The notes under the pieces: generated by a model
Databases searched by the model: none
What the model was told of the DNA's origin: nothing
The model's input: only the letters and a program-made list of their open reading frames with translations
Part shown: piece by piece, positions 1-64,000 of the stretch
Numbering within the stretch: position 1 is the first letter of the stretch
Layout of the letters: every line of letters starts with the position of its first letter
From: Alphaproteobacteria bacterium
Lineage (GTDB): Bacteria; Pseudomonadota; Alphaproteobacteria; GCA-2731375
Direction: 5' to 3'
Length of the DNA stretch: 64,000 bases
Assembly (NCBI GenBank): GCA_965225945.1
Contig: CBDDBZ010000031.1
Coordinates: forward strand, 128,001 to 192,000
Translations under genes and position numbers: made by a program

Positions 1-617
1 ATCTTGTCGATCTCGTGGATCTCCACATAGTCGCGGTCGAGGTCGGTATAGAACAGCGACAGGCCGTCGTGCGGCCGCTTGCAATCCTCCTTGGCCGTGG
101 TGCGGGCGAGCAGCAGGATCTTGTTCGCCGTCTGCGCCGTCGAGGTCCAGAGTTTGCGGCCGTGTGCCACCCAGCCGTTGCCCGAGCGCTCGGCCTTGGT
201 CTCGATGTTGGCGGTGTCGAGCCCGGCGTTGGGCTCGGTCACGCCGAAGCAGGTCCGGTCCTCGCCCTTGATCAGGCGCGGGAGCGTGCGGCGCCGCTGC
301 TCGTCGGAGCCGAACACCACCACCGGCATCGGCCCGAAGATGTTGATGTGGATCGCCGAACAGCCGGAGAGCGCGGCGCCCGAGCGGGCCACCGTCTGCA
401 TCATCACCGCCGCCTCGCTCACGCCCAGGCCGGCGCCGCCGTATTCCTCCGGCATGGCGATGCCGAGCCAGCCGCCCTCGACCATGTCGGCGACGAATTC
501 TTCCGGAAAGCTGCCCTCGGAATCTCGGGCGCGCCAGTATTCCGGCTGGTACTTCCGGCAGATCTTGTCGACGGCGTCGCGGATCGACTCCTGCTCGGGC
601 GTGAAGGCGAAATCCAT
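1..617 (-). CDS. Acyl-CoA dehydrogenase, N-terminal part (runs off window start)
   Basis: Manual translation from ATG at 617: MDFAFTPEQESIRDAVDKIC...GWLGIAMPEEYGGAGLG...CFGVTEPNAGLD, typical ACAD motifs. Not in the ORF track because it is open at the edge. Confidence 0.92.
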   Translation of the reverse strand, partial: MDFAFTPEQESIRDAVDKICRKYQPEYWRARDSEGSFPEEFVADMVEGGWLGIAMPEEYGGAGLGVSEAAVMMQTVARSGAALSGCSAIHINIFGPMPVVVFGSDEQRRRTLPRLIKGEDRTCFGVTEPNAGLDTANIETKAERSGNGWVAHGRKLWTSTAQTANKILLLARTTAKEDCKRPHDGLSLFYTDLDRDYVEIHEIDK

Positions 618-833
618 TTACGGCTTCCTCGCAGCGTATCGAAAAAGGCGACCGGGCGGGGCCAATCTAGCCGATGTTGGCTAAGCGCGCGCAAGATTCC
701 GTTTCGCAAAAATGCCTCGGCGGGAATTCAGCGAGGCTGGCGAGCGCCCCTAGCCCCCGATTTGGAGCGTCACGTCCGGTCCGTCGCGTGCCGACGGCGC
801 CCCCGCGATCACCGCCTCGCCCGTCCCTCGAGC
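540..833. repeat. Copy 1 of a diverged ~290-bp direct repeat (ACAD 5' end plus upstream region); copy 2 at 7301-7589
   Basis: 540-593 is identical to 7301-7354. Similarity continues with substitutions and indels to about 833/7589. Confidence 0.9.
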
Positions 834-1720
834 AGAGCGCGATGATCGAGGATGGCGGCGGCGATGAAGTCGACGAAGGCGCGTACCCGTGCCGTCTTGC
901 GCAGGCCCTGGCGCGACAGCAGCCAAATGCCGCGGTCCGGGATGGGCACCGCGTCCGGAACTCGGACTAGGCCGGACTCCCGATCTCCCAGGAAGCATGG
1001 CAGCATCGCCAGCCCCATGCCGGCTTTCGCCGCCTCGATCTGAAGTGCGTGGCTAGGGAGGTTGTGGCGAACCGGCAGGCTCGGATAGGCGGTGCCTCGC
1101 ACCCAGCTCTGGTCGCCGTCGCCGCCATGCCACCCGATCCAGCTCCGGCCCGCGTCGATCGCGCCGGAGATCGGATCGAGCGCCTTCGCGACCTCGGGAG
1201 CGGCATAGAGCGTCTTGACATATTGCACGAGCCGCCGGCCCAGGACGTCGTCGGTCACCTCATGGGCCATGCGGATCGACACCTCCGCCTCCAGGTGTGT
1301 CAGATCGGAAAACCGGTCCGTCAGGTCGAGGTCGAGATCGATCCCCGGATAGAGACCCGCGAAGCGGCGCAGCTCGGCGGCGAGAAATCCCCGCATGATC
1401 GCGAAGGGCAAACTCACCTTCACCTCGCCGCTGAGGTCGGCGTCACGTCCCGCGATGTTCCGTTGTGCCTCGAAGAGCTCGTCTTCGACCCGTTCCGCCG
1501 AGCGGAGCAGATCGTCGCCTGCCTGGGTCCGGACGAACCCCTCCCGCGTCCGATCGAACAGCTTGGAGCCAAAGCCGGCTTCCAATGCCTTCAACCGGCG
1601 ATTCACCGTCGCGTGGTTGAGGCGCAGCATACGCGCCGCCCCGCGCAGGGAACCCGACCTCGAGAGCGCGAGAAAGACCCGCAGGTCGTCCCAGTCGATG
1701 GATGAAGAACGATCCGACAT
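809..1720 (-). CDS. LysR-family transcriptional regulator
   Basis: MSDRSSSIDWDDLRVFLALSRSGSLRGAARMLRLNHATVNRRLKALE HTH plus substrate-binding domain. Likely start is ATG 1720, not the ORF start at 2041. Confidence 0.95.
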   Translation of the reverse strand: MSDRSSSIDWDDLRVFLALSRSGSLRGAARMLRLNHATVNRRLKALEAGFGSKLFDRTREGFVRTQAGDDLLRSAERVEDELFEAQRNIAGRDADLSGEVKVSLPFAIMRGFLAAELRRFAGLYPGIDLDLDLTDRFSDLTHLEAEVSIRMAHEVTDDVLGRRLVQYVKTLYAAPEVAKALDPISGAIDAGRSWIGWHGGDGDQSWVRGTAYPSLPVRHNLPSHALQIEAAKAGMGLAMLPCFLGDRESGLVRVPDAVPIPDRGIWLLSRQGLRKTARVRAFVDFIAAAILDHRALLEGRARR

Positions 1721-1737
1721 GGTGCGAATTATGCACC
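1721..1737. promoter_or_regulatory. Probable LysR binding site (T-N11-A dyad)
   Basis: GGTGC-gaattat-GCACC dyad directly at the LysR start in the divergent intergenic region. Confidence 0.65.
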
Positions 1738-1798
1738 TTCCGGATCGAAAATGAATAGGCGACAGTAACCACCCGGGTGCGGTGGCGGACCCTGGGAG

Positions 1799-2404
1799 GT
1801 GGCGGAAAACATGATCGACGCGTTCAGCTTTCTGATGGTGCCGGGAATCGGGGGAGCCGATGCGGCGCATTGGCAATCGCTTTGGCGCCACGAATTCGCC
1901 GATGCGCGCATGGTCGAGCAGGTGGATTGGGACCGGCCGGACGTCGAGGCCTGGGTGGCGGTGTTGAATCGCGACATCGAAGGTTGCCGCAAGCCCGTCG
2001 TCGTGTTGGCCCACAGCCTCGGCTGCGCCCTGCTCGCCCATTGGGCGGAGCGGGTCTCGCGCGGCCGCATCGAGACCCCGTCGCCGCCAATCGCGGCGGC
2101 GATGTTGGTGGCGCCTGGCGATGTGGATAGAAAGGTTTCCGAGATCGCGGCCGTCCGCTCATTCGTGCCCTTGCCTCGCCCGCGCTTCTGCTTTCCGAGC
2201 ATCGTCGTCGCGAGCACGAACGATCCCTACGTAGCCGCCGAGCGCGCCGAGGAGTTCGCCCGCGGTTGGGGCAGCGAATTCGTCTGCGTCGGGGCGATGG
2301 GCCACATCTCGCTCGACGCGGGCTGCGGCTCTTGGCCGAGGGGGATGGAGATCCTGACGGACTTTCTCCAGCGGCAAGGGGCGTCCCGGTGGCAGTCGGC
2401 CTAA
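1799..2404 (+). CDS. RBBP9/YdeN-family alpha/beta hydrolase
   Basis: VPGIGG..HWQ, AHSLG nucleophile elbow, ASTNDPY, GHI motifs. GGAGG RBS. Confidence 0.9.
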   Translation: MAENMIDAFSFLMVPGIGGADAAHWQSLWRHEFADARMVEQVDWDRPDVEAWVAVLNRDIEGCRKPVVVLAHSLGCALLAHWAERVSRGRIETPSPPIAAAMLVAPGDVDRKVSEIAAVRSFVPLPRPRFCFPSIVVASTNDPYVAAERAEEFARGWGSEFVCVGAMGHISLDAGCGSWPRGMEILTDFLQRQGASRWQSA

Positions 2405-2432
2405 TCGGCGGCACATCCGGGAGTTATCCGCC

Positions 2433-3416
2433 ATGGCGCAAAAACCACCGATACATGGCTCCATTCTCGAACGGATCGGCGGCACGCCGCTGGTCCGGTT
2501 GCACGAGCTGGTCCCCCGCGACAGCGCGCGCATCGTGGTCAAGATCGAGAGCGAGAACCCGACTGGCAGCATGAAGGACCGCATGGCGCTCGCCATGATC
2601 GAGGCGGTGGAGCGCGACGGCCGACTGCGGCCCGGCGGAAATATCGTCGAATATAGCGGCGGCAGCACCGGGGTTTCGTTGGCCCTGGTCGGTGGCGTCA
2701 AGCGATACGCTGTCCACATCGCGACCTCGGATGCGTTCAGTATCGAGAAGCGGGACCATATGCGGGCGCTCGGCGCCGAGCTGACCCTGGTGGAGAGCGT
2801 CGATGGCGGGATAGACGAGGCGCTGACCCGCGACATGATCGAAGCGGCGCGCCGGATCCGGGAGCGGACGGGCGGCTTCTGGACGGATCAACTCAACAAC
2901 GCGGACCAGCTCGGCGCTTACCGGAAAATGGGCGAGGAGATCTGGCAACAGACCGAGGGCAAACTCGACGCCTTCGTACAGAGCGTCGGAACGGCGGGAT
3001 CCGTGCGCGGCGTGGCCGAGCACTTGCACCGGAAGAACCCGGAGATCCACGTCGTGGCGGTCGAGCCGAGCGAATCCGCCGTGCTGTCCGGGCGAAAGAC
3101 GGGTATCCACGAGATCGAGGGCATCGGCGCCGGCTTCGTCGTGCCGTTGTGGGACCCGAGCGCCATCGACGAGGTCGCGACCGTCTCGAGCGCGGAGGCC
3201 AAGGCGATGGCCCGGCGGCTGGCCCGCGAAGAAGGGCTATTCGCGGGGACTTCGACCGGGGGCAATGTCTCCGTCGCCTTGAAGGTGGCCGAGCGGCTGG
3301 GGCCAGAGGCGACCGTCGTCACGCTGATGTGCGATTCCGGCATCAAGTATTTGAGCACGGATCTCTACGGAAACGGCTTGCGGGATGGGCGGGGCGCCTT
3401 GGAGGCGTTGGCTTAG
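2433..3416 (+). CDS. PLP-dependent cysteine synthase family protein
   Basis: IGGTPLVRL, ENPTGSMKDR (PLP lysine), VGTAGS, IEGIG, GTSTG, CDSGIKYLST. Confidence 0.92.
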   Translation: MAQKPPIHGSILERIGGTPLVRLHELVPRDSARIVVKIESENPTGSMKDRMALAMIEAVERDGRLRPGGNIVEYSGGSTGVSLALVGGVKRYAVHIATSDAFSIEKRDHMRALGAELTLVESVDGGIDEALTRDMIEAARRIRERTGGFWTDQLNNADQLGAYRKMGEEIWQQTEGKLDAFVQSVGTAGSVRGVAEHLHRKNPEIHVVAVEPSESAVLSGRKTGIHEIEGIGAGFVVPLWDPSAIDEVATVSSAEAKAMARRLAREEGLFAGTSTGGNVSVALKVAERLGPEATVVTLMCDSGIKYLSTDLYGNGLRDGRGALEALA

Positions 3417-3426
3417 AGCATTCCAA

Positions 3427-4587
3427 TCATTCCGAGCCGGTTGCCCTCACCACCCGGTTCCTGCCGCCACGCTTTGCCGCATACATCGCCTTGTCCACCT
3501 GCTCCATGATCGCGTCCAACGGCTGGTCCGGCGCGCAGTCGGCGACGCCGATGCTAACCGTAAATCTGATATGGCCGCCGGTGATTGGAAGCTCCACCGC
3601 CGCCAAGGCTTCCCGCAAGCGTTCGGCCACTCGCTCCGCCATCTCAACGGGACATTCCGGCAAGAGGGCCAAAAACTCCTCGCCTCCCACGCGGCCCAAT
3701 ATATCGTGCCCACGAAGCGTCGCCTCACAGCTACCAACGACATGCTTCAACACCTCGTCTCCAACCGCATGACCGTGTCTGTCGTTGATGCGTTTGAAGT
3801 GATCAATGTCGAACATCAAGATGGATAGTGGCCGCTCATGGCGTCGGGACCGCTTAATCTCTCGGCCCGCAAGATCAAGAAATCCCCGACGATTGTTGGC
3901 GCCCGTAAGGGAATCGATCGAGGCCAATCGCCGTAATTCGTCTTCTGCCTCTTTGCGGCGAACAATCTCGCGCATGAGGTCCTTCGAACGCTCCTCTACC
4001 GCGGTTTCTAGTTCTTGCGTGCGATTAGTGACATATTCCTCCATTGATTTAAAGATGCCCGCAAAGTGACTTATCTCGTCTTTCTGTGTTTTTATGTCAG
4101 CGAAGATGGTCGGGTCAAACCTATCCTCGATCAACGCCTGGGCCGAAAATGATAGATAAGCAAGTGGAATTGTTCGCGATTGGACTCGCCTGGCAAGTAA
4201 CCTGATTATAGCGAGCAGGCAATCTCTATCGGATTCGATTACCTGCCAGAATGCATCGCGAGGAATTCGAAGTGCTCGGACCTTTGATGTTGCAATTATG
4301 TCCGCGGTATGCGGTACATCACAAAACAACGAAATTTCCCCCAATAATGTGCCGGCTCCTAGTTGAGCCACCTCGACCGCGTTGCCACTCACTTCCACAA
4401 CCACTGAAACCGAGCCCTCTTGGATGAGGAATATCGACGTGCCCGCTTTGCCTTGGCGAATGAGATACGATGCAGCGGCGAAATCGCAGACCTCACCGTG
4501 CTCGAGGAGCGTCCCGACGATGTCTGGCCTTAGATCCAAAAATAGCGGATTGGTACGAAGATCCTCCAAATCCTTCTCCCCATCCAT
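3427..4587 (-). CDS. cNMP-binding domain diguanylate cyclase
   Basis: N-terminal cNMP domain (LIRQG...LLGEISL...HTADIIA), coiled coil, DIDHFKRIND and GGEEF. Lower GC than flanks. Confidence 0.9.
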   Translation of the reverse strand: MDGEKDLEDLRTNPLFLDLRPDIVGTLLEHGEVCDFAAASYLIRQGKAGTSIFLIQEGSVSVVVEVSGNAVEVAQLGAGTLLGEISLFCDVPHTADIIATSKVRALRIPRDAFWQVIESDRDCLLAIIRLLARRVQSRTIPLAYLSFSAQALIEDRFDPTIFADIKTQKDEISHFAGIFKSMEEYVTNRTQELETAVEERSKDLMREIVRRKEAEDELRRLASIDSLTGANNRRGFLDLAGREIKRSRRHERPLSILMFDIDHFKRINDRHGHAVGDEVLKHVVGSCEATLRGHDILGRVGGEEFLALLPECPVEMAERVAERLREALAAVELPITGGHIRFTVSIGVADCAPDQPLDAIMEQVDKAMYAAKRGGRNRVVRATGSE

Positions 4588-4606
4588 GTGACCGTGACCC
4601 GTGCTA

Positions 4607-5879
4607 GTGTCCGGGCGACGAACACGCCGAAGACCAAGACGCAAAGGCTCTCCAGACGGCTCTTGCGAAAGGCCTCACGCAGGGCGTTGATCGGGTTGTC
4701 TCGATGATTTCGATAAATTTATATGATTATGTCTCTATTTGTTTTCAGGAGGCGCGATTGATGGCGAGAGTGGCGGTGACGATCTCTTTGAGCGATGACG
4801 AGCGCGCCGAATTGGAGGCGCTGTCTCGTCGTCGCAAGACGTCGCAGGGGCTTGCGCGGCGGGCTCGGATCGTCTTGGCGGCGGCGGAAGGGTTGGAGAA
4901 CAAGGAGATCGCCGTTCGTCTCGAGGCGAGCGCGGACACCGTGGGCAAGTGGCGTCGCCGCTATGCGGCGGAGGGCCTCGACGGTCTGTACGACGAACCC
5001 CGCCCCGGCGCGCCGCGTCAAATCGGCGATGACGCCATCGCGGAAGCGGTCCGGCTGACGCTGGAAGAGACGCCGCCGGACGCGACCCATTGGAGCCTTC
5101 GCTCGATGGCGCGGGCGAGCGGCCACGCGCCCTCGACCATTCATCGCATCTGGCGGGCCTTCGGCTTGCAGCCGCATCGCTCGGAGACCTTCAAGCTGTC
5201 GAGCGATCCCTTCTTCGTGGAGAAGGTCCGCGACATCGTCGGTCTGTATTTGGCGCCGCCGGATCGTGCCCTGGTTCTCTGTGTCGACGAAAAGAGCCAG
5301 ATCCAGGCCTTGGACCGTTCCCAGCCCCTCTTGCCGATGCGCCCCGGGCAGGCGGAGCGGCGCAGCCACGACTACAAGCGCCACGGCACGACCTCTCTCT
5401 TCGCGGCCCTCGACATCGCCACGGGAGAGATCATCGGCAAATGTTTCCCGCGCCATCGGGCCCGAGAGTTCCGCAAATTCCTCGACCTCGTCGAGGCGAA
5501 CGTCCCTGCTGATCTCGACATCCACATCGTCATGGACAACTACGGGACCCACAAGACCAAGGCGATCCGCGACTGGTTCGCCAAACGGCCGCGCTGGCAG
5601 GCCCATTTCACACCCACCAGCGCCTCCTGGCTGAACCAGGTCGAGCGCTGGTTCGGGCTGCTGACCGACAAGCAGATCAGGCGCGGCGTCCATCGCTCCA
5701 CCAAGGAGCTGGAGCGCACCATCCTCGACTACATCGACACGACAAACCAGAACCCCAAACTCTTCAAATGGACCAAATCCGCCGATGACATCCTCGGCGC
5801 CATCCAGCGGTTCTGCCTCCGAACAATCGAAACCGCTGAACAGCAGGCGAAAATCATGCGAACTTCGGAATCGGGACAC
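4607..5879 (+). mobile_element. IS630-family element with TA duplication; left IR interrupted by a foreign fragment
   Basis: TA|GTGTCC...GGGACAC|TA. The right IR reverse complement (gtgtcccgattccgaagttcgcatgat) matches the left end only if about 4613-4705 is removed. Confidence 0.9.
4609..4711. repeat. Fragment copied from the 5' region of the IS4-family transposase (53486-53607)
   Basis: 4609-4673 is identical to 53486-53550. After an 18-bp gap, 4674-4711 matches 53569-53607 with a 1-bp deletion. Confidence 0.95.
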
Positions 5880-5882
5880 TAG
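4761..5882 (+). CDS. IS630-family transposase
   Basis: [40 protein letters not shown] motifs. AGGAGG RBS. Confidence 0.95.
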
Positions 5883-5886
5883 ATAG

Positions 5887-6989
5887 CGTCCCTATCCGGT
5901 TAAGGCAGGCAGCGCTCCCTGCGATTGTATACCGTCGACCAGTTCCCTTTAGGTGATGGTCGGTCGGGTCATGGCGCGGTGCAACACGAAATCGGCAAGG
6001 TCGAAGATGCGTTTGCGCCGGTTGAAGCGGTAGTTCCATTCCCGGACGTAGCGCGGCAAATGCTTGGCGCTCACCCCGTGGTAGGTTCCGTTGAGCCACG
6101 TCTTCACGTTGGAAAACAGGACATGGACGACCGGCATGAGCTGCTCGGCGTTCTTGCCTTGGCCTTGAACGACGGGCTGGTGGCGATAAGTATCGCCAAG
6201 CTTGGCGTAACTCTTGAAAGCGTCGCTGTCGAGGCGGCTTCCCGGCTTCACCGAGGCGCGCACGAAGTCGCCCAACTCACGGGCGGTGGCCTCGGGCAGG
6301 ATGGCGAGCCGCGCGGCGCCGGCGGCGAAGCCGCTCCCCTTGATGCCCTTGCCCGACCCGACCGGCCACTTCTTGACCGCCATCACCAACAGGCTCTTGT
6401 TCGGGTTGGAAAGCCCGCGCCCCCGGCTCTCCGGCTTGCCCCGCCCGCCGTAATAGCTCTCGTCGACCTCGACCAAGCCCTCCAGCGGGAACTCCGGGCG
6501 CTCCGTCAGGGCATGGCGCAGCTTGTGGGCCATCAGCCAGGCGGTGTCGTAGCGCAGGCTCAACTCTCGCGACAGAAACAGCGCCGAGACCCCGCGCTTG
6601 TCGCGCCCCATCCACCACGCCGCCAGGAACCATTTGCGCAACGGTGTGCGGGTGCGGTGGAAGACCGTGCCCGCGGTCACCGATTCCTGATGGCCGCAAC
6701 CGGCGCATTCGATGCTGCCCGGCGGTTGGCTGTTTCCAGACCCGCGGCCGCGTCTTCAATTGGTAGTTCCGCCTCTCGCCGCAACGCGCGCAGACGTAGC
6801 CTTGCGGCCAGCGCAGCCGAGCCAGCGCCTCGATGCAGTCCGCCTCCGATCCATGGCGTTCGAGGAACTCCAATATCCCGCTCATCGAATAGTCCTCCAA
6901 AAGCTCCAGCCGATGCGATCAGCCTACACCTCTATGGAGAACATATCAAGAACATTCGGAGCCCATCCTGCTTTAACCAGATAGGGACG
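5887..6989 (-). mobile_element. IS1595-family element (defective), 8-bp TSD CTAGATAG
   Basis: IRs cgtccctatccggttaaggcagg / cctgctttaaccagatagggacg. TSD at 5879-5886 and 6990-6997 overlaps the IS630 right end. Confidence 0.9.
5949..6885 (-). pseudogene. IS1595-family transposase pseudogene
   Basis: Zn ribbon (CARCG), VEVDESYYGG, SDAFKSY, YHGVSAKHLPRY. A 25-bp insertion at about 6713-6737 shifts the frame, and there is a premature TAA at 5949-5951. Confidence 0.88.
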
Positions 6990-7128
6990 CTAGATAGATA
7001 TTCGGCCCAGGTCTCCGCGAAACTGAATATACGCTGTTTGGATCGAGATTTCCCAATTCAGACGTCCCGGTGTCGAGGCCGGCCCCAGCCCGCCGCCAGG
7101 GCGGCTCATGGACCGGCGAAGTTGCTCG

Positions 7129-7300
7129 GGAGCCATGACCGAAAGTTGGCGATGGCCTGATCAGGCGGCGTTTTGGATTTTCCTGATTCCGTCCTCGAAC
7201 CTCACGCCTCGGACGACTTCGGCGAGCTGATTGGATCCATTGAGTCTGCGCCATTTCTCACGCGCTCGAGAGCAGCTTGAAGACCATGGCGAGCGCCGTC
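7129..7300 (-). pseudogene. IS256-family transposase 3' remnant with terminal sequence
   Basis: AMVFKLLSSA*EKWRRLNGSNQLAEVVRGVRFEDGIRKIQNAA* resembles IS256 C-termini. Confidence 0.75.
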
Positions 7301-7589
7301 TTCCGGCTGGTACTTCCGGCAGATCTTGTCGACGGCGTCGCGGATCGACTCCTGTTCGGGCGTGACAGCGAAATCCATCTACGGGCTTCCTCGAGCCAGG
7401 TCGGAAAAGGCAACCGGGCGGGGCCAATCTAGCCGATGTCGGGTGGGGGCGCGCAAGCTTCCGCTTCGCTGCGGGCGTCGGCGCGTCTTCCGGGAGGCCG
7501 GCCACCGCCCCGAGCCCATTCAGAGCCTCCCGTCCGGTCCGTCGAGTGCCGACGGCGTCCCCGCGATCACCGCCTCACCCGTCTCGAGC
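7301..7589. repeat. Copy 2 of ACAD 5' end/promoter duplication (orphan start MDFAVTPEQESIRDAVDKICRKYQPE)
   Basis: Aligns with 540-833. Confidence 0.9.
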
Positions 7590-7913
7590 GGCATACGCAA
7601 ATTCACGTTACTGGTGAGCCGGGGGGCGCCAGTGACGGCCTCGGAGAGGCGCGGTCGTCGTGCGCGGCGAGACGCCATAGACGATGGACGACACCCTCTG
7701 GGAGCGTCCCCTGGCCGCTCCGAGCGAGCGTGATCGCGTTACGGCCGCCTTCCGTAGGCTATCGAGTATGCTCTTCCAAGGGGTTTCGTGCATGCCAACG
7801 TAAAGGCTGCGAAGGAAGCTGATTGGAAGCGCCGGTTGGAGCTGCAGGGGATTTTGCTGTCACCTTGCGCTCGCTATGCTATGATGACGGATCATGGTGA
7901 GCCCTGGCGAACA

Positions 7914-8375
7914 ATGATTATCAACTGGTACTCGACGCATATCGACCTGGGCAATCTTTCGCAGCGCCTGAGGACTGCCTATGCGTTGTGGGTATCTGTA
8001 ATCGACCCAGGAAATTTACCAAGCCTAAAGCAGATCCAATCCTCGAGCTTCTATGAAGACTTATCGCCCTATATTGCGTTGACCGAGAATCAGGGAGACG
8101 CCGAACTCCCGAAATTGGTCCGTTTGACGGCTGGGTCGAAGGTCGTCGAGCTCTTTGGAGCAGACTTGGCAGCACGGCGGCTCGACGAAGTGTTGACGGA
8201 ATCCGGTCAATTATTGGCCGAAGAAATATTTGACGAACTGCGCAACCAACGCAAACCGGTACATTTCAGCGTCTCGGGCTCTCCTAATATTAGCAAAGAC
8301 GTGGAAGCGATCGTGATGCCGCTGCTGCACGATGATGCGGCTATGGAACTGGCCTTGTTCGTGTACGATGTTTGA
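7914..8375 (+). CDS. PAS-like (PAS_5/DUF1457-type) small protein
   Basis: LRTAYALW...LPSLKQI...LSPYIAL...AGSKVVELFGADL...EAIVMPL pattern typical of standalone alphaproteobacterial PAS proteins. Confidence 0.65.
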   Translation: MIINWYSTHIDLGNLSQRLRTAYALWVSVIDPGNLPSLKQIQSSSFYEDLSPYIALTENQGDAELPKLVRLTAGSKVVELFGADLAARRLDEVLTESGQLLAEEIFDELRNQRKPVHFSVSGSPNISKDVEAIVMPLLHDDAAMELALFVYDV

Positions 8376-8753
8376 AGCGAGGAACGCTACGATCCGGGAG
8401 GCGCGCCGATAATTATCGACAAACAGCCCGAAGCCTTGGCGATCAGCAAGGCGTACAAGATCTGACAGACTCGAAGCTCACGCTACGGTCATGCACGCGC
8501 CGAGTTTCGGGGCTAAATTCGCCGTCAGGGTGATAGGGTCAGATTGGTCATTTGTAGCCAATAGTTTCCGTTCAATACTTTTAATGAACTGCGCCGTTTC
8601 GACCGCTTGAGATCACGGTTCCTGCTGTGTGCGAGCTTCGATAGACTTGCGTCATGTCAGAACGGACACAGCGCAGACGGGCAGCCATTGTGGCCGCGGC
8701 GATGTCCCGCCCAATGTTGAAAAGTGCGAGATAGGCATCGTCTGATCGAGAGG

Positions 8754-10052
8754 CTACGCGGCCACCTCGATGTCTTCAATGACGGACTTTGCTCCGGCCT
8801 TTCTCACCGCCTCCCGCAGGGCGGCGTCAAGGACGGGGAGCTGGCGGTAGGCCTTGAGGCGGCGGAAGGTCTTTTGCGCCTCCAAGAGGCCGGCGGCGGT
8901 CCAACGCAGCGCCATCTCGGCGTTGCGCCAGCGCTTGACGTTCCGCTGCACCGTCCGGACGGTGCCGATCGCGTTCTCGATGGCGTTGGTGCAAGCCAGC
9001 GAGTGTCGAAGTTGCGGCGGGAGGCCGAGCCGGATCACGGTCAGGATCTCGTCCAGGCCCTCCAGGATCGAGCCCGAGACGCCGGGTGCGTCATGCTCCA
9101 GACGGCGGGCGAGGTTGCGCAAGAGCCGTTCGGCCTTGGCCGCGTCGTCCTGCTGCCAGGCCTGCCGCAAGACCTTCCTGACGCCGGCATGGAGGCTCTC
9201 GTCCAGCCGGTCCGTGATGTTGCGCCCCTTGTGCACCTGGCAGCGCTGGAGGGCCGCCGCCCGCCCGAAGGTCCGCCGGATCGCCTTCGAGAGCGCCTTG
9301 GCGCCGTCGACGATGTAGAGCCGAGGCCGTTCGGGATCGAGACCGCGCTCGATCAGGTTGTCGAGCATGGCTTGCACCGTGGCCGCGTTCTCCGTCGCGC
9401 CCTCGGCCAGGTCCAGCACGTGCTTCGCGCCGCCGGTGTCGATGCCGATCGCCGCCACCATCAGGTGATCGCCGACATGGAGCCCGTCGATCTGGAGCAC
9501 CACGAGATCGAGATCGTCGAGCGGGCTCGCCAGCCAGGCCTTCAGCTTGCTTCGCGTCAACGCCACGAAACGGCGCGAGACCGCCGACTTCGAGGTTGCG
9601 TCACCCGATGCCGCCGGCAGATCGCCGCCCGCATCGTCCGGCAGGCGCACCGCGCGGGCATACTTGCGGGTCGAGACGTTGATCACCATCAGATTCATCG
9701 CCCAGGCTTGCAAGAGTTCGGGTTCCGACAGCAGCTCCCAACTCGGCAGGCTCATCTCCCGACCCGCGAAGTCCCGCACCCGAGGGCGCTCGACCTTCAC
9801 TTTGCCGCCGTGGTAGGCGATCTCGCTCCGGGTCGTGCCCCATCGATGGCCCTTGCGCTCGCCCGAGCGGGCGTGGCGCGAACCGCACAAGGCTTCCGCG
9901 TCCGCCGACATCATCTCGTTCAAAGACTCGAGGCCCGCCAAAAGGCAGAAGCGATCGACGCTCATGCGCAGATCGTCGAAGGCCTCCGGCATCGATGGCA
10001 AGAGCCGACAGGATGGTTCCGAGGAACGGTCGTTGCGTGTAGTCTTGGTCAT
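8754..10052 (-). CDS. IS256-family transposase
   Basis: LQIDG, YIVDGAKAL, QRCQVHK, CTNAIEN. Differs from copy 2 by one residue (D/G). Confidence 0.95.
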   Translation of the reverse strand: MTKTTRNDRSSEPSCRLLPSMPEAFDDLRMSVDRFCLLAGLESLNEMMSADAEALCGSRHARSGERKGHRWGTTRSEIAYHGGKVKVERPRVRDFAGREMSLPSWELLSEPELLQAWAMNLMVINVSTRKYARAVRLPDDAGGDLPAASGDATSKSAVSRRFVALTRSKLKAWLASPLDDLDLVVLQIDGLHVGDHLMVAAIGIDTGGAKHVLDLAEGATENAATVQAMLDNLIERGLDPERPRLYIVDGAKALSKAIRRTFGRAAALQRCQVHKGRNITDRLDESLHAGVRKVLRQAWQQDDAAKAERLLRNLARRLEHDAPGVSGSILEGLDEILTVIRLGLPPQLRHSLACTNAIENAIGTVRTVQRNVKRWRNAEMALRWTAAGLLEAQKTFRRLKAYRQLPVLDAALREAVRKAGAKSVIEDIEVAA

Positions 10053-10075
10053 GGCGTCGTTCTCCTTGATGGAAT

Positions 10076-10831
10076 CTTGCCTATCCGGTTATCACCCACA
10101 CCCACTATATGTAGTGTGCACCCATTTTCCTGAGTAAAGCTTCGGTGCAGGTCGAAGCGGAGATATCTCCGGCGATGCCGAGCAGGGACTCGGACGGCAT
10201 TGTAGCGCCTTTTAGGCGACACTTTAGCGTGGTGGAAATCCTAATCATTGAGTCGGATTTGGCAAAACGCCACGTTGCATAAAGGACCGTCACTTCATTG
10301 AAATTTATCTGAAATCGGAGGTGAACGACACCGATGGAATATTCCAGGAAATCAGAGCTTCATTGAATTGTAGGATTCGAGTGCCGGATTATTCACAAAT
10401 AGCTCTGTGAACTGGTTTTCAAGTTCGCTCAATACGTCATATGAAGTAAACGGATTGAGGATCACGTTCTTGCGTGTCGCTTCGTCTTCGCTGCGACTCA
10501 AAACGCGCAGGAGACTAACAGGCGCGGACGGGTTCTTCGCAACGATTCGTGCCAGCGCGTCGCTTTCTTCGACTAGTGCCGTCAATCGCTCAGACGATGT
10601 CGTTTCATCAGCAGCTTCCCGTCTGGCCGTGGGTTTCTTCGTTTTTCCCTTGGTCGCCACCGTTCCGTCCCCCGATGTTAAGTACGTGACGTGAATTAAA
10701 CTCCGGTTCGGTTTTCAGAACAATCAAGAATTAGCCGGATCGCCTCCTCAATGCGCCTGCGCCGGCCCTTGCCTGCAGTCCAAGGAGACACACTACATAT
10801 AGTGGGTGTGGGTGATAACCGGATAGGCAAG
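10076..10831. mobile_element. Non-autonomous cassette (MITE/MIC) with 43-bp perfect IRs and 8-bp TSD GATGGAAT
   Basis: IRs at 10076-10118 and 10789-10831. TSD at 10068-10075 and 10832-10839. The empty site is visible in IS256 copy 2. Confidence 0.95.
10352..10660 (-). CDS. Small leucine-rich-variant (LRV/HEAT-like) repeat protein, passenger of the cassette
   Basis: ETTSSERLTAL...ARIVAKNPSAPVSLLRVLSRSEDEATRKNVILNPFT repeat pattern. GGGGG RBS-like run before GTG. Confidence 0.7.
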   Translation of the reverse strand: MATKGKTKKPTARREAADETTSSERLTALVEESDALARIVAKNPSAPVSLLRVLSRSEDEATRKNVILNPFTSYDVLSELENQFTELFVNNPALESYNSMKL

Positions 10832-10987
10832 GATGGAATCAGCACCCAGAGCCTAGCGGCTCCAGGCGGACGACGCCTACTTCAGCTTTTCAACAGAGCC
10901 CGGGACATCCCCGTGGCCGCAGACGTGGCCGGGTATCCTTGCGACCGCCAGCAAGCGCCGCCCGGTGCGTGACAAGAGGGGAACCCC

Positions 10988-11176
10988 GTGAAGGAAACCG
11001 CCGTGGCATTGAGCGCGGAAGAGCGGGACCATCTCTCCCGCCAACTCCATCTCGGCGACGGCCTGTTGAGCTGGCTGTCGCGCGATCTCGGCACGGTGGC
11101 GGTGATCCTACTGATCGTCATCGCAATCTGGGTGGTCAGCGTCTACGCGCACGTCTTGGGCCCGGCCGCCGGCTAG
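10988..11176 (+). CDS. Small single-pass membrane protein
   Basis: GAGGGG RBS, 62 aa, hydrophobic stretch VAVILLIVIAIWVVSV. Confidence 0.5.
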   Translation: MKETAVALSAEERDHLSRQLHLGDGLLSWLSRDLGTVAVILLIVIAIWVVSVYAHVLGPAAG

Positions 11177-11379
11177 TACGAACACCTCGGCCGGGTGGCG
11201 AGGAGTTTAGCCGACCGAAGAAGGTGGTTCTACCGAAGGGGCGTACGTCGCATGTGGGTCATCAATACTCTGTTGGTGCACAAAAAAATTACGGGGAGCC
11301 TCGAGTGTAGACCAGACACCGAGACTGCGATTCCGCAAGTCGACCCGCCGGGCGTTGGGGCCAAATCGAACCCCCGAGG

Positions 11380-11493
11380 CGCGCCGCGGCTCCGACAGAA
11401 GCCGCGGCAGTTGCGGGAAAACGCGACGAGTCGCTCGGCGTGGCAAGTCTCGAGGCGCCCACACTTCAGGAAGTCTTCGAATTTCCACCACAC
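11380..11493 (-). pseudogene. IS91/ISCR-family transposase Zn-binding remnant
   Basis: FEDFLKCGRLE..CHAERLVAFS..RGFC resembles the IS91-family motif, with an internal deletion. Confidence 0.7.
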
Positions 11494-11566
11494 TTAGAAG
11501 CAACAGTTTCCAATAAGATACCTACCTCATCAATTTATGGGCTCGTCTCGAGATTCCACGGTTGGC

Positions 11567-12475
11567 TCAGGTAAGTCCCAGCTTCGGTCGAACCCAGTCC
11601 GACATTTGCTGGACCGCCTGATCAGCCTCCGGCGCAGCACCCGCCATGAAGTGCCAAACATGCTGCATCTCGGGGAAAATATCCATTTTAACTTCGACGC
11701 CTGCTTCCCTCGCGATTTTCTCGAAACGGACAGCGTCGTCCAGCAAGGTTTCGTCGCGACTCACGGTGATGTATAGAGGTGGGAGGCCACTTAAATTGGC
11801 ATAAAGCGGGTTGGCGAGAGGATCACGCGACCAGCCGCCCGCGAGGAAAGTTTCGGCCATACCATCTACAACTGCCTTTTTTACGAGGCAGTCTTTTTCC
11901 TCATTGGTCTTCATCGAGTCCCCACTATTCTCCACATCGTACCAAGGACAAATTGGCATCGCGGCGGCGGGCAATGGGAGACCCTTGTCGCGTGCCGCAA
12001 GAATAATTGATGTGCAGAGGCTACCACCAGCAGAGTCTCCGGTGGTCGCGATGTTTTCCGGTTTGAACCCTTCGTTAAGCAGCCATTCGTAAACTTTGAC
12101 GCAATCGTTGATGGGACCAGGGTGCGGATTCTCGGGCGCAAGTCCGTAGTGGACACTGATAGCCCGGCAGCCAACCGCCTTCGCGATATGAGCGTACAAT
12201 TTACGATGGGAATAGATAGAGCCGGCTACGTAACCACCACCATGAGTACACAGCAATACGTGCTCGTCGCTGGCTCCCTTTGGATTGGCCCACATGCAGA
12301 GTACACCGTTACAGTCGGCTTCAATATAGTCAACTCCGCCGGGTTCACTGCCGAGGTCAGCCAAATGCTCTAACAGGGCTCGCACCTCTTCGATGGGCAT
12401 GTCCGGATTCTCGCCCAATGTTTTAAGGAAATGATTGTAGAGGTCCTTGATTGCGTTTGATTGTTTACTTGCCAC
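11567..12475 (-). CDS. HSL-family esterase/lactone hydrolase (CpnC-like by context)
   Basis: HGGGY, GDSAGG, EMQHVW. GTG start with AAGGGAG RBS. Lies downstream of a BVMO. Confidence 0.88.
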   Translation of the reverse strand: MASKQSNAIKDLYNHFLKTLGENPDMPIEEVRALLEHLADLGSEPGGVDYIEADCNGVLCMWANPKGASDEHVLLCTHGGGYVAGSIYSHRKLYAHIAKAVGCRAISVHYGLAPENPHPGPINDCVKVYEWLLNEGFKPENIATTGDSAGGSLCTSIILAARDKGLPLPAAAMPICPWYDVENSGDSMKTNEEKDCLVKKAVVDGMAETFLAGGWSRDPLANPLYANLSGLPPLYITVSRDETLLDDAVRFEKIAREAGVEVKMDIFPEMQHVWHFMAGAAPEADQAVQQMSDWVRPKLGLT

Positions 12476-12579
12476 TTTCTGATCTCCCTTGTTTCCGTCA
12501 CTTCGGTGGTAATTCGGTTTCATTGTCACCGAGCAACTATTTAGAAAAGGCGTCGCCGGGATACGGGCAAGATTGAGAA

Positions 12580-14470
<1,891 letters not shown>

Positions 14471-14499
14471 TTACGGATGACAACTTTGCTTTGTTGTTG

Positions 14500-14778
14500 A
14501 GATATCGCTTTACCCATTCAGCTCGGCGATAAACCCAGATCTGTCGGAAGAACTCTTTGAGCATGTAGGCGCGATTGATCTCGAGTTTGAGTCGTTCGCG
14601 CTCTCCGGCGCGACGCGCCCGGCCCTCGGTAAGGTTCAAGGGGTTCTTCCGCCAAATGAATCGCGTCTTGTACATCAGTGCCTTGTGCTCGAGTGCCTTG
14701 TGCTCGGGCCACTTCTCGCGGATCTCGTCACGGCGAACTCGCTCGACAGCTTCCACCAAGTGACGCGCGATGTGGGTC
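14500..14778 (-). pseudogene. ISL3-family transposase internal remnant
   Basis: HIARHLVEAVERVRRDE...KTRFIWRKNPLNLT...NRAYMLKEFFRQIW. Contains a 15-bp tandem duplication (EHKAL x2). Confidence 0.75.
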
Positions 14779-15094
14779 AGCCCCTCAAGGTCGCGTAGGG
14801 TAGTGTGCGCGAAAATGAAAATCAAGCCGAGATTCCCCAGATGACCACTCGCGGCCACGGGTAGCGCAGCAATAACCGCGGTTGACATCAAATCTGGTCC
14901 TGATTCGGCCGTCTGCATTGTGATCTTCCTTCCTCGTCGGGCCGATTTGGCGATCAAAAGCCCGGCCAGTGACCTTTTCGCACTCGGAGGGCGCGCTTCG
15001 ACCCGCGCCGCACACTCCTGTCCTATCGGGCGACCTGGATGCCACGGGATCGAGCGCCGTCATGGCGCTAGAGGGGCCGGTCGCGACCCATCAA

Positions 15095-17512
15095 TCAGGC
15101 CCGGAGGCGCTCGTTGGCGGGATCATGGGGGGCGCCGGGCGAAAGCCTCGCCGGGCGCCGTTCGCCGAGCACCTCGATCTCCAGCCCTGCGCCCGCTTCC
15201 AGCGCCCCGGTCTCGACATAAGCGAGCGCGATCGCGCGGCCGATGGTGTGGCCGTGACCGCCGGAGGTGACGATGCCGGCGATTTCGCCGTTCAGGTAGA
15301 CCGGCGCGTTGGTCATCGGATCGGCGTCGGTGGGATCGAGGGTGAGGCAAACCAGGCGGCGGGCGAGGCCTTGCTGCTTTTGGCGCAGCAGGGCCTGGCG
15401 GCCGACGAAAGCGTCCTTGTCCAGCCGGACGAAGCGCTCGAGCCCGGCCTCGAGCGGGGTGTATTCGCTGGTCAGTTCCAGCTTCCAGGCCGGATAGGCC
15501 TTCTCCAGCCTGAGCGAGTCCATCGCGTACATGCCAAAATCGACGATGCCCGCCACCTCGCCGGCGGCCATGACGTCATCGTAGACCGTGGCCATGAATT
15601 CGAGCGGCAGATGTAATTCCCAGCCCAATTCGCCGACGTAGTTGACCCGGATCGCGAGGCACGCAGCGAAGCCGACGGTGATCGAGCGAGCCGTGAGCCA
15701 GGGGAAGGCCGCGTTCGAGAGCTCGGCCTCGGTGATTTGGCCGAGCAGCTCGCGCGACTTCGGGCCGGCGACGATCAGGGTGCCGTAACGCCCGGTGACG
15801 TTATCTATGCGGACGTCGGCGCCGGGGGCGACGGCACCCTGCAGCAGGTCGTGGTCGTGCGCCTCGGCGCTCGCCGCCGAGGCGAGGTAGAAACGGTCCT
15901 CGGCCAGCCGCGTGATGGTGAATTCCGAGACCACATGGCCGCTCTCGGCAAGCGCGTACGCGAGCACGATCCGCCCCTCCGCGGGCAGCCGCCCGGCGAT
16001 CAGGGAATCGAGCATGCCCGCCGCGTCCCGACCCTGGACCATGTATTTGGCGAAGCCGCCCAGATCCAGGACGCCGACCCGTTCGCGCACCCCGCGGCAT
16101 TCCCTGCCGACGGCCTCGAACCAGTTGGTGTGCCGGAAGCTCGGGCGCCGTTGGCCGTCGCCGCCCGCGGGCACGAACCAGGTCGCCCGCTCCCAGCCGC
16201 CACGGACGCCGAAGCGCGCGCCCTTGGCCTGCAAAATCTCGTAGAGCGGCGTGCGCCGCGCCGGGCGCCCCGCCGGCCATTCGTCGTCGGGAAAGGCGAT
16301 GGCGTATTCGTGCGAATAGAGCTCGACCGCGCGCTCCCGGGTGTAGCGCTTGGTCGCGTAGCCGCCATAACGGCGGGGATCGATCTCCCAGGTGTCCCAC
16401 TCGGCCTCGCCCTCGACGATGATATCGGCCAGCAGCTTGCCGGCGCCGCCGCTCTGGACGATGCCGAAGCTGAAGGCGGCGCAGAGATAGTGGTTCGGCT
16501 GGCCGGTGGCGGGGCCGACCAGCGGTTGGCCGTCGGGCGTGTAGGGGATCGGCCCGTTGATGACGTTGCGCACGCCGGCCTCGCCCAATGGCGGCACCCG
16601 GCGAATTGCCTTCTCGATATAGCTCTCCAGGCGGTCGAGATCCGGCGGCAACAGCTCCATGGCAAATTCGCCCGGCACGCCGTCCTCGGCCCAGGTCCGG
16701 CAATGGAACTCGTAGGGCCCGAGAAGCAGACCCTTGCGCTCTTGGCGCAGGTAATAGGAATCGTCCGGATCGCGCAGCAGCGGCAGCAGGTCCTCGCGAT
16801 CCTCCAGCGACGGCACCGCTTCGGTCACCAGATACTGATGCTCCATCGAGACCACGGGCAGGTCGAGGCCCGTCATCCGACCGACCTCGCGCGCCCGGTA
16901 GCCGGCGGCGTTGATTATGATCTCACAAACGATTTCCCCCCCGGGCGTCGTGACCCGCCATTCGCCCGACGCCGTGCGCTCAATCGCGGTGACCGGCGAA
17001 TTACGGTGGATCTGGACGCCGCCGTCGCGCGCGCCCTTCGCCAGCGCCTGGGTGAGCTGGCTCGGATCGACATGGCCGTCGAGAGGGTCCCACAGCGCGC
17101 CCTCGAGGTCGTGGGTCTGGATCGGTGGGTAACGTTTCCGCAAGCCCGCCACGTCCAGCAGCTCGTAGTCGATGCCGAGGTGGCGCGCCATGGCGGCGAT
17201 GTGGCTGAACTCCTCCATCCGCTCGGCGCTCTGCGCCAGGCGCACGCTGCCGGTCATGTGATGGCCGACAGGCTGGCCGGTCTCCGCCTCCAAACGTTGG
17301 TAGAGCGAGACGCCGTAGGCCTGCAGCCGCATGATGTTGTAGCTGGCGGCGTAGGTCGGGCAGTTACCGGCGGCATGCCAGGTCGAGCCCGAGGTGAGCT
17401 CGTCACGCTCCAGCAGCACGACGTCGGTGAGGCCCTTGGCGGCGAGGTGATAGGCGAGGCTGCAGCCGGCGATGCCGCCGCCGACGATCACCGCGCGCGC
17501 CTGCTCTTTCAT
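15095..17512 (-). CDS. GcvT-family FAD-dependent oxidoreductase (dimethylglycine dehydrogenase-like)
   Basis: GGGIAG, TSGSTWHAAG, DGHVDP, YTPDG, and a C-terminal GcvT folate domain (GELGWELH, DSLRLEK). Confidence 0.93.
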   Translation of the reverse strand: MKEQARAVIVGGGIAGCSLAYHLAAKGLTDVVLLERDELTSGSTWHAAGNCPTYAASYNIMRLQAYGVSLYQRLEAETGQPVGHHMTGSVRLAQSAERMEEFSHIAAMARHLGIDYELLDVAGLRKRYPPIQTHDLEGALWDPLDGHVDPSQLTQALAKGARDGGVQIHRNSPVTAIERTASGEWRVTTPGGEIVCEIIINAAGYRAREVGRMTGLDLPVVSMEHQYLVTEAVPSLEDREDLLPLLRDPDDSYYLRQERKGLLLGPYEFHCRTWAEDGVPGEFAMELLPPDLDRLESYIEKAIRRVPPLGEAGVRNVINGPIPYTPDGQPLVGPATGQPNHYLCAAFSFGIVQSGGAGKLLADIIVEGEAEWDTWEIDPRRYGGYATKRYTRERAVELYSHEYAIAFPDDEWPAGRPARRTPLYEILQAKGARFGVRGGWERATWFVPAGGDGQRRPSFRHTNWFEAVGRECRGVRERVGVLDLGGFAKYMVQGRDAAGMLDSLIAGRLPAEGRIVLAYALAESGHVVSEFTITRLAEDRFYLASAASAEAHDHDLLQGAVAPGADVRIDNVTGRYGTLIVAGPKSRELLGQITEAELSNAAFPWLTARSITVGFAACLAIRVNYVGELGWELHLPLEFMATVYDDVMAAGEVAGIVDFGMYAMDSLRLEKAYPAWKLELTSEYTPLEAGLERFVRLDKDAFVGRQALLRQKQQGLARRLVCLTLDPTDADPMTNAPVYLNGEIAGIVTSGGHGHTIGRAIALAYVETGALEAGAGLEIEVLGERRPARLSPGAPHDPANERLRA

Positions 17513-17548
17513 GGCTCCGATCCTCGCGCTGCCGGCGGAGAGAGGCGA

Positions 17549-19099
17549 TCAGGCCCGCATCGCCGATTTCGGCAATCTTATCGGAAAGGCGGCGCGAATG
17601 CGGTCGTCGATGTCCGGGGGAATGTATTCGGGATAGTGGGTCGCGAGGATCTCGCGGGCGAGCCGGCGGGCCCGCTCGCGGATGTCGAGGGCGCCGGCGT
17701 CGGCCCACTCGGACGGGTTCAACCGGTCGCCGATGCTCGGATAGACGTATTCCCGCTGCATCAACTCGAGCGTCTGGGGATGGCCGAGATAATGCACGGG
17801 GCCGTGCACGACCTCGCGCATGGTCTCGATCGACAGCGTGTCGTCGTCGACCTCGATGCCGCGCACGCAGCGCAGCACCGCGCCCAGCATGTCGTCGTCG
17901 ATCACGAAGCTCTCGAAGGCGGCGCCCAGCAGGCTCGCCTGCATGCCGGCGGCTTCGTAGACCAGATTGGCGCCGGCGAGACCGGCCAGCGCCGTGGTAT
18001 AGCCCTTCTCGTAGCCGGATTGCGCGTCGGGGATCTTGGCATCGGCCATGCCCGCGGCGACGCCGTTCGGCAAGCCGTAGTAGCCGGCCATCTGCGCCGA
18101 CGCCGCCGCCAGCATCGCCTGCTCGCCGCTGCCCCCGCTCATCGCCCCGGTCCTGAGGTCGGAGACGAAGGCCCAGGCGCCGAAGATCGCCGGGTGCCCG
18201 GGCTTCAACGCGTTGACGTAGATCATGCCGGCCAGCACCTCGGCCACCCCTTGGGCGAGCGATCCGGCGAGCGCCGCCGGGCTGGTGGCGCCCGCTTGGC
18301 CGGCCGACAGCAGCAGGATCGGCATGCCCCGCTCGACGCCGGCCTCCAGGCAACGGCTGGCGTCTTCGCCGAAGCGCAAGGGGGGCACGACGTGGCAACA
18401 GGACATCGAGACGAACGGACGGGCGGCGAAACCGCCCTCGGCCCCGGCGATCATGTCCAACATGTCGACGCTGCGGTGCACCGCCTGCGGCGTGGTGAAG
18501 CTGGTGCCGACGTGTTTGGCGGTGCCGGCGAGCGAGGCGTAACAGGTGTTGATGTCGAGCTCGAGCGGGTCCTCGACGTCGCGGGTCACCACCGCGCGCT
18601 GGAAGAAGTGGATATTCTCGCGGGTGTCGACCAGGCGGGCGATGTCGTAGAGGTCGCGAAGCGTCGAATCACGGTAGATGCCGCTCTCGAGGTCGACCAG
18701 ATGCACCGCCGCGCCGGCGGTGCCGAAATGCACCCGCTGGCCGCTCAGATCCATGTCGTGGCGGGGATCGCGGCCGTGCAGCACCAGGGGCTTGGCCGCC
18801 TTGGCCAGCATGTCCTCCACGAGCGCGGGGGGAAACAGCAGGCGGCCGTTCTCCGAGAGGTGGCCGCCGACGGCGGTGATCGCCTCGACGCAGCTCGGGA
18901 TCGCGTCGGCGAGGCCGATATTCTCCAGGATGTCGAGCGCCGCGTGGTGCACTCGTCCGACGGCGTCGTCGTTCAGCGGACGGAGCGCGCCGCCCACCAA
19001 GCCGGGCCCGACGGCGCGGAAGACGGGAGGTCGCGAGCGCTCTTCGCGGCGTGCCTGGCGACCCCCGGCGCGGCGGGATTTCGCGCGCAATTCGTTCAT
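17549..19099 (-). CDS. Trimethylamine methyltransferase (MttB) family protein, non-pyrrolysine
   Basis: RRAGGRQARR N-terminus, AGATSPAALAG, SDLRTGAMSGGSGE, GMADAKIPDAQSGYEK. GAGGAG RBS before ATG 19099. Confidence 0.93.
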   Translation of the reverse strand: MNELRAKSRRAGGRQARREERSRPPVFRAVGPGLVGGALRPLNDDAVGRVHHAALDILENIGLADAIPSCVEAITAVGGHLSENGRLLFPPALVEDMLAKAAKPLVLHGRDPRHDMDLSGQRVHFGTAGAAVHLVDLESGIYRDSTLRDLYDIARLVDTRENIHFFQRAVVTRDVEDPLELDINTCYASLAGTAKHVGTSFTTPQAVHRSVDMLDMIAGAEGGFAARPFVSMSCCHVVPPLRFGEDASRCLEAGVERGMPILLLSAGQAGATSPAALAGSLAQGVAEVLAGMIYVNALKPGHPAIFGAWAFVSDLRTGAMSGGSGEQAMLAAASAQMAGYYGLPNGVAAGMADAKIPDAQSGYEKGYTTALAGLAGANLVYEAAGMQASLLGAAFESFVIDDDMLGAVLRCVRGIEVDDDTLSIETMREVVHGPVHYLGHPQTLELMQREYVYPSIGDRLNPSEWADAGALDIRERARRLAREILATHYPEYIPPDIDDRIRAAFPIRLPKSAMRA

Positions 19100-19193
19100 C
19101 GCACCCTCCTCGCGGAATCGCGCCAACGCGCGCGCGGCGTGGCCGCGAATCGAGAAATTGTGCGGTGGGAGCGGGCCTCGCGCCACGTAAATG

Positions 19194-19220
19194 GCGACAG
19201 GAACTATCGGGCGAGCGACA
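19194..19220 (-). promoter_or_regulatory. Candidate AraC-type direct-repeat operator (TGTCGC x2, 21-bp period) upstream of the mttB-family gene
   Basis: GCGACA at 19194-19199 and 19215-19220. Confidence 0.4.
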
Positions 19221-19442
19221 TACCTCCCCGCTCGCGTTCAGGCGAGGTCTCGCGCCACCCGGTTGGCGGCGGCGCCGGCCGTCGGCTTAGAGGGCGAGCG
19301 GGTGGCCTCGAGCGCTCTCGAAGGGCTCGAGGGCAACAAATTCGAGCGTTTGGCGGGGCTTCACGGAAACGCTTGCGCGCCCCTCGCGCGGCGCCTATAG
19401 AAAACGGCTTTTTCCCTTGGCATGCCGAGGAGGGACCGGGCG

Positions 19443-20603
19443 ATGAGCGAGATCGATCGCTTCTCCGATGTGACCTCGATGCTGCTGGCGCTGCGGCCGG
19501 ACGAACCGGTGCTTTGCGTGCGAGCGGAGGTCTTGCGCGCCCGCGCGCGGAGCTTTCTCGACGGCCTTCCCGGCCGCGTGCTCTACGCGATGAAGTGCAA
19601 TCCGGAGCCCTTCGTGCTGCGCGTGCTACACGCGGCGGGGATCCGCGATTTCGATACCGCCTCGCTCGCCGAGATGGCGTGGATTCACGACCTGCTGCCG
19701 GCGGCGCGCTGTTATTTCCATCATCCGGTGAAGTCGCGCCGGGCCATTCCGGCCGCCTACCGGGACCATGGCGTGCGCCATTTCGTCGTCGATCACGAAA
19801 GCGAGCTCGCCAAGCTGCTCGACTGCCTCGACGCGCGCGACATCGCGATCCACGTGCGGGTGAAGACGCCGCCTTGCGAGAGCGCAATCCATCTGGCGGC
19901 GAAGTTTGGTGCCGAGCCGGAGGCGGCGGTCGAATTGCTGCGCCGCGTCGCCGGCCTCGGCCTTGGCACCGGCCTCGCCTTCCACGTCGGCTCCCAATGC
20001 CGGGCGCCGGAGGCCTACGCCGACGCCATCGCGCTCTCAGGCCAAGTGGCGGCGGTCGCGGATGTCCGCCCTGGCTATCTGAACGTCGGTGGTGGCTTCC
20101 CGATTGCCTATCCGCCGGCGCCGCCGCCGGGGCTGGAGGCCTATCTGGCGACGATCCGCGAGGCTTTCGCCGGCGAAGCCGCGTTCGCCGAGACCGAGCT
20201 CATCGCCGAGCCCGGCCGCGCCCTGGTCGGGGAGGCGGCCTCGCTCATCGTCCGCGTCGAGATGCGCCGGGCCCGGGCGATCTACATCAACGACGGGCTC
20301 TATGGCGCCCTGATGGACCTGCGGCTGACGCCCGGCCTGAACCCGCCGGTGGCCTTGCGTCGCCCGGACGGCCCCGCGCCGTCCTCGGAGAGGATGGATT
20401 TCACCGTTTACGGCCCGACCTGCGATTCCCTCGACGTGCTGCCGCTTCCCTGGCGGCTGCCCCGCGACCTCGCCGAAGGCGATTGGATCGAGGTCGGGCA
20501 GATGGGCGCCTACGCCAGCGCCTTCGCCACCAACTTCAACGGCGCGCGCCGGGAAATCCTGGTCGCCGTGGCGGATGCGCCGCTGACGGCGCTCGCGGCC
20601 TGA
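19443..20603 (+). CDS. Fold-type III PLP decarboxylase (ornithine/lysine decarboxylase-like)
   Basis: YAMKCN, KFGA, FHVGSQ, NVGGGF, AEPGR, GPTCDS, GAY. Confidence 0.93.
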   Translation: MSEIDRFSDVTSMLLALRPDEPVLCVRAEVLRARARSFLDGLPGRVLYAMKCNPEPFVLRVLHAAGIRDFDTASLAEMAWIHDLLPAARCYFHHPVKSRRAIPAAYRDHGVRHFVVDHESELAKLLDCLDARDIAIHVRVKTPPCESAIHLAAKFGAEPEAAVELLRRVAGLGLGTGLAFHVGSQCRAPEAYADAIALSGQVAAVADVRPGYLNVGGGFPIAYPPAPPPGLEAYLATIREAFAGEAAFAETELIAEPGRALVGEAASLIVRVEMRRARAIYINDGLYGALMDLRLTPGLNPPVALRRPDGPAPSSERMDFTVYGPTCDSLDVLPLPWRLPRDLAEGDWIEVGQMGAYASAFATNFNGARREILVAVADAPLTALAA

Positions 20604-20616
20604 GCGCGGGGACGAG

Positions 20617-21369
20617 ATGACGGAAAGGCTCGACGGCAAGACGGCCTTCGTCACCGGCGCGGGGCGCAATATCGGCCGGGCCATCGCCTTGGTGTTGGCG
20701 GGGCGGGGCGCCAACGTCGTCGTCAACGGCAGCAGCGACCGGGCGGCCTGCGACGCCGTGGTGGCGGAGGCCGAGGCGCTGGGCGTGCGGGCCCTGGCGG
20801 CGATGGGCGACGTCGGTGACGGCGAGGCGATCCGGGGCATGGCCGCCGAGAGCCTCGAGCGCTTCGGCGCCATCGATATCCTGGTCAACAACGCGGCGAT
20901 TCGACCCGACACGCCGTTTCTGGAGATGACGGTGGAGGAGTGGCGCCGCGTGCTCGCGGTCGACCTCGATTCGGCCTTCCATACCGCCAGAGCCTTTCTT
21001 CCCGGCATGGTCGAGAAGGATTGGGGGCGGATAATCAACCTGACCGGGATGAACGCGATTCAGGGCTATATCGGCCGCGCGCCGGTCTCGGCCGCCAAGC
21101 ACGGACTGTGGGGCCTGACCAAGGCGTTGGCGCGCGAGTTCGGACCGCACGGCGTCACCGTCAACGCGATCTCGCCGGGGCCGATCGGCGGCGACTATTC
21201 CGCCGCGCCGGACATGGGCCGGCATATCGAGGAGATGGTCTCGCGCATTCCCTTGGGTAGGATTGGCGAGCCCGCGCATGTCGCCGGACTCTGCGGCTAT
21301 CTCGTAAGCGAGGCGGGCAGCTTCGTCTCGGGCCAGATGATCGCCGTCAACGGCGCCGGCACGACGTGA
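20617..21369 (+). CDS. SDR-family oxidoreductase
   Basis: TGAGRNIG, NNA, VNAISPG. The catalytic YxxxK motif appears as VSAAK. Confidence 0.9.
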   Translation: MTERLDGKTAFVTGAGRNIGRAIALVLAGRGANVVVNGSSDRAACDAVVAEAEALGVRALAAMGDVGDGEAIRGMAAESLERFGAIDILVNNAAIRPDTPFLEMTVEEWRRVLAVDLDSAFHTARAFLPGMVEKDWGRIINLTGMNAIQGYIGRAPVSAAKHGLWGLTKALAREFGPHGVTVNAISPGPIGGDYSAAPDMGRHIEEMVSRIPLGRIGEPAHVAGLCGYLVSEAGSFVSGQMIAVNGAGTT

Positions 21370-21412
21370 GAGCGGCGGCGGCCGGACGCTGATGGCGTGA
21401 TGGAGGGACGCG

Positions 21413-21637
21413 TTGTCCTCGACCAGACTATCGTCCGACGATGACCAAGGCGGCGGGCTCGGGTGTCTGATCGTCGGCGTGGCGGCACCGGTGCTGCCCG
21501 TGATTCTGTTTCTGCTGATCGCCTGGCCGCACGACAAGCTGGGGGTCACCTATCTCTCGACCTCGAATCCGCCTCGGCGGGCGCTACACCGCCGCTCATG
21601 GCGGGATTGTCGTAGCGTGGGTGAGTGGCTAACCTAG
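21413..21637 (+). CDS. Possible small membrane protein
   Basis: GGAGGG RBS, TTG start, hydrophobic LIVGVAAPVLPVILFLLIAW. Confidence 0.35.
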   Translation: MSSTRLSSDDDQGGGLGCLIVGVAAPVLPVILFLLIAWPHDKLGVTYLSTSNPPRRALHRRSWRDCRSVGEWLT

Positions 21638-21739
21638 TGAACGGTCGCAGTCGGTGTCGAGCGACAGATGGTGAAGACAGTGGTGTCCGAAAAAGGCAAG
21701 AGGCAACACGCCCAACCGCTTTTCATTGAAGAGCTCTCA

Positions 21740-21792
21740 GAATCGGCCAAGGTGAGAATCGAATCGGCCAAGGTGAGAATCGGCCAAGGTGA
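21740..21792. repeat. Tandem repeat GAATCGGCCAAGGTGA x3
   Basis: Three copies with 37 extra bp, causing a frameshift. Confidence 0.9.
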
Positions 21793-21874
21793 GTGCGCTC
21801 ACGCCGCTGGACCTGTCACGTACCAGCCCAGACATGATACAACATGACGAGGCGTGGCTGCAAAAGCTCATATA

Positions 21875-23060
21875 TACCCCGACTCCCGTTAAGACCCGAA
21901 AAAGTTCTGGCAATCCGGCTGCGGATCGATTCTTCGTCGACGGTCAGTTCGCGGTAGGATTGATGGCATCGAGGAACGCGCGGCCATGGAGGCGGTGATG
22001 GGAAATCCGGCGAGGTCGAAGATGCGTGGCGCGCCGCGCGAACGCGGTAGTCTGCTCATTGGATGACGTGAGCTGCGTCGAAATGGCTTGGCGCTCTACC
22101 TCGACGTGGTACGGTTCGGACGTGGCTGAAGCGCTACCGTGCGGGCACGCCTGGATGAACATGACGCTGTTCGACTGGCATGAGCTGCTCGGGCCATCTG
22201 AGCCTTGGCCAAGAGGCGGAGCTGGTCGGCGATCTGTATCGCCAACTTGGCTTAACTCGCGAAAGCCGCTGCGAGGCGGCGGCCCGGCTATCACCGAGGC
22301 GACGCACGGAGTGCTACAACTCATTCGGGCTGGCCTCGGTGCATGCATCGGCGGGCTTCGAATACAAGCGCCCGGAAAAGCCTGCTCGGCTTCAGGCCGA
22401 TTGCCCGAGCCGACCGGCCACTTCTCGACCGCCTATGACCAACAGTTGCTCTTGTTCGGCTTGGCCGCCCGACGCCCCCGGTCTCTTCGGCGATGCGGTG
22501 CACGCCGGAATAGCTCCAGTCCTCGACCCAGTCCATGGCTGGGTCAAGAAGGGCGACAAAGTGGCGTTACGCCGGACCTCGTGGGCGCCAGCGCATCAAT
22601 CTCCACGGCGCGCTCAACTCTGGACAAACTTCCACTGCCCCTTGAGACCAGGCCGAGAGGATCAACGCCGCCATCGACGATCGCGCTGTTCGAGATGCTG
22701 GAGGCCACCAATCCCGGCAACGGTCGCGGATCTATGTCTTCGCCGACAATGCCCGCTATCACCGACGCCCGCCTGGTCCGACAATGGCTCGAGAGACCCG
22801 CGGCCGCCGCATCAAGCTCATCTTCCAACCGTCCTACGCTCCCCACCTCAACGCCAGACGAGCGATTATGCGGCGTCATGCATCGCGAGTGACCCACAAC
22901 AGCTTCTACGCCAGCTTCGCCCTCTTCACCGAAGCCATCGACGATTTCTTCCGCTCGACGACTGCCACAAGAGCTGGACGACGATGGCGCTACACCATCA
23001 CCGACAATTCCGAATCATCTCGCACATCCTGCTTTAACGGGATCTGGGGTGAGGCGAGTA
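21875..23060 (+). mobile_element. Degenerate IS630-family element in a TA site
   Basis: Ends TA|TACCCCGACTCCCGTTAAG and TTTAACGGGATCTGGGGT(gaggcgag)TA|TA. Fragments VARRANA, GFEYKRP, FGDAVH, YVFADNARYH, PSYAPHLN across many frameshifts. Confidence 0.85.
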
Positions 23061-24123
23061 TATCGCTTTCCTCAAGTCCTGCCGGTCCATGAGATCGAGC
23101 CTGGTTTCGACAGTCTAGTTTCAGCTTGCATCGAACTGCCGACGCCCGCAGGCTACATCGATAATCTGTTTGTCACCAAAAGGGGCGATTTGGTGATCGC
23201 CGAATGTAAGCTATGGCGTAATCCAGAGGCACGTCGCGAGGTGGTGGCTCAGATCGTTGATTATGCGCACAGTCTATCTTCATGGACCTACAGTGATTTG
23301 GATAGTGCAATAGCTAAGGTGCTTACAGTCGACGATGCGCCTCGCGCTACAACGCTCTACGGTCTTGTTGAGGATGACAGCGAGCTAAGCGAACCAGACT
23401 TCGCTGATGCCGTATCTCGAAATCTGCGGCTTGGCCGAGTGCTGTTGCTGATTGTTGGTGATGGAGTACGTGAAGGGGTCGAAAGTCTAGCTGGCTATCT
23501 CCAGAAGCATGCGGGATTCCACTTCACGCTCGGCATTATCGAGATACCAGTCTACCTACTTCCGCAAGGTGGATACGTGATACAGCCGCGAGTCCTCGCG
23601 CGCACCATTAACATTGAAAGAGGAATAGTTACGATTGTCGACGGTCAACCAGTGGTTAAACCATCGGACCAAGGCTCTAATGACCGCGGATCTGGACGAC
23701 GCACATCTATTTCTCAGGAACGCATCTTGGAGGTGCTTACTGAAATTGATCCGAAACTACCTGAAATGTTGCAATCATTTCTCGACCGCGCGGCTGATCT
23801 TGGAATTTACCTCACCACTGCAACAAGGACACTAGTATTTCGGTGGCGTGGTCCAGACGATCGGGAGTTTGCCATTGGCGGAATAGATGACAATGGTGAC
23901 TTAATTACGTATAATGTTGGATGGCAAGCTAACAATATTGGTCATGTTGGCCTTGCACATCAATATCTCAATCGGTTGGCGCCTCTTGTCAACGGAACTA
24001 TTCGCAAGACACCTAAGCCAGAAAACTGGTATGTAACGATCAAAGATACCACGTATCCACCGGCGAGGGACATGCTGGCATGACAAGATGAGCTTGTGTA
24101 GCGTGAGGTCTGGAAATTTGGCT

Positions 24124-24159
24124 TCGCCCCGCGCCGGGGTATACCCCGGCGCGGGGCGA
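24124..24159. repeat. Perfect 36-bp palindrome in the IS256 left end
   Basis: TCGCCCCGCGCCGGGGTA|TACCCCGGCGCGGGGCGA. Confidence 0.95.
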
Positions 24160-24178
24160 TCCGTCATTTTGGTTATCC

Positions 24179-25390
24179 ATGAAAGCGTCCAAACAAACAT
24201 GGAGAACCAGTATGCGGAAAGACCAGGATAGCGCTGTCGAGGCTTTGGTGGAACAATTGATCGAAGGCGGTAGCGAGAACATGGCGCCGGTCTTCGCCGG
24301 CCTTTTCAATCTCGCCATGCGGATCGAGCGGGAGAGGTTCTTGGGCGCCGGCCACTATGAGCGCACGCCCGAGCGGCGGGGATACGCCAACGGCACCAGA
24401 CCCAAGAAGATCGACACCCCGGCCGGTACGGTGAGGCTCGAGGTTCCCAAGACCGCCGGTCATGAGGCGCCTTTTTACCCCCAAGCCCTGGAGCGCGGAC
24501 GGCGCTCCTGCCGCGCTGTCATGCTGGCCGTGGCGGAGATGTATATCAAAGGCGTCTCCACCCGTGACGCCGAGGCGGTGATGCGCGAGTTCGGCCTGGA
24601 GAGCCTGTCGTCGAGCCAGGTCAGCCGCGCCGCCAAGCTCTTGGATGGGGAGCTGGATGCCTGGCGCAACCGGCCGCTGGGCGAGATCCGCTACCTGCTC
24701 CTCGACGCGCGCTATGAGAAAGTCCGAGAGGGTGGCGTGGTGCGCGACGCCGCCGTGCTCTCGGTGATCGGCATCGGCCCCGACCAGCGCCGCCGGGTGC
24801 TCGGTGTTTCCTGTGCGCTCTCCGAGGCCGAAGTGCACTGGCGCGCCTTCCTGGAGACCCTGGTTGCCCGTGGCATGCGCGGTGTCGCCTATATCGTTTC
24901 CGATGATCATCCAGGCCTCGGCGCCGCGCGCAAGGCCGTCCTCGGCGGCGCCGTCTGGCAGCGCTGTCAGTACCATCTGGCTCAAAACGCCATCCATCAC
25001 GCCCCCAACCTCGCCATCCGAAAGGCCATCGGCAAGGAGCTGCGCCGGGTCTGGAACGCCGCCGACGGCAAGGCCGCCGAGGCCGAGCTGGGCCATCTGG
25101 TGGCGGCCTACCGCGACAGCGCCCCCAAGCTCGCCGATTGGCTGGAGACGGCGATCCCCGAGGGCCTCGCCGTCTTCGCCCTGCCCGAGCGCCACCAAAA
25201 GCGCATGCGAACCTCGAACCCCATGGAGCGATCCATCCAGCAGGAGATCAAGCGCCGCACCGTAAAGGTCAGGGTCTTTCCCAACGAGGCCTCGCTCGAA
25301 CGTCTGGTCACCGCCATCCTCGTCGAAATCGACGAGAAATGGGAAACCACCGAAAAACCCTACATCACTTGGAAAGCAGAGGATGACTGA
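24179..25390 (+). CDS. IS256-family transposase
   Basis: GVSTR, LLLDARYEKVR, VSDDHPGL, WQRCQYH, RTSNPMER. Confidence 0.95.
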   Translation: MKASKQTWRTSMRKDQDSAVEALVEQLIEGGSENMAPVFAGLFNLAMRIERERFLGAGHYERTPERRGYANGTRPKKIDTPAGTVRLEVPKTAGHEAPFYPQALERGRRSCRAVMLAVAEMYIKGVSTRDAEAVMREFGLESLSSSQVSRAAKLLDGELDAWRNRPLGEIRYLLLDARYEKVREGGVVRDAAVLSVIGIGPDQRRRVLGVSCALSEAEVHWRAFLETLVARGMRGVAYIVSDDHPGLGAARKAVLGGAVWQRCQYHLAQNAIHHAPNLAIRKAIGKELRRVWNAADGKAAEAELGHLVAAYRDSAPKLADWLETAIPEGLAVFALPERHQKRMRTSNPMERSIQQEIKRRTVKVRVFPNEASLERLVTAILVEIDEKWETTEKPYITWKAEDD

Positions 25391-25529
25391 TCAACGGCGT
25401 TCCGAATTTCCACACATCAGGTTGCTCAATCACAAGATGATTGGCTTGCCGCGATCGATGAATATACTCGGAAGCTTCAAGAGGCTATTGCCGAGTCCTA
25501 GACAAATTGTCCATTTTAACACTTCCACG

Positions 25530-25802
25530 TTACGTTCCGATTTCGGATCGGATCCTGTTGACGAAGGAATAGTGCAGGCCCGCCTCGTCGGCGATCCAGC
25601 GCATGGTGTCGCCTTGGTCGCGATAGGCCCGCGCCAACCCTTCCGCGCGATCGCGCTCGCGCGGGGGCGTCGAGAGTTTCGGGCGCGATCCGGCGCCGGT
25701 CGGCGGAGCTTCCGAAACCACCGTCCGCGCCGCCTCGCGGAGGCCGCCGCGGAACGCCTCGCCACCCACGACAGGCCAATGCAATATGCAAGACCTGACC
25801 CC
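25530..25802 (-). pseudogene. Probable REP-associated tyrosine transposase (RAYT-like) C-terminal HTH remnant
   Basis: ARAYRDQGDTMRWIADEAGLHYSFVNRI resembles the HTH tail of RAYT-type proteins. Adjacent CAAGACCTGACCCC motif. Confidence 0.5.
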
Positions 25803-25823
25803 TCAACTTCTTAGTTTGCCGAT

Positions 25824-25853
25824 CGATAAAGTTCAATGACCCCTTTTCCCGCT
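25824..25853. repeat. Single REP-like arm related to 40979-41009
   Basis: cgataaagttcaatgaccccttttcccgct vs cgataaagtagaatgaccccttttccccgct. Confidence 0.75.
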
Positions 25854-25878
25854 GGTTTCATAACCGACATCCAAGAGC

Positions 25879-26394
25879 TTATTCAAGCAATCTAATAGAT
25901 TTTATAATATTTCTGAAAAGTTGTTTCTGATTTTCATCAATAGGTGAAAATTGTATATCAATAATACCGCCATTCGGATGGTCAATCCAAGTGATCGCTC
26001 GAAGCTGTCCTTCTTTTAAGAAGCGGCTTGAATATCCGATATATGTGTATAAATTTTCGGATAACTCAATAGTCTCACAATCCAAATTTAATATTTTGAC
26101 CTTAGTTTAATCTTTACATGTCATGGTTAATGACGAGGCTTGTTCGGGGGAAATAAACCTAACAGTCAACCATGCATCACTACCTAATGATGATCGAAAT
26201 GTATATGTCATATTCTCCTGAGGGGGAGTTGCATGGGGAATAAGAAGACTCTTTGGATAATAGAAACTCACATGATAAACTTCGCTTTCAAAAATAACTA
26301 AATCTTGCTTATCCAGCGTTTGTCCCAAACACAAATTTACGGAACAAAGAGAAAAAACAGCAATCAGAAATGATATTACATTATAATTTTTCAT
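25879..26394 (-). pseudogene. AT-rich exported hypothetical protein with in-frame TAA
   Basis: Signal-peptide-like MKNYNVISFLIAVFSLCSVNLCLG. The two ORFs are in frame across the stop at 26107-26109. Far lower GC than the host. Confidence 0.6.
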
Positions 26395-26416
26395 TTTAAT
26401 CACGAACATTCTTAAT

Positions 26417-27441
26417 GGCTCAATTCGTGAATTGTATGCATTAGTGATAGAGTGCCTGGAACGTCAGGAGGTTGGGTTATGGACGGCAAGGGTTTCCAGG
26501 TGTGGCTTTCGGCGGCGCGCGGGCTGACGCGCGCGCAGCGGCGCGAGGCGCTCGCGGTGCTGTCGGGCCGGAGCGAGGGCGAGGCATCGAAGGCCGCGAT
26601 CGAGCTTGGTGTGGACGAGGCCCGGCGCTGTCCGCACTGCGCGAGCGAAGGGGCGGTTTCGCGCGGTATGGCGCGGGGTCTGCGGCGCTACCAGTGCAAG
26701 GGCTGCGGCAGGACCTTCAACGCGCTGAGCGGTACGCCGCTGTCGGGCTTGCACCACAAGGAACGCTGGCTGTCGTTCGGGGCGTCGCTGGCGAAGGGGG
26801 AGACGGTGAAGGCGTCGGCGGCGCGCTGCGACGTGGCGGTGAGCACGGCGTTCCGCTGGCGTCACCGGTTTCTGGCGGCGGCGCGGAGCGATTCGGAGGT
26901 GCTCAAGGGGATCGTGGAAGCGGACGAGACCTACGTCCTGGAGAGCCGGAAGGGCGCGCGCGGGCTGGGGCGCAAGGCACGGCGGCGGGGCGGCAAGGCG
27001 AAGAAGCGCGGCCTCTCGCGCGAGCAGGTACCGGTTCTCATGGCGGCGGACCGGAGCGGAACGACGGTCAGCGCGGTGCTGCCCAGGGTCGATGCGGCGG
27101 CGCTCACGGCTGCCCTCGACCCGGTGGTCGCGAAGGACGCCCTGCTGGTCTCCGACGGCGGCGCGAGCTACCCACCGTGCGCCGCCGCGCTCGGGGTGAG
27201 CCACGAAGCACTCAACCGCTCGATGGGGGAACGGGTTCGGGGCGATCTGCATGTGCAGACGGTGAACAGCCGCCACAGCCGGTTGAAGGACTTCCTGCGT
27301 CCCCGCCGCGGCATCGCCACCCGCTATCTGGACAACTACCTGAGCTGGTTCCACCTCGTCGGCCTCGCCCCCGGCGCCAATGACCGAGCCTGCCTCGCCG
27401 CCGCCGTAACAAGGTGACGCATACAATTCACGAATTGAGCC
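26417..27441 (+). mobile_element. IS1595-family element (intact), 23-bp perfect IRs, 8-bp TSD TTCTTAAT
   Basis: ggctcaattcgtgaattgtatgc / gcatacaattcacgaattgagcc. TSD at 26409-26416 and 27442-27449. Confidence 0.95.
26479..27417 (+). CDS. IS1595-family transposase
   Basis: CPHC..CKGC Zn ribbon, VEADETY, SDG, HVQTVN, GIATRYLDNYLSWF. Confidence 0.95.
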   Translation: MDGKGFQVWLSAARGLTRAQRREALAVLSGRSEGEASKAAIELGVDEARRCPHCASEGAVSRGMARGLRRYQCKGCGRTFNALSGTPLSGLHHKERWLSFGASLAKGETVKASAARCDVAVSTAFRWRHRFLAAARSDSEVLKGIVEADETYVLESRKGARGLGRKARRRGGKAKKRGLSREQVPVLMAADRSGTTVSAVLPRVDAAALTAALDPVVAKDALLVSDGGASYPPCAAALGVSHEALNRSMGERVRGDLHVQTVNSRHSRLKDFLRPRRGIATRYLDNYLSWFHLVGLAPGANDRACLAAAVTR

Positions 27442-27498
27442 TTCTTAATTGTCCCTTCTTGAGGTTCTAACCGGGATACCCCAGATGGCTCCTCCCAA

Positions 27499-28949
27499 GG
27501 GGATGTCCCGGGCTCTGTTGAAAAGCTGAAGTAGGCGTCGTCCGCCTGGAGCCGCTAGGCTCTGGGTGCTGATTCCATCAAGGAGAACGACGCCATGACC
27601 AAGACTACACGCAACGACCGTTCCTCGGAACCATCCTGTCGGCTCTTGCCATCGATGCCGGAGGCCTTCGACGATCTGCGCATGAGCGTCGATCGCTTCT
27701 GCCTTTTGGCGGGCCTCGAGTCTTTGAACGAGATGATGTCGGCGGACGCGGAAGCCTTGTGCGGTTCGCGCCACGCCCGCTCGGGCGAGCGCAAGGGCCA
27801 TCGATGGGGCACGACCCGGAGCGAGATCGCCTACCACGGCGGCAAAGTGAAGGTCGAGCGCCCTCGGGTGCGGGACTTCGCGGGTCGGGAGATGAGCCTG
27901 CCGAGTTGGGAGCTGCTGTCGGAACCCGAACTCTTGCAAGCCTGGGCGATGAATCTGATGGTGATCAACGTCTCGACCCGCAAGTATGCCCGCGCGGTGC
28001 GCCTGCCGGACGATGCGGGCGGCGATCTGCCGGCGGCATCGGGTGACGCAACCTCGAAGTCGGCGGTCTCGCGCCGTTTCGTGGCGTTGACGCGAAGCAA
28101 GCTGAAGGCCTGGCTGGCGAGCCCGCTCGACGATCTCGATCTCGTGGTGCTCCAGATCGACGGGCTCCATGTCGGCGATCACCTGATGGTGGCGGCGATC
28201 GGCATCGACACCGGCGGCGCGAAGCACGTGCTGGGCCTGGCCGAGGGCGCGACGGAGAACGCGGCCACGGTGCAAGCCATGCTCGACAACCTGATCGAGC
28301 GCGGTCTCGATCCCGAACGGCCTCGGCTCTACATCGTCGACGGCGCCAAGGCGCTCTCGAAGGCGATCCGGCGGACCTTCGGGCGGGCGGCGGCCCTCCA
28401 GCGCTGCCAGGTGCACAAGGGGCGCAACATCACGGACCGGCTGGACGAGAGCCTCCATGCCGGCGTCAGGAAGGTCTTGCGGCAGGCCTGGCAGCAGGAC
28501 GACGCGGCCAAGGCCGAACGGCTCTTGCGCAACCTCGCCCGCCGTCTGGAGCATGACGCACCCGGCGTCTCGGGCTCGATCCTGGAGGGCCTGGACGAGA
28601 TCCTGACCGTGATCCGGCTCGGCCTCCCGCCGCAACTTCGACACTCGCTGGCTTGCACCAACGCCATCGAGAACGCGATCGGCACCGTCCGGACGGTGCA
28701 GCGGAACGTCAAGCGCTGGCGCAACGCCGAGATGGCGCTGCGTTGGACCGCCGCCGGCCTCTTGGAGGCGCAAAAGACCTTCCGCCGCCTCAAGGCCTAC
28801 CGCCAGCTCCCCGTCCTTGACGCCGCCCTGCGGGAGGCGGTGAGAAAGGCCGGAGCAAAGTCCGTCATTGAAGACATCGAGGTGGCCGCGTAGCCTCTCG
28901 ATCAGACGATGCCTATCTCGCACTTTTCAACATTGGGCGGGACATCGCC
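27499..28949 (+). mobile_element. IS256-family element, copy 2 (uninterrupted), 8-bp TSD CCTCCCAA
   Basis: TSD at 27491-27498 and 28950-28957. Inverted relative to copy 1. Confidence 0.95.
27595..28893 (+). CDS. IS256-family transposase
   Basis: Same protein as 8754-10052 apart from one residue. Confidence 0.95.
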   Translation: MTKTTRNDRSSEPSCRLLPSMPEAFDDLRMSVDRFCLLAGLESLNEMMSADAEALCGSRHARSGERKGHRWGTTRSEIAYHGGKVKVERPRVRDFAGREMSLPSWELLSEPELLQAWAMNLMVINVSTRKYARAVRLPDDAGGDLPAASGDATSKSAVSRRFVALTRSKLKAWLASPLDDLDLVVLQIDGLHVGDHLMVAAIGIDTGGAKHVLGLAEGATENAATVQAMLDNLIERGLDPERPRLYIVDGAKALSKAIRRTFGRAAALQRCQVHKGRNITDRLDESLHAGVRKVLRQAWQQDDAAKAERLLRNLARRLEHDAPGVSGSILEGLDEILTVIRLGLPPQLRHSLACTNAIENAIGTVRTVQRNVKRWRNAEMALRWTAAGLLEAQKTFRRLKAYRQLPVLDAALREAVRKAGAKSVIEDIEVAA

Positions 28950-29018
28950 CCTCCCAATCGCCGACAATGGTAGCACAATCGGCATCCGAACGCGATTCCA
29001 ACCCCGAGCTGTCCGATA

Positions 29019-29127
29019 GCATTACGGTGACAGTGCACTTAATCTCAGGTCGTGGAACCGAGGTCAATTAAGTGCACTGTCACCGTAATGCCCACCGTAA
29101 TGCCAAGTGCACTGTCACCGTAATGCC
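29019..29127. repeat. REP/REPIN-like cluster (AAGTGCACTGTCACCGTAAT)
   Basis: 25-bp perfect IR at 29019-29043 / 29067-29091, a partial copy at 29093-29104 and a third copy at 29105-29127. Confidence 0.9.
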
Positions 29128-29426
29128 AGCCACGCCGCGTCGTCCGCGTCGCCCATGTGCTTCAGGCCCGAGTACTGGTGAATCGCCGCCGGGTTGGCCA
29201 AGTGAACCTCGAGGCCGGCGTCCATCAGACCGTCGACCAGCCAGTACCAGTTGTAGGTCGACTCCACCACTACCCCCGAAAGCGCCTCCTGGTACGGCGC
29301 CAGGGCAGCGACGATCAGCCCGAGCTCGTTACGCAGCCGCTTCTTGAAGACAATCTTGTCGGCCTCGTCGATCACCACCACGACGCTGTTGGTGGAGTGC
29401 AAATCAATCCCGCAGTAGTATCTCAT
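29128..29426 (-). pseudogene. IS110-family transposase, N-terminal fragment
   Basis: MRYYCGIDLHS...VVVESTYNWYW...KHMGDADDA (DEDD RuvC-like). Cut off at the REP cluster. Confidence 0.88.
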
Positions 29427-29590
29427 CTCGGTCTCCTCTTCCGGTTCTGGTTGAGCTCTCGCAAACTTCACCAGTGTACCGGTCGAGGAGACCGGCCTAG
29501 ATGATTATCAAGTCTTTCATTTTGTGAGTCGGACCCGATTTCCTTGGACACAGAATTGGCTTAATCGAAGTGTCCAAGGAGGACCGGAAC

Positions 29591-30001
29591 ATGACCGACA
29601 ATTTTGAGAACAAAGTTGCTGTTGATGGGCCTGTGGTAAACGAGGGCGAGCTTGGCTCGTCCACGTTTTCCCCGGGCCAGGTTTCGCCGGCAGGCCCGCT
29701 GGGACTTGGCCAGCGGTGGACGGTGACGCGCAAGCGTGAGGTTGCCCTGCGGCTTTTGCGTGGCGAGCCGGTGGAACTTTTGTCGCGGCAGTTGGGCGTG
29801 GAGATTTTCCGGCTCGAGCAGTGGCGTGAGAAGGCGATCGCCGGGATCGATGCCTCGCTCAAGGAACGCAAGGGCGATCCGGTAAAGGCGGAACTGGACA
29901 TCGCCATGAAGCGGATCGGGGAGTTGATCATGCAGGTGGAACTGCTGGAGGCCAAGACGGAGACGTCCGGCCCTTTGGGGCGGCGGAGGTCGCGGCGATG
30001 A
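29591..30001 (+). CDS. IS OrfA (HTH)
   Basis: RWTVTRKREVALRLLRGE HTH plus coiled coil. AAGGAGG RBS. ATGA overlap with OrfB. Confidence 0.88.
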   Translation: MTDNFENKVAVDGPVVNEGELGSSTFSPGQVSPAGPLGLGQRWTVTRKREVALRLLRGEPVELLSRQLGVEIFRLEQWREKAIAGIDASLKERKGDPVKAELDIAMKRIGELIMQVELLEAKTETSGPLGRRRSRR

Positions 30002-30909
30002 GTGCCGCCACCTCTCCCGGCACGGGTTTGGCCTACGGCCTTCAGCGGGTCTGTGCGGCCTGGGGTTTTGCCCGTTCCTCGTTCTACGCCATGAAATCCC
30101 GGCAGCAGGCCACCGCTGAGCGCCCACCAGCAAAGCGCCGGGGACCGAAGCCCTCGATCTCGGACGAGGCTCTGCTGGTGGCCATCGAGGCCGACCTGGA
30201 GGCATCCCCCTGGGAGGGCGAGGGACACCGCAAGGTCTGGGCTCGGCTTCGGGTCTGTCGTGGCATCCGTGTTTCCCGCAAGCGGGTGCTCCGGGTGATG
30301 CGCGAGAACAACCTGCTCTCGCCCCATCGCTGCCGCCGCCGTGGCGGAAATCCCCATGTCGGTGAGATCATCACCCATGCCCCCAACCTCATGTGGGGCA
30401 CGGACGGCGTTCGGGTGTTCACGGTGGACGACGGCTGGGGCTGGATATTCACCGCCATCGAGCATTGGAACGCCGAGTGCGTCGGCTGGCATGTGTGCAA
30501 GCGAGGCGACCGCTTCGCCGCCCTTCAGCCGATCTCCATGGGGCTTGCGAGGCTGTATGCCTCGACCTCCGCCGGTGCGGCGCGGGGGCTGGCCTTGCGG
30601 ATGGATCACGGCTCCCAGTATCTGTCGGACCACTTCACCAACCAGATCAAGTTCTGGGGCATCCAGCCGTCCTACGCCTTCGTCGAACAGCCCCAGACCA
30701 ACGGCGTCGCCGAGAGGTTCAATCGCACGCTCAAGGAACAGATCATCCATGGCCGCATCTACCGCAACATCGCGGAGCTGCGGAACGCCGTCCGCGGGTT
30801 CGTCGAACAGTACAATGCCCAGTGGATCGTGGAGAAGAACGGCTACCTGAGCCCCGCTCAAGCTCGTCAGGCGTGGCACACCGCGATGTCACTCAGGCCC
30901 GCCGCATGA
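29998..30909 (+). CDS. IS OrfB (rve integrase core)
   Basis: MWGTD, MDHGSQY, NGVAERFNRTLKE. Confidence 0.92.
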   Translation: MSAATSPGTGLAYGLQRVCAAWGFARSSFYAMKSRQQATAERPPAKRRGPKPSISDEALLVAIEADLEASPWEGEGHRKVWARLRVCRGIRVSRKRVLRVMRENNLLSPHRCRRRGGNPHVGEIITHAPNLMWGTDGVRVFTVDDGWGWIFTAIEHWNAECVGWHVCKRGDRFAALQPISMGLARLYASTSAGAARGLALRMDHGSQYLSDHFTNQIKFWGIQPSYAFVEQPQTNGVAERFNRTLKEQIIHGRIYRNIAELRNAVRGFVEQYNAQWIVEKNGYLSPAQARQAWHTAMSLRPAA

Positions 30910-31043
30910 GACAAACTTGTGTCCAAGGAACCGGGTGCGATACAAAGTCTTGCATTTTGCATAGCGGTCAAACGGCACCCATCTCCGCTGACCCATAGTG
31001 CGCGCATCTCGTGCGCGAGAGAATCGATCATTCATTAATAGTA

Positions 31044-31129
31044 CTGTTGGTGATGGCGGTCGAGAAGTGGCCGGTCGGGTCGGGCAAGGGCATCAAGGGG
31101 AGCGGCTTCGCCGCCGGCGCCGCGCGGCT
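31044..31129 (+). repeat. 86-bp internal fragment of an IS1595 transposase (reverse complement of 6307-6392)
   Basis: 85/86 identity, no IS ends. Confidence 0.95.
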
Positions 31130-31280
31130 GCATCCTGCAATACGGTATATTGTATATAAATTAGCAAAATCGGAGAATTTGCAGAACGAAATCCCACCGG
31201 CCGCACGCGGCTCAAGAAAGTTGCTCAATGATTTCAATGCTTTGATCAATGCGTTCATATTCTGAATTCAAGATGTACTG

Positions 31281-31489
31281 CTGGCCGTGGGTTTCTTCGT
31301 TTTTCCCTTGGTCGCCACCGTTCCGTCCCCCGATGTTAAGTACGTGACGTGAATTAAACTCCGGTTCGGTTTTCAGAACAATCAAGAATTAGCCGGATCG
31401 CCTCCTCAATGCGCCTGCGCCGGCCCTTGCCTGCAGTCCAAGGAGACACACTACATATAGTGGGTGTGGGTGATAACCGGATAGGCAAG
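31281..31489. mobile_element. Right-end 209 bp of the cassette (copy of 10623-10831) between 47-bp direct repeats
   Basis: Identical to 10623-10831. Host sequence 31239-31285 is repeated at 31489-31535. Confidence 0.93.
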
Positions 31490-31841
31490 CTTTGATCAAT
31501 GCGTTCATATTCTGAATTCAAGATGTACTGCTGGCGTATCGTCGTTTTGGCCCGCGAAGGGCCCGGATCGGCGTCACCTTGTGATGTCGCGGGGCTCGAA
31601 TGGCGCGCCGGTTCGCCGAAATCCGGGCTGAATCGGGCGATCGTCCATCGGGACGGCGAGGTGATGCCCGCGCGCCATGCCCCGGGCGCGAGGCCCATGC
31701 GCCAGTCGCCAAGTGACGCAAATCTAGCAAATCGGTGACGCGGAATTGGAAGATTTGCCGCGCGGCAGCACTAGACTCGTGGTCGCGGCGACGTGAGATG
31801 ACGAGGTTTGGGATGTATTCCAGGGACGGGAGGACCAAGCC

Positions 31842-32735
31842 TTGAATCAAAACGTGATCCTGACATGCGCGGTCACCGGCGCGGGCGACACCGTGGGCAA
31901 GCATCCCGCGATCCCCGTGACCCCGGCCGAGATCTCGGGTGCGGTGTTGGAGGCGGCGGATGCCGGCGCCACCATCGCTCATATCCACGTCCGCGATCCC
32001 GAGACCGGCAAGGGCGCCCGCGACGTCGCGCTCTACGCCGAAGTGGTCGAGACGGTGCGGGCCAGCGGCAGGGACATCATCATCAATCTCACCTCCGGCA
32101 TGGGCGGCGATCTGGTGGTCGACGACGACGACCCCGCGACCCCGGCGGAGGGCAGCGACCTGGTCGACGCGATGACCCGGCTCGCCCATGTCGAGGCGCT
32201 GCGCCCCGACATCTGCACGCTCGACTGCGGCTCGATGAACTTCGGCGACGGCGCCGACGTGGTGATCCAGACGCCGAACATCCTGCGCGCCATGGCCAAG
32301 CGGGTGCGGGAGCTCGGCGTCAAGCCGGAGCTCGAGGTGTTCGACACCGGGCAGCTCTGGTTCGCCAAGCAGATGTACGAGGAAGGGCTGATCGACGCCC
32401 CGCCGCTGTTTCAGATCTGTCTCGGCATCCCCTGGGGCGCGCCGGCCGACACGGCGACGATGAAGCACATGGCGGAGCAATTGCCCCCCGAGGCGATCTG
32501 GGCCGGCTTCGGGATCAGCCGGATGGAGATGGGGATGGTGGCGCAGGCGGTGCTGCTGGGGGGGCACGCCCGGGTCGGCCTGGAGGATAACCTCTATCTC
32601 GAGCGCGGCGTCTTCGCCTCGAACGGCCAGTTGGTCGAGAAGGCGGTGGGCATCATCGAGCAGATCGGGGCCCGCGTGGTGAGCCCGGAGGAAGGGCGAG
32701 GGATCTTACAGCTCGGCCGAAACGAGCCCGCCTGA
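31842..32735 (+). CDS. Beta-keto acid cleavage enzyme (BKACE/DUF849; dehydrocarnitine cleavage CdhC-like)
   Basis: [46 protein letters not shown] start with GGAGG RBS. Confidence 0.92.
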
Positions 32736-32796
32736 GCCGGCGGGCGCCACGCGTTTCACCGGGCCTCGCCCAGGGAAGCGGCCGGAGGAGCGAGCC

Positions 32797-34053
32797 ATGG
32801 GCTCCCGAGAGATCGAGTTCGAGACGCCGGACTTCGACGTCTATCCCGTGTCCCACGCGATCGAGAGTATCGCCGTCACCTCCGAGGCGGTCGACATCGT
32901 CTGGTCCGACGGCCACCGGAGTGGCTTCCACCACCTCTGGCTGCGCGACAATTGCCCCTGTCCCGATTGCATCCATCCGGTGACCCGGGAGCAGCGCTTC
33001 GAGATCCTCTCGGTGCCGGAGGACCTGGCGCCCGACGTCGCCACCCTCGCCGAGAATGGCGCCTTGGAGGTCGTCTGGTCGGCGGGTGGGCATCTGAGCC
33101 GCTATCACCCCGGTTGGCTTCGCGCCCACTGCCATGGCGAGGCCAGCCGCGCGCGGCGGCTATCGAGCCTGCGCATCTGGGACGCGGGCCTCGCCGACAG
33201 TCTGGCGACCTTCGCCCACGACGACCTCCTGGCCGAGGATTCCGCGACGCTCGCCTGGCTGGTGAGCCTGCGCGACTATGGCATCGCGCTGGTGCGCGGC
33301 GTGCCGGTCCGCGAGCACGGCCTGGTGGCGCTTATCGAGCGGATCGCGCCGGCGCGCTGGACCAACTTCGGCGCCATCTGGAACGTCGACCTCAGCCTCG
33401 AGAAGAACTCCAACGCTTACACTTCTTTCGAGCTGCCGCTGCATTGCGACCTGCCGACCCGTGAATACATGCCCGGCCTACAGTTCCTGCATTGTCACGA
33501 GAACGAAGCCCGCGGTGGCGACAGCCTGTTCGCCGACGGCTTCCGCATCGCCGAGGCGCTGGCGCGGGAAGACCCGGAAGCCTACGAGGTGCTGACCACC
33601 CAGCCGGTCGAATTCCGCAACACCGACCGGGAATTCGACTACCGCTTTTCCTCGCCGATGATCCGGTTCGGCGCGGAAGGCGAGGTGGCGGAGGTGCGCG
33701 TCGGCAACTTCCTGCGGGGGCCCTATGACGCGCCGGCGGCGCGGATGGCGATGCTCTACCGGGCCTATCGCAAGCTCTCGGCCATGCTGCGCGAGCCGCG
33801 CTTCCAGATCCGTTTCCGCCTGACGCCGGGCGACATGGTCTGCTTCGACAATCGCCGCGTGCTGCATGCGCGGACCGCTTTCGATCCCGGCACCGGCCAC
33901 CGCAAGCTGCAGGGCTGCTACCTCGATCGCGACGAGCTGTTGTCCAGGATCCGCATTCTCGAGCGGGGGCTGCGCGCGCGTTCCCTCGCCCGAGGCTGCA
34001 TGACTCCAGGCTCGAGGGATGATCCGCCCGCTCCCCCTCCGGGCCACCGATGA
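32797..34053 (+). CDS. Gamma-butyrobetaine dioxygenase-like (TauD/TfdA Fe/2OG)
   Basis: WLRDNCPCPDCIHPVTREQ N-domain, NAYT..LPLHCD, DNRRVLHAR, LQGCY. Confidence 0.92.
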   Translation: MGSREIEFETPDFDVYPVSHAIESIAVTSEAVDIVWSDGHRSGFHHLWLRDNCPCPDCIHPVTREQRFEILSVPEDLAPDVATLAENGALEVVWSAGGHLSRYHPGWLRAHCHGEASRARRLSSLRIWDAGLADSLATFAHDDLLAEDSATLAWLVSLRDYGIALVRGVPVREHGLVALIERIAPARWTNFGAIWNVDLSLEKNSNAYTSFELPLHCDLPTREYMPGLQFLHCHENEARGGDSLFADGFRIAEALAREDPEAYEVLTTQPVEFRNTDREFDYRFSSPMIRFGAEGEVAEVRVGNFLRGPYDAPAARMAMLYRAYRKLSAMLREPRFQIRFRLTPGDMVCFDNRRVLHARTAFDPGTGHRKLQGCYLDRDELLSRIRILERGLRARSLARGCMTPGSRDDPPAPPPGHR

Positions 34054-34218
34054 AGGCGCACCGAACCGGGCTTGGGTGTGCTTCGGCGGATCGGTGGCTC
34101 GCACCATTGCAACTGGCGTTCGGTTATTCGGCGACCTAACATTCCATTGCCTGATTCGCGCGCCATGGTGGTCGTCATGGCCGCGCCGAAGTCGCGCCGA
34201 ACGGACTGGCGGGGAGCC

Positions 34219-35013
34219 ATGCAAAAGACCCTCGATGAGCTGGATCCACCATGTCTCGATCCCGCCACATTGGCTATATTCGTGGACTTCGACGGCACCC
34301 TGGTCGACCTCGCCGAGCATCCCAGGAAGGTCGTCGTGCCGCCGGAAACCAAGGCCGTGCTGGAGACAGTGGCTCGGGCCTCGAAAGGCGCGCTGGCCCT
34401 CGTCAGTGGGCGCCCGATCGCCGACCTCGACCGCTTGTTGACGCCGCTCAGACTGCCGACGGCGGGCGTCCATGGCCTCGAGCGCCGCGACGCCGGCGGG
34501 GCGATACATTCCGGCGCGATCGACGAGGCCGCCGTCGCCGAGCTCGGCGCCAAACTGCAACGCTTCGTCGCGGATCTGCCAGGCCTCTTCCTCGAGCCTA
34601 AGCCCGGATCGATCGCGCTCCACTACCGAGGCCGTCCGGAGCTCGAGCAAAGCTGCCTCGATACCATGCGCCATTGCGCCGCGGCGTCCGGTCGCTTCGA
34701 GATGTTGCACGGCAAGATGGTGATCGAGGCCAAGGTCGGCTGCTGGAGCAAGGCCGATGCCGTTGCCGCGTTCATGCGTGAGGCTCCGTTCAGGGGCCGG
34801 CTGCCGCTCTTCGCGGGTGACGACGTGACGGACGAGGCGGCGTTCGGGAAAATCGCGGAAGTGCGTGGAATCTCGATCAAGGTGGGAAGCGGGGAGACTT
34901 GTGCGCTTTATCGGTCCGCCAGCCCGTGCCATTTTCGTGCCTGGCTGGGGGACTTGAGCCGCCACTTCGCCGATCGAGCCAAGGGCGATGCTCCCGAGGA
35001 AGGTAGCAATTGA
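34219..35013 (+). CDS. otsB: Trehalose-6-phosphate phosphatase
   Basis: DFDGTL, VSGR, HGLE, GDDVTDE. Confidence 0.93.
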   Translation: MQKTLDELDPPCLDPATLAIFVDFDGTLVDLAEHPRKVVVPPETKAVLETVARASKGALALVSGRPIADLDRLLTPLRLPTAGVHGLERRDAGGAIHSGAIDEAAVAELGAKLQRFVADLPGLFLEPKPGSIALHYRGRPELEQSCLDTMRHCAAASGRFEMLHGKMVIEAKVGCWSKADAVAAFMREAPFRGRLPLFAGDDVTDEAAFGKIAEVRGISIKVGSGETCALYRSASPCHFRAWLGDLSRHFADRAKGDAPEEGSN

Positions 35014-36794
35014 CCACGCTCGATCTCGGACTCGTCGGGAATTGCGGCTTCGCCGCATTGGTCGATAAACGGGGCCGGATCGTGTGGTGTTGTCTGCCGC
35101 GCTTCGATGGCGATCCGGTTTTCAACCTCCTCCTCGCGGGTGACGACCAGGATGGCGCCGACGGCACCTTCGCGATCGAGCTCGAGGGCCTGAAGACCAC
35201 CGAACAGAGCTACGAGGCCAACACCGCGGTGCTTCGAACCCGGCTCGCGGGTGAAAGTGGCGAAATCGAGATCATCGATTTCGCGCCGCGCTTCCATTGG
35301 CGCGAGCGCATGTTTCGCCCGCAGATCTTGGTTCGGCGCGTTACGCGAGTGTCGGGCAGTCCGCGAATTCGCGTGTCGCTGACGCCGAGGTTCGATTATG
35401 GCGCTCGCGCGGGCGAGATCACGCACGGCTCCAACCACGTCCGTTTCGTCGGGCCCGACTTCGCCCTGCGCCTGACCACCAGCGCGCCGCTGGACTACGT
35501 CTTGGAGAAAAGCGTCTTCAATCTGTCGGAACCGGTCGACTTCATCCTCGGTCCCGACGAAACCTTGTCCGACGGCGTCAGCGACACCGCACGGTTCTTC
35601 ATGGAGCGCACGGTGGATTATTGGCGCGGCTGGGTGCGCCGGTTGGCCTTGCCGCTGGAGTGGCAGGATGCGGTCATCCGCGCGGCGATCACCTTGAAAC
35701 TCTGCACCTATGAGCCTACCGGCGCCATCGTCGCGGCGATAACCACCAGCATTCCCGAAGCGCCCGATAGCGAGCGCAACTGGGACTATCGATTCTGCTG
35801 GCTGCGCGATGCCTTCTTCGTCGTCCGGGCGCTCAACAGCCTGGGCGCCGTCAAGACGATGGAGAACTACTTTCGCTGGCTGATGAACATCGTATCGTCG
35901 GCCGAGGGAGGTCGCTTGCAGCCCGTCTACAGTGTCGCCCGGGACGACGATCTGAGCGAACGGAAGATCACCAGCCTGCCGGGTTATCGGGGCATGGGGC
36001 CGGTCAGGGCCGGCAATCAGGCCTACCGGCACCTCCAGCACGACGTTTACGGCAACGTCATTTTGGGCGCGGTGCAAACCTTCTTCGACCGGCGATTGCA
36101 CATGGAGGCCCAGATCGAGGATTTCCATCGCCTGGAAAGCGCCGGAGAACAGGCTTTCCGGTTGCACGATCAAGCGGACGCGGGCATGTGGGAACTTCGC
36201 AGCCGCGCCCGCGTGCATACGGCCTCCAGCCTGATGTGTTGGGCGGCCTGCGATCGCCTGGCCAAGATCGCGACGCGTCTCGGCGAGCCCGAGCGTGCCG
36301 GCCTGTGGCTGGCTCGGGCGGAGCAGATCCGAGGGACGATATTGAAACGGGCCTGGTCGGAGGAACGGCAGGCCTTCGTCGAGAGCTTCGAGGGCGACAG
36401 CCTCGACGCGAGCGTTCTATTGATGGCCGAAATCGGCTTCATCGCGCCCCACGATTGCCGTTTCGTGAAAACCGTGGCGCGGGTGGAGGAAGTCCTGGGA
36501 CGTGGGCCGCACATGATGCGCTACGAGGCACCGGACGATTTTGGCGTGCCACGAACGGCTTTCAACATTTGCGCCTTTTGGCGACTGGACGCACTGGCGC
36601 GCCTGGGCCGGAGAGAGGAAGCGCGGGATATCTTCGAGGCGCTGCTCGCCTGTCGCAATCACGTCGGCCTGCTTTCCGAAGACACCGATCCGGTGACCGG
36701 CGAGCTATGGGGCAATTTCCCGCAAACCTATTCCATGGTCGGAATCATCAACGCCGCGATGCGTCTCTCGGATCCTTGGGAGACGGTCGTGTGA
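35010..36794 (+). CDS. Glycoside hydrolase family 15 (trehalase/glucoamylase-like)
   Basis: TTSIPE, RNWDYRFCWLRDA, GLLSED, GNFPQTYS. Confidence 0.93.
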   Translation: MTTLDLGLVGNCGFAALVDKRGRIVWCCLPRFDGDPVFNLLLAGDDQDGADGTFAIELEGLKTTEQSYEANTAVLRTRLAGESGEIEIIDFAPRFHWRERMFRPQILVRRVTRVSGSPRIRVSLTPRFDYGARAGEITHGSNHVRFVGPDFALRLTTSAPLDYVLEKSVFNLSEPVDFILGPDETLSDGVSDTARFFMERTVDYWRGWVRRLALPLEWQDAVIRAAITLKLCTYEPTGAIVAAITTSIPEAPDSERNWDYRFCWLRDAFFVVRALNSLGAVKTMENYFRWLMNIVSSAEGGRLQPVYSVARDDDLSERKITSLPGYRGMGPVRAGNQAYRHLQHDVYGNVILGAVQTFFDRRLHMEAQIEDFHRLESAGEQAFRLHDQADAGMWELRSRARVHTASSLMCWAACDRLAKIATRLGEPERAGLWLARAEQIRGTILKRAWSEERQAFVESFEGDSLDASVLLMAEIGFIAPHDCRFVKTVARVEEVLGRGPHMMRYEAPDDFGVPRTAFNICAFWRLDALARLGRREEARDIFEALLACRNHVGLLSEDTDPVTGELWGNFPQTYSMVGIINAAMRLSDPWETVV

Positions 36795-38179
36795 GCAGGC
36801 TCGTCGCGGTCTCGAATCGCGTCGCCGACTTGGGCAACCCGGCGCAGGCCGGTGGGCTTGCCGCAGGTCTGATAGATGCGCTCGGCGAGCGGAAGGGCAT
36901 GTGGTTCGGTTGGAACGGCGAAACCGTGGCGCCCAAGACCCGGGTGCCGCCAAGCATTGGAAAAATCGATGGGGTGACGACCGTTACCCTGCCACTGACC
37001 AGAAAGGACTATTCGGAATATTATGCCGGTTTCAGCAATAGCGTGCTCTGGCCGATATTTCACTACCGCCTTGATCTGCTCGAATATCAGCCCTCCTTTC
37101 TCAGGGGTTACAAGAAGGTCAATTCAAAGTTCGCGACCGCGCTGTCACCCTTGCTGAGGCCTCGCGACACGATCTGGATTCACGACTACCACCTGATTCC
37201 CCTCGCCAGCGAGCTGCGCCGGAGGGGGCAGGCGCAGAGGATGGGGTTCTTTTTACATATCCCGTTCCCGCCCCCCGATATTCTGACCGCCATGCCCGAG
37301 CACGAATGGCTGGTCCGCACCTTGTTCGACTACGATCTGATCGGCTTTCAGACCGAAGGCGACTTGGGGAATTTCCGCCGCTACGTCGAGGAGCATCTGG
37401 GGGGCATCTGGCGAGGGGACGGGACGTTGGTCGCGGGCAAGGCGGAGGTCAGGGCAGGCTGCTTTCCGATCGGGATCGACGTTGCCGCGTTCGCCCGGAT
37501 GGGACGCACCCCGGAAGCCGAAGAGCAGATCCGTATCATCCGTCAGCGCACTCTCGCGCGCCAAAAGATCATCGGGGTCGATCGCTTGGATTACTCCAAA
37601 GGATTGCCCGAGCGGCTGCAGGCGTTTCGCCGGCTGCTGGAGCTTTATCCGGAAAACCTGAAGACGGTCACCTTCATGCAGATCGCGCCCCCCACCCGCG
37701 AGGACGTGGAGGCTTACGGCGATATTCGCCTCGAGCTCGAGGCGCTCTCCGGCGCGATCAACGGTCAGTTCGGTGATTTCGACTGGACACCTCTGCGCTA
37801 CATCCATCGCTCGATCCCGCGCCCGACCTTGGCGGCCTTGTTCCGGGCCCATCAAGTGGGCTTCGTCAGCCCGCTCAGAGACGGCATGAACTTGGTCGCG
37901 AAGGAATATGTCGCGGCTCAGGACGCGGATGATCCCGGCGTGCTCGTGCTGTCGAAATTCGCCGGCGCGGCGGAGCAAATGGAAGAGGCCCTGATCGTCA
38001 ATCCCTACGATATCGACGAGATGGCGGAAAACCTGCGGCGCGCGCTCACGATGGGGCTCGAGGAACGCATGGAGCGTCACGCGGCCCTGCTCCAGCGGCT
38101 CTACGCGCACGATGCACATTATTGGCAGACTGGTTTCCTGACCGAACTCGCCCGTCGGTCGAAGGAAAAGGTCCGGTGA
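36791..38179 (+). CDS. otsA: Trehalose-6-phosphate synthase
   Basis: VSNR, IWIHDYHL, FFLHIPFP, VDRLDYSKG, DGMNLVAKEY. GTG start overlaps the upstream stop. Confidence 0.96.
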   Translation: MSRLVAVSNRVADLGNPAQAGGLAAGLIDALGERKGMWFGWNGETVAPKTRVPPSIGKIDGVTTVTLPLTRKDYSEYYAGFSNSVLWPIFHYRLDLLEYQPSFLRGYKKVNSKFATALSPLLRPRDTIWIHDYHLIPLASELRRRGQAQRMGFFLHIPFPPPDILTAMPEHEWLVRTLFDYDLIGFQTEGDLGNFRRYVEEHLGGIWRGDGTLVAGKAEVRAGCFPIGIDVAAFARMGRTPEAEEQIRIIRQRTLARQKIIGVDRLDYSKGLPERLQAFRRLLELYPENLKTVTFMQIAPPTREDVEAYGDIRLELEALSGAINGQFGDFDWTPLRYIHRSIPRPTLAALFRAHQVGFVSPLRDGMNLVAKEYVAAQDADDPGVLVLSKFAGAAEQMEEALIVNPYDIDEMAENLRRALTMGLEERMERHAALLQRLYAHDAHYWQTGFLTELARRSKEKVR

Positions 38180-39118
38180 AGGACTGGCGGCTGGTCGCCG
38201 ATATCGGCGGCGGTAACGCCCGATTTGCCCGCGCGGGGAGCGACGGCACGATCCATGCCAGGCAATGTTATCCAGTTTGTCGCCATGCGAGCTTCGAAGC
38301 GGCACTCGAGGCTTATCTCGCCACGGGCGGCGGCCTCGCCGGTTGCGCCAGCGTCCGGGTCGCGGCCGCGGGTCCCCTCGTCGAGGGGGCGATCGAGCTG
38401 ACCAACGGCACCTGGTGCATCGATACGCGGGCCTTGAGCGCGCGCTTCGCCAAGTTGCCGGTCGGTTTGATGAACGACCTCATGGCGGTGGCCCTGGCGC
38501 TGCCGCATCTCGACGCGGACGCAACGATCGCGCTCGGCGACGGCCGGCCGGCCGGCCGGCGTCCAGGCGGCGAGCAAGCTCGTCATCAACATCGGGACGG
38601 GATTCGGCGCCGCGGCCCTGCTCGATTTGGACCAGCACCCCCGGGCGCTCCCGAGCGAGCCCGGCCACATGAGCCTGCCGTCGCTCGACGCGGCCGACCT
38701 CGGCGCGCTGGCCCGAGCGGAGCCGCCGTTTCGAAGTGTCGAGGACGTCTTGTCGGGGCCTGGGCTCGCCCGCCTCTATCACGCGCTTCGCGGCCCCGAC
38801 ATGGCTACGCCGGCCGCGTTCACGCCATCCGAGGTGATCGATCGCGCGGGCCATGACCCCCTTGCCCGCGAGGCGATGCGCCTGTTCACGCTTTTGCTCG
38901 GGCGGATCGTCGGCGACCTCGTGCTCGCGCACGCTGCCTGGGGGCGCGCGTATTTGTGCGGTAGCGTGGCGCGTGCCTAGGCGAGGGTCGGGGACGCGCG
39001 GCTATTTCGCAAGATGATGACGGACAAGGGAAAAATGTCGTCGCTCATGGAAGCGGTGCCCAGCTTCTGCATCCTCGACGAGGACGCGGCGCTCAGGGGC
39101 CTGGCATGGTGCGAATGA
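38176..39118 (+). pseudogene. glk: Glucokinase pseudogene
   Basis: VADIGGGNARF, MNDL, GTGFG, SEPGH, EDVLSGPGL, KGKMS. Frameshift in (CGGC)5 at 38541-38560 and TAG at 38978-38980. Confidence 0.88.
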
Positions 39119-39291
39119 TGAAGGGCAATCGTGGGGACCCACTATTTTGCCGATGGAGATGAAGCTCGATCCGCCCGCTCCCTTCCGGGCCACTCGCGAG
39201 GGTACCATTCTCCGAGTGTCCGGAGGGGGGCCGGGCAGCACGGGGATAGCCTGGTGTGTATCGCACCCGGTTCCTTGGACACAAGTTTGTC

Positions 39292-40203
39292 TCATGCGGC
39301 GGGCCTGAGTGACATCGCGGTGTGCCACGCCTGACGAGCTTGAGCGGGGCTCAGGTAGCCGTTCTTCTCCACGATCCACTGGGCATTGTACTGTTCGACG
39401 AACCCGCGGACGGCGTTCCGCAGCTCCGCGATGTTGCGGTAGATGCGGCCATGGATGATCTGTTCCTTGAGCGTGCGATTGAACCTCTCGGCGACGCCGT
39501 TGGTCTGGGGCTGTTCGACGAAGGCGTAGGACGGCTGGATGCCCCAGAACTTGATCTGGTTGGTGAAGTGGTCCGACAGATACTGGGAGCCGTGATCCAT
39601 CCGCAAGGCCAGCCCCCGCGCCGCACCGGCGGAGGTCGAGGCATACAGCCTCGCAAGCCCCATGGAGATCGGCTGAAGGGCGGCGAAGCGGTCGCCTCGC
39701 TTGCACACATGCCAGCCGACGCACTCGGCGTTCCAATGCTCGATGGCGGTGAATATCCAGCCCCAGCCGTCGTCCACCGTGAACACCCGAACGCCGTCCG
39801 TGCCCCACATGAGGTTGGGGGCATGGGTGATGATCTCACCGACATGGGGATTTCCGCCACGGCGGCGGCAGCGATGGGGCGAGAGCAGGTTGTTCTCGCG
39901 CATCACCCGGAGCACCCGCTTGCGGGAAACACGGATGCCACGACAGACCCGAAGCCGAGCCCAGACCTTGCGGTGTCCCTCGCCCTCCCAGGGGGATGCC
40001 TCCAGGTCGGCCTCGATGGCCACCAGCAGAGCCTCGTCCGAGATCGAGGGCTTCGGTCCCCGGCGCTTTGCTGGTGGGCGCTCAGCGGTGGCCTGCTGCC
40101 GGGATTTCATGGCGTAGAACGAGGAACGGGCAAAACCCCAGGCCGCACAGACCCGCTGGAGGCCGTAGGCCAAACCCGTGCCGGGAGAGGTGGCGGCACT
40201 CAT
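39292..40203 (-). CDS. IS OrfB (rve integrase core)
   Basis: Identical protein to 29998-30909. Confidence 0.92.
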   Translation of the reverse strand: MSAATSPGTGLAYGLQRVCAAWGFARSSFYAMKSRQQATAERPPAKRRGPKPSISDEALLVAIEADLEASPWEGEGHRKVWARLRVCRGIRVSRKRVLRVMRENNLLSPHRCRRRGGNPHVGEIITHAPNLMWGTDGVRVFTVDDGWGWIFTAIEHWNAECVGWHVCKRGDRFAALQPISMGLARLYASTSAGAARGLALRMDHGSQYLSDHFTNQIKFWGIQPSYAFVEQPQTNGVAERFNRTLKEQIIHGRIYRNIAELRNAVRGFVEQYNAQWIVEKNGYLSPAQARQAWHTAMSLRPAA

Positions 40204-40610
40204 CGCCGCGACCTCCGCCGCCCCAAAGGGCCGGACGTCTCCGTCTTGGCCTCCAGCAGTTCCACCTGCATGATCAACTCCCCGATCCGCTTCATGGCGA
40301 TGTCCAGTTCCGCCTTTACCGGATCGCCCTTGCGTTCCTTGAGCGAGGCATCGATCCCGGCGATCGCCTTCTCACGCCACTGCTCGAGCCGGAAAATCTC
40401 CACGCCCAACTGCCGCGACAAAAGTTCCACCGGCTCGCCACGCAAAAGCCGCAGGGCAACCTCACGCTTGCGCGTCACCGTCCACCGCTGGCCAAGTCCC
40501 AGCGGGCCTGCCGGCGAAACCTGGCCCGGGGAAAACGTGGACGAGCCAAGCTCGCCCTCGTTTACCACAGGCCCATCAACAGCAACTTTGTTCTCAAAAT
40601 TGTCGGTCAT
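40200..40610 (-). CDS. IS OrfA (HTH)
   Basis: Identical protein to copy 1 OrfA. Confidence 0.88.
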   Translation of the reverse strand: MTDNFENKVAVDGPVVNEGELGSSTFSPGQVSPAGPLGLGQRWTVTRKREVALRLLRGEPVELLSRQLGVEIFRLEQWREKAIAGIDASLKERKGDPVKAELDIAMKRIGELIMQVELLEAKTETSGPLGRRRSRR

Positions 40611-40901
40611 GTTCCGGTCCTCCTTGGACACTTCGATTAAGCCAATTCTGTGTCCAAGGAAATCGGGTCCGACTCAGGGATAGCCTGGTGGGGGTAGGCA
40701 CGGGCGAAGATCGAGGAAACCTCCACGCCTCGCAGCTCGATCTGTTCGCCTGGGGCGCGGGCGACGGAAATTCCATAGAGACCGAAGGCCAGGGCGGGAC
40801 AGCTTTGAATTCGCCCGGGCCGATGCGCGGGCGAGACCTGGACGTCGCCGCGATGACGCGGGAGGCGCTGCTCGGCGCCCTCGAAACCTACCTCGACCCG
40901 C

Positions 40902-41003
40902 CGAAAAAGGGGTCATTCTACTTTTCCGCCTCCGCTGGCGCTGGCGACACGAGCCACGAAGAGGCCCGCCGTAGCGACCGATAAAGTAGAATGACCCCTT
41001 TTC
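40902..41003. repeat. REPIN/MITE-like element with 20-bp perfect IRs
   Basis: AAAAGGGGTCATTCTACTTT (40905-40924) / AAAGTAGAATGACCCCTTTT (40983-41002). CCCGC on both sides. Confidence 0.85.
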
Positions 41004-41268
41004 CCCGCTATTTGGCGATCCTCCACCATCGCCCGACGACCCGTGCCCCGCAATTCGCCGCCTGGTGGCCGAAGGGCTCGGTTTCCGCAATGACCCTCGC
41101 AAGGCCGACGTGCTGCGGCGGCTGACCACCGACGCGGACACGGAGGTCGGTGAAGCCGCCAGAATTGCGCTTTTGGATTCTCGGTAACGAAGACCCCGAG
41201 GACTTGTCAGCGGGGCCGGAGACGGGCCACCATCCGCCACCTCGTGAGCCACCCCGGGAGTAGCCTCC

Positions 41269-42525
41269 ATGACAGCCTCCGCCGAGCTCGACGGCACCAG
41301 TGCGAAGTATCTCCGCGACAAATACGCCATCGTCGGCGTCGGCGAGACCCCCTACGTGCGCGGCTCCGGCCGCACCACACGGGCGCTCGGCGTCGAGGCG
41401 GTCAGGAACGCCATGGCCGATGCCGGCCTCGACGCGGTGGGCGTCGACGGCATGCTCTCCTATTCGAGCGGCGATTCGACCTTCACCCCCTTCATCGCCG
41501 GCGATCTCGGCCTTCGCCTGAATTTCTTCATGGACGTCTTCGGCGGCGGCTCCAGCACCGAGGCGCTGATCGGTATCGCCATCGGCGTGATCGAGGCCGG
41601 CATGTGCAAGACCGTCGCCATCTTCCGCGCCATGAACGGCTACAGCCAGGTGCGCATCGGCGGCACCGGCGCGCGCTCGGCGGCACCCATCGTCGGCGAC
41701 CAGATCCACATGCGCGCCTATGGCTGGCAGAGCGCCGGGCAGATGTTCGCGCCGACCTTCATGCGCCATATGTACGATTACGGCACCACGGCGGAACAGG
41801 TGGCGATGGTCAAGGTGATCCATTCCGAGCACGCCTCGAACAATCCCAAGGCTTATTACAAGCAGCGCGTGACGGTGGAGGAGGTGGTGGCGAGCCGGAT
41901 GATCGTGAAGCCGCTGCACCTGCTCGACTGCTGCGTCGAGACCGACAACGCCACCTGCATCATCGTCACGCGAGCGGAGCGGGCCCGCGACCTCCGCCAC
42001 CATCCGGTGCTGATCCGCGCCGTCGCCGGGCGCGTCAGCAAGCCCCGCATGGACATGCACTACCAGGCCGGGCCGATCTCCACCGTGGCGGGCCAGTGGG
42101 CCAAGGAGATCCTCTGGCCCAACGCCGGGGTCGGGCCGGAGGAGATCCAGGCGACCGGCGCCTATGACGCCTTCACCTTCACCTCGATGCTGCAGCTCGA
42201 GGATTATGGCTTCTGCAAGAAGGGCGAGGGCGGCGAATACGCCGCCAGCGGGATCATGCGGCTCGGCGGAAAACGGCCCAACAACACCTCGGGCGGGCAC
42301 CTCTGCGAGGGCTATACCCACGGCATGAACATGGTGATCGAGAACACCCGCCAGTTGCGCCACGATATCGACGATTCCTGCCCGCTCGGCCCCGACGGCA
42401 AGCGCAGGCACAGTTACGACTATGCCGAAGGCGGCTGCCGCCAGGTGAAGGACATCGAGCTGACGGCCAACCTCGGCTGGGCGATCCCGGCCACGGGGTC
42501 CGCCATGGTCATGCGCCGGTCTTGA
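41269..42525 (+). CDS. Thiolase-superfamily (SCP-x/Ltp2-like) protein
   Basis: AIVGVGET, NNPKAY, LHLLDCCVETD, YDAFT, NTSGGHLCEGY. No N-terminal catalytic Cys (GGGSS). Confidence 0.9.
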   Translation: MTASAELDGTSAKYLRDKYAIVGVGETPYVRGSGRTTRALGVEAVRNAMADAGLDAVGVDGMLSYSSGDSTFTPFIAGDLGLRLNFFMDVFGGGSSTEALIGIAIGVIEAGMCKTVAIFRAMNGYSQVRIGGTGARSAAPIVGDQIHMRAYGWQSAGQMFAPTFMRHMYDYGTTAEQVAMVKVIHSEHASNNPKAYYKQRVTVEEVVASRMIVKPLHLLDCCVETDNATCIIVTRAERARDLRHHPVLIRAVAGRVSKPRMDMHYQAGPISTVAGQWAKEILWPNAGVGPEEIQATGAYDAFTFTSMLQLEDYGFCKKGEGGEYAASGIMRLGGKRPNNTSGGHLCEGYTHGMNMVIENTRQLRHDIDDSCPLGPDGKRRHSYDYAEGGCRQVKDIELTANLGWAIPATGSAMVMRRS

Positions 42526-42546
42526 GGACGGAGGGAAACGGATAAG

Positions 42547-43065
42547 ATGACGATCAGAGCCGATTATCTGGGCATGTCGCTGACCCTCGACGACCTCGAG
42601 GTCGAAAACCGGGAATTCTTCCGCCATTGCGGGGCCCATGATTTCCACCTGCAACGCTGCCTCGCCTGCGACCTGCTGCACTATCCGCCCGGCGCGGCCT
42701 GCCCGTGGTGCGGCGGGGCCGAGAACGCGTGGGTCGCGGTCGAGGGCAAGGGCACGGTGCATTCCTATAACGAGGTGCATCACGCCATTCAGCCGGCCTT
42801 CAAGGCGCACGTGCCCTATATGCTGCTGCTGGTCGACTTGGACGCGCAGTTGGGCCGGCCGAGCGAGCACGAGGCGATCCGCGTCGCCGGCAATCTGACC
42901 ACGCCCGAGGGCGTGTTGGCGCCGCCGGAGATGGTGAAACGCGTCGGCATCGGCACGCGGGTGCGCATGGTCTTCACCGACGTGACGGAGGGCTTGTCGC
43001 TGCCGCAATGGACGATCGACGAGGACGCCGACCAGCCGGAGCCCTGGAGATATCCCCAGGAGTAG
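42547..43065 (+). CDS. DUF35 Zn-ribbon/OB-fold protein
   Basis: QRCLAC...CPWC, GKGTVHSY, VPY, IGTRV. Confidence 0.92.
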   Translation: MTIRADYLGMSLTLDDLEVENREFFRHCGAHDFHLQRCLACDLLHYPPGAACPWCGGAENAWVAVEGKGTVHSYNEVHHAIQPAFKAHVPYMLLLVDLDAQLGRPSEHEAIRVAGNLTTPEGVLAPPEMVKRVGIGTRVRMVFTDVTEGLSLPQWTIDEDADQPEPWRYPQE

Positions 43066-43182
43066 GTGGGCGGCCCGGCGAGTGGCTGTACCCGGAGCGC
43101 TCCGGCGCCACGCGTGCTTTGTCGGGCCGCCCCGCATCGGTTTAGACTGGCGACCACGGCTCGTTTTCTCGATCGCTGGCGG

Positions 43183-43494
43183 TTGCCCAAGGGCAGCAAG
43201 CGGCGCTATCGGCGCGCCGGCGCGACGCTCTCCGGGGCCTATGTCGCCGGCGGCCAGCGCCATTCCGGCGAAGTCGTCAACATCTCGCCGGGCGGCGTCT
43301 GCCTCGCGGTCGAGAGCACCGCCGGGCTCCACGAGGGGGGCGAGGGCACCTTCGAGCTGACCGACTTCGGCGAAATCCCGGCCCGTGTCTGTTACGCGGT
43401 CAGCCTCGGTATCGGGCTCGATTTCCGGCTCGACGCCCGGCGCCGCGAGGCTTTGGCGGCGTGGCTCGAACCTCGCGCCGAGTTCGAAGACTGA
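43183..43494 (+). CDS. PilZ-domain protein
   Basis: RRYRR and NISPGG c-di-GMP motifs, GIGLDF. Start uncertain. Confidence 0.75.
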   Translation: MPKGSKRRYRRAGATLSGAYVAGGQRHSGEVVNISPGGVCLAVESTAGLHEGGEGTFELTDFGEIPARVCYAVSLGIGLDFRLDARRREALAAWLEPRAEFED

Positions 43495-43547
43495 GCCGGC
43501 CGGGACTTACGGCGGTTGCTCTTACACCACTCGGTGGAACGCACCCA

Positions 43548-44108
43548 TCAGTCCGCATCCGCGCCGTCGCTGGCCGCCGAACGAACGCGCCAGGTGTTCC
43601 GGCTCAACCGATAGAGTCGGAGCCGGTCGCGATAGTAGCGATCCGTCATGGCGATGTAGCGCAGGCCGAGCTTCTCGAGCACGCGGTGGGAGGCCAGGTT
43701 CTCGGCTCGGGCGAGCGCGATGACGGCGTTGGGATCGAGCCTCCGATAGCCCCAGTCCACGCAAGCGCGGGCGGCCTCCGTGGCGAGGCCGTGGCCCCAG
43801 TGATCGGTTGTGAGCGCGTACATCAGCTCCAGCGAGCCGGGCTCGATCGACACCGGCCTGAGGCCGCAATAGCCGATGGCCCGAGGGCTCGCGCGCGTCG
43901 TCACCGCCAGGGCACCGGTGCCGGCGGAGCGGAATTCGCCCCGGCTGTCGCAAATGAACTCAGCCGCGAAGTCGCGCGCGGCCTCGAGCGTCATTTCATC
44001 GACGGCCAGGTGGCGGCAAACCTCTGGGGAGGCGAACAAGGCCGCGATCTCCGCCAGATCGCCACTGTCCAGAGGCCGCAAGATCAGTCGTCGAGTCTCG
44101 ATCTCCAC
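43548..44108 (-). CDS. GNAT N-acetyltransferase (RimJ/RimL-like)
   Basis: IETRRLILRP, WGHGLATEAA, NLASHRVLEKLG. Confidence 0.9.
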   Translation of the reverse strand: MEIETRRLILRPLDSGDLAEIAALFASPEVCRHLAVDEMTLEAARDFAAEFICDSRGEFRSAGTGALAVTTRASPRAIGYCGLRPVSIEPGSLELMYALTTDHWGHGLATEAARACVDWGYRRLDPNAVIALARAENLASHRVLEKLGLRYIAMTDRYYRDRLRLYRLSRNTWRVRSAASDGADAD

Positions 44109-44207
44109 CCGCGCACCCGATGTATTTCGCCGGCTCCCGGCCACGCCCCCGCTGGTGCGCTTGATATAACATGGCGTGGGGGCCGAGGAGGAGGCGGATG
44201 CGGGCGG

Positions 44208-44565
44208 GCGGCTTGTCCAGGCTGCAGGTCAAGCTGATCAAGGCCGGCGTCCGGCCGGAGCGGATCGAGCCGGGCAAGCCGCAACGGAATGGCCGCCACG
44301 AGCGCATGCCTCTGACCTTGAAACAGGATGTCTGTTCGCCGCCGGCCGCCACGCTCGATGGGCAGATGATCCGCTTCGGTGAATTCCAACACGTCTACAA
44401 CACCGAGCGGCCGCACGAAGCCCTCGGTCAGATCCCACCGGTCAGGGTCTAGCGTCCCTCCGAGCGGTGCTTCGACGGGCGGCTGCGCTCGCCGGACTAC
44501 GAGGACGGCGTCGAGGTCCGCAAGGTCAGGAGCAACGGCGAGATCAAGTGGCGGGGGAGTCGCCA
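44208..44565 (+). pseudogene. IS481-family transposase internal remnant
   Basis: PERIEPGKPQRNGRHERM..TLK, YNTERPHEALG, in-frame TAG, VRKVRSNGEIKWRG. Confidence 0.82.
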
Positions 44566-44589
44566 TTCATGGCGGTTGGTGTTGGACAC

Positions 44590-45939
44590 TCAACGCCCCT
44601 GGGCGAGGGCGAGCAGGCGCTCGGCGTCGAGCGGCAGGTTGCGGCGGACCTCGCCCTGCTCGCCGAAGGCGCCGAGCGAGGTTCCATCGACGAAGAATTC
44701 CAATCCGCCGAGATTGCCGGTGGTCAGCCTCAGGTCGCCTCGATCGGGCACGTGGTAGCTGTCGCCGGGCTTCAGAATGCGGGTCAGCAGCAACTCGTTC
44801 CGGCCGTCCAGCACCTGAACCCAGGAATCGCTCAGCGCCCGGAGCACCACCCGCGCATCGCTTCCGTCGGCGCCGAAGCGTCTGGGCGTGCGCGCTGCCG
44901 GCAGGGTGGCGTCGGTGGCCGCCGCCGCGTCGCTGGCTGAGGGCAGCGGCGGCGGCGCCGGCAGCTCGGCGCTGGCCGCCCCGGGCTCGCGAGGCCGGGT
45001 TGCCTCGCCGGGAGCGTTCCGCGCCACCGCCAGCGCTCGGAGGGCGGGACGCGGCGTTGGGATCGGCGATTTAGCGCCCGATTCCCCCGTCGCGCCGAGG
45101 GTCGAGGGCGGCTGGTCGGACGCCGTCGTCTCCCCGGAAGATTCCTCGCGCGCCGGATCGCCCGAGGTCGCACCATCGCTCGGCGCGCCAGCGGTGCCCG
45201 CCAGCACGATGGCGTCCCGCGAGGCCTCACGGTCGACCGCCTCGGCGCTCGGACCTGTCTCGCCGGCCGATGTCGGCGCCGCGGTGCTGGCCGCCGGTGC
45301 CGCCTCGTTTGCCGCGCTCGATGACTCGCGCCACGCCGGCGGGGAGGCTCGCGCCGCCGTCTGTTCGGGCAGTGGCGGCGCGAGCAGGGCGGTCAAATAG
45401 TCGGGCGGTGGCGGCACCTCCTCGGGCGGCGGCCTCGGCTCTGAGGTGATGTACCAGGCCGCCGCCAAGGCAACCGCGGCGAGCAGCGAGACCGCGATCA
45501 GGCGGGCCGGTGGCCGGCGCGGGTCCTCCGCCGGCCTGGGCAGGCTCACCGATCGCGGCGGCGCGGGATTGGATTCCTCGGCAAACCAGGTGAGCACGCG
45601 TTCCGCGTCGATCTCGAGGTAGTCGGCATAGGCGCGCAGGAAGCCCCGGGCATAGGCGCCCCCCGGCAGCTTGTCGAAGCGGCCGGCCTCGATCGCCGCG
45701 AGGTAGTGGATCTGGATATAGAGGACGCGCGCGACCTCCTCCAGCTCCAGGTGCTTTTCGGCGCGAATGCGCGCGAGTTCGGCGCCGAGACCGTCATAGG
45801 CGCGCTTCGTCGTCGAATCGGCACCACCGCCGTGCCTCCGGCTCGGCACCAGATTGGCGCGGAGCCGCGCCACCGCGACGCGGACCTTGCGCCCGTGTGC
45901 GATGCCGACTTCCCGTCTTGAACCTTTGCCCGCGTGCAT
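44590..45939 (-). CDS. rodZ: RodZ-like cytoskeleton protein (HTH, TM, DUF4115)
   Basis: YLAAIEAGRFDKLPGGAYARGFLRAYA, TM helix, DSWVQV...TTGNLGG. Start uncertain. Confidence 0.85.
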   Translation of the reverse strand: MHAGKGSRREVGIAHGRKVRVAVARLRANLVPSRRHGGGADSTTKRAYDGLGAELARIRAEKHLELEEVARVLYIQIHYLAAIEAGRFDKLPGGAYARGFLRAYADYLEIDAERVLTWFAEESNPAPPRSVSLPRPAEDPRRPPARLIAVSLLAAVALAAAWYITSEPRPPPEEVPPPPDYLTALLAPPLPEQTAARASPPAWRESSSAANEAAPAASTAAPTSAGETGPSAEAVDREASRDAIVLAGTAGAPSDGATSGDPAREESSGETTASDQPPSTLGATGESGAKSPIPTPRPALRALAVARNAPGEATRPREPGAASAELPAPPPLPSASDAAAATDATLPAARTPRRFGADGSDARVVLRALSDSWVQVLDGRNELLLTRILKPGDSYHVPDRGDLRLTTGNLGGLEFFVDGTSLGAFGEQGEVRRNLPLDAERLLALAQGR

Positions 45940-46293
45940 CCCTGGAAATCACCCGATCGAAGGGCCGTTTTGGTCGCGCTTCCGACCGCTCGCCCGATCA
46001 TGGAGGATGGGGCGGCTTTGAGGCAAGAAGTTGGCCGCTCCGGTGTTTGTCGGTCCCGGCCCGACGATGCCGCGACGGCTGGCTCGCAATACCGCTCGAG
46101 CGCGCCCTCACGCTGGAGCGCTTCGGGTTTGAAGCTATTCGCCGGCCCGCCGCGCCCCGGCCAAACCGCCCATGAATGGTACCCTAGGGCGTGGTTGGGC
46201 CAGGGGAGTGGGCCGGTGATGGCGCCAAAAGTCGCCGCCCAAAGTCGCCGCGGGCGACGTTTCGGCCGGACACCGAGAGAGGAGAACCGAATC

Positions 46294-47127
46294 ATGCGAA
46301 TAGGCATTTCGCTCCCCGTGCGGGAGCTGGGCGACGATATCGGCGCGATCAAGGATTTCGCGCGGGCCGCCGAGGAACTGGGACTCACCCACCTGAGGGT
46401 CCCCGACCAGGTCATTCGACCCGGCAGCGGCCCCCTTCACGAACCCCTCGCCATGATGGCGCTGATCGCCGGCGTCACCCAGAGCATCGAGCTCGTGCCC
46501 TCGGTGATCGTCCTGCCGGCGCGCCAGACGGTGCTGGTGGCCAAGCAGGCGGCGACGATCGACAGGCTCTCGGGCGGCAGGTTCCGGCTCGGCATCGGCG
46601 TCGGTACGGACGAAGTGGAGTATGGCGCGCTGGGCGCTCGCTTCCGCGATCGCGGCGCGCGGTGCGAGGAGCAGATGACGCTGCTGCGCCGGCTCTGGAC
46701 GGAAGAGGTGGTCGACTTCGAGGGCCGCTTCGACCGAGTCGCGAGCGCCGGCATCAACCCCCTGCCGGTGCAACGGCCGATCCCGATGTGGATCGGTGCC
46801 AGCGCCCTGCCGAGCCCGCGCATCCGCCGCCGCATCGGGCGGTGGGCGGATGGTTGGTTCGTGCTGTGTTCGCCGCAAGAGTTCCCGGGCGTCCGCGACG
46901 ACATCCATGCCGAAGCGGTGGCGGCGGGCCGTGATCCGGCCGAGATCGGAACCGAGGCCGGCGTCGCCGTCGTCGGCCCGCGCGAGCACGAATGGCGGAC
47001 CCGCGTCGCGGGCTGGCGCGACATGGGCCTGACCCACCTCTGTCTCCGCACGCTCGGCGGCGGCCTCGAGGCGGGACAGCACATCGAGCGCATGCGCCAG
47101 GCCGTGGTCGAGCTGCCCACGATCTAG
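46294..47127 (+). CDS. LLM-class flavin-dependent oxidoreductase
   Basis: VAKQAATIDRLSGGRFRLGIGVG, PVQRPIPMWIG, ADGW. Confidence 0.9.
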   Translation: MRIGISLPVRELGDDIGAIKDFARAAEELGLTHLRVPDQVIRPGSGPLHEPLAMMALIAGVTQSIELVPSVIVLPARQTVLVAKQAATIDRLSGGRFRLGIGVGTDEVEYGALGARFRDRGARCEEQMTLLRRLWTEEVVDFEGRFDRVASAGINPLPVQRPIPMWIGASALPSPRIRRRIGRWADGWFVLCSPQEFPGVRDDIHAEAVAAGRDPAEIGTEAGVAVVGPREHEWRTRVAGWRDMGLTHLCLRTLGGGLEAGQHIERMRQAVVELPTI

Positions 47128-47279
47128 AATTTTGCCCCGTCCGCGTTTGCGTCCCCGATCGGCTATCATGGGGGCGAGCACGATTCGGATCCCCGTCATC
47201 GTGCCGACGGTGCGCGGCGACCCGCCGGCCTCACGGCGGCGCGGCATCGGGTTATCTGGATCGCCGATCGGAGGCGTCG

Positions 47280-48023
47280 ATGCTGCAACCTACCGATGGC
47301 TTGTTGCTAATTTGTTGGCTTAGAAAGCCGCTGCGAATTGGCGGGGTGGTGCCGAGCGGCGCCCGGCTTTCCCGAATGATGGCGGTCGAGGTCGACACCG
47401 CGAGCCCGGGCCCAGTGGTCGAACTCGGCGGCGGCACCGGCGCCATCACCCGGGCCTTGCTCGACGCCGGCGTGCCCAGGGAGCGACTGATCGTCCTGGA
47501 GCGCGAGCCGGAGCTCCATCGCCATCTGAGGGAGCGGTTCCCCGACCTCACCGTCCTGGAAGCCGACGCGGCGCAGCTTACCCGGAGCCTGCGCCGGCTG
47601 GAGATCGAGGCGGTCGGCGCCGTGGTCTCCAGCCTGCCGATGCTCTCGATGCCGGCACGTCTGCAGCGGCTGATTCTACGTCAGTCCTTCGACCTGCTCG
47701 GGACCGACGGCGCCTTCATCCAATACACCTATGGCCTCCGCGCGCCGGTCGCGACGGCACGGCTGGCGGATTGGGGCATCGAGGCGCGCGAGATCGGTCG
47801 CTCATGGCGCAACCTGCCACCGGCGAGCGTGTGGCGGCTGGAGCGGCGTGGGACCTTAGCCTTTGCTCTAAAGTCGCCATCGCCCGCCGTCGCGCCGCCG
47901 TTGTTCCCGGGCCCTGTTGCCGGGTTGGCGGATCATGCTAGGTGGAGGCCGGAGCGGGCGGCGGGCGCCCGGGAGGAGGACAACCATGAGCTTTCGTCAC
48001 GTCGTCTTCGAGATCCAGGATGA
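47280..48023 (+). CDS. Phospholipid N-methyltransferase (PmtA-like)
   Basis: PLRIGGVVPSG, VELGGGTGAIT, VSSLP, FIQYTY, NLPPA. Confidence 0.85.
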   Translation: MLQPTDGLLLICWLRKPLRIGGVVPSGARLSRMMAVEVDTASPGPVVELGGGTGAITRALLDAGVPRERLIVLEREPELHRHLRERFPDLTVLEADAAQLTRSLRRLEIEAVGAVVSSLPMLSMPARLQRLILRQSFDLLGTDGAFIQYTYGLRAPVATARLADWGIEAREIGRSWRNLPPASVWRLERRGTLAFALKSPSPAVAPPLFPGPVAGLADHARWRPERAAGAREEDNHELSSRRLRDPG

Positions 48024-48822
48024 GATCGCGACCCTCACCCTCAATCGGCCGGAGGCCTTGAACGCGCTCAGCCCGGAGATGCGCGAGGGCCTGCGCGGCG
48101 CCGTCGCCAGCGTCAAGGAAAAGGCGGGCGAGGAGATCAAGGTCCTGATCCTGACCGGCGCCGGTCGCGCCTTCTCGGCCGGTGGCGACGTCAAGACCAT
48201 GAACAATCGGCTCGGCAGTCCGATCAATTCCCGCGCGGCGCTCAGGAGCGACCACGAGCTCATGTACGACATCCTCAACCTGGAGCTGCCGGTGATCAGC
48301 CTGGTGAACGGTCCGGCGGCCGGCGCCGGGGCCAACATCGCGCTCGCCGCCGACTTCGTGCTGGCGACGCCGCGTTCCTTCTTCATGCAGGCCTTCGGCC
48401 GCATCGGCCTGGTCCCGGACTGGAGCGGCTTCTACATCCTGCCGCGCCTCGTCGGCCTGCAGAAGGCAAAGGACATGGTCTTTACCGCCAGGCGCGTCTA
48501 CGCGGAAGAGGCCAAGGAAATCGGCCTGATTTACGACATCGTACCGGAGGAGGGCGCGCTTGCGGCCGCGCGCGCCTTCGCCGAGCGCTTCCGAATTGCC
48601 TCGACCACGGCGATCGGCGTCGCCAAGAATATCCTCAACCAGTCCTTCAATCTCGATCACCGCACGTTGCTGGAGCTGGAGGCGAGCGCCCAGGCGGTCA
48701 CTCGTACCAGCCCCTATCACGCCGAGGCGATCCGTCGCTTCGCCGACAAGGAGCCGTCGCTGTTCGACTGGGAGGCGATGGACCGCGCCGCCGCCGGCAC
48801 CGACACGGCCATCGGCGAGTAG
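47986..48822 (+). CDS. Enoyl-CoA hydratase/isomerase family protein
   Basis: LNRPEALNAL, AFSAGGDV, GPAAGAG, GLVPD. Confidence 0.93.
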   Translation: MSFRHVVFEIQDEIATLTLNRPEALNALSPEMREGLRGAVASVKEKAGEEIKVLILTGAGRAFSAGGDVKTMNNRLGSPINSRAALRSDHELMYDILNLELPVISLVNGPAAGAGANIALAADFVLATPRSFFMQAFGRIGLVPDWSGFYILPRLVGLQKAKDMVFTARRVYAEEAKEIGLIYDIVPEEGALAAARAFAERFRIASTTAIGVAKNILNQSFNLDHRTLLELEASAQAVTRTSPYHAEAIRRFADKEPSLFDWEAMDRAAAGTDTAIGE

Positions 48823-48833
48823 AGGGAAACAGA

Positions 48834-49799
48834 ATGACCAAGCGGATCATGATCCAGATGCCGATCACCGACGGCATCAAGTCGGTGCTCGAAGGGCGCG
48901 ACGACGTCGAATACGACCGCTTCACCGAGCTTTCGGAGGACAACATCCTGCAGCACATCGCCAACTACGACGCGGCGATCCTGGGGGTGGCGCCCTTCAC
49001 CGCTCGAATCGTCGAGCACGCGGAAAAGCTGATGATCGTCGCCCGCCACGGCGTCGGCTACGACAGCGTCGACGTCGCTGCGCTGACCGCCAAGGGCGTG
49101 CCGCTGGCCGTCGTCGGCATCGCCAACTCGGTCACCGTGGCGGAGCATTCGCTCTTCTTCATGCTGTCGTTGGCCAAACGGGGCCAGCTCTTCGACCGCG
49201 AAGCGAGGACCGGCAATTGGAACATTCGCTTCGAAATGCCGGCCTTCGATCTGGCCGGGCGCAAGGTCTTGATCCTGGGCTTCGGGCGGATCGGCCGGCG
49301 GCTGGTGAAACGCTGCGTCGCCATGGAGATGGACGTGCTGGTGCACGATCCCTACGTCATTCAGGACACGATCGTCACCGCCGGTGCACACCCGGTCGCG
49401 GATTGGCGGGCAAAGCTGGGCGAGATCGACTTCCTCTCGGTCAACTGCCCGAAGAACGAGGAGACCGACGGCATGGTCGGAACGGCGGAGCTCGCGGCGA
49501 TGCGATCGACCGCCTTCGTCGTCAACACCGCGCGCGGCGGTATCGTCGACGAGGCGGCGCTCTATGACGCGCTGAAGCGCGACGTCATCGCCGGCGCCGG
49601 GATCGACCCGTTCGTCGTCGAGCCAGCGAGCGCCGGCCATCCGCTGTTCGAGTTGCACAACATCCTGGTGAGCCCGCATTCCGCCGGGGTCACCGTCGAG
49701 TCGATGTTCCGCATGGGCGCGGTGGCGGCCCAGAACGTGCTCGACTGCTTCGACGGCAAGCTCGACCCGGCCAACGTCATCAACACCGAGGTGTTGTAG
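48834..49799 (+). CDS. D-isomer-specific 2-hydroxyacid dehydrogenase
   Basis: RHGVGYD, GFGRIG, NTARG, SPHSAG. Confidence 0.93.
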   Translation: MTKRIMIQMPITDGIKSVLEGRDDVEYDRFTELSEDNILQHIANYDAAILGVAPFTARIVEHAEKLMIVARHGVGYDSVDVAALTAKGVPLAVVGIANSVTVAEHSLFFMLSLAKRGQLFDREARTGNWNIRFEMPAFDLAGRKVLILGFGRIGRRLVKRCVAMEMDVLVHDPYVIQDTIVTAGAHPVADWRAKLGEIDFLSVNCPKNEETDGMVGTAELAAMRSTAFVVNTARGGIVDEAALYDALKRDVIAGAGIDPFVVEPASAGHPLFELHNILVSPHSAGVTVESMFRMGAVAAQNVLDCFDGKLDPANVINTEVL

Positions 49800-49811
49800 G
49801 GCGAAGCCGGA

Positions 49812-50993
49812 TCAGCCCAAGAGTTCGGCCAGCAGGGCGTTCAGCACGCGGCGGCCCCTCGCGGTGGCGCGGAGCCGCTCGGAGCTGGCCTCCAGGAAAC
49901 CGCCGTCGATCAGGCGTGCCTCGGCCTCGGTGTCGATGACCTCGCCCGCGGGCGCGAAGGCGGGGCCGGCCAGCGAAGCGAGCCTCACGCCCTCGGTGAG
50001 GCGGAGCCCCATCATCAGCGCCTCCTCCGTCGCCGTTTCGGGCGCCAGCGCCTCGTCGCGCGCCGAGCCATGGCCGTCGGCCGTCGCCGCCCGCAGCCAA
50101 CGCTCCGGTAGCCGGTGCGCCGCCGTCGCCCGCCGTCGCCCGGCGATCGTCACCCGGCCGTGCGCGCCCGGGCCGATGCCGACGTAATCCTCGGCCCGCC
50201 AATAGGCCAGGTTGTGCCGGCTTTCGCCGCCGAGGGCCGCGTGGTTGGAGATTTCGTAGGCCGGCAGGCCCGCCGCCTCGGTGAGTTCCACTGTCACCTC
50301 CCGCAAGGCAACCTGGCTCGCCTCGTCCGGCATTGCCAGCCGGCCCAGCCGATAGGCCGTGTGGAACGCCGTCCCTTCCTCGATCGTCAACTGATAGAGC
50401 GAGAGATGGTCGCCCACGAGCTCCAGGGCCCGGGCCAGCTCCTCGCGCCAGGCGGCGACGGTCTGCTCGGGGCGGGCATAAATCAGGTCGAGGGAATGGC
50501 GGGGAAAGGTGGCGCGGGCGAGCCCGACCGCATCGATCGCCTCCGCCGCCGAATGGCCGCGCCCGAGCATCGCCAAGGCCCCATCGTCGAGCGCCTGCAC
50601 GCCGATCGAGACCCGGTTGACACCGGCCGCCCGATACTCGGCGAAACGCGCCGCCTCGACCGAGGTCGGATTGGCCTCCAGCGTAATTTCCACCTCGTCG
50701 CCGAGGCCGAAGCCGCCCTCGATCGCCTCGAGGACCGCGGCCACCGTCTCCGGTGCCATGAGCGAGGGCGTGCCGCCGCCGAAGAAGATCGAGCTCGCCC
50801 GCCGGCCCGCGAGCCGCGCCGCCCAATAGGCGATTTCGCGCCGGTAGGCCTCGCGCCATGCGGCCTGGTCGACGCCATCGCGGACGTGGCTGTTGAAGTC
50901 ACAATAGGGGCATTTCGCCAGGCAGAAGGGCCAGTGGACGTAGACCGCGAGCGGTGTCTCGCCTTCAGCACGGGGGCTAGCGGAAGCAGACAT
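49812..50993 (-). CDS. hemW: Radical SAM heme chaperone HemW
   Basis: [36 protein letters not shown]. Confidence 0.95.
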
Positions 50994-51588
50994 CGATCAA
51001 CTCGGCAAAGGCGGCGGTACGGTGGCTGAGCGCCTGCTTCGCCGCCGGCGCCATCTCGGCGAAGGTGAGCTCGGCGCCAGCGGGCAGGAAGATCGGATCG
51101 TAGCCGAAGCCCTCCTCGCCGCGTGGCGGCCAGATCAGGCGGCCGGCGGCGGTGCCGCGCACGGTCTCCACATGGCCGTCCGGCCAGGCGAGGGTGAGGA
51201 CGCTGACGAAATTCGCGCCCCGCCGCTCGGGCGCGTCCGCGCCCAGGGCCTGGAGACGCCGTTCGACCTCGGCCATGGCGTGGGCGAAGTCGCGCGTCGG
51301 TCCGGCCCAGCGGGCCGAATGGATCCCGGGCGCGCCGTCGAGGGCGTCCACCGCTAGCCCTGAATCGTCGGCCAGCGCCGGCAGGCCGGCCCTCGCCGCC
51401 GCCGCCCTCGCCTTCAGTTCGGCGTTGGCCTCGAAGCTGGTGCCCGTCTCCGCCGGTTCCGGCAGGCCGAGCGCGCCGGCCGAGAGGCAGGTGACGGTGA
51501 AGGGTTCCAGCAGTTTCTCGATTTCCCGCGCCTTGCCGGCGTTGTGGCTCGCCACCACCAGGCAATCGCCGTCGAAGGGTCGCGCCAT
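50977..51588 (-). CDS. rdgB: dITP/XTP pyrophosphatase
   Basis: [23 protein letters not shown]. Confidence 0.96.
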
Positions 51589-51597
51589 CGCTCCGCC

Positions 51598-52323
<726 letters not shown>

Positions 52324-52425
52324 GGTGCCATTCTCCTTTGCCGCCGCCCAGGACGGTTTTCTAAGCGATTTCGAGCCCGAGGGAAAATGATCCCTCGACG
52401 CGGCCCTGAACACCCCCCGCCGCGT

Positions 52426-52453
52426 TGACGCTGGTCGGGGAGTCGCCTTTTAT
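52426..52453 (+). promoter_or_regulatory. Candidate original hrcA promoter (RpoH-like TTGAC...CCTTTTAT)
   Basis: ttgacgctggtcgggagtcgccttttat, immediately before the IS4 TSD. Confidence 0.45.
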
Positions 52454-52462
52454 GGCGATTGG

Positions 52463-53685
52463 CACAGTACACGACTCGTTCATGCTGGCTTTGGCCTGGG
52501 CACCTGGACTGGTGGTTTTCCGGGGACGAGGAAACGAATCAGCTCAATGGCTTGACGCCTGTCGATAGGATTGACGAGCTGTCGCCTTATCCACTCGAAA
52601 CCGTATCGGAAGATGGATTTTGCCATCCTTTTGTGGGTTTTGAGGCGGATCGGCTCGGCCTCGTGGAGCCAATCGCCGACTTTGTGCGCCCAGCAGAAGG
52701 TGATGGAAAGGACGGCGGTGAGCTTGGAGATGCGCTCCGGGTCGGTCATGTGGGTGTCTTCGAGGTTGAAGCCACGGGTTTTCAAGGCGGCGAAGAGGGT
52801 CTCGATTTGCCAGCGCTGGGCGTAGATGGCCAAGGCCTCCTCGGGCGCGTCGTTGGTCACGACGATCAACAGTTCGCCGGTCTTGAGATGGAGCGCGGCG
52901 ACGAAGACGGGCCTGGCCTTGGGTTTTCTGGCCTCCGAGAGGCGCCTGGCGTTGGAGAGGATGCGGCTTTCCCCGGGTTTGAGGTCGCGAAACAGCTCCC
53001 TCGCCTTGACCATGCGACCACGCGTGTTGGCGATCTTGATGTTGGATCGGATGCGGATGTGAAAGGGGATGGCCTTTTCCTGCAACCATGCCAGCCAGGC
53101 GTCGCCGATGAATTCCCGGTCGGCCAGGAGGCTGGCGATCTTGTCGACCCCGAAGAGCCGGAGGACGTGTTCGAGGATCGCGATCCGCTCCTTGGTATTG
53201 GAATTGCCCGCCTTGTCGAGCACCCGCCAGCACACGGGAATGGCGATGGCGCGGTTGACGATGCCGATCATCAAGATGTTGACGTCGCGGCGACCCAGCC
53301 GCCAGTTGGTCCGGTCCATGGTCAGCCGCCACGGCCCCGCCTGGAGCCCCATCATCGCGACCAGGAACTCGGCGAGGCGATCGTAATCGAAATCGACTTG
53401 CTCGAAAAACCGTTGCAGGCGCCGATAGTTGGAGCTGGATCGCGCGCGCCCCGGAAAGTGGCAGGCCAAGTGAGAGAGGTTCACCGTCCGGGCGACGAAC
53501 ACGCCGAAGACCAAGACGCAAAGGCTCTCCAGACGGCTCTTGCGAAAGGCGAAGCCGCATCGTAGCGTCTCACGCAGGGCGTTGATCGGGTTGTCTCGCA
53601 TGATTTCCCTCTTGACTCGTCGTGGAGTGAATCGGGAATCCTACAACCTTTTCAACGTCCTACGTAAATGCCGTCGTGTACCATG
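52463..53685 (-). mobile_element. IS4-family element, 9-bp TSD GGCGATTGG
   Basis: Ends cacagtacacgac / gtcgtgtaccatg. TSD at 52454-52462 and 53686-53694. Confidence 0.92.
52480..53601 (-). CDS. IS4-family transposase
   Basis: [33 protein letters not shown] (YREK). Confidence 0.94.
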
Positions 53686-53773
53686 GGCGATTGGTACTAC
53701 ACCATTGCCGGCGCGACGCCCGCGGATGCGCGGGACCGCGCGGGACCGCCGAACTGGCCCCGAGGCGCGTGAC

Positions 53774-54835
53774 ATGAACGAGAACGGAACGGTCGAGGCT
53801 AGTCTATCGGACCTGGACGAACGGAGCCGCGAGATCTTTCGCGGCATCGTCGAATCCTACATGACGACCGGCGCGCCGGTGGGCTCCCGCACGCTCTCGC
53901 GCCTGCCGGGCCTGACGCTGTCGCCGGCCTCGATCCGCAACGTGATGGCCGACCTGGAGACGGCGGGCCTGCTCTACGCGCCCCACACCTCGGCCGGCCG
54001 CCTGCCGACCGACCGGGGGCTCAGGATGTTCGTCGACGGTCTGCTGGAGGTCGGCGAGCTGACCGAGGAGGAACGGGCCTGGATCGAAGGGCGCTGCGCC
54101 GACGGCGGGCACGGCATGCAGGAAATGCTGCAACGCGCGACCGACATCCTTTCCGGCCTCTCGCAATGTGCCGGCGTGGTGGCGGTGCCGAAGTTCGAAT
54201 CGCCGCTGAAGCACATCGAGTTCGTGCACCTGACCGCCGGCCGCGCCATCGTCGTGCTGGTGACGGAATCGGGCGTGGTCGAGAACCGGCTGATCGAGCT
54301 CGGCCCGGGCGTGCCGCCGTCCGCCATGGTGGAAGCGTCGAACTATCTCAACGACCGGCTGCGGGGGCGCACCTTCGAGGAGGCGCGGGTCTTGATCCAG
54401 GCCGAGCTCGAGGCCCGGCGCAACGAGCTCGACGCGCTCACGACCAAGATCGTCGAGGCTGGTCTCGCCACCTGGGCCGGCGAGGGCACCGAAGGCAGAC
54501 TGATCGTTCGGGGGCACGCCAAGCTGCTGGACGACGTCAGCGCCGTCGATGACCTGGAGCGGGTGCGCCAGCTCTTCGCCGACTTGGAGAACGCGCGCGA
54601 GTATCAACGGATGCTCGATCTCGCGCGCGCCGCCGACGGCGTCCGGATCTTCATCGGCTCGGAGAACCGGCTGTTCAGCCTCTCCGGGTCGTCGCTGATC
54701 GTGGCACCCTATAGCGACGGCCAGCAGCGTGTCGTCGGCGCGATCGGCGTCATCGGGCCGACCCATTTGAACTACGCCCGCATCATCCCGATGGTGGACT
54801 ATACGGCCCGGGTCGTCGGCCGCCTGATCGGCTGA
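53774..54835 (+). CDS. hrcA: Heat-inducible transcription repressor HrcA
   Basis: [43 protein letters not shown]. Confidence 0.97.
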
Positions 54836-54873
54836 GGCGATCCGTTGTACTGAACGAGGACGAACGAGACGAC

Positions 54874-55530
54874 ATGAGCGACGAGAAGAACGATACCGAG
54901 GAGAGTGAGGCCGAGGCCTCGAAGGCGGTGCCCGAGGCGGCGAACGACGACGACGGGACGCCCGAGGTCGAGGTCGAGAGCGAGGTCGAGAGCGAAGCCG
55001 AGGCTGAATGCGCCGCCGAACCGGCGCCGCCCACGCCCGAGGAGGTCATCGCCGACCTCGAGGACCAGCTCCTGCGCGCGCTGGCCGAGACGCAGAACGT
55101 CCGCCGGCGTGCCGAGCGCGAGCAGAGCGATGCCCGACGCTACGCCACCGCCGACTTCGCCCGCGACGTCCTGACCGTGGCCGACAACTTGAGCCGGGCG
55201 ATCGAGACCGCCAAGGCGAGGGACGACGAGGCCGCCGGTACCGTCATCGAGGGGGTGGAACTGACTCTCCGCCAGCTCGAACAGATGCTGGAGAAGCACG
55301 AAATTCGGCCGATCGAGGCCATGGGCCAGAAGCTGGACCCGAACCTGCATCAGGCGATGATGCAGATCGAGCATCCGACGGCGGAGGCCGGCACCATCGT
55401 TCAAGTGGTGCAGACCGGCTACACCGTTCACGATCGGCTGCTGCGCCCGGCGCTCGTGGGCGTGGCCAGGCCGCCGGCCGCAGCCGAGGGCGATGGCGAG
55501 TCCGGAGAACACGTCGACACCTCGGCCTGA
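54874..55530 (+). CDS. grpE: Nucleotide exchange factor GrpE
   Basis: LRALAETQNVRRR, VADNL, DPNLHQAM, GYTVHDRLLRPALVGV. Confidence 0.96.
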   Translation: MSDEKNDTEESEAEASKAVPEAANDDDGTPEVEVESEVESEAEAECAAEPAPPTPEEVIADLEDQLLRALAETQNVRRRAEREQSDARRYATADFARDVLTVADNLSRAIETAKARDDEAAGTVIEGVELTLRQLEQMLEKHEIRPIEAMGQKLDPNLHQAMMQIEHPTAEAGTIVQVVQTGYTVHDRLLRPALVGVARPPAAAEGDGESGEHVDTSA

Positions 55531-56435
55531 GCATCGGACTCGATAGTCCCCGAAGCCGGGGGCGCGTCGGCCGGGATCAGGAACAGGCTCTGCGGATCGC
55601 GATCCCTGAGGCGCGCCGTCGCCCGCTCGTGCGAGGCGACGGCGTAGCAATAGACGCAGCCGTGGCCGCAACTGTCGTAGGCGCCGAGATCCCGGCTTTC
55701 CGAGCACCCGCAGCCCGGCCGGTTGCCCTTGGTCCGGGCGGCGATCTCGTATCCGGCGACGGCGGAAAGACGGGCCGCGTCGATGCAAGCAGCGGGCGTG
55801 CCACCGACCTCGGCCTGGGCACACACGGTGAGCCGCATGCCCCGCGCCCGGGCCAGCGCCTCCAGGCGCATCCGGAGGCGGTGCTTTTCCTCGGGCGCCG
55901 GGTCCCACCAGTGGATGGCGTCGCGCGCCGCCACCCGGGCGAGGCGGCGGCGGGTCTTGGCGTAGAAGTGGGCGAAGCTGATCACCACTTCGTCGACCAA
56001 CCCCTCCAGCCGGCTGGCGAGCGCGGCGAAATTCGCCTCGTGAAAACCCACATCCGTCCGCTCCGTCAAGAGTATCGGATCGTAACGCCAGATCACGGCG
56101 CGGACCCCGAAGCGCCGCGCCAACCGTTCGATTTGGGCGCTGGCCGCCTCGGGCGCCGGCACCGCGCGCTCTAGGAACCGGGGATAGGCGGTCAGCGTGA
56201 ACTGAACCACGAAGGGTCGCTTCCGCGCCGCCAGCGCGTCCAGCACGGGGAGGAAGGGGGCCGCGTTCCGGGTCCAGAAGACGAAGCCGTCGACCGCCTC
56301 GGCTCCGAGCTCGACCCGGTAGGGCGGCCCGCCGTAGGGGTTTCGCACCAGGGCGAAGCCCGCCGCCAGCCGGTGGCGAAACCAATCGGCGTGAAAGGCC
56401 GGGATGTCGGTCCGGTAGGAGGCGGAGACGATCAT
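55428..56435 (-). CDS. DUF1848-domain protein
   Basis: MIVSASYRTDIPAF, FVFWTRN, WRYDP, CGCSESRDLGAYDSCGHGCVYCYA. 3' end overlaps grpE by about 100 bp. Confidence 0.9.
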   Translation of the reverse strand: MIVSASYRTDIPAFHADWFRHRLAAGFALVRNPYGGPPYRVELGAEAVDGFVFWTRNAAPFLPVLDALAARKRPFVVQFTLTAYPRFLERAVPAPEAASAQIERLARRFGVRAVIWRYDPILLTERTDVGFHEANFAALASRLEGLVDEVVISFAHFYAKTRRRLARVAARDAIHWWDPAPEEKHRLRMRLEALARARGMRLTVCAQAEVGGTPAACIDAARLSAVAGYEIAARTKGNRPGCGCSESRDLGAYDSCGHGCVYCYAVASHERATARLRDRDPQSLFLIPADAPPASGTIESDAQAEVSTCSPDSPSPSAAAGGLATPTSAGRSSRS

Positions 56436-56532
56436 CCCCGCTGGATGGACCCTAGGCCGGCGGCGGTCAAGGACGATTGCCAAGGCGGGCGTGGGCTGTA
56501 TCGTCCGGGCAAAGCCGAGAGGACGCGGAAAC

Positions 56533-57540
56533 ATGGCCAGAGCCCGCGCCTGGGTCGCCGTCACGTCGACCGACGAAATGCCCGTCAAGCTGGCGCCGGT
56601 ACGCGCGGCGTTGAAGGGGGTGGCGCCGGTCCGCGTGGTGGCACTCCCCTTCCGCCCGCTGGGCGCCGCCGAGACAGCGGCATACGCGGTCGAGTTGGCC
56701 GGCGCGGCGGGGCTGCTGCTCAGGCCGGGCTACCTCGGAAGCGAACTCTTGGACCTGCTGCCGGCGCTCCGCGTGGTCGCGGTGCACGGTGCCGGCGTCG
56801 ACCAGGTCGACGTCCAGGCCTGCACGGAGCGCGGCGTGCTGGTGACCAACGCGCCTGGCGCCAACGCCGTCGCCGTGGCCGAATTCACCATCGCGCTGAT
56901 GCTGAACCTCGCCCGCCGGGTGCCGGAATGCGCGGCGCGGGTCCGGGCCGAGGGGGCCTGGGGCGAGGCACGCCATACCGGCATCGAGCTTCGCGGCCGC
57001 ACGCTGGGTCTGATCGGCCTCGGCCAGATCGGCCGCCGGGTGGGGGACATCGCGGGCGCCATGGGCATGAAGGTGGTGGCCCATGATCCGGGCCTGACGG
57101 CGGCGGCGATCCGCGCCCGTGGTGCCCGGCCGCTCTCGCTCGCTCGCCTGCTCGGCGCCGCCGACGTGATCTCGCTGCACGCCCCGCACACGGCCTCGAC
57201 CCACCATCTGATCGATTCTGGCGCGCTGGCCCGGATGAAAAAGGGCGCGCTGCTGGTCAACGCCGCCCGGGGCCCGCTGATCGACGAGGCGGCCCTGGCC
57301 CGCGCGCTCACGTCCGGCCGCCTCGGGGGCGCCGCGCTCGACGTGCTGGACGGCGAGCCGCCCGACCCGGCGAGCCCGATCTTCGCCGCCCCCAACGTCC
57401 TGGTGACGCCGCATATGGCGGGCTCGACCGACGAGTGCCTGGCGGCGATCGCGGCGCGCGCGGGCGCGGACATCGCCCGGGTGTTGGCGGGCAAGCGGCC
57501 CAAGTTTCCCGTCAACAAGCCGGCCCGTCGCCGCGCATGA
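56533..57540 (+). CDS. D-isomer-specific 2-hydroxyacid dehydrogenase
   Basis: HGAGVD, GLGQIG, NAARG, DVLDGEP, TPHMAG. Confidence 0.92.
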   Translation: MARARAWVAVTSTDEMPVKLAPVRAALKGVAPVRVVALPFRPLGAAETAAYAVELAGAAGLLLRPGYLGSELLDLLPALRVVAVHGAGVDQVDVQACTERGVLVTNAPGANAVAVAEFTIALMLNLARRVPECAARVRAEGAWGEARHTGIELRGRTLGLIGLGQIGRRVGDIAGAMGMKVVAHDPGLTAAAIRARGARPLSLARLLGAADVISLHAPHTASTHHLIDSGALARMKKGALLVNAARGPLIDEAALARALTSGRLGGAALDVLDGEPPDPASPIFAAPNVLVTPHMAGSTDECLAAIAARAGADIARVLAGKRPKFPVNKPARRRA

Positions 57541-57564
57541 CCTCCGACCGATCGCCCAGGTCGA

Positions 57565-57592
57565 TTGACAGGGGGGCGGGGGTGGTTAAGCT
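57565..57592 (+). promoter_or_regulatory. Sigma70-type promoter for gcv operon
   Basis: TTGACA-N16-TAAGCT upstream of the riboswitch. Confidence 0.55.
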
Positions 57593-57644
57593 TGCCTCAT
57601 CGACCGGCGGTTCGCGAGACGGTGGGTGCCGGTGGACCAAGGCT

Positions 57645-57869
57645 GGACCCCCGTGGGAGAGACCGGCGGGCCGCCGAAGCGGTCGCGGCCGGCGCCGAAG
57701 GAGCAACCGCCCCGGAAACTCTCAGGCGACGGGACCGTGGGGGAGCGCCACTCTGGAAAGCGGGCGTGACCGTCCAATCGCACACGCTCCACCGAAGGGT
57801 GAACACCTGCGCCGCGCGCTTACGCGAGGCGCGGGCTGAATATCTCAGGTCCGACGACAGAGGGGGCAT
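57645..57869 (+). ncRNA. Tandem glycine riboswitch
   Basis: GGAGAGA..CGCCGAAGGAGCAA..GGAAACTCTCAGGC, then CTCTGGAAAG..CACCGAAGG..TCTCAGGT..GACAGAG, upstream of gcvT. Confidence 0.95.
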
Positions 57870-57913
57870 GACCGCGCGTGAAGACGCGCGCGATCCTGCT
57901 GTCGGAGGACGCC

Positions 57914-59023
57914 ATGAGCGATGACGAGAGCCCCCTGGGCACGACGCCGCTGGACGCCTTGCACCGTGAACTGGGTGCGAAGATGGTGCCCTTTGCCGGC
58001 TACCGGATGCCGGTGCAATACCCCGACGGCATCCTCGCGGAGCACCGCCACACGCGCGCGGCGGCCGGTCTGTTCGACGTTTCGCACATGGGCCAGGCGC
58101 GAATCCCGGGTGACGGCGCGGCGGAGGCGCTGGAAGCCCTGGTGCCGGGCGACATCCGGGGCCTGGCGCCGGGGCGGATGCGCTACACCCAGTTCACCAA
58201 CGAGGCCGCCGGCATCCTCGACGACCTGATGGTCACCCGCCTGGAGGACGGCCTCTTCCTGGTGGTGAACGCGGCCAACAAGGCGGCCGACCTGGCGCGG
58301 CTGGAGGCCGGGCTGGCCAACCACGCGGTCGAGCCTCTGGCGGACCGCGGTCTGCTGGCGCTGCAGGGGCCGGAAGCGGTGAAGGTGCTGGCCCGCCTGG
58401 CCCCCGAGGTCGCGAGCTTCCCCTTCATGTCGGCGGCCGAGGTGGCGATCGCCGGCATCGACTGCTTGGTCGGCCGCTCCGGCTATACCGGCGAGGACGG
58501 CTACGAAATCTCCTGCGAGGGGCCTGAGACCGAGCGCCTCGTCCGTCTCTTGCTGGCGCAGCCGGAGGTGGCGCCGATTGGCCTCGGCGCCCGGGATTCG
58601 CTCCGCCTCGAGGCCGGACTCTGCCTCCATGGCCACGACATCGACGAGACCACGACGCCGATCGAGGCCGGCCTCGCCTGGTCGATCTCCAAGCGCCGGC
58701 GCGAGCTTGGCGGCTTCCCCGGCGACGCCGTGGTGCGACGGCAATTGGCCGAGGGCGCGCCCAGGCGGCGCATCGGCATTCTGCCGGAGGGGCGCCAACC
58801 GGCCCGCGAGCACAGCCAGATCGTCGATGCCGAGGGCGAGCAAATCGGCGTGGTGACCAGCGGCGGCTACGGACCCAGCCTCGGAGGCCCGCTCGCCATG
58901 GGCTATGTGCCCAGCGCGCACGCCGCGCTCGGCGGCGCGCTGGGTCTGGTGGTGCGCGGCAAGACGATTCCCGCCCGCGTCGCCCGCATGCCCTTCGTTC
59001 CGCAACGCTATTATCGAGGTTGA
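57914..59023 (+). CDS. gcvT: Glycine cleavage aminomethyltransferase T
   Basis: GLFDVSHMGQ, RSGYTGEDGYEI, GLGARDSLRLEAG. Confidence 0.97.
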   Translation: MSDDESPLGTTPLDALHRELGAKMVPFAGYRMPVQYPDGILAEHRHTRAAAGLFDVSHMGQARIPGDGAAEALEALVPGDIRGLAPGRMRYTQFTNEAAGILDDLMVTRLEDGLFLVVNAANKAADLARLEAGLANHAVEPLADRGLLALQGPEAVKVLARLAPEVASFPFMSAAEVAIAGIDCLVGRSGYTGEDGYEISCEGPETERLVRLLLAQPEVAPIGLGARDSLRLEAGLCLHGHDIDETTTPIEAGLAWSISKRRRELGGFPGDAVVRRQLAEGAPRRRIGILPEGRQPAREHSQIVDAEGEQIGVVTSGGYGPSLGGPLAMGYVPSAHAALGGALGLVVRGKTIPARVARMPFVPQRYYRG

Positions 59024-59068
59024 CGGCCGACGGGCCGAGGCTTCGCCATCCGGGAGGAGTTCGCGATC

Positions 59069-59446
59069 ATGAGCACGATTGGATTCACCGAAGATCACGA
59101 GTGGGTTCGCCTCGAGGGCGACATCGCCACCTGCGGCATCACCGAGTATGCCCAGGATCAGCTCGGCGACGTCGTTTTCGTTGAACTGCCGGAGGTCGGG
59201 CGAACGCTGGTCAAGGGCGACGAGGCGGCGGTGGTCGAATCGGTGAAGGCGGCGGCGGAGGTCTATGCCCCGCTCGGCGGCGAGGTGACCGAGGCCAACG
59301 ACGTCATCGTCGAATTACCCGCCACGGTCAACGAGGATGCCATGGGCCAGGGCTGGTTCTACCGGATGCGCGTCGCCGACGCCTCCGAACTCGACGGGCT
59401 GATGGACCAGGCGGGCTACCAGAGCTATCTGGAGGGGCTGGAATAA
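59069..59446 (+). CDS. gcvH: Glycine cleavage H protein
   Basis: [25 protein letters not shown] lipoyl lysine. Confidence 0.97.
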
Positions 59447-60792
59447 TGCGCTATCTACCGCACACCGAGGCCACGCGCGCTCGGATGCTCGGCGCGATCG
59501 GGGTCGAGACGATCGAGGATCTCTACCTCGACGTGCCGGCCTCGGCCCGGCTCGACGATCTGGTCGAGCTGCCGCGCCACCAGGGCGAACTCGAGGTCGA
59601 GCGGGCGATCGCTGCCCTCGCGGCCCGCAACCTGAACGGCGCCACCTCGCCCTTCTTCCTCGGCGCCGGCGCCTATCGCCATCACCTGCCGTCCGCCGTC
59701 GACCACCTGATCCAGCGCTCCGAGTTCCTGACCTCCTACACCCCCTATCAGCCGGAGGTGAGCCAAGGGACGCTCAAGGCGATGTTCGAGTTCCAGACCC
59801 AGGTGGCGATGATCACCGCCATGGACGTCGCCAACGCCTCGATGTACGACGGCGCCACCTCGACCGCCGAGGCGGTGCTGATGGCGGCGCGCGTCACCCG
59901 GCGCAAGCGGGCCGTGCTGTCGGGCGGGCTGCACCCGCATTACCGCGACGTGGTCCAGACCATGGTGCGGTTCACCGCCCTCGAAGCGACGGCGGCGCCG
60001 GGCGATTTCGACGGCGCCGAGGATTTGGCGGATCGAATCGAGGACGACGTCGCCTGCGTCGTGGTGCAGAATCCGGACGTCTTCGGCCGGCTGCGCGACC
60101 TGACGCCGCTGGCCGAGGCGGCGCATGCCAAGGGCGCCCTGCTGGTGGCGGTGGTGAACGAGATCGTCTCCCTCGGCGCGGTGACGCCACCGGGCGAGAT
60201 GGGTGCCGACATCGTCGCCGCCGAGGGCCAGTCGCTCGGCAACCCGCTCACCTTCGGCGGGCCGCACCTGGGTCTCTTCGCCTGCCGCGAGGGCCGCGTC
60301 CGTCAGATGCCGGGCCGGCTCTGCGGCGAGACGGTGGACGCGGAGGGCCGGCGTGGCTTCGTGCTCACGCTTTCGACCCGCGAGCAGCACATCCGCCGCG
60401 AGAAGGCGACCAGCAACATCTGCACCTCCGCCGGCCTCTGTGCGCTCGCCTTCACGATCCATCTGGCGCTTCTGGGCGATGTCGGCTTTCGCCGGTTGGC
60501 CCGGTTGAACCATGCCCGCGCCTCGGGCCTGGCCGATCGCCTCGCTCGCGTCGACGGCGTCGAGGTGGTGAACGAGAGCTTCTTCAACGAATTCACCCTT
60601 CGACTCGGGCGCGATGCCCGAGCGGTGGTTTCCAAACTCGCCGCGGACGGTATCCTCGCCGGGGTGCCGGCCTCGCGGCTGTTCCCGGGCGAGGCGGCGG
60701 CCGAAACGCTCTTGATCGTGGCGATGACGGAGACCACGACGGAGGACGATGTCGACCGCCTGGTCGACGGTCTGGCGGAGGCGCTCTCATGA
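59446..60792 (+). CDS. gcvPA: Glycine dehydrogenase subunit A
   Basis: [36 protein letters not shown]. Confidence 0.97.
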
Positions 60793-62357
60793 CCCAGTCA
60801 CGCGACAAGAGCGGTGGGCTGGCGGTGGTCGCCGCCGAGCGGGGGCCGAGGACCCATTCCGGGCACGCCGGCCTCGATCACGAGGAAGACCTGCTGTTCG
60901 AGCAGGGCTCGCCCGAGAAGGCCGGCGTCGACCTGCCGGACTTCGACGAGGGGGGACGGAATCGCCTGGGCGGCCTGGCGCGGGTCGGCCCGACCGGGCT
61001 GCCCGGCCTCTCGGAACCGGAGGTGGTGCGTCACTTCGTCCGCATCAGCCGCGACAACCACGCCATCGACATGGGCATGTATCCGCTCGGCTCCTGCACC
61101 ATGAAGCACAACCCGCGGCTCAACGAGAAGCTGGCGCGGCTCGCCGGATTGGCCGAGGTCCACCCGCTGCAGCCGGAGGAGACGGCACAGGGCGCGCTGG
61201 AATTGATCGACCTGCTGGCGCATTGGCTGACGACGCTCTGCAACATGCCGGCGGTGGCGATGTCGCCCGCGGCCGGCGCGCACGGCGAGCTCTGCGGTCT
61301 GATGTGCATCCGAGCCGCGCTGGAGGACTGGGGCGATCCGCGCGAGGTGGTCCTGGTGCCCGAAAGCGCGCATGGCACCAACCCGGCGACGGCGGCGATG
61401 TGCGGCTACCGAGTGGAGGACATCGCCGCCGACGATTCTGGACGGGTCGACGTCGCGGCGCTGGCCGGGCGGCTGGGCCCGGACGTTGCCGGGATCATGT
61501 TGACCAACCCCAACACCTGCGGCCTGTTCGAGAACGACATCGTCGAAATCGCCGAGTTGATCCACCAGGCCGGCGGCTACTTCTACTGCGACGGCGCCAA
61601 CTTCAACGCCATCATGGGCCGCGTCCGGCCGGGCGATCTCGGCATCGACTGCATGCACATCAACCTGCACAAGACCTTCTCGACGCCGCATGGCGGTGGC
61701 GGGCCGGGCAGCGGACCGGTGGTGTTGTCGGCGGCGCTGGCGCCCTACGCGCCCAGGCCCTACGTGATCCGCGACGGCGACGCGCTGCGCCTGGTCGAGA
61801 GCGCCGCCGACGCCGCCGACGACCCCAAGAGCTTCGGCCGCCTCAAGGGCTTCCATGGCCAGATGGGGATGTTCATCCGCGCGCTGGCCTACATGATGAG
61901 CCACGGCGCCGACGGCTTGCGCCAGGCGGCGGAGGACGCGGTGTTGAACGCCAACTATATTCGCGTCGGGCTAGAGGACGTGATGAGCCTCTCCTACCCT
62001 GGGCCCTGCATGCACGAGGTCCTGTTCGACGACGGCGCGCTGAAGGACACCGGCGTCACCACGCTCGACCTCGCCAAAGCGATGATCGACGAGGGCGTGC
62101 ATCCGATGACGATGTATTTCCCCCTGGTGGTGCATGGCGCGATGCTGATCGAGCCGACCGATTCGGAGAGCGAGGCGAGCCTCGACGAGTTCATCGCCCT
62201 GATGCGCGGTCTGATGGCGGATTCGCGGGCCGACGGCGCGGAACGCTTCCAGGGTGCGCCGTTCCTCGCGCCGCGTCGCCGCCTCGATGAAACCCGGGCG
62301 GCGCGCCATCCGGTACTGCGATGGCGCCCACGCGACCCGGCCGAGACGGCGGAATAG
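60789..62357 (+). CDS. gcvPB: Glycine dehydrogenase subunit B
   Basis: [40 protein letters not shown]. Confidence 0.97.
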
Positions 62358-62421
62358 CGGCGGCCGGTCCCCGGGCACCTCTTGCGTCGGGGGCCGTTCC
62401 CCGTAACTCTGGGGATCGAGC

Positions 62422-64000
62422 ATGAGCGCGCGAACCGACAGCTCGAGCGGCGTGATCGCCGTCCTCGGGCCCACCAACACCGGCAAGACCCATCTGGCGG
62501 TCGAGCGCATGCTCGCGCACGAGTCGGGCATGGTGGGCCTGCCGCTCCGCCTGCTGGCGCGGGAGGTCTATGACCGTGCCGTGGAGCTCAAGGGCCGCGC
62601 CCGGGTGGCGCTGATCACCGGCGAGGAGCGGATCCTGCCCCCGCGCCCGCGCTATTTCGTCTGCACCGTCGAATCGATGCCGCGCGACCGCGAGGTGGAA
62701 TTCCTCGCCGTCGACGAGATTCAACTCTGCGCCGATGGGGAGCGTGGCCACGTCTTCACCGACCGGCTGCTCCACGCGCGCGGCCGGCGGGAGACCATGT
62801 TCCTCGGCGCCGACACGATGCGCTGGGCCATCCGTGCCCTGCTGCCGGATGTCGAGTTCGTCTCCCGCCCCCGCTTCTCGGTGCTGCGCTATAGCGGCGA
62901 GCGCAGGCTCTCGCGCCTTCCCCGCCGCAGCGCCGTGGTTGCCTTCTCGGCCGAGGACGTCTATGGCCTGGCCGAGTTGATGCGCCGCCAGCGCGGCGGC
63001 TGCGCGGTGATCCTGGGCGCCCTCAGCCCGCGCACGCGAAACGCCCAGGTGGCGCTCTACCAGGCCGGCGAGGTGGACTATCTGGTGGCGACGGACGCCA
63101 TCGGCATGGGCCTCAACATGAATGTCGACCATGTCGCCTTCGCCGCGCTCGGGAAGTTCGACGGCTTTTTGCGCCGGCCGCTGGACGCGGCGGAGATCGC
63201 CCAGATCGGCGGGCGCGCCGGGCGACACATGAACGACGGCACGTTCGGGACCACGACGGGCGCCGGACCGATCGAGCCTGAGCTGGTGGAGAGCGTGGAG
63301 CGCCACCAGTTCGCCGCCATCCGTCACCTGCAATGGCGCGCCCGCGAGCTGGATTTCAATTCGACCCGCGATCTGGCTCGGAGCCTCGATGCGCCGCCAC
63401 CGCGCGAGATGCTGGTGAAGGCCCGGCCGAGCCACGATCTGGTGGCGCTGGAAGCGCTCGCCCGCGACCCCGAGATCGCGGCGTTGGCGCGGGGCCGGGC
63501 GGCGGTTCGCCGGCTCTGGGAGGTTTGCCGGATCCCCGATTTTCGCAAATCGATGACCGAGGCGCACCATCGCCTGCTCGCGCAAATTTACCGCCACCTG
63601 AGGTCGCGGGCGGGCGTCCTGCCGAGCGAGTGGGTGGCCGAGCAGGTCGAACGCCTGGACCGGAGCGACGGCGAAATCGACACGCTGGCCGCCCGTATCG
63701 CCCATGTCCGCACCTGGACCTACGTCTCGCACCGAAACGACTGGATGGTCGACGCCGAGGGCTGGCAGGCCCGCGCGCGGGAAATCGAGGACAAGCTCTC
63801 CGATGCGCTGCACCAGGCGCTCACCCGCCGCTTCGTCGATCGTCGCACTTCGGTCCTGATGCGCCGGATGAGCGAGCGGGGGAGGCTGCTGGGGGCGGTC
63901 ACCGGCGATGGCCAGGTCCTGGTCGAGGGGCAATACGTCGGTCGTCTGAAGGGGCTCGCCTTCACCCCGGACGCGGCCGATCCGGGGCCCGAGGCGCGCG
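62422..64000 (+). CDS. SUV3/MgpS-like SF2 helicase (runs off window end)
   Basis: Manual translation: AVLGPTNTGKT, PLRLLAREVY, VDEIQ, VATDAIGMGLN, QIGGRAGR. Confidence 0.92.
   Translation, partial: MSARTDSSSGVIAVLGPTNTGKTHLAVERMLAHESGMVGLPLRLLAREVYDRAVELKGRARVALITGEERILPPRPRYFVCTVESMPRDREVEFLAVDEIQLCADGERGHVFTDRLLHARGRRETMFLGADTMRWAIRALLPDVEFVSRPRFSVLRYSGERRLSRLPRRSAVVAFSAEDVYGLAELMRRQRGGCAVILGALSPRTRNAQVALYQAGEVDYLVATDAIGMGLNMNVDHVAFAALGKFDGFLRRPLDAAEIAQIGGRAGRHMNDGTFGTTTGAGPIEPELVESVERHQFAAIRHLQWRARELDFNSTRDLARSLDAPPPREMLVKARPSHDLVALEALARDPEIAALARGRAAVRRLWEVCRIPDFRKSMTEAHHRLLAQIYRHLRSRAGVLPSEWVAEQVERLDRSDGEIDTLAARIAHVRTWTYVSHRNDWMVDAEGWQARAREIEDKLSDALHQALTRRFVDRRTSVLMRRMSERGRLLGAVTGDGQVLVEGQYVGRLKGLAFTPDAADPGPEAR

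Follow-up and report, generated by a model that had tools for sequence, protein, structure and literature searches.

How do pieces of IS elements come to lie, stripped of their ends, inside other elements and genes of a bacterium? The question is raised by a 64,000-nucleotide stretch of DNA (the window) from a sponge-associated, transposon-rich bacterium, for which a sequence-only reading had reported recurrent insertions of IS pieces joined by short overlaps. In eukaryotes, error-prone break repair leaves templated insertions with microhomology at their joints, a textbook signature that is well known in animals and plants. To our knowledge, such copy-and-join scars are hardly documented in bacteria, where the evidence is mostly biochemical or concerns single events, and the literature searched does not describe any bacterial genome with recurrent IS-templated patches. 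The source is a metagenome-type assembly of 39 contigs (estimated completeness 96.55%, estimated contamination 5.6%), in which repeats make up 20.3% of the genome and active transposons amount to ~1 Mb.

Results

Five small insertions and their empty sites

All five insertions in the window, (a) to (e), are present in the sequence as first described (Table 1). Patch (a) had been read as a copy of positions 53486-53607 of an IS4-like element placed in the terminal repeat of an IS630-family copy, and both sequence identity and the empty sites bear this out: positions 4609-4673 are identical to 53486-53550, and beyond a skip of 18 nt and the loss of 1 nt the match continues up to 4711, the first 65 nt having 53 other exact donors in the genome. 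Donor and target overlap by GTCC at the left junction and by TC or TGAT at the right, three IS630 bases (TGA) are lost, and the other IS630 copies are uninterrupted in 23 of 23 cases, reading CTAGTGTCC(T/C)GA and then TCGATAAATT. Patch (b) was said to derive from an IS1595-family element and to frameshift a monooxygenase gene. A 19-nt word, 13164-13182, is shared exactly with positions 26611-26629 of ISE and occurs 54 more times in the genome, against 0.0006 occurrences expected by chance. Because two homologous proteins are continuous across the site, 16 nt (13165-13180) are surplus and break the frame; contigs from three other studies support an insert of this size, two records showing exactly 16 gap letters over the stretch (counted stretch-wide) and the third 34, a number compatible with the 16 and a further difference of 18 letters elsewhere. 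Patch (c), likewise assigned to an IS1595-family element, lies in repeat X (seven copies in the genome): positions 31044-31129 are identical to 16 copies of ISA, the overlaps are CTG and CTGC, one target A is lost, and the insert is missing from 6/6 X paralogues. The fifth insert, (e), had been described as having no donor in the window. This is correct, but (e) is not donorless genome-wide, since a 29-nt exact match is found in 20 copies of an IS91-like element, all outside the window; 17 of 17 other ISA copies lack positions 6713-6737.

Table 1. Coordinates of the insertions, their hosts and their donor families in the window.
Feature	Position	Strand	Remarks
IS630-family copy (DDE_3 transposase)	4604..5884	+	Pfam; ends aligned across 24 copies; left terminal repeat split by (a)
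Patch (a)	4609..4711	.	copy of internal IS4-like stretch 53486-53607
ISA, IS1595-family copy	5886..6992	-	donor family of (c), host of patch (e)
Patch (e), 25 nt	6713..6737	.	from integrase gene of IS91-like element; overlaps GA and AG
Full MITE, 756 bp	10076..10831	+	~65 full copies; 8-bp duplication GATGGAAT; donor family of (d)
Baeyer-Villiger monooxygenase-like gene, broken by (b)	12580..14089	-	homologue comparison
Patch (b), 16 nt from ISE	13165..13180	.	19-nt match 13164-13182; overlaps GT and T
ISE, IS1595-family element	26412..27441	+	donor family of (b); ~52 full copies
Repeat X copy	30947..31625	.	hosts (c) and (d); intergenic, AT-rich; ~340 bp when empty
Patch (c), internal ISA piece	31047..31134	.	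86 nt exact, last 9 nt imprecise; paralogue comparison
Left copy, 47-bp target duplication of (d)	31239..31285	.	last 5 nt (CTGGC) overlap MITE piece
Insert (d)	31286..31488	+	last 203-209 nt of MITE, up to true terminus
Right copy, 47-bp target duplication of (d)	31489..31535	.	begins with CTTTGATC
IS4-like element (DDE_Tnp_1)	52463..53685	-	Pfam; donor family of patch (a); ~48 full genome copies

Insert (d) belongs to a separate class, in which one true element end is kept. Positions 31281-31489 equal 10623-10831, the end of a MITE that is nested inside an IS256-family copy, and four of four informative X paralogues are empty at the site. In the C4 paralogue, a MITE end occupies the same 8-nt site, CTTTGATC, as the right junction of (d). 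None of the five insertions looks like a product of normal DDE transposition (the usual target duplication is 8 bp for both the MITE and ISE): no element end or duplication accompanies the internal pieces (a), (b), (c) and (e), and (d) shows a single end with a duplication of 47 bp. The earlier claim that paired ends and target-site duplications are missing thus stands for (a), (b) and (c) and fails for (d). Contig C20 carries a duplicate of window positions 27499-33048 that is 99.7-100% identical and free of (c) and (d), so both must be recent.

Across these sites the donors are intact and 100% identical to the patches; the inserts are therefore copies. Each of the 11 junction 32-mers of the window occurs just once in the genome. 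The overlaps of about 1-6 bp reported earlier are real, measuring 1-5 nt at (a) to (e). That complete IS insertions were later whittled down by two deletions is very improbable: deletion-riddled old copies do exist, for example the colinear ISF pieces at C37:3925-4285, but the flanks of (a), (b), (c) and (e) are intact within 0-3 nt of the empty site, with internal pieces and no duplication, and two deletions would have had to hit both boundaries exactly, four times.

Recurrence, junction overlaps and donors across the genome

A donor-blind screen for private insertions of at least 10 nt in repeat copies returned 31 rows. Once resolved, these comprise 11 ectopic templated patches and 9 distinct tandem duplications, together with 3 inserts that have no donor and 1 family polymorphism; exact donors were thus found for 11 of the 14 non-tandem inserts. 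A k-mer screen of the genome yielded 12 strictly isolated snippets. The claim of recurrence holds across the genome, with ~35 events in all. Junction overlap averaged 4.36 nt per event (n=11), compared with 0.76 nt expected, a mean reached in 0 of 200,000 simulations. The proposed bias of donors toward IS, checked against genome fraction, holds: donors lay inside repeats in 9/11 events, against a repeat share of 20.3% (P = 2e-5), and in 7/9 after removal of the two clear cis cases (P = 3e-4), the repeat share among cis donors being inflated because the sentinel sites sit in IS-dense DNA.

Both unique-sequence donors are in cis, 1,012 and 1,575 bp away, and for three further events a donor copy lies at a distance of 126, 240 and ~1,100 bp. 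The cis donors at 126, 240, 1,012 and 1,575 bp are in direct orientation (4/4 checkable), and every donor that can be placed unambiguously is in cis, within 1.6 kb and direct. Such donors would fit template switching at least as well as the capture of free IS DNA; purely local switching needs an extra assumption, because the nearest present-day donor copies of (a) to (e) lie 13-129 kb away. Some products show more than one hop: patch (a) with its skip, an IS630 copy that carries a composite MITE patch, and a site where 36 nt of MITE replace 147 deleted nt. Some tandem-duplication variants are shared by two IS copies at different loci and were therefore inherited and then transposed.

Microhomology-primed copying as the probable source

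We consider it probable (roughly 0.6) that microhomology-primed copying made these insertions, which would be real and recent mutational scars left by break repair or by replication, two settings inseparable by sequence alone. At a break or stalled fork, a free 3' end would anneal by 1-5 nt to other DNA, be extended by 11 to ~250 nt, sometimes hopping again, and re-anneal to its own locus via another short overlap. One process could thereby give three products, namely short tandem duplications, cis patches from 0.1-1.6 kb away and patches from multi-copy mobile elements. The last may be favoured as templates, excised or replicating element DNA being possibly more accessible; the breaks themselves, the polymerase involved and this reason for the preference we infer.

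Could the junctions instead be artefacts of assembly or polishing, consensus calling or local reassembly in an IS-polymorphic population having pasted repeat pieces into unique sequence? We regard this as distinctly unlikely. The metagenome-type assembly with its estimated contamination speaks for it, as does the 100% identity to many donors, which is also expected of a chimera. No public run with filled junctions was identified, nor any reads of the source sample, the listed public runs each containing at most 0.67 of the words sampled from 30940-31660. Contigs of four public runs diverge from the window by ~0.5-4% in unique stretches and are therefore relatives, not the source; among the matches listed they show only empty forms of (c) and (d), possibly from paralogues. 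Yet an artefact would have to generate internal pieces of 16-103 nt with overlaps of 1-5 nt, skips and lost bases, draw on unique-DNA donors ~1 kb away, place the same tandem-duplication variants in two IS copies at separate loci and create target duplications of up to ~100 bp with extra fillers; moreover, the assembly keeps the near-identical C20 duplicate, which lacks (c) and (d), apart from the window copy.

Truncated copies with one true end

In six cases a truncated IS or MITE copy retains a single genuine terminus and is flanked by a target duplication, the lengths being 11, 24, 47, ~58, 97 and ~100 bp. Of the truncated MITEs, five retain the right end and one the left; in two one-ended cases, 8-20 nt of filler lie right at the terminus. 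This class, (d) included, may stem from full insertions whose other end broke: the broken element end would prime on the second copy of the target site and copy some of the flank, and a copying end that falls back into the element would amount to an aborted precise excision. Aberrant transposase chemistry, proposed for this class only, is in our estimate unlikely; here single-end strand transfer would be followed by inward copying from the target 3' end and closure by microhomology. The precise terminus retained in the six cases agrees with such transfer, as does the use, at the right junction of (d), of the exact 8-nt target of the MITE end in the C4 paralogue, but the terminal filler in two cases and the ~10-fold spread of duplication lengths do not, and (a), (b), (c) and (e), having no element end, would be left unexplained.

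The pairing of an intact with a truncated end and of long, variable target duplications (six cases, 11 to ~100 bp) resembles target-primed insertion of LINE-1, as does microhomology or filler at the truncated junction; unlike in LINE-1, there is here no poly(A), and the intact end coincides with the terminus that a DDE-type element has as DNA. No splice mark points to an RNA intermediate either. The class also resembles aborted excision of the kind associated with IEE, an AEP polymerase-helicase described, in the part of the source covered, as tying IS excision to joining via overlaps of at least 4 nt and as having an AEP of a separate 'Z1568-like' family (PMC9943667). Prim-Pol (PF09250) had 0 matches in the genome, although this model may miss the AEP family of IEE.

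Repair and polymerase genes

Two suggestions of the sequence-only reading, capture through Ku/LigD and loss of recA or mutS, find no support in the gene content. RecA and MutS are both encoded, as are PolA, DinB and a second DnaE beside an ImuB-like gene. Profile searches gave 0 matches in the genome for Ku (PF02735; a control search matched Bacillus subtilis) and for the LigD primase-polymerase domain (PF21686). Breaks joined by Ku/LigD can take up foreign or genomic DNA pieces, which is the likeness to the present case; since neither profile matched at 96.6% estimated completeness, capture by classical NHEJ is unlikely, and here the donors were copied, not moved. The family-A polymerase profile (PF00476) matched once, in an open frame of 933 aa, the size of Pol I.

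RVT_1 had 36 matches, and the three ORF classes tested (3/3) carry it together with a GIIM maturase domain, as in RTs of the group II intron lineage, whose role in the patches is putative. Repair on RNA templates, in which such RTs would copy element transcripts or cDNA into breaks by MMEJ, seems to us quite improbable. In its favour are the number and domains of these RTs, the lack of Ku, LigD polymerase or Prim-Pol matches and the strong donor bias to mobile elements; moreover, the covered part of one preprint describes MMEJ and snap-back synthesis by group II intron and G2L4 RTs in vitro and an aid to repair in vivo (bioRxiv 10.1101/2022.03.14.484287). Our case shares with that work a bacterial RT class capable of MMEJ, snap-back and template switching, in a genome that is rich in RTs and in which Ku was not found, and differs in that the RTs here are intron-encoded and that the covered text gives in vitro activity and a repair phenotype, with no genomic templated-insertion scars. 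However, the two unique cis donors ~1-1.6 kb off and the common tandem duplications fit DNA templates, the truncated copies reach precisely to the element's DNA terminus, for which a transcript offers no reason, and no sequence mark of RNA origin was seen.

Discussion

Microhomology-primed copying, the reading we prefer, resembles eukaryotic Pol theta end joining and synthesis-dependent MMEJ in several respects: both junctions show short overlaps, near or distant DNA has been copied into the inserts, and skips from multi-step copying occur, as do associated deletions. The Pol theta-type signature is present as regards microhomology (4.36 vs 0.76 nt) and templated inserts, and absent as regards a dedicated family-A repair polymerase: unlike in Pol theta systems, there is no second family-A polymerase, donors are mostly mobile elements, and cis donors are direct and not snap-back. 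FoSTeS/MMBIR and microhomology-mediated tandem duplication are similar in their microhomology, tandem duplications, direct cis donors (<=~1.6 kb) and duplications flanking pasted pieces, but many donors here are multi-copy and tens of kb off, and the events are small (11-250 nt). Direct cis donors, hops and duplications of this type occur genome-wide; (a) to (e), with nearest donors 13-129 kb away, do not fit this pattern of nearby donors. Alternative end joining in E. coli reportedly produces mainly deletions with very little synthesis, unlike the present events, of which synthesis on a second template is the hallmark. That pathway is RecBCD-dependent, Ku-independent and microhomology-using, according to the part covered of a later source (Chayot et al. 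2010, via PMC6054270).

A bolder reading, which we hold to be a long shot, would make the swarm of group II intron RTs the end-joining polymerase of a host in which Ku was not found: breaks, many of them due to its active transposons, would be closed by RT microhomology priming on element transcripts or excised DNA, leaving IS-templated footprints and LINE-like truncated copies. If true, this would be a bacterial counterpart of templated insertion by Pol theta and LINE-1, and it would steadily give rise to pseudogenes.

If the junctions hold in raw reads, the genome offers ~35 natural events from one lineage in which Ku was not found, with empty-site controls from its own repeats. It would then become testable how NHEJ-less bacteria close breaks without an intact copy, whether transposon activity supplies both breaks and templates, and whether group II intron RTs contribute in vivo. 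In annotating symbiont genomes, a short orphan IS snippet or a truncated IS copy should not automatically be taken for what is left of a whole insertion, and such snippets can inactivate genes, as in the monooxygenase at 12580..14089.

Genomic setting of the insertions

The window (G000:C31:128001-192000) belongs to a genome of 6.27 Mb in 39 contigs with 66% GC, an estimated completeness of 96.55% and a contamination estimate of 5.6%. The closest protein matches are uncultured alphaproteobacterial metagenome-assembled genomes, at 70% identity or less, and sponge or marine metagenomes make up most of the public runs with shared sequence. Of the genome, 20.3% consists of repeats (at least 250 bp long, 94% identity or more) and 15.3% of families with at least five copies. 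The window holds an IS630-family element (DDE_3), two IS1595-family elements (ISA and ISE), two IS256/Mutator-family elements (ISB and ISD), an IS4-like element, two unclassified insertion sequences (ISC and ISF) and a MITE of 756 bp with about 65 full copies, which may be not purely non-coding because it has a short open frame with a weak protein-family match. A repeat of about 100 nt in the right half of the window may represent a small intergenic repeat family.

Features of the window and related loci
Feature	Location	Strand	Observation
Insertion (a)	window 4609-4711		in IS630-family element
Insertion (b)	window 13165-13180		in monooxygenase gene
Insertion (c)	window 31047-31134		in repeat X
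Insertion (d)	window 31286-31488		in repeat X
Insertion (e)	window 6713-6737		in ISA
Repeat X	window 30947-31625		window copy, with (c) and (d)
MITE open frame	window 10352-10660	-	102 aa, weak Leucine Rich Repeat Variant (LRV_2) match
Local duplication	window 531-833 and 7293-7589		300 bp, 83-94% identity; brackets the IS-rich stretch holding (a) and (e)
Tandem repeat	window 21740-21797		21-bp unit, about 2.8 copies, directly upstream of ISC
Short repeat	window 40901-41011		about 100 nt; about 13 further genomic copies at 87-97% identity
Recombinase/IS91-type element	G000:C34:78604-82250		about 3.6 kb, about 20 copies; tyrosine recombinase, then IS91-type (Y2) transposase
Patchwork	G000:C39:237984-240541		2.6 kb; in order MITE, 54 nt of ISA end, MITE end, ISE 1-199, 38 nt of MITE, ISE 347-847, full ISA
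Reverse transcriptase ORFs	G000:C38:556555-562653 and C31:260945-265406 (outside the window)		539 aa, exact 1,881-bp spacing, three to four consecutive
Duplicate lacking (c) and (d)	C20:1-5969		colinear with window 33048-27499

Insertions (a), (b) and (e) are short pieces of mobile elements

Insertion (a) comprises 103 nt copied from the interior of the IS4-like element, apart from 18 nt that were skipped and 1 nt that was lost. It interrupts an IS630 copy 9 nt from the left end, an end that is uninterrupted in all 23 other copies. The 25-nt insertion (e) is missing from all 17 other copies of ISA. The sequence-only reading had found no donor for it in the window, and the donor indeed sits outside, as a 29-nt match in 20 copies of an element encoding a tyrosine recombinase and an IS91-type transposase; some copies of this element adjoin group II intron reverse transcriptase genes. 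In (b), the monooxygenase frame is broken where 19 nt match ISE exactly, and a chance match was rejected, the 19-mer having 54 other copies against 0.0006 expected. Because two homologues read through the site as uninterrupted protein, (b) can be delimited as a 16-nt insert with overlaps of GT and T; the site was compared at the protein level since the best DNA match in a relative is only 65-67% identical. Contigs from three other studies carry the stretch at about 98-99.5% identity, with exactly 16 gap letters in two records and 34 in the third, figures that are per-record totals, the gap position itself not being among the entries listed. The related strains in these studies thus appear to have (b) in its empty form.

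For (a), (b), (c) and (e), an origin by decay of a full IS copy from both sides was rejected: their flanks are intact to within 0-3 nt, they lack a target duplication, and they consist of internal element pieces. All 11 junction 32-mers of the window insertions occur only once in the genome. All events are known from one assembly, and it is improbable, if conceivable, that the patches are assembly artefacts; among the rows listed, a minority of 7,229 rows for Logan contigs of related strains (four runs), none shows a contig bridging a filled junction of (c) or (d), which is uninformative either way.

Junctions share microhomology with donors that lie mostly in repeats

With overlap taken, for each event, as the length by which the donor match exceeds the insert, the mean over 11 events was 4.36 nt compared to 0.76 nt expected, a value reached in none of 200,000 simulations. 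The sequence-only reading had proposed weighing the donors against IS abundance; set against the repeat share, they are enriched: 9 of 11 fall in repeats against a genome share of 20.3% (P = 2e-5), and 7 of 9 when two obvious cis cases are left aside (P = 3e-4). Both unique-DNA donors lie in cis, at 1,012 and 1,575 bp, and for three repeat donors a cis copy lies 126, 240 or about 1,100 bp away; the orientation of cis donors was direct in all four cases checked. The nearest present-day donors of (a)-(e) are 13-129 kb away.

Repeat X is an insertion hot spot

Insertions (c) and (d) reside in X, an intergenic repeat of about 340 bp upstream of a BKACE-like gene, with six other copies (C20, C4, C39, C23, C27 and C32) and, in its empty form, no Rfam family at E <= 1. 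Insertion (c) is absent from all six of these copies and (d) from the four that are informative. About 45 bp of the AT-rich part of X received patch (c), a 19-bp tandem duplication in the C4 copy and, in the C32 copy, a different ISA piece of 43 nt with a full ISA about 650 bp away; further along, X carries full ISA and MITE insertions. Although (d) had been grouped with insertions lacking element ends and target duplications, it reaches the true MITE terminus and has a 47-bp target duplication on both sides, and its right junction falls on the same 8 nt that carry a MITE end in the C4 paralogue.

The C20 duplicate, 99.7-100% identical to the window, has one extra MITE and neither (c) nor (d), so both insertions are very recent, be the duplicate a paralogue or a strain variant that was assembled along with the genome. 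The latter could be the case and would fit the 5.6% contamination estimate. The duplicate (5.5 kb) begins at a contig end, and synteny is broken at an IS256-family element.

Truncated copies with one true end

Six truncated copies each have one exact element end and target duplications far above the normal 8 bp: 24, 47 and about 58 bp for MITE pieces, 97 and about 100 bp for ISE pieces, and 11 bp, with a further 33 nt of filler, for an IS4 piece. In four of the six, the duplicate beside the truncated side contains an extra small insert; in one ISE case this insert lies exactly 9 nt into the duplicate, close to the expected position of the lost element end. Cryptic internal transposase ends were rejected, the MITE truncation points all being different (375, 419, 517, 547 and 656). 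The favoured reading is that these copies were originally full insertions whose other end broke; the broken end would have primed on the second copy of the target site, the route to precise excision, and then fallen back into the element, leaving a truncated copy. Single-end strand transfer, which would produce copies with one true end, is a live alternative.

Templated patches recur across the genome

Three screens show that templated patches extend beyond the five window insertions, confirming the recurrence proposed from the window alone. A search with an IS library returned about two dozen orphan internal pieces (27-100 nt, 96-100% identity), along with composite events within IS copies, such as a 147-nt deletion filled by 36 nt of MITE and a 33-nt patch stitched from MITE pieces. 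A donor-blind, all-against-all screen for private insertions of at least 10 nt in repeat copies, with at least 2-3 empty paralogues, gave 31 rows that resolve into 9 distinct tandem duplications, one family polymorphism, 11 ectopic templated patches and 3 donorless inserts. Finally, a 20-mer screen revealed 60 isolated snippets (24-150 nt) with their other copies embedded in long repeats; 12 are bordered on either side by 400 nt or more of unique DNA, and 8 of these 12 are internal pieces. The count of 12 excludes many k-mer "patches" at intervals of 80-320 nt, at C34:405312-408375 and three comparable loci, which are the conserved parts of a diverged relative of an IS.

In 400 kb of G002, a genome of the same genus with about 24 IS copies and 6% repeats in this sample, we detected zero private insertions of at least 8 nt, a sample without power because only about 0.5 would be expected at the rate of the present genome. 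The IS families of the present genome were not found in the second comparison genome, G001.

Repair genes and relation to known systems

The Ku/LigD joining suggested by the sequence-only reading is not borne out by the gene content: Ku, the LigD polymerase domain and Prim-Pol were not found in the genome, which is 96.55% complete. Nor have recA and mutS been lost, as had been considered, RecA and MutS both being present along with one family-A polymerase of Pol I size. Other enzymes that had been named as candidates were recovered, namely a second DnaE adjoining an ImuB-like gene and reverse transcriptases (36 RVT_1 matches, with a group II intron maturase domain in all three ORF classes tested); DinB is also present. 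The even spacing of the reverse transcriptase ORFs suggests that a group II intron-like unit is arrayed in tandem.

The scars resemble the templated insertions of Pol theta end joining and the template switching of FoSTeS/MMBIR. Neither the defining enzymes of Pol theta joining nor those of classical NHEJ were found in this genome, which thus works like these systems without belonging to them. Enzymes of suitable chemistry that have been described from bacteria include group II intron-type reverse transcriptases (bioRxiv 10.1101/2022.03.14.484287) and the IS-excision enhancer polymerase (PMC9943667). The literature searched contained no account of IS-templated patches recurring within a bacterial genome; what is new here is their recurrence and their bias towards mobile-element donors.
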